Origin: Candidatus Cloacimonas sp. 4484_275
GTDB lineage: Bacteria > Cloacimonadota > Cloacimonadia > Cloacimonadales > TCS61
Length of the DNA: 32,737 nucleotides
Assembly (NCBI GenBank): GCA_002085205.1
Contig: NATF01000012.1
Coordinates: forward strand, 1-32,737
Direction: 5' to 3'
The translations under genes were made by a program, and so were the position numbers. Each line of letters opens with the position of its first letter. The stretch's first letter is position 1. The notes under the pieces are model-generated. The model was not told the origin of the DNA. It did no database searches and saw nothing but the letters and a program-made list of their open reading frames with translations. Of this stretch, positions 1-32,737 are shown piece after piece.

Positions 1-491
1 TTATCTTTGTTTTCCCGCAAAATTTTTGCCAATCTTTCCTGAATAAAAGTTTTCGCTTTTATTTGCGGATTGGCGCGACAATTTCCGTGAAAATAAGTAT
101 CCAGATCGTTGAACATACGACGAATTGTCAGGTCGAGAATGGTGTCGATTCCGGAAAATCCTTTTTTGTGAAGCACGACTTTTTCCAATTCTTGCTCCAG
201 AAATTTTAGCATTTTGGCTTTATATTTTACTTTCTTGGGAATTTGGTGATGTTCGTTCACGGGAAAGTAAGGATTATCTATATAATATTCGCTGTTTTTA
301 TCTTTTATCAAAGGGTCGAGAGGTTTTTGGTAATTGCAATCCGCCCAATAAGCAAGCTCAAATTGAAAAGATTTTACGGGTTTTCCCATTCTCAATAAAC
401 CCTCTTTAATGGAAAGTTTCCACCACTCTTGCAAAAGTTCCTGCGGAGGTTTGTTTTTCAATCCGTGAATTCCGACGATTATTTTTTTCAT
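1..491 (-). CDS. alpha/beta-hydrolase-like protein, N-terminal part; gene runs off the left edge of the window
   Basis: Absent from the ORF track because it is open at the edge. Hand translation from the ATG at 491-489 gives MKKIIVGIHGLKNKPPQELLQEWWKLSIKEGLLRMGKPVKSFQFELAYWADCNYQ... with no stop down to position 1. The IHGLxNKP start resembles esterase/lipase-type hydrolases. The family call is tentative. Confidence 0.4.
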   Translation of the reverse strand, partial: MKKIIVGIHGLKNKPPQELLQEWWKLSIKEGLLRMGKPVKSFQFELAYWADCNYQKPLDPLIKDKNSEYYIDNPYFPVNEHHQIPKKVKYKAKMLKFLEQELEKVVLHKKGFSGIDTILDLTIRRMFNDLDTYFHGNCRANPQIKAKTFIQERLAKILRENKD

Positions 492-588
492 ATTTCCCCG
501 TTTTTTAGTATTTTTTGTTTTCGAGAAAGAAAATACTCTAAGTAAAAACAGCTATTCTCCCGAATGAAATCAGCCACATTCGAAATCT

Positions 589-616
589 GTCGTCCTTCGA
601 CTACGCTCAGGATGAC
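589..616. repeat. Palindromic REP/MITE-like element, copy 1 (GTCGTCCT-12 nt-AGGATGAC)
   Basis: The 28-nt core tccttcgactAcgctcaggatgac recurs at 1763-1790 with one mismatch. It has an 8-bp inverted-repeat stem (one G:T wobble) and lies in the intergenic region downstream of manC. Confidence 0.6.
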
Positions 617-677
617 GATTCGGTTTTATTTTTAAACATTACTTAACTTCTCTCAGGACGACTGTTCTGCAAAAGTA

Positions 678-1733
678 TCATAAATATTTTTGTAATTTCT
701 TTTCTTTTAAGATGTTAACCACTTTTTTCACATCTTCGGATTTATCGCGTGCAGAAATTAAAATAGCATCGTCGGTTTCCACGACTACCAAATTTTCCAC
801 TCCGATTAAAGTTACCAATTTTCGGGAATTAACATAATTTCCGTTGCTTTCCAAAACGATATTTTCCGCTTTCAGAACATTTTCGTTTTTATCTTTGGCG
901 GAAATATCATAAAGAGCCTTCCAACTTCCCACATCGCTCCAACCGTAATCAACCGGAATAACGATTCGTTTTTCCGCTTTTTCCATGATGCCAATATCAA
1001 CGGGAAGTTTCGGCATTCGGGCATATTCTTCGGAAATATCGGCTTGAATTCCGATTTTTTTCCATTTGCGGGAAATTTGCTCCAAAAGTCCGGAAACTTC
1101 CGGCAAATAATTGTGATAAGCCTTTAAAATCGTTTCCAATTTCCAAGCAAACATTCCGCTGTTCCAAAAGAAATTTCCGGCTTGCAGAAATCGTTCGGCC
1201 GTTTTCAAATCTGGTTTTTCTTTAAATTGTTTCACGACAAACATCTCGTCCGCAATTTTTCTTCCCGCTTCGATGTAGCCGTAACCGGTTGCCGGATAAT
1301 TCGGTTTGATACCGAATGTTACCAGAAAATCCTTTTCCGCGGCTTCGACGGCAATTTCCAAAGTTCGCAAAAATTCCCGCGTATTTTTAATCAAATGATC
1401 CGCCGCCAGAACAATCATTTTTTCGGAAGAATCGTATTTGCGAGCAAGATATTCCGCACTGAGCGCAATACACGGCGCCGTGTTCATTCCGAACGGCTCG
1501 ATGATAATATTTTCTTCCGGTAAATCCGGCAAATGCTTTTTCACCAATTTTGTTTGAGAAGCGGAAGTTACGATATAAATATCGTCTATTCGAATTTTCG
1601 GCAACAATCTTTCCACCGTCATTTGAATCATCGATTTCTCGGAAACGATTTTTAAGAATTGTTTCGGATTCGATTCCCGACTCAAGGGCCAAAAACGACT
1701 TCCGATTCCGCCCGCCATAATTAAAGCAATCAT
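678..1733 (-). CDS. manC: Mannose-1-phosphate guanylyltransferase (GDP-mannose pyrophosphorylase), short form without a cupin/PMI domain
   Basis: 351-aa ORF. The N-terminus MIALIMAGGIGSRFWPLSRESNPKQFL is the sugar-nucleotidyltransferase G-rich loop typical of ManC/CpsB. Confidence 0.85.
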   Translation of the reverse strand: MIALIMAGGIGSRFWPLSRESNPKQFLKIVSEKSMIQMTVERLLPKIRIDDIYIVTSASQTKLVKKHLPDLPEENIIIEPFGMNTAPCIALSAEYLARKYDSSEKMIVLAADHLIKNTREFLRTLEIAVEAAEKDFLVTFGIKPNYPATGYGYIEAGRKIADEMFVVKQFKEKPDLKTAERFLQAGNFFWNSGMFAWKLETILKAYHNYLPEVSGLLEQISRKWKKIGIQADISEEYARMPKLPVDIGIMEKAEKRIVIPVDYGWSDVGSWKALYDISAKDKNENVLKAENIVLESNGNYVNSRKLVTLIGVENLVVVETDDAILISARDKSEDVKKVVNILKEKKLQKYL

Positions 1734-1762
1734 TAAAAATTCTCCTCTATTTTTTTATTCCT

Positions 1763-1790
1763 GTCATCCTTCGACTTCGCTCAGGATGAC
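1763..1790. repeat. Palindromic REP/MITE-like element, copy 2 (GTCATCCT-12 nt-AGGATGAC)
   Basis: Perfect 8-bp stem with the same core as 589-616. It lies in the intergenic region upstream of manC, so the two copies bracket the gene. Confidence 0.6.
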
Positions 1791-1908
1791 AAATTTTTCC
1801 CGTTATAAAAACAAAATCCGTATTTTATTCGCTGCTTAAAATTCTCTTCTGTCGATAATATTTACATATCTTCCGGCAAATTTATTCTGAAAATTTCGGC
1901 TGGAATTG

Positions 1909-1962
1909 ATTTGTTCAAAATGATATTTTGAAATTATTTGTTCAAAATGATATTTTGAAATT
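1909..1962. repeat. Perfect 27-bp tandem duplication (2 copies) covering the lolA stop codon
   Basis: atttgttcaaaatgatattttgaaatt occurs at 1909-1935 and again at 1936-1962 with no mismatch. The copy at 1936-1962 (with t1935) encodes the LolA C-terminus FQNIILNK*. Confidence 0.9.
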
Positions 1963-2500
1963 CATATTTAACATAATTTCCGGCATCGTCAAAAAATGTA
2001 AAACCGACAATCAGGTTATGTTTTATCTTTACTTCAATTTTTTCTCCGGTTTCCGAAACCAATTCCACTTTGGAAAAGTTATCGGAATTTTCCAAAATTT
2101 TCTTCTCGGAATCATTCCAATAAAGCGCAATGAATTTATCGGGACGCAGTTCGGTATCAATTTTATCGGAAATCAGAGCTTGATTGGAAGTCGAATCGTA
2201 AATCGTGACGGCAAGCGTGTCAATGAGCATTTTTTGCCCCGCCGGTTCGGAATAATCAAGTAATAGAAAATTTTTATCATAAAAGATTTTACCGAGAGAT
2301 TTTTTCTCAACATCAAGCTCTTTCCAAAAATTTACCTGCTCGAAATCAGCTTGAAAAGACTTTATCGTTTTGTATTTTTTCTGCAAATCGGAATAAATCG
2401 TGTCTAATGTTTTTGTTTGCGCATAAAGCTGCGAACCGAAAATAATTGTCGTCAATAACAAGACAAATTCACAAAAAAATTTTCGCTTTCTTATTTTCAC
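1934..2500 (-). CDS. lolA: Outer-membrane lipoprotein carrier protein LolA family
   Basis: 188 aa with an N-terminal signal peptide (FFCEFVLLLTTIIFGSQLYAQ). FQADFEQ...GKIFYDKNFLLLDYSEPAGQKMLID matches the LolA fold signature. Position directly downstream of ftsK matches the ftsK-lolA arrangement of E. coli. Confidence 0.75.
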   Translation of the reverse strand: MKIRKRKFFCEFVLLLTTIIFGSQLYAQTKTLDTIYSDLQKKYKTIKSFQADFEQVNFWKELDVEKKSLGKIFYDKNFLLLDYSEPAGQKMLIDTLAVTIYDSTSNQALISDKIDTELRPDKFIALYWNDSEKKILENSDNFSKVELVSETGEKIEVKIKHNLIVGFTFFDDAGNYVKYEFQNIILNK

Positions 2501-2518
2501 TTTTTCCCGTTCCTCGTT

Positions 2519-4715
2519 TTATTCTTTCAAATATCCGTAAATTTTCAAATCTTCTTCGGAAGCCAGAACTTCCCGCGATTTACTGCCGACATGCGGACCG
2601 ATAATTCCGGCTTGTTCGAGCATATCTATCAATCTGCCGGCGCGCGCATAACCGATTTTGAAATGGCGTTGCAACATAGAAACGGAAGCGTTTCCGGCGG
2701 TTACAACAGCTACGGCGGCTTCGGGAAAAAGTTCGTCGTCGTATTCAAAATTTTCCAATTCGGTTTCTTCTTCATTCGGAATAATCTTGAAATCCTGTTC
2801 CGGCTTGGGTTGCGCTCTCAAATATTCCACCACATTTTGAATTTCCACATCGGAAATAAAAGCGCCGTGAATTCTTTCCACCGTTCCTTTTCCGGGCGGA
2901 AGAAAAAGCATATCTCCTTTTCCCAAAAGTTTTTCCGCACCATTGGCATCAATGATAACGCGGGAATCGATTTTTGTGGAAACTTTGAAGGCGATTCGGG
3001 AAGGAAAATTCGCTTTGATAATTCCGGTAATGACTTTGGTGGAAGGTCGTTGAGTCGCCAAAATCAAATGAATTCCGATGGCTCGCGCCATTTGTGCCAA
3101 ACGTGTAATCGGCCTTTCCACATCTTTCCCGACGGTCATCATCAAATCGGCAAATTCATCGACAACGATAACGATATAAGGAAGTTTCGTATCTTCCACC
3201 TCTTCCCCGTTTGCCAACAATCTTTCTATTTCGCGATTGTATCCGGCCAGATTTCTCACTTTGTATTTTTGCAGAAGTTCGTATCTTCTCTCCATTTCAA
3301 TTACGCCCCAATTCAAAGCGGCAAGCGCATTATCATTGTTCGGAAAGTTCAATTCTTTTCGGGTCTATCAGAACCAAACGCACTTCTTCGGGAGTGGTGC
3401 GGAAAAGAAGGCTATTGATAATTGTATTTACGCAAACACTTTTCCCGGATCCGGTCGCTCCCGCAATGAGCAAATGCGGCATTCCCGCCAAATCCGCCAC
3501 CACGGGATTTCCGGAAATATCCTTTCCGAGAGCAAAAGCAAGCACGCTGTCGTTGGAACGCATTTCTTCCGAAAGTAAAATATCTTTCAGAAAGATGGTG
3601 TCGCGATTTATGTTGGGAATTTCGATTCCAATTAAACCGCGTCCCGGAATCGGTGCTTGAACTCGAATGCTTTTTGCTTTGATAGCCAAAGCGAGATCAT
3701 TGACAAGTGAATGAAATTTGCTCACTTTCACACCCGGTGCGGGTTTAATTTCGTATTGCGTGATAATCGGTCCGATATTCACATTGATAACTTCCGCATC
3801 AACACTAAATTCCGCCAGTTTTTGCTCCAAAATTTTGCTGATCTTTTTTATGTTTTTCTCAATTTCCTCTCGGTTTCGTTTGCTTGACTTTGCACTAATA
3901 AGAAAAGATTCCACATCGGGTTTTTCATATTTCCGCGTCGGTTCGTCCGGCATATCTTCGGGATTTTGAGAAAGTTTTCTTTTCGGAATTTTCGGTTTGT
4001 AAATCGGCTCTTCTTCATCTTCTTCGGCAACATGATCTATGATATTGGGAACGGTTTCTTCTTTCGTTTTACGAACCGGAACTTTTTCCTTTTTCACAGT
4101 TTCTTTTTTGATTTTGGAAACTTTCGTTTTCTTTCTTCGCGAAAAGAGCGATAAAAATAATCGCCACAATTTTACGGAAATCGCAACAATAACTTTCTTG
4201 ATGTTTTCCACTTCAAAAATCATCAAAACAGAGGTGAGCGCAATTGCTATCGTAATAATTTGAGTTCCCGTATCGCCGAAAATTCCCGTGAAAAATTCGG
4301 AAATTTTTAGGTGAATAACTCCGACCGTCAACACTTCCGGTAATTGTTCCGCCGCTTTATTCGAGACAATCATCGCAAATTGCTGTCCGAAGAAAACGAG
4401 CGTCCAAAAAGAAAATATCTTCAAAAAAAGATTTTTCCGTGAAATATAAAAAATATGGAAAATTCCCAACAGAGCCGTTCCCAGAAAAACGGCGAGCGAG
4501 AAATATTTTCCGAAAATGTAAGAAAACCAGAAAGCGAAAAAAGCTCCGAAAGGACCTACAAGATTGTTAGTCGTGGGAAATTGCAATCCGATTATTTCAC
4601 CAAAAGACAAATTCGCCGATTTCAATTTCTGATAATCCAAAAAAATAACGGACGATTTTGCGCTTAAGGCAACTAAAAAGAGAATGGAAAGCAAAAATAC
4701 GGCAAACCAAAGACA
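2519..4715 (-). pseudogene. ftsK: DNA translocase FtsK, disrupted: N-terminus lost in a fusion to ychF, plus an internal deletion/frameshift at ~3333-3352
   Basis: Membrane domain (LWFAVFLLSILFLVAL...), Lys/Glu-rich linker and motor domain with Walker A LLIAGATGSGKS. The frame ends at ...LIDPKRIELSEQ* (3333). It resumes in another frame with NFPNNDNALAALNWGVIEMERRY... through the gamma winged helix (SVSMLQRHFKIGYARAGRLIDMLE). Confidence 0.85.
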
Positions 4716-5621
4716 TTCGGCTCGGATAAATCCGCGAGCAAGATCGGAATGTATTTTTCCTGCCGCTTCCAGAGCCGTGTTTCCTTTTTTGATTGTCCAA
4801 GCTCGCACTTCGTCTTTGCCAACCGTGAAAAAACTGATATAACCAAGTAGTTCATAAGAAAATTTCGTAAGACGGTCGCGCGCGGATTCTTTGATGTTCA
4901 ATTCCTCCATAAATTCTTTTGCCTCTTCCGCAGAAAGTCCTCCCAGCTCCATTTCAAACTTTCCGGCAAATTCGATAACTTTATAATTTTTTTCTATTTC
5001 GGAAATGAGTTCGGCATTTTGCCCGAAATTATTTTCATCGGAATTAAGGATTATCATTAGCGGTTTACGGCTGATAAATTGAAAACCGCGAATTGCTTTT
5101 TCCTCTTCTTCGTGAAGTTCCAACGAACGCAACGGCAGATTTTCATTCAAATGCGCAATTATTTTTTCAATCGCTTTCTCTTCAATTTGCAATTCCGGCG
5201 TTTTAATGCCGCGTTTTTTGCTTAATTCTATTTTCTCCAGTCGTTTTTCCGCTATAATCAAATCCGAAATGATAAGCTCGGAATCGATGCTTTCAATATC
5301 CTGAAGCGGTTGAGGATTTCCAAAACTTTGTGAAATCACATCATCGGAAAAATTGCGGATAACAAGCGCCAAAGCATCAGCGGTTTTTACCAAAGCGAGC
5401 GAAGAATCGGAAAAAACTCCGGATTTGGAAGAATCCGCTGTAAGTCCGACAAAATCAATGTATTCGATGGTGGCGTAAATAGTCTTTTTGGGTTGATACA
5501 TTTCCGAAAGTTTTGTAATGCGTTCATCTTTCACTTCCACGATTCCGAAATTCGGTTCTACTTTTCCGGTGGAATAAGCCGTTGTTTCCGCTTCCAATCC
5601 GGTGAGCGCGTTAAAAATAGT
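4716..5621 (-). pseudogene. ychF: Ribosome-binding ATPase YchF fragment, lacking the P-loop N-terminus and ~45 C-terminal residues
   Basis: Residues ~156-457 of the 917-aa ORF. It starts at TIFNALTG (E. coli has GKSTLFNALT, so the G1 P-loop is missing). It ends at FFTVGKDEVRAWTIKKGNTALEAAGKIHSDLARGFIRAE, which matches E. coli YFTAGVKEVRAWTI...AAGKIHTDFEKGFIRAQ. Confidence 0.8.
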
Positions 5622-6086
5622 TTCGAAAATTGTTATTCGCAAAACGGTCTTTTCGGGATATCTGTTTTTAACAAACACAATTGCCGGTTGAGTTTTCTTG
5701 CCGTCGATTTCCACGCCTTTTTGTAGTTTTTGAACTTGTAACCCCGTTATTTTACCTTTAACACTTACTTTGTAAACCTTCGGAAGTTTGAAACGCGGAT
5801 GAATTATCTTATGGGCAAAATCACCGTCGTTGGTAAACAGAAGCAAACCTTCCGAACGATAATCCAATCTGCCGATAGCAAAAAGATGTGTGTGAAAATC
5901 CGGTAACAAATCATAGACGGTTTTCCTCTGAAAATCATCGCGATGAGTCACCAAATAATTTTTCGGTTTATTCAACATCAAATAAATCTTTTCCGGCAGG
6001 AGTTTCACCCGCTTTCCTTGATATTCCACAACATCTTTTTCCGGATCGATACGAGCCGCCAATTCGGTGCAAACCGAACCGTTCAC
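5622..6086 (-). pseudogene. RsuA/RluB-family pseudouridine synthase fragment: S4 domain truncated at the N-terminus, C-terminal motif III missing
   Basis: Residues 1-155 of the 917-aa ORF: ...VNGSV..RIDPEKDVVEYQGKRV (end of the S4 domain), YLMLNKPKNYLVTH, and catalytic-Asp motif AIGRLDYRSEGLLLFTNDG. It stops at RITIFE, where the family continues EGRNRQ(I/V)RRM. Confidence 0.75.
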
Positions 6087-6088
6087 AA

Positions 6089-6574
6089 CTATTTTTCCAA
6101 AGATTCCTTCATTATCGTATCAAAAAGATCCTGATAAATTTTATTCTGTGCTTCCTCTTCGGTCTTGAATTCACTCAATTCATTGCTGCCGGAATAGGTT
6201 TCCGAAAGCACCAACGAGTTATTTTGATATAAAATTTTATTTTTCTTTAAATCGGTAAATATAATTTTGAACAGAATTTTTACTTCATATTCATCCACAT
6301 TTTCATTACCGTAAGAATAAATTTTGTTCGAATAATCGAGAATTTCCCCTTCAAGTTTACAATCCGGATTCAAATCGACTATTTTTAATCTGCCGTCTTT
6401 TTCAAACAAATCCGTAAGTTTTAAAAGCAGATTCTCTTCGAGTTCATACTCGGTTGTATTATTGGAAAAAGTCGCAATTTTAATGGTTTTCAGATAAGGA
6501 TAACTGTTTGTGTAAACAGAATAACTGCAAGACAATAAAAGCACAAAAATAATTATCAACATTTTCTTTATCAT
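6089..6574 (-). CDS. LptE-like LPS-assembly lipoprotein (tentative)
   Basis: 161 aa with lipobox VLLLSC. TIKIATFSNNTTEYELEENLLLKLTDLF...CKLEGEILDY... resembles LptE/RlpB-type lipoproteins. The last ~10 codons overlap the truncated S4 reading frame. Confidence 0.5.
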   Translation of the reverse strand: MIKKMLIIIFVLLLSCSYSVYTNSYPYLKTIKIATFSNNTTEYELEENLLLKLTDLFEKDGRLKIVDLNPDCKLEGEILDYSNKIYSYGNENVDEYEVKILFKIIFTDLKKNKILYQNNSLVLSETYSGSNELSEFKTEEEAQNKIYQDLFDTIMKESLEK

Positions 6575-6604
6575 AGTCGTTAAGACATTTTTTTAATTTT
6601 TTTT

Positions 6605-6629
6605 GTCAAGGACAACTCTTATCCTTGAC
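6605..6629. promoter_or_regulatory. Inverted repeat GTCAAGGA-9 nt-TCCTTGAC in the divergent intergenic region; each arm carries an outward-facing TTGACA (-35-like)
   Basis: Seen directly in ttttGTCAAGGAcaactcttaTCCTTGACAtaat. I could not identify a convincing -10 box at proper spacing. Confidence 0.25.
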
Positions 6630-6679
6630 ATAATAACGGAAATAATAATTTTTCAAATCGCAATATTAAAGGAGAGAAG

Positions 6680-7345
6680 ATGGAGAAGAAATATTTAACT
6701 TTAAAACAAGCCGCAAGCTTTTTGAAGGTAACCGATTCGGTTATCAAGGAAATGATTAAATCCAATGTTTTTACGGTTCACAAAAAAGGAAACAGCTATC
6801 AAATCGACAAAGCCGAAATTGACGAATGGCTGGCAAATCTGAATGACCAAGAAGTGGAACAATTGGCGTTGAAACGGTCGGTCTGCAGATTTTCCGATTA
6901 TTTACGTTCCCGCAATGTGATTCTTGATTTTAAAGCGGATAACAAATATGAAGCGATTGCGGAAATGTCTAAAAAGGCAAAAGATTTGAAAATCGTGCGG
7001 GATCATCGTTGGCTTTATCAGGTCGTTGTGGCGCGAGAAGAACTTGTTTCCACCGCTATCGGCAAAGGCGTTGCGTTGTTGCATCCGCGTCATCATCATC
7101 CCACCAAAATCAAAAAACCTTCCGTAATTTTCGGAAGATCGGCGCAGGGAATCGAATTTGACGCTCCGGATAATAAGCCGGTAAATTTGTTTTTTATGCT
7201 TTTGTTACACGACGATATTCAACATTTGTTTTCAATCTCGTATATCTCGAAATTTTTGATGAATGAAGAAAATTTAGAGATACTGAGAACCGCAACCACA
7301 AACGAAGAAATAATTCACGCTCTTACAAGAAAAGTTTTGGAATAA
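6680..7345 (+). CDS. Excisionase/MerR-type HTH domain fused to a PTS EIIA (type 2, PtsN-like) domain; putative regulator
   Basis: The N-terminus LTLKQAASFLKVTDSVIKEMIKSNVFTVHKKGNSYQIDKAEIDEWL is an excisionase-family HTH. The C-terminus REELVSTAIGKGVALLHPRHHH...PVNLFFMLLL matches the EIIA-2 core with the phosphorylatable His context. A good RBS (aaaggagag) lies upstream. Confidence 0.7.
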   Translation: MEKKYLTLKQAASFLKVTDSVIKEMIKSNVFTVHKKGNSYQIDKAEIDEWLANLNDQEVEQLALKRSVCRFSDYLRSRNVILDFKADNKYEAIAEMSKKAKDLKIVRDHRWLYQVVVAREELVSTAIGKGVALLHPRHHHPTKIKKPSVIFGRSAQGIEFDAPDNKPVNLFFMLLLHDDIQHLFSISYISKFLMNEENLEILRTATTNEEIIHALTRKVLE

Positions 7346-7370
7346 TCGGTTTCACGTGAAACCGATTATT
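7341..7370. terminator. Perfect 30-bp palindrome between convergent genes, followed by a T-run; bidirectional intrinsic terminator candidate
   Basis: aataatcggtttcac|gtgaaaccgattatt, then ttttg. It overlaps both stop codons (7343-7345 and 7366-7368). Confidence 0.55.
7346..7361. promoter_or_regulatory. parS-like centromere site (14/16 match to TGTTTCACGTGAAACA)
   Basis: GGTTTCACGTGAAACC: the inner 14 bp equal the Firmicutes/general parS consensus, and only the two outermost symmetric positions differ. Confidence 0.5.
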
Positions 7371-8565
7371 TTTTGTTGTTATACTCTTTTATCCAATTCA
7401 GGGTTTTAAAATATTTATTTGAGGCATTCCAGAGAATATATCCATCTGCTTTTGCATCTACAACGGCACCTATTTGCGCATAAATATACGCCGGTTTATA
7501 ATTCACTTTCCAACTATTCGCTTGAATATACGGAATTATTCTGCAAGTAGGTTTGGAATATCTTTTCGTTAGTTTCGTTCCCTTAAAAACAATGTAATAC
7601 GGTTCATTGGAAACATTTTTCCTAAAACCGAAATTATCCGCAAAGTGCGAAGAATAAATCATCGGATGAATTGCATCCAAATATTTGGTTAATCTTTTAA
7701 TGTCTTGACCGGTATTTTTTACATCCGCCTCTCTCTGCCAAGCAACAATGGCAAAAATATCGCCGGTTAACATAATATTATGTTTAGAACATATTTTTTT
7801 AACTTTTTTCACAAAATTTTCTATTATATCGGTTTTATTTCTGAATTCATAAGTGCTGTCTCGAAGAGCAATTAAAGAATCTTCCCTTTCATAATAAAAT
7901 TCTGCGTTCTTTAAATTTCCCTGCGTAGGAAACCTTATATAATCAAGTTGGATTTCATCGATTCCGCTTTTTGCGGCATCTTCGATAATATTTATCAACT
8001 CTTTTTGTACTCGCGGCTGCGAAGGATCAAGCCAAGAAGCTTTCCTTCTTTTACTCTCTTTCCAAGCCTCTTTTGTTTGTTTGTTCTTTGGTCTGAGTGT
8101 CGAATCTTGTTCGGCGGAAAATTGATCGTGAAACATAACAATTCTTCCTACCGCTCTCATTTTTCGTTCGTGTAAAATATTCACGACCGACGAGATATCA
8201 ACTATCGGTTTTAATCTTCCCTTCTTTTCCTGTTTAAGCGGAACTTTGAAAAAAATATGGCCGTTCATGTTTTTCAGATCAAAAACGACTGTGTTTATTC
8301 CCGCGGCAGCCGCACTATCTAAAATTGGCAAAAATTTCTTGGAAGCAACGGTATAAGCATTTAAGTATATTCCCTTCGTAAAAGAATAAGGAGAAATGTG
8401 TGAAACAGGTTTCTTTTTTTCCGGTTTATTTTCGGAAACATGATTCTCTTCCGCCTTTACGATATTGTTTGAATGAATTGTATTATTTTGGGATTTAATG
8501 TTTTTTCGGCAACTCAAAACAACGATAATAAGTAGTAATATTATAAAATATTTTTTATGTAACAT
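7366..8565 (-). CDS. Putative glycoside-hydrolase-like TIM-barrel lipoprotein (DUF4015/GHL-type)
   Basis: Lipobox IIVVLSC. KGIYLNAYTV...INTVVFDLKNMNGHIFF...RIVMFHDQ...SWLDPS...GIDEIQLDYIRFP matches the DUF4015 pattern. The ORF-track start at 8577 is TTG, and I prefer the ATG at 8565 (MLHKKYF). Confidence 0.55.
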   Translation of the reverse strand: MLHKKYFIILLLIIVVLSCRKNIKSQNNTIHSNNIVKAEENHVSENKPEKKKPVSHISPYSFTKGIYLNAYTVASKKFLPILDSAAAAGINTVVFDLKNMNGHIFFKVPLKQEKKGRLKPIVDISSVVNILHERKMRAVGRIVMFHDQFSAEQDSTLRPKNKQTKEAWKESKRRKASWLDPSQPRVQKELINIIEDAAKSGIDEIQLDYIRFPTQGNLKNAEFYYEREDSLIALRDSTYEFRNKTDIIENFVKKVKKICSKHNIMLTGDIFAIVAWQREADVKNTGQDIKRLTKYLDAIHPMIYSSHFADNFGFRKNVSNEPYYIVFKGTKLTKRYSKPTCRIIPYIQANSWKVNYKPAYIYAQIGAVVDAKADGYILWNASNKYFKTLNWIKEYNNKK

Positions 8566-8577
8566 ATATTCGTACAA

Positions 8578-8597
8578 TAAAAAAAACGGGTAATTTC

Positions 8598-8606
<9 letters not shown>
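8578..8606 (-). terminator. Intrinsic terminator of the atp operon
   Basis: On the minus strand, aacgggtaa-gaaa-ttacccgtt is followed by tttttttt. The stem includes the atpC stop codon. Confidence 0.7.
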
Positions 8607-11272
<2,666 letters not shown>

Positions 11273-11307
11273 TTTTCCCCGATTTTCTTTTCGATTTTAG
11301 AAAATTT

Positions 11308-12807
11308 CTAAAATTTGCTTATAACTTTTTCGCAGATTTTTCTCATTTCCGCTTTGATTTCATCGGTAATTTTATCTTGAACAAGTTTTTTCATAAAATC
11401 CTGATATTCGGAATCAAGAGTCGCATATAATTCTTCTTCCACTTTCTTAATGTCGTTAAGTTCTATCTTATCAAGATAACCTTCGTTCGCCATGAAGATA
11501 ATGAATATTTGCTTGGCAACCGGCAACGGAGAATATTGATCTTGTTTGAGAATTTCCACAAGCCTTTCCCCTCTTCGCAACTGAGCTTGTGTAGCTTTAT
11601 CAAGATCTGAACCGAATTTTGAAAATGCTTCCAATTCCGCATATTGAGCCAAATTCAACCGAAGTTGACCGGTTACGCCTTTCATCGCTTTAATTTGAGC
11701 ATTTCCACCCACACGAGAAACGGAAAGACCGGCATTAATAGCGGGACGCACACCCGAATAGAAAAGTCTGCTTCCCAAATAAATTTGCCCGTCAGTAATG
11801 GAAATTACATTCGTGGGAATGTATGCCGTAATATCATCCGCTTGCGTTTCGATAATCGGAAGAGCGGTAAGCGACCCGCCGCCAAGTTCATCATTAAGTT
11901 TGGAAGCTCTTTCCAATAATCTTGAATGAAGATAAAAAACATCGCCCGGATACGCTTCTCTTCCCGGCGGTCTTCTCAAAAGCAAAGATAATTCACGATA
12001 AGCAACGGCATGTTTGGAAAGATCATCGTAAATAATTAAAGCATGTTTGCCGTTGTCGCGGAAATATTCTCCCATCGTGGCGCCGGCATAAGGAGCAAGA
12101 TATTGCAACGAGGCAGCTTCGGATGCGGATGCGGAAACAATTATCGTGTAATCCATCGCATTGTGTTCTTCCAAGGTTTTTACGATTTTGGCAACGGAAG
12201 ACTTCTTTTGACCGATTGCCACATAAATACAAAATACATCCGATTCCTTTTGGTTAATAATCGTATCGATGGCAATAGCGGTTTTTCCGGTTTGTCTGTC
12301 GCCGATAATCAATTCACGCTGTCCTCTTCCAATCGGAATCATGGAATCGATTGATTTAATACCCGTTTGCAAAGGTTCTTTCACCGGTTGTCTCTGAATG
12401 ATTCCTAACGCCTTTCTTTCAATCGGCATATTTTTTTCCGCTTTGATTTCCCCTTTTCCGTCTATCGGTTCTCCCAAAGCGTTCACAACTCTTCCCAAAA
12501 GTGCGTCGCCGACCGGAACCTGAAGTATCTTCCGAGTTCTGCGGGCTGTATCTCCTTCTTTAATCTTTCTGGTTTCACCGAAAATAATACATCCCACATT
12601 GTCTTCTTCCAGATTCAGCGCCATTCCGACGACTCCGCCGGGAAACTCTATCATTTCGCCGGCCATCACATTGTTCAAACCGTAAACTCTGGCAATTCCA
12701 TCACCGACTTGAACCACTTTTCCGGTTTCGTCTATATCGATATCAAACTGAAAATTATTGATTTGGGATTTTAAAATCGCACTAATTTCGTCAGGTTGTA
12801 TTTTCAT
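11308..12807 (-). CDS. atpA: F1 ATP synthase subunit alpha
   Basis: 499 aa with Walker [16 protein letters not shown]. Confidence 0.97.
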
Positions 12808-13352
12808 TTTACCCTCATTTTATCAATTATATTTTTGAATTTTATCAAATTGTTTCTGATCGAGCCGTCTATTCGGAAAGATTCCGTTTCCGCCACAAAA
12901 CCGCCGATAATCTCGGGTTCAATCCTGGCATCAAAAATAACATCTTTATTGAAAATTTCAGAAACTTTTTTCCGAATATTTTCTATAACCGTCGGCGAAT
13001 GTTTGTGAGCGGTTTTCAATATCACTTTTATCTGATTTCTTTTCTCATAAATAATCGCTTCCAGTTCGTATAAAATCGCTTCGATAATCGAAAATCTGTG
13101 CTTTTCGACCAAAATTCCGAACAGATTTCTCCAGACTTTGCGATTCTGCAAATTTTCCGAAAGCAAATTAATTAATTCTTCTCTTTTTTGCGGACTTAAA
13201 AGATAGGAATCAATTTTTTTTATCAACTCGCCGGAATCTGTAAAAACCTTTCTTAATGCCGAAATATCATTCAGCAACGAATCAAAATTGCTCTCTCTGA
13301 AAATTTCCAGAAATGCTTTGGCGTATCGTTGCGCAACTATTCTGTCTTTCAT
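12804..13352 (-). CDS. atpH: F1 ATP synthase subunit delta (OSCP)
   Basis: 182 aa. Position between atpF and atp[10 protein letters not shown] start, and C-terminus [22 protein letters not shown]. Confidence 0.85.
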
Positions 13353-13831
13353 TTATCGCCTTTTTCACTTAGCATTTTGTTTATCAAGGTAAGGTCTTCT
13401 TTCTCATCGATTTTGCCGGAAAGGAATTTTTCCGAAAGCTGAGAAACCATTTCCGCCAATTCGCTTTTAATTTGCGCCAGAACCTTTTCTTTTTCATGAA
13501 TAAGCTGTTCTTCAAGTTCTTGCATCATTCTTCTCTCGTGCTGTTTGGCAGATTTAACTATTTCCGTGGCTTGTTTTTCCGCTTCCAGTTTTGCTCTTTT
13601 TTTCAATCTGCGGATTTCTTCCGCCGTCTTTTTGAGCTCTTCCTCTTTTTCTCTAACAAGTTCAAGCGCTTTCTGTTTGGAAATTTTAGCATTTTCCATA
13701 TCGGAAATAATCTTATCTCTTCGCTCCGCCAAAAATTTATTAATCGGCTTATACAGCAGTTTGTTAAGAATGATTAATAAAAGCACAAAATTCAGAATCA
13801 CAATTATTAAAGAATAATCTATATTAATCAT
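13349..13831 (-). CDS. atpF: Fo ATP synthase subunit b
   Basis: 160 aa with a single N-terminal TM segment (LIIVILNFVLLLIILNKLL) followed by a long charged helix. Confidence 0.85.
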   Translation of the reverse strand: MINIDYSLIIVILNFVLLLIILNKLLYKPINKFLAERRDKIISDMENAKISKQKALELVREKEEELKKTAEEIRRLKKRAKLEAEKQATEIVKSAKQHERRMMQELEEQLIHEKEKVLAQIKSELAEMVSQLSEKFLSGKIDEKEDLTLINKMLSEKGDK

Positions 13832-13873
13832 AAAAACTCCGTCTATGAATTTGGGAGAAAAATTTTATGCTTT

Positions 13874-14810
<937 letters not shown>

Positions 14811-15739
14811 TTACTCCGAAATCTCCACACCAATATATGTGAGCGCCAACATTGTAAACACAAAAGCTTGAATCGTTCCTACAAAAATTCCAAAAAATAA
14901 ATTGAGCCCGATGGGAACTATAACAAAATGAACCAACGAGGAAACCACTAAAATAATTATGGCTCCTCCCAATATGTTTCCGAAAAGTCGGAAAGAAATA
15001 GAAACGACTTTTGCCACTTCACCCACTATATCGAGCAAAAATAGAGGATTTTTTACGAAATTAATGTAATTTTGAATATGATGCCAAAATCCTTTAACTT
15101 TGATTGCCGTGAATTGAACGACAATCATGGCGGCAATTCCCAAGCCGAGCGGAACATTTAAATTTCTGGTCGGCTCCATAAATCCCGGGTCGGCTCCATA
15201 AATCCCGGAATCGGCACCATTCCGATTAAATTACAAACCCAAATAAAAATGAAAAGCGTTACAATATAAGGGGTATAATGAATTCTTTCTTTTCCGACCG
15301 TTTCCACCACAAATTCTTCCAAAGTGGTGTAAAGCATTTCAAACATAAGTTGCGGTTTTGTTGGTTTTTCAAATAATTGCTTTTTAATAATGTAAGCAAC
15401 CCAAAGCAAGACCAAATCGACAATCAGCAGCATTCTGAGAAGCTGAAAAGTTCCTACCGGCGTATTTTTGAAAAAAGCGTGAAAAAAATCATATAAGCGA
15501 GTACTGCCGTAGATTGCTTTTTTTTCGCCTTTTTCTTCTATATATTCATCTCTTTGAAATTCTTCCGTGATTTTTTCCTGCAAATCGTAATGTGATTTCA
15601 CATTGCGAAAAACGAATTTTCCTTCGGAAAAACCAACTTGCAATTGTTTGTTAAATCCTCCGGAAATAACGACAAGAATTACTTCAATGACGAAAAATAT
15701 GAGAAAATACTTTTTCAGTGACCCTTTTTTTCGAGCCAT
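14811..15739 (-). pseudogene. atpB: Fo ATP synthase subunit a, split by a 20-bp tandem duplication
   Basis: ORFs 15158-15739 (...IPGFMEPTRDLWSRPEI*) and 14811-15179 (MEPTRNLNVPLGLG...ISFRLFGNILGG with the essential Arg). The span is 929 nt, and 929 - 20 = 909 = 303 codons, so removing one repeat copy restores a single ORF. Confidence 0.9.
15169..15208. repeat. Perfect 20-bp tandem duplication inside atpB
   Basis: gtcggctccataaatcccgg occurs at 15169-15188 and 15189-15208 (phase ambiguous by 1 nt). It duplicates the codons for PGFMEPTR. Confidence 0.95.
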
Positions 15740-15742
15740 TAA

Positions 15743-16037
15743 TCAATCCTTCTTACCTTTTTTTGACAAAAATCCAATTAATTCATTCGCATAAATTGCA
15801 ATTTGAGCCATCAAAAGACCCAAACCAAAAAAAATGATGTCGGGTTTAATAAAAATCAATATCAAAAACGAATATAAAATCAATCAAAAACGAATATAAA
15901 ATCAGGAAAGAATATCGCAGCAAAGAACCTTTGGCGGCATTCACTTTTGCCTTGTTTTCACCCAGCACCAAACCCCTTTTAATGTTTATTGCCAACCAAA
16001 CAATAATTCTCGTTATTGATAGTATCAAATATTTCAT
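15743..16037 (-). pseudogene. AtpI-like small membrane protein, frameshifted by a 22-bp tandem duplication
   Basis: The track ORF 15846-16037 ends ...SFLILYSFLIDFIFVFDIDFY*. Deleting one repeat copy gives 273 nt = 91 codons: ...RYSFLILYSFLILIFIKPDIIFFGLGLLMAQIAIYANELIGFLSKKGKKD*. That ends at TGA 15743-15745, 3 nt before the atpB ATG. The AtpI assignment rests on position and hydrophobicity only. Confidence 0.5.
15861..15904. repeat. Perfect 22-bp tandem duplication
   Basis: atcaaaaacgaatataaaatca occurs at 15861-15882 and 15883-15904 with no mismatch. Confidence 0.95.
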
Positions 16038-16056
16038 TATTTTTCATAATATTTTT

Positions 16057-16191
16057 TCAATATTTTGTAAGCAGTAAATATTCAATGAAGGAAAGCCCAA
16101 GTTGAGACACAAGACCAAAATATTTCAAAATGGTCTGATCCGGTTTTCTCAGTTTTTTCCACAAAGAAAATTCGTTATTCTTTTTTGTCAT
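16057..16191 (-). CDS. AtpZ/'ATPase_gene1'-like small protein, possibly truncated
   Basis: From the ATG at 16191: MTKKNNEFSLWKKLRKPDQTILKYFGLVSQLGLSFIEYLLLTKY*. The basic N-terminus followed by 'LKY.GLg.QLG' resembles the short proteins that precede atpI/atpB. It ends after one hydrophobic stretch, where family members usually have two. Confidence 0.35.
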   Translation of the reverse strand: MTKKNNEFSLWKKLRKPDQTILKYFGLVSQLGLSFIEYLLLTKY

Positions 16192-16582
16192 TTTGCTCGC
16201 CACTTTTCGCCAATAATATTTCGTCTTTTTCCGGATTTTTATCAGCATCGGTATTCATAGAACAATTACCGTTGAAAACGGCTCCCGAATGTATTTTGAG
16301 AATTTTGGCAATTATATCTCCGTTAAGAACAGCTGTCTTTTCCAATTCCAATACATCTTTTACTTCGATATTGCCGTCCACTTTGCCGGAAACAAGGCAT
16401 TCTTCCGCGATAATATCGGATTTTACGATTCCCGAATCTCCGATGGTAACGAAACCTTCCGACTCGATTTTTCCGTCCACTTCGCCGTCAATCTTGATGC
16501 CGCCGCGGGCAAACACAGAGCCTTTAATACGGCAATCTCTTCCTATGAATGTGGATAACTCCACTTTTTTGTTGCGAATCAC
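16175..16582 (-). CDS. Bactofilin (DUF583/CcmA family) cytoskeletal protein
   Basis: 135 aa with repetitive beta-helix pattern: IGRDCRIKGSVFARGGIKIDGEVDGKIESEGFVTIGDSGIVKSDIIAEECLVSGKVDGNIEVKDVLELEKTAVLNGDI. Confidence 0.85.
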   Translation of the reverse strand: MIRNKKVELSTFIGRDCRIKGSVFARGGIKIDGEVDGKIESEGFVTIGDSGIVKSDIIAEECLVSGKVDGNIEVKDVLELEKTAVLNGDIIAKILKIHSGAVFNGNCSMNTDADKNPEKDEILLAKSGEQNDKKE

Positions 16583-16595
16583 AAAGTCCCCCTTT

Positions 16596-17939
16596 TTACT
16601 TCAGATTCTTTAAAATTTCCGCCGGATTGATGTTTTCTCCGTTTTTCAAAATCTCGAAATGCAGATGCGGAGCAGTGCTGTTGCCGGTGTTTCCGGCTAA
16701 TCCGATTATCTCTCCTTTTTGAACAGCCATATTTGATTTCACCAAAATCTTTGCCAAATGTGCATATAAAGTGGCATATTCGTTTAAATGGTCTATCATT
16801 ATTACTTTTCCCAAATATTTATCCTCATAAACGGAAAGTACTTCTCCGGAAGCGGCGGCAAGCACTTCAGTTCCTTTGGGAACAGCAAAATCAAGAGCGG
16901 GATGTTTCTTTGAAAAAACCTGACTTATGGCATAATCCGAATTTACGGGAATCAAATCAGGAAAATGCTTTTTTCTTTTTTTGATTTTTTCCAATTTTTC
17001 TTTTAATTCGCGTTTTTTAACGGAAAGCAATTTTTCGTCTGAACTATCTTTTTTAATATAATTATTGAGTTTTTCATTAATATTATCCGCTTGTTGTTTC
17101 GGTTTATTTAGTTCTTTTAATCTGCGATTTTCCGCGGAAAGTTTTTCGATGTAACCGGATGATATTTCAATTTCTTCCCGATGTGCTTTAATTCTTTTTC
17201 TTATGTTGTGATTTTCCAAGAGTAGAATTTCCGGAAAGGAAATCTCTTTTTCTTTTTTGGAATTAAGGGCAAGCGCATCGGTTTCCATGATTCTTTTGGC
17301 TTCCGTTTCCGCTTTCCGAACCGATAAACCGTTTTTGATGATATACTCGGCAAATTGCTCTTGTAATTCTTTTTTCACTTGTAAAATCGCGCGAGCATGA
17401 CCGGAAGAAAGTTTTTTTTCCAAAATCATTTTTTGTATTTTGGAACTAAGTTTCAAAATTCTGATGGAATTGGAAATTGTAACCCGTTCTTTTCCTACAA
17501 TTTCGGCAATTTGAGAATGGGTCATCCCGAATTCTTCACTCAATTGTCGGTATGCCAAAGCTTCTTCAATCGCATTCAAATCTTCGCGCTGCACATTTTC
17601 AATAATGGCAAATTGCAACTGTTCTTTTGGAGAAACGCTGCGAATAATTACCGGAATTTCATCGAAATTTGCAAGTTTCGCCGCTTCCAATCGTCTTTCT
17701 CCGGCAATAAGTTCGTATTCCGTCGTTGCCTTTTTGGTAACGATTATCGGCTGAATAAGACCGTTTTCTTTAAGAGATTTCGCCAATTCTTCCAATTTTT
17801 CTCGGTTAAATGTTTTGCGCGGCTGAAACCTGTTTGGTTTGATGTATTCCAATTTTACGGTTGTAATTCCGGTGGTTTTATCAACCGATTCCGGTCCTGA
17901 ATTAATTAACGCTTCCAATCCTCTTCCCAATTTACTCAT
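16596..17939 (-). CDS. parB: ParB (N-terminal and HTH domains, no C-terminal dimerisation domain) fused in frame to a coiled-coil plus M23/LytM peptidase domain; likely chimera
   Basis: Residues 1-~244 are ParB: GRGLEALI, IKPNRFQPRK, ELIAGERRLEAAKLA, HTH GMTHSQIAEIVGKERVTISNSIRILKL. Residues ~245-447 are coiled coil, then HPALDFAVPKGTEVLAAASGEVL...YAHL...GNTGNSTAPHLHFEI (HxxxD and HxH zinc motifs of M23). There is no signal peptide or TM segment before the peptidase part. Confidence 0.75.
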   Translation of the reverse strand: MSKLGRGLEALINSGPESVDKTTGITTVKLEYIKPNRFQPRKTFNREKLEELAKSLKENGLIQPIIVTKKATTEYELIAGERRLEAAKLANFDEIPVIIRSVSPKEQLQFAIIENVQREDLNAIEEALAYRQLSEEFGMTHSQIAEIVGKERVTISNSIRILKLSSKIQKMILEKKLSSGHARAILQVKKELQEQFAEYIIKNGLSVRKAETEAKRIMETDALALNSKKEKEISFPEILLLENHNIRKRIKAHREEIEISSGYIEKLSAENRRLKELNKPKQQADNINEKLNNYIKKDSSDEKLLSVKKRELKEKLEKIKKRKKHFPDLIPVNSDYAISQVFSKKHPALDFAVPKGTEVLAAASGEVLSVYEDKYLGKVIMIDHLNEYATLYAHLAKILVKSNMAVQKGEIIGLAGNTGNSTAPHLHFEILKNGENINPAEILKNLK

Positions 17940-18691
17940 CTTGATATAACTTCCTTTGCCAAAGATAAATAGTTTTTTGAACCTATCGATTTTATGTCGT
18001 AATGAAAAATCGATTTCCCGAAACTCGGAGATTCGCTCAATTTCACCGTCCGCTGAATAATCGTATCAAAAGTCTGCTCTTGAAAATAGCGCCTAACTTC
18101 ACGGGCTACTTGATGAGAAAGATTTAAACGGCGGTCGAACATCGTCAGTAAAATTCCCAAAATATTCAGATTCGGATTCAAACTTTTTTTTATTAACCGG
18201 ATCGTTGTGAGCAATTGACTTACACCTTCCAAAGCGTAATATTCGCATTGTATCGGAATCAAAACATCCGTGCAAGCCGTAAGTGCGTTCACGGTAAGTA
18301 ATCCCAATGAAGGCGGACAATCGATAATAATATATTCATAATTATCGGCAATCGGTTTTATTGCTTCTTTCAGTTTGTGTTCCCGCGAATATTCTTTCAC
18401 GAGTTCAATTTCCGCTCCGCTTAATTCCATATTGGAAGTGGCGACATCCAGCATTTTCAAAAGCGGAGAATTTTCTATAATTTCCGTAATGGAAACCTTT
18501 TCAATCAAAGCTTCGTAGATATTCGGATTTTTCTTTTCCAGACCGATACCGCTCGTTGCATTTCCCTGCGGATCGAAATCTATCAACAAAGTCTTTTTTT
18601 CATAAATCGCCAATGCGGAAGCCAAATTTATTGCCGTGGTCGTCTTCCCCACGCCACCTTTCTGATTAACAACCGTAATTATTTTTTTCAT
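17936..18691 (-). CDS. parA: Chromosome partitioning ATPase ParA/Soj
   Basis: 251 aa with deviant Walker A VVNQKGGVGKTTTAINLA. It overlaps the parB start by 4 nt. Confidence 0.95.
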   Translation of the reverse strand: MKKIITVVNQKGGVGKTTTAINLASALAIYEKKTLLIDFDPQGNATSGIGLEKKNPNIYEALIEKVSITEIIENSPLLKMLDVATSNMELSGAEIELVKEYSREHKLKEAIKPIADNYEYIIIDCPPSLGLLTVNALTACTDVLIPIQCEYYALEGVSQLLTTIRLIKKSLNPNLNILGILLTMFDRRLNLSHQVAREVRRYFQEQTFDTIIQRTVKLSESPSFGKSIFHYDIKSIGSKNYLSLAKEVISR

Positions 18692-19332
18692 TTTTTAGAA
18701 ATTTCCACAATCTTTCTTTCTCCGATTTCCGGATGACTGACATCATAACTTCTATATTTATCAAACAATTTCAAATCATCTGATTTCCTGCTTTTATACA
18801 GAATTATTTTCCCGTCTTTTTTCAAAATTCGGAATAATTTCTTTTTATATTTCGGTAATATTTTCACGGAACGACACACTATCACATCGAAGAAATCATT
18901 CCATTCATCTTCCAAATCCTCAAGCCGTGAAACAATCGTGAAACACTTTTTCAAGTCAAGTTTTTTGATAAATTTTTTCAGGCTTTCGGCTTTCTTCATT
19001 CTGGATTCCAAAAGATAGACTTCCGCAGAAGAAAAAACTATTTTCAATGGAATTCCCGGCAGTCCGCCGCCGCTTCCGAAATCGAGAATTTTCTTTCCCG
19101 AAAAATTAAAAATTTTTATCGGAAGCAAAGAATCCAAAAAATGAATTGTCCAATAATCATCTTCAATTGTTTTACGTGAAACCAGATTTATTTTACGATT
19201 TTCTTCGGATAATAAAGCATGATATTTTTCAAAAACGGGAATGATTTCGCTTGTTTTTATCCCTAAATGCGTTTCCAAAAAACTTACAAAAATATCTTTT
19301 TTCATAAAGAAAAAATTTTTTTTGTGAAACAT
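18688..19332 (-). CDS. rsmG: 16S rRNA (guanine527-N7)-methyltransferase RsmG (GidB)
   Basis: SAM motif ILDFGSGGGLPGIPLKI and position upstream of parAB. The real start may be the ATG at 19305 (MKKDIFVSFLE...). Confidence 0.9.
   Translation of the reverse strand: MFHKKNFFFMKKDIFVSFLETHLGIKTSEIIPVFEKYHALLSEENRKINLVSRKTIEDDYWTIHFLDSLLPIKIFNFSGKKILDFGSGGGLPGIPLKIVFSSAEVYLLESRMKKAESLKKFIKKLDLKKCFTIVSRLEDLEDEWNDFFDVIVCRSVKILPKYKKKLFRILKKDGKIILYKSRKSDDLKLFDKYRSYDVSHPEIGERKIVEISKK
19168..19183. promoter_or_regulatory. parS-like site inside rsmG (14/16 match)
   Basis: TGTTTTACGTGAAACC versus TGTTTCACGTGAAACA. Two direct GTGAAACA half-sites also lie nearby at 18937-18944 and 18948-18955. Confidence 0.4.
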
Positions 19333-19455
19333 GTGTCAAGAATTCCGAAAAATTTAAAATAAATATTCTCTTTTTGTCATTAAAAATTAATTCTTGACTG
19401 AGATTTTGAATAAAAAACTTTCGAAATTGTATTTTAAGAAAAATAAGGAAAGAAA

Positions 19456-20357
19456 ATGCTGGAAAGAATATCGAACCCCAATCTGCAAGCGGACGAAAAA
19501 GAATTCGACAGAACTTTACGCCCGAAAACTCTGGCTGATTTCGTAGGTCAGGAACAAATAAAAGAAATCTTGGATATTTCCATTCAAGCGGCAAAATTAA
19601 GGAAAGAACCGCTCGACCATATTCTTTTCTACGGACCTCCCGGATTGGGAAAAACAACTTTGGCTCACATTATTGCCAACGAGCTCGGGGCGGAAATAAA
19701 AGTGAGTTCCGGACCCGTTTTGGAAAAAGCTCCCGATTTAGCGGGAATTCTGACCAATTTACAACGACAAGATGTTTTCTTTATTGATGAAATCCACCGA
19801 TTAAATCATGTTGTGGAAGAATACATGTATCCCGCAATTGAAGATTTCGAAATGGAAATAATTATCGACAGCGGACCTTCCGCTCGTTCTCTAAAAATAG
19901 ATATAGAACCATTTACTTTAATCGGAGCGACAACCAGAGCCGGTCTCCTTACCTCTCCGTTGCGGGCAAGATTCGGACTTGTTCTAAGATTGGATTATTA
20001 CGATATTCAAAGCATCAGAAAAATCATTAACAGATCCGCGAAATTAATGAATATTCCCATTGAAACGGAAGGCGCAATCGAAATTGCTCGCCGTAGTCGC
20101 GGCACTCCGAGAGTCGCCAATCGTTTGTTGCGGCGCGTGCGTGATTTTGCCCAGGACCGGTTGGCCTAAAAACTCTTTCGGTAGCGGTTGGAGAAGACCC
20201 GGGAACAATTGAAGAAATTTATGAACCGTATCTAATTCAGCAAGGATTTTTGGACAGGACTCCTCAAGGCAGAAAAGCGACAATGAAAGCGTATAAACAT
20301 TTTCATTTAACCCCTCAGGAAGAACAAATTTCCGTTTTTGAAAAAATTACCGAATAA
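19456..20357 (+). pseudogene. ruvB: Holliday-junction helicase RuvB with an internal ~45-codon deletion and frameshift
   Basis: Walker [16 protein letters not shown], Walker [10 protein letters not shown]. The frame ends ...[19 protein letters not shown] (20169). The -1 frame from ~20154 reads [50 protein letters not shown]..., the normal RuvB C-terminus. The segment between RDFA and GGPVGL is missing. Confidence 0.9.
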
Positions 20358-20389
20358 AGAAATGAATTTTAGCTGATTATATTGAAAAC

Positions 20390-20520
20390 CGAAAAAAAAT
20401 AACTTTTTTATATTTATATAAAAAATAAAGAAATATAACATTTTTGATTAAAATCGTTTTCGATAATTATAATTTCTCATCTTTATATTTTGTTTTGAAT
20501 TATCGTTTTTAAATGATTTT
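20390..20520. other. AT-rich block, candidate DNA-unwinding element of oriC
   Basis: About 130 bp of almost pure A/T (ttttttatatttatataaaaaataaagaaatataacatttttgattaaaatcgtttt...) immediately upstream of the DnaA-box cluster. Confidence 0.5.
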
Positions 20521-20603
20521 TTGCTTCTTCTTCTCCAAAATTTACCTGCTTGACAAATATATTTTCCTTCCGAATTTAGGAATGCTGAAAATTGAATTTT
20601 AGT

Positions 20604-20716
20604 TTATCCACAATGATTTTCGATTATGTGGATAGTTGGGAATTTTTACACAGCTTTTTGATGTGTATTTATTTGAAACATAAGATGTTATGGTAAACAT
20701 AACAAAATGTGGATAA
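20604..20716. promoter_or_regulatory. DnaA-box cluster upstream of dnaA
   Basis: TTATCCACA at 20604-20612 (+, perfect). tgtggatag at 20627-20635 (minus-strand CTATCCACA, 1 mismatch). tgtggataa at 20708-20716 (minus strand, perfect). Confidence 0.8.
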
Positions 20717-20769
20717 GTTGTGAATTATTAAGTGAATTACTCTGAAATTTGGGATTATAGGTGGAAATA

Positions 20770-22116
20770 ATGGATAATTATTACGAAAATTTGTGGGAAA
20801 AAATTCTTTACACATTGCGACAAAATATCAGCGAGCAGGGATACAATACTTGGTTTAACGAAACAAAACTATTGGAACAAAAAAATGATGCTTTACTAGT
20901 AAAAGTGCCGACTCAATTTATTGCGGATTACCTGAATAAAAACTATCGAGAAATGGTTTCGGAAATTTGTTTCAGCTTATTCCAAAAAAAATATGAAATC
21001 ATATTTACAGGCTCGCATCCGCATAAAAACTACGGACAATTGAAAACAACGAAGGAAGACGAAAAAAAAGAATATTATTATCCGAATCAATTAAATCCGA
21101 ACTATAATTTTAATGAATTTGTAATTGGAAAAAACAATAGATTTGCTCATTCCGCTTCGCTCGCAGTTGCAGAATCTCCGGGAATGACCTATAATCCTTT
21201 GTTTATTTACGGCGAATCCGGTATGGGAAAAACCCATTTGATGCAGGCAATCGGAAATTATGTGCTTCAAGAACACAACAATAAAAACATTTTCTACATA
21301 ACCACCGAAGAATTTACCAACGAAATGATTAATGCTATTCGTAACAACACGATGCCGAATTTCCGTAGTAAATTCAGAAATTTTGACCTTCTTCTGATTG
21401 ACGATATTCATTTTCTCTCTAAAAAAGAGGGTACTCAGGAAGAATTTTTTCACACTTTTAATGCTCTTTACGAAAAGAAAAAACAAATCGTTCTCACAAG
21501 TGACCGCCCTCCCAAAGATATTCCCGATCTGGAAAAAAGATTGGTCACCCGATTTGAATGGGGACTTCTTGCAGACTTAAAATCTCCCGATTTTGAAACA
21601 AGAGTCGCCATTCTTAAGAAAAAGGCTGAGTTTGAAAATATTCATCTTCAGGACGATGTTTTTGATTTTATAGCGGAAAACATTTACAGTAATGTTAGAG
21701 CGTTGGAAGGTTCTCTTATCAGAATTCTCGCCTACGCTTCTTACAATAATCTGGATCCCGAAGACATTACCGTAAATATCGCCGCCGAAATCCTTACGGA
21801 TATGATTTCGGATAAAATCGTGGAAGTAAATCTGGAAACCATAACCTCAAAAGTATGCGAATTTTATGATATTACAAAAACTCAAATATTCGATAAAACC
21901 AGAAAAAAAAATATCGTATTTCCGAGACAAATTGCCATGTACCTTTCCAACCTACTAATTCCTCAACTTTCTTTAAAAGAAATAGCCCAATATTACAAAA
22001 GAAAAGATCATACAACGGTTCTCCACGCCAAAAGAACAATCGAAGAACTTTTTAAAACCGACCGGAATTTAAGAATTCAGATCGAAAAAATAATCAAAGA
22101 AATAAAAAACAGATAA
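20770..22116 (+). CDS. dnaA: Chromosomal replication initiator DnaA
   Basis: Walker A GESGMGKTHLMQAIGN, Walker B LLLIDDIHFL, C-terminal DNA-binding helix KDHTTVLHA. The ATG at 20770 is preceded by aggtgg. The track start at 20761 is GTG. Confidence 0.97.
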   Translation: MDNYYENLWEKILYTLRQNISEQGYNTWFNETKLLEQKNDALLVKVPTQFIADYLNKNYREMVSEICFSLFQKKYEIIFTGSHPHKNYGQLKTTKEDEKKEYYYPNQLNPNYNFNEFVIGKNNRFAHSASLAVAESPGMTYNPLFIYGESGMGKTHLMQAIGNYVLQEHNNKNIFYITTEEFTNEMINAIRNNTMPNFRSKFRNFDLLLIDDIHFLSKKEGTQEEFFHTFNALYEKKKQIVLTSDRPPKDIPDLEKRLVTRFEWGLLADLKSPDFETRVAILKKKAEFENIHLQDDVFDFIAENIYSNVRALEGSLIRILAYASYNNLDPEDITVNIAAEILTDMISDKIVEVNLETITSKVCEFYDITKTQIFDKTRKKNIVFPRQIAMYLSNLLIPQLSLKEIAQYYKRKDHTTVLHAKRTIEELFKTDRNLRIQIEKIIKEIKNR

Positions 22117-22134
22117 ATTGATGCCAAACATAAC

Positions 22135-22256
22135 TTATCCACTTATCCACATTTCATTATGTTAATTTATGTAGATAACTTTCGTTATTTTCAAAAAAAT
22201 TTAATCTTGGTGGATAACAAACAATCAAAAGAAAAATTTTCCACAGTTTATCCACA
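22135..22256. promoter_or_regulatory. DnaA-box cluster downstream of dnaA
   Basis: TTATCCACT at 22135-22143. TTATCCACA at 22143-22151 (perfect). tgtagataa at 22170-22178 (minus-strand TTATCTACA). ggtggataa at 22209-22217 (minus-strand TTATCCACC). TTTTCCACA at 22237-22245. TTATCCACA at 22248-22256 (perfect). Confidence 0.8.
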
Positions 22257-22383
22257 TGAAACAATCTACCTAAAATGCCTAAAATTAAACAAACTAAAGA
22301 TGTTTTTTTCGGTTATCCAGTAATTCACATTGACTATAAATACTACTATTTTTTTTTAACTTCTTAATAAAAGGAGTATAAGA

Positions 22384-23339
22384 ATGAATAAAAAAATCTT
22401 TTCGGAAAAGCTGATTGTTTTCTTGATTTTTGTTTTTATTTTGGCAGGATGCACAAAGAAGAAAAATACAGTTGGAATTCCGAATGAAAATATACAACCG
22501 CAAGAAATTGTTTTAAATAGCACTTTTATTGAAGATTGTTTTAGTTTTGAAGACAGCTGCAGAAATTATAATGAAAATACTAATTTGATTTTTGGTTCGT
22601 TTCATGGAACTCAAACTTATTCGCTTCTCCGTTTTGCAAATTTTCCCGATTCCGTAGTATCTTTTTCGGGAAACGCGAACCTAAAATTATATCTGAAAGA
22701 TAAAGTTAATTCTGAAAATATAGCATTGCAAATAGGAAAAATAGAAGAAAATTGGTTGGAAGACAAAGCAACTTGGTTTACTGCCACCGATTCCACAGAT
22801 TGGACTTCTCCGGGAGATTTCTTTTCCGAAATTATACCCGAAGAATGGAATATTACCGAAGATACTCTTTCTATTTCATTTTCCTGTGAATCAATAGAAG
22901 ATTGGATTAATTCCGATTCAACAAATTTCGGTTTGGTTCTGTTTTCTTCGGCGGACAGCAGTTTTTTGGAAATCAATTCTTCCGAAACCGATAAAGCTCC
23001 GCTTCTCACTTTTGATTATTTTACGGTTCAAGAAGATACGATGAAAACATATTCCGCCGCTCCGGTCTCCGATACTTTCATATTTTCATCGGATAACGAT
23101 TATGCAAAATTTGAAAAAGTGATAGTTTGAATACGGATGAATTTGTTGTCGATGTAACCGCAATAGTTCAAAAAATAACAAGCGGAGATTATGAAAATCA
23201 CGGTTTTTTGTTAAAGTCGATTTTTGAGAACAAAGATTATTCTTATGTGGAATTTGCTTCAAAAAATTATCAGGAAGAAGCTTTACGACCGTTTCTGAGG
23301 ATTATTTATACTCCGCCGTTTCTTGATGAGCGAGAATAA
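22384..23339 (+). pseudogene. Lipoprotein with a beta-sandwich 'DNRLRE'-type/CBM-like domain (tentative), split by a frameshift near 23113-23130
   Basis: Lipobox FILAGC. YSLLRFANFP...NANLKLYLKD...IEENWLEDKATW in ORF 22384-23130. EFVVDVTAIVQKITSGDYENHGFLLKS...VEFASKNYQEEALRPFLRIIY in ORF 23127-23339. The second frame is open only from ~23113, and the junction sits at a gaaaaag run. Confidence 0.4.
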
Positions 23340-23341
23340 AT

Positions 23342-24136
23342 ATGAAACAAATTTTAATAATTATCGGTTCTGTTTTGCTTCTTACATCTTGCGCCAAAAA
23401 GAAAGACGATATTATTGCCCAGGTAAACAATGATACTTTGACGCTTTCCGAATTAAAAGCAAATTTTACCGATAGTGAATGGAACAATTTAAGTTCAGAG
23501 AAGAAAAAAGAATTTGTTCAACAATGGATTAAATTGTCATTGTTGTCTCAGGAAGCCGACAGGTTGAAAATTACCGAGAAAGAAGCCGTAAAGCAAAAAA
23601 TGGAATCGGCGATAAAAAAGATAAAAGCGAATGCTTTGATTGCCTCGAAATTTTCGGAAATAACCGTTTCCGAAAATGAATTGTTCGATTATTATAAATT
23701 ACACGAAAGCAGTTTTAGAAAAAAAATAAAAGAATACAAAATTCAAAGAATTTTCATAAAAGAAAGAGCGAAAGTTGATTCGGTTTTGAATGAGTTAAAA
23801 CACGGTTTAAAATTTACCGAAGCGGCAAAAAAATATTCGGAAGAAAAGATAGGTAAAAATGGCGGTTACGCCGGATTTTTTACTTTGAAACAGTTAGGAA
23901 ACAAAGTCGGCGAAAAAATTTCCAATCTCAAAAAATGGCAATATACAACGGTTAAAATCGATAAAGGATTTTTTATTATAAGGTATTACGATACCAGAAT
24001 TAAGACATTGGAAAAAACATTTTCCGAAGTTAAGGAAGAAATAAGAAAAATAGTTTTGGAAAATAAAAAAGAGGAAACTTATCGGCAAATGATAGAAGAA
24101 TTAAAAAATAAAGCCGAAATATCGGTTTCCATTTAG
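23342..24136 (+). CDS. Parvulin-type peptidyl-prolyl isomerase lipoprotein (PrsA/PpiC-like)
   Basis: Lipobox LLLTSC. Parvulin core IQRIFIKERAKVDSVLNELKHGLKFTEAAKKYSEEKIGKNGGYAGFF. Confidence 0.75.
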   Translation: MKQILIIIGSVLLLTSCAKKKDDIIAQVNNDTLTLSELKANFTDSEWNNLSSEKKKEFVQQWIKLSLLSQEADRLKITEKEAVKQKMESAIKKIKANALIASKFSEITVSENELFDYYKLHESSFRKKIKEYKIQRIFIKERAKVDSVLNELKHGLKFTEAAKKYSEEKIGKNGGYAGFFTLKQLGNKVGEKISNLKKWQYTTVKIDKGFFIIRYYDTRIKTLEKTFSEVKEEIRKIVLENKKEETYRQMIEELKNKAEISVSI

Positions 24137-24151
24137 AGGAAAACAGAAAAA

Positions 24152-25417
24152 ATGAAAAAGAATGTGATTTTAATTTTGATGTTGGTTTCATTATCTTCCG
24201 TTTTTGCGACTGTGGTGGATAAAATTGTGGCAAAAGTCGGACGGGAAATAATTTTAAAAAGTGAACTGGAACAAAGAAAACAGGAATTGGAAGCAGCCGG
24301 ATTATTACAGGGAAACGAATCCGATTATGATATTTTAAACAATATGGTAGAACAAAAACTCGTTCTTATGAAAGCCAAAGAAGAAGGTTTCAGTGTCGAT
24401 GAAAGTGAGCTGAAATCTCTTGCCGAACAGCAAATACAGCAAATTGCTTCCCAATTTAAATCTCAACAGGAATTTCAAAATTATTTGAGAAAAGAAGCCG
24501 GTTTATCGGTGTTGGAACTGAAAGAATTTTATATCAAACAACTGCGTGAGGAAAAACTTAAAAGCGATATAATTCAAACCGAGATAAAAAACAAAATACA
24601 CATCACGGAAGCGGAAGTTCAGGATTATTATAATGAACACAAAGATGAAATTCCATTGCGTCCGGAAATGGACGAAATCGGGATGATAATGAGAACAATT
24701 CGACCGAGTGAAGAAACCCGCAAAAAAGCGCTCGTGAAAATAAACAAAATTAAAGATATGTTGAACGAAGGAGAAGATTTTTCCGAGCTTGCTGAGAAGT
24801 ACAGCGATTGCCCGAGTGCGAAAAACGGGGGAGACCTTGGTTTCGTGGAAAAAGGAACTCTTGTTAAACCGTTTGAAGAAGCCGCTTTTTCCTTAATTCC
24901 CGGAGAAGTAAGTGAAGTGGTGGAGACTAAATTCGGATTTCATTTGATCAAATTGGAAGAAAAAAAAGGAAATGAAATCCATGTGAGACACATTCTTATT
25001 AAAGTGGAACCTTCTGAAAAAGATATAGAAGCGGAAACGAAATTGATGGAAAACATTTTGGAAAAATTAAGAAGCGGGGAAGATTTTTATGAATTGGCGC
25101 GAACATATTCCGAAGATGATTCCAGCGCCGTACGCGGCGGCGTAATCGGAGAGTTTACCAAAGATAATTATCCCGAACTTTTTAAAGACTATTTGGTTAA
25201 TCTCGATTACGGTGAATATACGGATTTAATTAAGCAAGATAATATGTTGTATATTTTCGGAAAATTAAAAAAAATACCGGCTCGTCCTTACAAATACGAG
25301 GAAATTTACGAACGGTTGAGAGAGATGGTTATTTCCGAAAAAGAAAGCGAATTATATGAAAATTGGATAAAAGAATTACTGAAAGAAAATTATGTGGAAA
25401 TACTTCTTGATGAGTAG
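24152..25417 (+). CDS. surA: Periplasmic chaperone/PPIase SurA-like with two parvulin domains
   Basis: Signal peptide, then SurA N-terminal domain (VDKIVAKVGREIILKSELEQ). Two parvulin domains (GEDFSELAEKYSDCPSAKNGGDLGFVEKG...FGFHLIK and GEDFYELARTYSEDDSSAVRGGVIGEF). Confidence 0.75.
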   Translation: MKKNVILILMLVSLSSVFATVVDKIVAKVGREIILKSELEQRKQELEAAGLLQGNESDYDILNNMVEQKLVLMKAKEEGFSVDESELKSLAEQQIQQIASQFKSQQEFQNYLRKEAGLSVLELKEFYIKQLREEKLKSDIIQTEIKNKIHITEAEVQDYYNEHKDEIPLRPEMDEIGMIMRTIRPSEETRKKALVKINKIKDMLNEGEDFSELAEKYSDCPSAKNGGDLGFVEKGTLVKPFEEAAFSLIPGEVSEVVETKFGFHLIKLEEKKGNEIHVRHILIKVEPSEKDIEAETKLMENILEKLRSGEDFYELARTYSEDDSSAVRGGVIGEFTKDNYPELFKDYLVNLDYGEYTDLIKQDNMLYIFGKLKKIPARPYKYEEIYERLREMVISEKESELYENWIKELLKENYVEILLDE

Positions 25418-25429
25418 GTTGTACATTTG

Positions 25430-25924
25430 ATGAAAAAATTATCTTTGATTGTATCAACTCTTTTCGGAACAGGTTATTTTCCGAAAGCGCCGGGAACGGC
25501 TGGAACAATTGTCGCCGCGCTTTTTTATTATTTTTTTCTGATGAAATTTATATCTTCTTTTGCTTCGGAGCTTATCTTCACCGCCATTTTAATTTTCAGC
25601 GGTATTATTTCCGTGATTTTCGTCTCCGAAGCGGAAAAAATTTTGGGACATGATAACGGGAAAATAGTTGTGGACGAATTTATCGGATTTTTATTTGCAT
25701 TGTTGTTTCTTCCGAAAACTTTGATGGTTATTATAATCGCTTTTATTCTTTTCAGGATTTTTGATATTTTCAAACCGGAGCCGGTTAATGTTTTGCAAAA
25801 ACTTTCCGGCGGTTGGGGAGTTTTGGCGGATGATGTGATGGCGGGAATATATGCAAATTTTTCTTTGCAAATATTAATTAGGATTTTCCCGAAATTTTTT
25901 ACTTTATTAAATGGGAATAGTTAA
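25430..25924 (+). CDS. pgpA: Phosphatidylglycerophosphatase A
   Basis: LFGTGYFPKAPGTAGTIVA, IVVDEFIGF, FRIFDIFKP and LADDVMAGIYA are the PgpA family signatures. Confidence 0.9.
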   Translation: MKKLSLIVSTLFGTGYFPKAPGTAGTIVAALFYYFFLMKFISSFASELIFTAILIFSGIISVIFVSEAEKILGHDNGKIVVDEFIGFLFALLFLPKTLMVIIIAFILFRIFDIFKPEPVNVLQKLSGGWGVLADDVMAGIYANFSLQILIRIFPKFFTLLNGNS

Positions 25925-25950
25925 AAAAATAAATTTAAAGAGGAGAGAAA

Positions 25951-26292
25951 ATGAATTATATTTTATTGCAAGCTCAGGCGGCAACGCCGCAACCGAATAT
26001 GCTCGGCTCGTTAATTCCGTTTTTGTTAATGTTTGTTATTTTATATGTGCTGATTATTTTGCCGCAAAGAAAAAAGCAAAAAGCTCATCAGCAGATGTTG
26101 GAGAGTATGAAAATTAACGATAGGGTGATTACCAGCGGCGGAATTTACGGAAAAATTGTTAATTTTAAGAAAGACAAAAATATTGTGGTGCTGCGAATTG
26201 ACGATACGACAAACACAAAAATAGAAATTCAACGAAGTGCCATAGCGGGAATTATCAATGAAGAAAAGAAAGGCGCAAATCCTACCGGTTAG
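25951..26292 (+). CDS. yajC: Preprotein translocase subunit YajC
   Basis: Single TM segment LIPFLLMFVILYVLIILPQRKKQK, then MLESMKINDRVITSGGIYGKIV. Confidence 0.9.
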   Translation: MNYILLQAQAATPQPNMLGSLIPFLLMFVILYVLIILPQRKKQKAHQQMLESMKINDRVITSGGIYGKIVNFKKDKNIVVLRIDDTTNTKIEIQRSAIAGIINEEKKGANPTG

Positions 26293-26848
26293 ATTGTACG
26301 GAGATAAAACTCTTCGTTTGAAAGCGAAAGAGGTTACCGAATTTGATGAAAATCTGCGTAATTTCGTTGCCGATCTAACTGCGACAATGTACGCCAAAGA
26401 CGGAGTCGGACTTGCCGCTCCCCAAGTGGGAATTTCTCTCAGAATTTTTGTTGTTGATCCGGATTGGTTCAAAGAAGGAGGAAAAAAAAATCCTCACGTC
26501 TTTATTAATCCGAAATTTAAGGAATTTGTCGGGTCGGCAACGAATGAAGAGGGATGTTTAAGTTTACCGGGAATTTTTGAAAAAGTGACGAGAGCGGAAA
26601 AAATAATCGTCGAAGCTTTTAATGAACACGGAAAAAAATTTTCGGTAGAAGCTGACGGCTTGTTCGGAAGAGCAATTCAGCATGAATACGACCATTTGGA
26701 CGGGATTCTTTTCATCGATAAAATTGCCAAATTAAGGAAAATATTTATTAAAAAGTTTCTAAAAGAAATTGAAAGCACGACCGACGAAAACGGTGTGAAT
26801 ATCGGCAAAATGTCTGAAGATGAAGAAATTTCCCGCATCGACAAATGA
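26258..26848 (+). CDS. def: Peptide deformylase
   Basis: Motifs GVGLAAPQVG, EGCLSLPG and HEYDHLDG. It overlaps the yajC 3' end by 35 nt. Confidence 0.95.
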   Translation: MKKRKAQILPVRLYGDKTLRLKAKEVTEFDENLRNFVADLTATMYAKDGVGLAAPQVGISLRIFVVDPDWFKEGGKKNPHVFINPKFKEFVGSATNEEGCLSLPGIFEKVTRAEKIIVEAFNEHGKKFSVEADGLFGRAIQHEYDHLDGILFIDKIAKLRKIFIKKFLKEIESTTDENGVNIGKMSEDEEISRIDK

Positions 26849-27816
26849 AATTACGGAATATTATTTTTTTAGGAACTCCCGAATTTGCGGTTCCTACTTT
26901 GGAAATTTTAGGAAAATCGGCGTTCAAGCCGGTTCTTACTATAACTCAACCGGATAAACCTGCCGGAAGAAAAAAACGACTGACTCCGCCTCCCGTAAAA
27001 TTAAAATCGTTAGAATTGCAAATACCGGTATTGCAGCCGGAAAACATAAACGATCCTGAAATTGTCGAGAAAATAGAAAAATTAAATCCAACTATTATCA
27101 TTACCGTGGCTTACGGAGGTTATCTGGGAAAAAGAATCAGACAAATTCCTCGTTTGGGATGTATTAATTTGCATCCGTCTTTACTTCCGAAATATCGCGG
27201 TTCCGCTCCGATTAACTACGCCATTTTTAACGGCGATAAAGAGACAGGAAACACGATTTTCAAAATAACTGCTAAAATGGATTCCGGTCCGATTCTTTTT
27301 CAAAGCAAAACCAAAATAGCTGAAAATGAATGCTATACTCAACTTTATCAACGACTGGCAAGCTTGGGAGCAAATGATGTTTTGAAGTTTTTGAGTTTGC
27401 TTGAACAAGGAGATATTGAAGATTTTAGAAAACTGGCTTCCTATCGAAAACAGAATGAAAAGGAAGCGACCTATTCCAAAAAGATAGAAAAAGAGGATTT
27501 GTTTCTTAAATGGAATCGTGATGCGGAAAGCATTCGCAATCGAGTGCGCGGTTTGGCTTTGAAACCGGCTGCGATTGCCGTTTTCAGAGGCAACAGAATA
27601 AAAATAATAGAAATTGAAATTTTACCGGAAAAAGCCGAAAAGACTCCCGGCGAAATTGTGGAAGTCAGAAAAAATGCGGGCATAATTGTTGCCGGCGCGG
27701 ATTTTAATATTCTGTTGAAGCGAGTTCAACCTGCGGGAAAAAAAATAATGGATTCCTTTGCTTTTTCTTTGGGAGCAAGGATTAAAATCGGAGAAAAATT
27801 TTCTGATGGATATTGA
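26845..27816 (+). CDS. fmt: Methionyl-tRNA formyltransferase
   Basis: IIFLGTPEFAVPTLE, INLHPSLLPKYRGSAPINYAI and the def-fmt arrangement. Confidence 0.95.
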   Translation: MKLRNIIFLGTPEFAVPTLEILGKSAFKPVLTITQPDKPAGRKKRLTPPPVKLKSLELQIPVLQPENINDPEIVEKIEKLNPTIIITVAYGGYLGKRIRQIPRLGCINLHPSLLPKYRGSAPINYAIFNGDKETGNTIFKITAKMDSGPILFQSKTKIAENECYTQLYQRLASLGANDVLKFLSLLEQGDIEDFRKLASYRKQNEKEATYSKKIEKEDLFLKWNRDAESIRNRVRGLALKPAAIAVFRGNRIKIIEIEILPEKAEKTPGEIVEVRKNAGIIVAGADFNILLKRVQPAGKKIMDSFAFSLGARIKIGEKFSDGY

Positions 27817-28567
27817 AATTAATACGAAAGGAAAAGAACTATTTCTTGCGTTGGCAACTTTGAGCTTGTTTCTTCTGATGATTATCACCACGCTTCTTTG
27901 GTGGTTTATTTCTCCGCGCCTTCATGAAATCAGCGAATTTTTGGCGGATATTTCTTTAACCGCTCTCCGTGTTTTTTATTTGATATTGGTTATCGGAACC
28001 ATTCTGATTTATCTCACTTGTTTTCTCGAGCGCAATTTTCTCGTAGCTCGTTTTGCCGTGAAACTATTTATCGTGGTAATTTTTCCGGTTACAATTCTGC
28101 TGGGAAAAATTTTCGGAATTTCCAAGGATAAAATCAGAGAATCCTATGTTTATGTAAATAACGCTTTTATAAAGGCGCTGAAGAAAAAATTCGATCCTTC
28201 GGAAGTTCTTATTTTGCTTCCGCATTGTTTGCAAAATACGGAATGCGGCATCAGAATAACGGTTGATATTTTCAAATGCGTTCGGTGCGGAAAATGTGAT
28301 ATCGGCGATTTGACAAAACTTGCCGTGGAACATGGAATTCCGATTGCCATTGCCACCGGCGGAACACTTGCCAGAAGAATCATCGTGGAACATCGCCCCA
28401 AATTCATTATCGCCGTTGCTTGCGAGCGCGATCTCGTGGATGGATTACACGATGTTTTTCCTATTCCCGTTTACGGAGTTCTGAATGAAAGACCGGAAGG
28501 ACCTTGCATTAACACAAGAGTTATGGTTGAAAAAATCAGACTCGCTTTGAAGATTATTTTGAAATGA
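27806..28567 (+). CDS. DUF116 family membrane protein with a Cys-rich motif
   Basis: N-terminal TM helices, then LLPHCLQNTECGIRITVDIFKCVRCGKCDIGDL...ATGGTLARRII...IIAVACERDLVDG, which is typical of DUF116. The start is taken at ATG 27806 (the track ORF begins at 27758, inside fmt). Confidence 0.7.
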   Translation: MDIEINTKGKELFLALATLSLFLLMIITTLLWWFISPRLHEISEFLADISLTALRVFYLILVIGTILIYLTCFLERNFLVARFAVKLFIVVIFPVTILLGKIFGISKDKIRESYVYVNNAFIKALKKKFDPSEVLILLPHCLQNTECGIRITVDIFKCVRCGKCDIGDLTKLAVEHGIPIAIATGGTLARRIIVEHRPKFIIAVACERDLVDGLHDVFPIPVYGVLNERPEGPCINTRVMVEKIRLALKIILK

Positions 28568-29628
28568 AAACAAAAAAATTTAAAAAGAAATTTAAGCGAA
28601 AAGATTTGCGTTTAAAAAACATCGTCATTGATGATCTCGAATCTTTTTCCGAAACTGAAATCGTGGAGGAAAAAAGAGCGGAAAAAAAGATTCTTGAAAA
28701 AGCGAAAACCAGCAAAAAATCAGGGTTGAAACTGAAAAAAGGAAGAATTTTGGAAGTGAAAACAAATTATCGCTGTTTGGTAGCTTTTGACGATTACGAA
28801 ATAGAATGTCCTCTCAGCGGCAGATTAAAACAGCTTAATTTGGAAACTCGTTCTCTTGTCGCCACCGGAGATTTTGTTATGGTGGATTTTTCCGAAGAAC
28901 CGCGTATTGAAGAAATTTTGCCCAGAAAAACAAAATTAACCAGATTTTCGGAAGCGGGTTTTCAAACGGAAGTAATTATTGCCGCAAATATTGATCAGGT
29001 AATCATTACTGTTTCCGTGGCAGAACCGCCGTTGAATTTGTCTTTGGTCGACAGGTATATCTGCGCCGCCGCTCTTGAAAACATTATTCCGATTATTTGT
29101 ATCAATAAAATCGATCTTGCCGATAGCTTGGAAGAAATCGAAAAACAAGTTGCTTTTTATAGTCGGTGCGGATACAAGGTTGTTCTTACTTCCGTTAAAA
29201 CAGAAAAAGGTTTGGACGAACTGAAAAAGGTTTTAAAAAATAAACAAAGTGTTTTTTCCGGTCATTCCGGAGTCGGGAAATCTTCTCTTATTAACAAACT
29301 GCAGCCGGGAATAAATCTGCGCACCGGCGAAATCAGTGAATTTAACAAAAAAGGAATTCATGTGACCACAAGCAGCAGATTGATTCCCTGGAAATTCGGC
29401 GGTTTTCTGGTTGACACGCCCGGCATTAAAACTTTTGGTTTACCGCGAAAGGAAAAGGATAAAATTCCCAGAATTTTTCCCGGATTTTCGGAATTGTCGG
29501 AAAATTGTAAATTTCAGAATTGTTCGCACACCCATGAAAACGAGTGTGCCGTAAAAGACGCTCTGGCAAGAAACGAATATCCGCAGGAAAGATATTTTTC
29601 TTATCTGAGAATATGGGAATCTTTATAA
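28564..29628 (+). CDS. rsgA: Ribosome small-subunit-dependent GTPase A (RsgA/YjeQ) with a Lys-rich N-terminal extension
   Basis: Circularly permuted GTPase: NIDQVIIT, CINKIDL, FSGHSGVGKSSLINKL, DTPGIK and the zinc knuckle CKFQNCSHTHENECAV. Confidence 0.92.
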   Translation: MKTKKFKKKFKRKDLRLKNIVIDDLESFSETEIVEEKRAEKKILEKAKTSKKSGLKLKKGRILEVKTNYRCLVAFDDYEIECPLSGRLKQLNLETRSLVATGDFVMVDFSEEPRIEEILPRKTKLTRFSEAGFQTEVIIAANIDQVIITVSVAEPPLNLSLVDRYICAAALENIIPIICINKIDLADSLEEIEKQVAFYSRCGYKVVLTSVKTEKGLDELKKVLKNKQSVFSGHSGVGKSSLINKLQPGINLRTGEISEFNKKGIHVTTSSRLIPWKFGGFLVDTPGIKTFGLPRKEKDKIPRIFPGFSELSENCKFQNCSHTHENECAVKDALARNEYPQERYFSYLRIWESL

Positions 29629-29641
29629 TTTTGAGGAAGAA

Positions 29642-30496
29642 ATGAAGAATTTCGGAATATTTTTCAATCCCAATTATCAAGATAAAAAAGCGATTTTTAA
29701 CCTTCTGAAGCAACTGTATGAAAACAAAAATTTACGGTTTTTCAAGTCGGAAGAACAAAGAGAAGTTTTACCGGATTTTATTCGTTGTCTAAAAAAAGAA
29801 AAGAAGGTAAAACTTGATTGTATCTTTGTCTTCGGCGGTGACGGCACAATTTTGAAAGCATTGAATTTCAGTTTGAAAACGAAAGCGCCGATACTCGGAA
29901 TTAATTTGGGAAAATTGGGATTTCTCTCGGAAAGTAGCCTGAAAGAATTGGAAAAATCGATTGATGATTTGAAGAAAAACAAATTCAAAGTTCAGGCTCG
30001 AATGTTATTAAAGGTAATTCTGAGAAGAAATAAAAAAGTAATTTTTTCATCTCTTGCCCTTAACGATGCCGTGATTTACAAAGGTGAAGCTCCGAAATTA
30101 ATCGATGTGAAAATAAGCAGTAATCGGCGCTTTGTCGTGGAAACGAGATGTGACGGTGTAATTGCCGCCACTCCCACCGGTTCTACGGCTTATTCTCTTT
30201 CCGCCGGCGGTCCCATTCTTTCGCCGATTATGGATGCAATTGTTGTGGCTCCTCTCAATCCTCATATTTTATCCGTGCGACCGATGGTCTTTTCCTCAGA
30301 CGATAATATCGGTTTCACCATAATGAATGCCGACCACAAAATACTTTTGCAATTGGACGGTCAAAATAGGTTTGAACTCCACAAAGGCGATAAAATATTG
30401 GTGACAGCCGCTTCCCAAAAGGTGGATTTTATCAAACTTTCCAATCGGACTTTTTATCAGATTCTTCGAAAAAAGCTTCATATGGGAAAAAAATGA
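29642..30496 (+). CDS. nadK: NAD+ kinase
   Basis: VFGGDGTILKA, GINLGKLGFL, NDAVI and ATPTGSTAYSLSAGGPIL. Confidence 0.93.
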   Translation: MKNFGIFFNPNYQDKKAIFNLLKQLYENKNLRFFKSEEQREVLPDFIRCLKKEKKVKLDCIFVFGGDGTILKALNFSLKTKAPILGINLGKLGFLSESSLKELEKSIDDLKKNKFKVQARMLLKVILRRNKKVIFSSLALNDAVIYKGEAPKLIDVKISSNRRFVVETRCDGVIAATPTGSTAYSLSAGGPILSPIMDAIVVAPLNPHILSVRPMVFSSDDNIGFTIMNADHKILLQLDGQNRFELHKGDKILVTAASQKVDFIKLSNRTFYQILRKKLHMGKK

Positions 30497-32171
30497 TAAA
30501 TTCTCTTAGAATCAAAAATTTTATAATTGTCAAAGAATTGGAACTTAATTTTGGAAAAGGATTACAGGTTTTAAGCGGAGAAACCGGCACCGGAAAGTCG
30601 ATAATTGTGGGAGCGATAGATTTTGCGTTCGGAGGAAAATTTCATCCCGGTTTCTTATTTGACGACTCAAAACCCGCAATTGTAGAGATAACTTTCGATG
30701 TTAATTCCGAAAATAAAAGTTTGTTAAAATTAATTTCGGAATACGAAGTTGATATTTCCGAAAACGAAATTTGTTTTACCACCGAATTAACTCCGCTTCA
30801 GAAAAGAAGAATTTTTTTGAACGGCAGGCGAATTTCTCGGAGCATTGTAAAACAATTTAGAGATTTGTTGCTTGATTTTCACAGTCAGCGCGACCAACAA
30901 TAATCGACAAATTCGGAGATTTGCAAACCGAACTAAAAGATTATCAAAGGCAATTCAGGGAAATTGAAAGTTTGAGCGAACAATTGCAAGAATTGCAAAC
31001 AGGCGAATCGGAACGGGAGGAGCGGATTAAATTGTATGAGTATCAGGCTGAGGAAATTGAGGAAATAAATCCTAAAATCGGAGAAGACGAAGAATTGCAA
31101 AAGGAGTGGAATTTGCTTTCCAACGCCAAGGAAATTATTTCTCAGGCGACTTTTATCGAGCAAGCCGTTTACGAAGCGGATAATTCGGTTTACGATATCA
31201 TAAATTCGTTCATCAACCGTCTTTCCGATTTTGAGGAAGCCGGCTCAAAAATTACGGATATTATTTCTTATTTGAAGGAATCGGCGGCAAATCTGGAAGA
31301 AGCCGTTTCCGAAGCAAGAAATCTGCGAGACAGTATCGAAATCGACGATCTTCGGTTGCAAGAATGCGAGACAAGATTAAATGAATTGAATGCTCTTAAA
31401 AGCAAATATAAAATGGAATTGCCGGAAATATTAAATTATTATCGGAAAATTAAAGGACTAATTGCAGAATCAAAATCCGATATTACTCGAATCAGTGAAC
31501 TTGAAGCGGAATTAAAAAAGAAATCTGAAGAACTTCATAAAAAAGCGGAAAAATTAAGCGAAAAAAGAAAAAGAATTTCGATAAAACTGGAAAAAGAAAT
31601 AGTCGAAAATATCAAAAAATTAGCAATTCCGGATGCTGAAATAAAGATAAAATTTGACAAAGTAACAAGAAAAAAAGTTTTTACTTCTTATTTGCAGGGA
31701 TTGTCCGAAACAGGACAAGATAGCGTAGAGATCTTTTTTTCAGCAAATAAGGGAGTAAAATTACAACCACTTTCCGTGTCGGCATCGGGAGGAGAAATTT
31801 CCAGGGTGCTTTTGGCGATAAAAAAGATTCTTTCCGATAAAATGGAAAGCAGAACGGTTATTTTTGACGAGATAGACACCGGAATCGGAGGTGAGACCGC
31901 CAATTATTTAGGAGAATTTATTTATAAAATAGGTAGGTTTCATCAAGTGGTTTGTATCACTCATTTGGCTCAGATAGCTTCTTTGGCGGATAAAAACTTT
32001 GCGATTGAAAAGATGAGCAAAAAGAATATTTCCGAAGTAATTGTTCGGGAACTTGATGCGAACGAGAAAAAAGAAGAAATTGCCAGAATGCTGTCCGGCA
32101 CAAAATCGGAATTAGCCGTAAAACATGCAGAAGAAATAATAAAAAAGAATTTGAGGAGAATTGATGGTTAG
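30493..32171 (+). pseudogene. recN: DNA repair protein RecN, interrupted at ~30895-30925 by a frameshift with ~9 codons apparently missing
   Basis: ORF 1 has Walker A LSGETGTGKSII and ends ...LLLDFHSQRDQQ*. The frame 2 nt ahead then reads ...PTIIDKFGDLQTELKDYQRQF..., through the coiled coil, to the signature LSVSASGGEISRVLLAIK and Walker B VIFDEIDTGIGG. Confidence 0.88.
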
Positions 32172-32737
32172 ATTAAGCAAAAGAACACAATATTTTATAG
32201 TATTTCTAATTTTTGTCGTATCGGTAGGAATCGGACTGAAAAAATCAAATCTGATGAAACAAACCAAAATTTCGTTAGATACTTCCAAGGCAACTAAGAT
32301 TTTCAAAGAAGAAAAAAACATGAAAAAAGTTCAGCTAGGCAGGTTGAAGGTTTGACCGAAGAAAAGGTGCAACTGAACGAAGAGGCTCAGTTTGATATCA
32401 ATATTGAAGAGCATTTGAAAAATAATAAATTTTTGATAGAGAAAACAAAAGAAGATATCAGTAAACGAAGAACCAGATCGACTGAAAAACTTAATGATTC
32501 CAATCGGTTGTTGAAAAAATTGCAGATGGAAATAGACAGTTTGAATTATGTGAAGGTTCTTCAAAAGCATAATAAAGATTACACATTGATTTTTCTCACG
32601 GTGATCCAAAACGACAAAACAACGACTTTTGCCTATAAAATGAAAGTTTTTGTAAAAACCACTTTTATTTCTTTGTTCTTGTTTATTTTGGGATTTATTC
32701 TTTTCTATTTGTTTATTATTCTTCTCACGAAATTAAT
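32161..32737 (+). pseudogene. Membrane-anchored coiled-coil protein of unknown function, apparently frameshifted near an A-run at ~32318-32330; runs off the right edge
   Basis: ORF 32161-32355 (TM segment YFIVFLIFVVSVGIGL) stops at 32355. The frame 2 nt ahead is open from ~32298 to the window end (…QVEGLTEEKVQLNEEAQFDINIEEHLKNNKFLIEKTKEDISKRR…LFLFILGFILFYLFIILL) and has no ATG near its beginning. Confidence 0.35.

Follow-up and report, generated by a model that had tools for sequence, protein, structure and literature searches.

Structural lesions in a Cloacimonadota contig from the Guaymas Basin are probably errors of contig construction

When a dozen clean deletions and duplications are met within 33 kb in the core genes of a bacterium, the question arises whether they belong to the genome of the organism or to the contig. 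This question is raised by a complete public contig of 32,737 bp (the window, i.e., the whole stretch of DNA analyzed) from a Guaymas Basin Cloacimonadota population, the lesion-bearing proteins of which are recorded in NCBI nr and JGI/IMG on a single contig of exactly this length. A sequence-only reading of the window had listed the lesions, had suggested tabulating indels against the closest sequences and measuring lesion density elsewhere in the bin, and had left the choice between mis-assembly or consensus collapse, a very recent burst of rearrangement, and a generated sequence. Comparison with independent assemblies shows that the lesions, though present in the sequence as deposited, occur in none of those assemblies, that they are blunt, and that their number is disproportionate to the substitution divergence. 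They are most probably errors of contig construction, and not features of the organism's genome.

Comparison with independent assemblies

The window was aligned with independent contigs from the assemblies ERZ2433807, ERZ23491052, and ERZ23491060, which are ~99.6–100% identical to it outside one tract (~99.9% DNA identity with natural contigs over >30 kb), and each lesion site is spanned by 1–3 independent assemblies. The reference contigs set against the lesions are those labeled L001/L005, L002, L004, L006, L007, and L008; L003 (a JGI 3300013103 contig) spans lesion-free DNA only, from 7699 to 13957. The comparison of the references with one another also included three short contigs from other samples (Logan SRR6301444, ERZ27227322, and JGI 3300013103), located past the right end of the window. 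No species-level genome was identified among the GTDB representatives, where the closest relative is 41% identical (SurA).

Seventeen indel events were found in the ~31.5 kb aligned: 12 deletions of 31–277 bp each (1,676 bp summed), three exact tandem duplications (27, 20, and 22 bp), and, as the only changes of 1–2 bp, a duplicated dinucleotide and the shortening of an A9 run to A8 (Table 1). All the joins are direct and collinear, and the window contains no N characters. The references are collinear with one another, with 0 gaps and 155 mismatches in ~69.7 kb of pairwise alignment. None of the covering references has any of the 12 deletions, the three exact duplications or the 2-bp duplication, and they show no length variation at the lesion sites. 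In the window, 15 of the ~39 genes are broken or fused by the lesions, only one of the 12 deletion lengths being divisible by 3; all the genes are intact in the independent contigs, and the intact proteins are present in ENA, Logan, JGI, and a second MAG.

The three perfect duplications and the nine deletion junctions recognized in the sequence-only reading (lptE–rluB, rluB–ychF, ychF–ftsK, ftsK, the c-subunit hairpin, parB–M23, ruvB, recN, and the AtpZ-like gene) are thus all borne out on alignment, as are the three in-frame fusions (RluB–YchF, YchF–FtsK, and ParB–M23). The junctions were correctly placed, but their number, put at about eight, was too low, further deletions being located at 16003 (119 bp), 23117 (277 bp), and 32336 (160 bp). 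Two probable homopolymer frameshifts had also been proposed: the alignment contains no coding homopolymer indel, the small changes being confined to +AT at 1866–1867 and the intergenic A9>A8 at 20392, and the supposed frameshifts are probably the 277-bp and 160-bp deletions, both of which lie beside A-runs.

Table 1. Positions in the window of the lesions, the chimeric reading frames and the divergent tract.
Feature	Position	Strand	Gene or region	Effect or content	Reference
2-bp tandem duplication, CAT>CATAT (+AT)	1866–1867	gene on −	lolA, 3' end	insertion	L002
27-bp exact tandem duplication	1909–1935, 1936–1962		lolA		not in L002
Chimeric 917-aa ORF	3333–6086	−	rluB, ychF, ftsK	RluB fragment, YchF fragment, and N-terminal FtsK; Pfam domains	
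41-bp deletion	junction 3340–3343, 2 bp ambiguity		inside ftsK	frameshift	L002
180-bp deletion	4712/4713, blunt		ychF–ftsK	in-frame fusion	L001 and L002
215-bp deletion	5621/5622, blunt		rluB–ychF	in-frame fusion	L001 and L002
119-bp deletion	junction 6094–6099, 4 bp ambiguity (TTCC)		lptE–rluB		references
107-bp deletion	14162/14163, blunt		fused c subunit, third hairpin		references
Divergent tract	14457–15083 (627 bp)		c-subunit hairpins 1–2 and 3' part of atpB		
20-bp exact tandem duplication	15168–15187, 15188–15207		atpB	frameshift	absent in relatives
22-bp exact tandem duplication	15861–15882, 15883–15904		133-aa gene between atpZ and atpB	frameshift	
119-bp deletion	16003/16004, blunt		133-aa gene adjoining atpZ		references
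103-bp deletion	16083/16084, blunt		AtpZ-like gene	codons 37–71 of 85 lost	
Chimeric 447-aa ParB–M23 ORF	16596–17939	−	parB, M23 peptidase	Pfam domains	
194-bp deletion	junction 17225–17228, 2 bp ambiguity		parB–M23		references
130-bp deletion	20153/20154, blunt		ruvB	codons 233–276 of 343; frameshift	
A9>A8 homopolymer change	20392		ruvB–dnaA intergenic		
277-bp deletion	23117/23118, blunt		410-aa lipoprotein-like gene	codons 246–338	
31-bp deletion	junction 30898–30901		recN	codons 136–146 of 569; frameshift	
160-bp deletion	junction 32336–32338		298-aa gene downstream of recN	codons 58–111	

Broken and fused genes

The 2-bp duplication shifts the frame of the last lolA codons, and the 27-bp duplication is in frame, yet a stop arises at the boundary between the two copies (LolA of 188 aa vs. 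211 aa). The 917-aa ORF is due to the deletions at 4712, 5621, and 6094. The first of these removes ychF from codon 318 to the end, the intergenic spacer, and ftsK codons 1–13, the second rluB from codon 184 to the end and ychF codons 1–14, and the third the end of lptE (its last two codons and stop), the spacer, and codons 1–26 of rluB. In all the references, RluB, YchF, and FtsK are encoded by separate genes (241, 359, and 757 aa), and the fused RluB–YchF–FtsK ORF is an artefact. The 41-bp deletion takes away codons 471–484 of the 757 in ftsK, in the motor domain, FtsK being intact (757 aa) in L002.

The ParB–M23 fusion is likewise an artefact. The deletion removes parB from codon 239 to the end and codons 1–18 of the M23 peptidase gene, and the references encode ParB (285 aa) and M23 (227 aa) separately. 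None of the best 120 ParB homologs carries an M23 domain, all of them being ParB-only proteins of 261–288 aa. A 29-mer spanning this junction gave no match in the collections of genome, metagenome, and viral contigs, a result which is uninformative, the window's own record having likely been masked. Natural multidomain fusions, too, are read as one long ORF in which multiple Pfam domains are encoded; in the window, however, the domains are cut at the join, and relatives with identical sequence encode separate full-length genes.

In the ATP synthase region, the 107-bp deletion removes codons 214–248 and part of the stop of the c-subunit gene, the intact protein being 248 aa long (P0163/P0164). 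The intact relatives do encode a c subunit with three hairpins, and it is its apparent truncation in the window that is not real; together with the rejection of the ParB fusion, this answers the concern previously expressed about conclusions on the c subunit and ParB. Through the frameshift caused by the 20-bp duplication, the a subunit (302 aa) is read as two ORFs, of 193 and 122 aa. Between these two lesions, the divergent tract shows ~75–88% DNA identity to the references and a 6-bp in-frame indel, while the sequence outside the tract is identical. Since the AtpB protein is still ~96% identical, the tract can be taken to be a natural allele and not noise. A metagenome scan with AtpB revealed no donor, all the matches being ≤80%. 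The tract lies entirely within the piece delimited by the joints 14162 and 15187, which flank the divergent allele, and the copy boundary 15187/15188 is exactly 104 nt past its last variant.

The joins, ~1 per 2 kb overall, are clustered at 14.1–16.1 kb, and seven of them lie within 3 kb. An island of only 80 bp (16004–16083), which carries a private mismatch at 16073, lies between two joints, and the contig produced by a second assembler also ends in the c-subunit region, at 14228. Further along the window, the 410-aa lipoprotein-like gene is intact in L004, L005, L007, and the MAG DRZ79 (RLC52970.1).

Junctions and substitutions

The microhomology at the 12 deletion junctions, in the order of their positions, amounts to 2, 0, 0, 4, 0, 0, 0, 2, 0, 0, 2, and 1 bp, i.e., a sum of 11 bp with a maximum of 4 bp and a value of 0 bp at 6–7 of the 12. 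Random deletions of equal sizes give a sum of 9.2 ± 3.8 bp, and the value observed is therefore at the level of chance. The boundaries of the 27-, 20-, and 22-bp duplications show ambiguities of 0, 1, and 0 bp, respectively, and these values give no indication that slippage or template switching was at work. No k-mer shared by the junctions was detected. The deleted segments are slightly richer in AT than the comparison sequences (33.6% vs. 37.8% GC, P about 0.02).

Slippage or microhomology-mediated end joining was considered as a candidate and rejected: the overlaps in the first-pass BLAST alignments gave 4–8 bp of microhomology (P = 0.014), and the exact re-derivation of the junctions at 16003 and 23117 erased this excess.

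The point differences between the window and the references comprise 34 synonymous, 8 non-synonymous, and 0 nonsense changes, and those within the broken genes 15 synonymous and 3 non-synonymous changes, with no stops. These ratios indicate that the genes have been under purifying selection right up to the lesions, and they agree with the previous description of the sequence between the lesions as pristine. Events of at least 20 bp number 15, vs. ~20 private substitutions and a single homopolymer change.

The possibility of slow pseudogenisation, which had already been discounted, is contradicted by the same data. Reductive genomes such as those of Mycobacterium leprae and recent endosymbionts can also contain many broken core genes in a short stretch, whereas a search of the window for the spectrum of natural decay yielded no nonsense changes, no 1-bp coding indels, and no relaxed selection in the broken genes, and the 34:8 ratio is not that of relaxed substitution. 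Nor have the lesions, which are nearly all blunt and 20–277 bp long, been inherited by close relatives: those with ~99.6–100% identity are intact, including relatives that are 99.9% identical.

Origin of the lesions

If the lesions arose during contig construction, the contig would be a chain of ~16 separately assembled stretches, ranging in length from 80 bp to 8 kb, put end to end. An unassembled gap between neighboring pieces, when shut to zero length without Ns, would give an apparent clean deletion of 31–277 bp, and an unrecognized overlap of the ends (a few to ~27 bp), both copies of which were retained, would appear as a perfect tandem duplication. The step responsible would presumably be scaffolding, gap closing or the removal of Ns after assembly, and we infer that the source is the IDBA-UD scaffolds of the Guaymas MAG set published in 2017. 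The MAGs of that set were obtained from unamplified bulk DNA using IDBA-UD (maxk 105) and Illumina reads of 125 bp; one of them, "Candidatus Cloacimonas sp. 4484_275", represents the same species, and the window probably belongs to it. This MAG consists of 113 IDBA-UD scaffolds with 62% completeness and 37.3% GC, the GC content of the window being 36.9%. A literature search on the accessions SAMN06251742/3, SRR6301444, and ERZ2433807 showed no link between the re-assembled samples and the MAG reads.

All 12 deletions fall within 31–277 bp and none is bigger; this ceiling lies in the range which read pairs with short inserts can bridge with 125-bp reads, and fits the joining of gaps. The mis-assembly option of the sequence-only reading is supported by the privacy of the lesions, the collinearity of the other assemblies with zero indels, and the bluntness of the junctions. 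Known misassemblies and scaffold-gap errors in short-read metagenomes similarly give length discrepancies of <1 kb, blunt direct joins, and exact short duplications private to one assembly, and they cluster where the assembly graph is complicated by differences between strains, as may be the case at 14.1–16.1 kb. The window differs from them in the unusually high density of the joins (~1/2 kb), the lack of Ns at the joins, and the presence of one piece of 80 bp.

Some details count against the joining of pieces: the window has no Ns, pieces of 80 and 121 bp are shorter than the contigs that scaffolders normally accept, and the deletion sizes, none of which is <31 bp, are narrower than expected from a simple exponential gap model. 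In a hand calculation, the exponential coverage-gap model fitted the mean deletion size (140 bp) and not the spread, and was rejected. The 104 nt that separate the joint 15187 from the final variant in the divergent tract equal k−1 for k = 105, matching the maxk of 105. This agreement was noticed after the fact and is no more than a hint, and at its left end the divergent piece departs from the k−1 rule.

A laboratory origin, in which the lesions are template-switch chimeras formed during MDA or PCR or rearrangements of an insert cloned in E. coli, is quite unlikely. Polymerase template switching, like slippage and microhomology-mediated events, can yield clean deletions and short tandem duplications, the length of the window (32.7 kb, ~34.3 kb when repaired) falls in the fosmid range, and several of the genes hit (atpB, that of the c subunit, the N-terminus of ftsK, and parB) are of a kind that is often toxic to E. 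coli as cloned DNA. Microhomology is typical of template-switch and MDA chimeras, however, and these are mostly inverted, whereas 12 of the 12 joins here are direct with microhomology at the level of chance; sixteen independent rearrangements fixed in a single clone would be implausible, and the MAG set that includes this species was made from unamplified DNA.

A real recent burst of rearrangement is unlikely. In its general form, a very recent burst of blunt deletions and short duplications would have struck a lineage, or just one damaged copy of the genome, functional copies being located elsewhere or the cell being non-viable, and we regard this as very improbable. The lesions do stand, internally consistent, in the deposited record, and ruvB and recN are both broken, a loss that might in theory promote instability of the genome. 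Against this, none of the covering independent assemblies has any of the lesions, and 15 events of at least 20 bp beside ~20 private substitutions and one homopolymer change are far from the known mutation spectra of bacteria. Chance-level microhomology and the 15:3 ratio without stops in the broken genes tell against it as well. The burst would furthermore disable the a and c subunits of the ATP synthase, FtsK, ParB, YchF, and 10 more genes within 33 kb, and a consensus assembly would need the damaged genome to be in the majority at 16 sites. That the contig faithfully records a real Cloacimonadota chromosome around oriC, freshly shattered by end-joining-like deletions and duplications before any other decay, possibly in connection with the loss of RuvB and RecN, is more improbable still.

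A non-natural sequence (generated, or edited beyond the handling of gaps) or one in which length variants present side by side were collapsed into a consensus is the least credible reading: the clean cuts and perfect copies look designed and the tract at 14457–15083, which carries another natural allele, attests to some mixing of haplotypes, but the ~99.9% identity to natural contigs with mostly synonymous differences and the deposition of the lesion-bearing proteins in NCBI nr and JGI/IMG lead us to reject generation, and the references, which are free of length polymorphism wherever a lesion lies, argue against collapse as the cause of the deletions.

As regards the density of lesions elsewhere in the bin, the comparison is limited to one neighboring contig of 6,003 bp, probably from the same MAG, in which 4/4 genes are intact and which is too small to decide the matter. 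Its intactness counts against joining errors in that their rate would not be uniform, though it is compatible with locally poor coverage.

The practical consequence concerns mainly the hygiene of databases. If the lesions are join errors, as we think, the deposited bin holds ~16 of them in 33 kb, which have given rise to false proteins in NCBI nr and IMG: the 917-aa "RluB–YchF–FtsK", the 447-aa "ParB–M23 peptidase", and truncated RuvB, RecN, AtpB, and c subunits. Novel domain architectures, gene losses, pseudogenes, and oddities of the ATP synthase are unsafe when read from this contig, and the intact reference contigs are preferable. Errors of this kind can be flagged without reads by means of near-identical independent assemblies. 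The lesion-bearing proteins found in NCBI nr and/or JGI/IMG include the 447-aa and 917-aa fusions, a 237-aa RuvB, a 136-aa RecN, and others; the RuvB and AtpB fragments are present in IMG and missing from NCBI, as would fit the handling of pseudogenes by the annotation pipeline.

Gene content of the window and its relatives

The window (36.9% GC) is densely coding and carries, from left to right, lolA, ftsK, ychF, rluB and lptE, the F-type ATP synthase operon, the genes encoding bactofilin and an M23 peptidase with parB, parA and rsmG, then ruvB and dnaA, and lastly surA-like genes, def, fmt, rsgA, NAD kinase and recN. In exact-sequence look-ups, its proteins, including the odd ones, were found in NCBI nr and/or JGI/IMG on a single contig as long as the window (32,737 bp). 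The window is therefore a whole deposited contig, and its lesions are part of the public record. Planted lesions or a generated sequence were ruled out, since the lesion-bearing proteins are already present in public collections. Annotation places the close relatives among Candidatus Cloacimonadota MAGs of the Guaymas Basin, and the MAG 'Candidatus Cloacimonas sp. 4484_275' (proteins OQX71386.1, OQX71387.1 and our P0166) belongs to the same species as the window. The Guaymas MAG assemblies are IDBA-UD scaffolds (k 75-105) built from 125-bp reads, and bin 4484_275 is listed with 62% completeness, 0.97 Mb, 113 scaffolds and 37.3% GC (PMC5569505). The window is probably part of this bin, judging by a source signature common to both.

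The reference contigs, retrieved by looking up the window's intact proteins in independent assemblies, were NODE_3864 and NODE_7605 of ERZ2433807, scaffolds 8963, 7298 and 13667 of ERZ23491052, scaffold 2519 of ERZ23491060, and sequences from JGI 3300013103. They are ~99.6-100% identical to the window outside one tract, and every gene in them is separate and of full length: LolA (211 aa), FtsK (757), YchF (359), RluB-like (241), LptE (162), three-hairpin c subunit (248), AtpB (302), AtpI-like (133), AtpZ (85), M23 peptidase (227), ParB (285), RuvB (343), a lipoprotein-like protein (410), RecN (569) and the product of the gene after recN (298 aa).

Lesions and their origin

BLASTN and exact junction reconstruction against the reference contigs showed 12 deletions in the window (1,676 bp in all), along with tandem duplications, and 15 of its ~39 genes are broken or fused. 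The sequence-only reading had described clean structural lesions here, and all the junctions it listed were recovered in the alignments, which added three deletions; the homopolymer frameshifts it proposed are not present, and were probably the 277-bp and 160-bp deletions, which adjoin A-runs.

Coordinates of lesions (relative to the reference contigs) and other features of the window
Feature	Window position	Size	Remark
2-bp tandem duplication	1866-1867	2 bp	within lolA 3' end
Exact tandem duplication	1909-1962	27 bp	not in references
Deletion	3340-3342	41 bp
RluB-YchF-FtsK ORF	3333-6086	917 aa	- strand; probable artefact
Substitution cluster, ftsK	4135-4139	5 bp	three, one non-synonymous
Deletion	4712/4713	180 bp
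Deletion	5621/5622	215 bp
Deletion	6094-6098	119 bp
c-subunit genes	13874-14807		- strand; 5485-6519 in relative's contig L001
Deletion	14162/14163	107 bp
Divergent tract	14457-15083	627 bp
Exact tandem duplication	15168-15207	20 bp	not in references
Exact tandem duplication	15861-15904	22 bp	not in references
Deletion	16003/16004	119 bp
Deletion	16083/16084	103 bp
ParB-M23 ORF	16596-17939	447 aa	- strand; probable artefact
Deletion	17225-17227	194 bp
Substitution cluster, parB	17370-17409	40 bp	four, all synonymous
Deletion	20153/20154	130 bp
A9>A8 change	20392		intergenic
DnaA-box cluster	20604-20716		3 matches, upstream of dnaA
dnaA	20761-22116
DnaA-box cluster	22135-22256		7 matches, downstream of dnaA
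Deletion	23117/23118	277 bp
surA-like/pgpA interruption	~25530-25546		11378-12408 in L005, 1-1749 in L006 (relatives' contigs)
Deletion	30898-30900	31 bp
Deletion	32336-32337	160 bp

For each lesion site there are one to three independent assemblies, and every one of them is intact. The references and three short contigs from other samples, the latter lying beyond the right end of the window, align collinearly throughout: pairwise alignments over ~69.7 kb contain 0 gaps and 155 mismatches. Among the collection's records, only one contig encodes the fused proteins, and none of the best 120 ParB homologs carries an M23 domain. The spectrum of events is wrong for mutation: 15 events of at least 20 bp stand against ~20 private substitutions and one homopolymer change, and there are no nonsense mutations among the differences between the window and its relatives. 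Synonymous substitutions outnumber non-synonymous ones by 34 to 8 overall and by 15 to 3 within the 'broken' genes, which indicates that the latter were under purifying selection essentially until the present.

The junction microhomologies of the 12 deletions (2, 0, 0, 4, 0, 0, 0, 2, 0, 0, 2 and 1; sum 11) are close to those of random deletions simulated at matching sizes (9.2 +/- 3.8), and the boundary ambiguity of the tandem duplications is 0-1 bp. Such blunt junctions speak against replication slippage, microhomology-mediated joining and polymerase template switching, and also against de Bruijn mis-joins via shared k-mers. The lesions are thus private, blunt, bounded in size and out of proportion to the divergence, and the selection pattern is intact, which supports the earlier view that they reflect probable mis-assembly rather than natural decay. 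They are most likely not biological, and the two fused ORFs, like the truncated RuvB, RecN, AtpB, c-subunit and LolA and other ORFs, are to be taken as artefacts. Features of the intact relatives, such as the fused c subunit with three hairpins and the single-hairpin one after it, stand independently. The main use of these findings lies in flagging erroneous database entries.

Probable joining of assembled pieces and other explanations

The lesions most likely arose when separately assembled pieces were strung together with gaps and overlaps improperly handled: gaps closed to zero length would appear as deletions, and short overlaps left unmerged would appear as perfect tandem duplications. 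All the joins are direct and collinear, and the deletions range from 31 to 277 bp with none larger, a span bridgeable by short-insert read pairs with 125-bp reads, which favors the joining of pieces. Five joins are clustered in 1.9-6.1 kb and seven in 14.2-17.2 kb, two stretches of ~8 kb each are lesion-free, and the 80-bp island between two joins at 16004-16083 carries a private mismatch, all of which fits joined pieces as well. Some software or editing step is presumed to have produced the lesions, which would then lack support in the reads.

Also in favor of this, a different natural allele occupies the piece that joins 14162 and 15187 delimit. Its divergent tract shows ~75-88% DNA identity to all the available relatives and is identical to them on both flanks; the changes are mostly synonymous ones in atpB, plus a 6-bp in-frame indel, and AtpB is still 96% identical to the references. 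No donor was found among 89 loci, and the tract represents either an allele from natural recombination or a contig of a co-occurring strain. Within the same region a contig from another assembler stops as well, at 14228. The 20-bp duplication has its copy boundary (15187/15188) exactly 104 nt past the last variant of the allele. This distance equals k-1 for k=105, which was the highest k given for the Guaymas assemblies of 2017, and is at most a post hoc hint, since the piece's left end breaks the rule.

Laboratory artefacts (MDA or PCR chimeras, or the instability of a fosmid-sized clone) are very improbable, since microhomology or inversions would normally be expected and the data set is an unamplified shotgun one. 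Also very improbable is a genuine burst of blunt-end rearrangements that struck one lineage very recently, since 16 events would have to make up the consensus of a sample of bulk sediment, with ATP synthase, FtsK and ParB, among others, disabled. A generated or edited sequence, or a collapse of length variants, is likewise very improbable: the sequence has a public provenance, its substitution pattern is natural, and the references show no length polymorphism.

Other features of the locus and its neighborhood

In the intact relatives, the gene for the fused c subunit (248 aa, with three matches to PF00137) precedes one for a normal one-hairpin c subunit (83 aa) in the ATP synthase operon. The fused protein keeps the conserved carboxylate in hairpins 1 (TET) and 3 (SEST), with Q in hairpin 2; in the window's divergent tract, the hairpin-1 E is replaced by Q (AAQT). 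The single c subunit shows the pattern Q...ESTxxY, which we take to be of the Na+ type, and the combination may resemble the situation in Acetobacterium woodii, with its mixed c rings.

DnaA-box matches (TTATCCACA, <=1 mismatch) flank dnaA, and number 20 window-wide versus 7.1 +/- 2.3 expected. Since the cumulative GC skew also turns at ~20 kb and gene orientation diverges at ~19.4 kb, the contig spans the chromosomal replication origin.

In the ERZ2433807 population, at least 2.8 kb of other DNA lies between the surA-like gene and pgpA, which is shortened to 93 aa, and a gene in this DNA has an EcoEI_R_C domain (type I restriction R subunit); unlike the window's lesions, this is a genuine strain-level structural difference. 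The small private substitution clusters in ftsK and parB may reflect micro-recombination or else noise in the local consensus. The next contig (6,003 bp) of the presumed source MAG 4484_275, as deduced from OQX71386.1, OQX71387.1 and our proteins P0151 and P0166, begins mid-enolase, and all four of its genes are identical or nearly identical to the intact references, which indicates that the join errors are unevenly spread over the bin.
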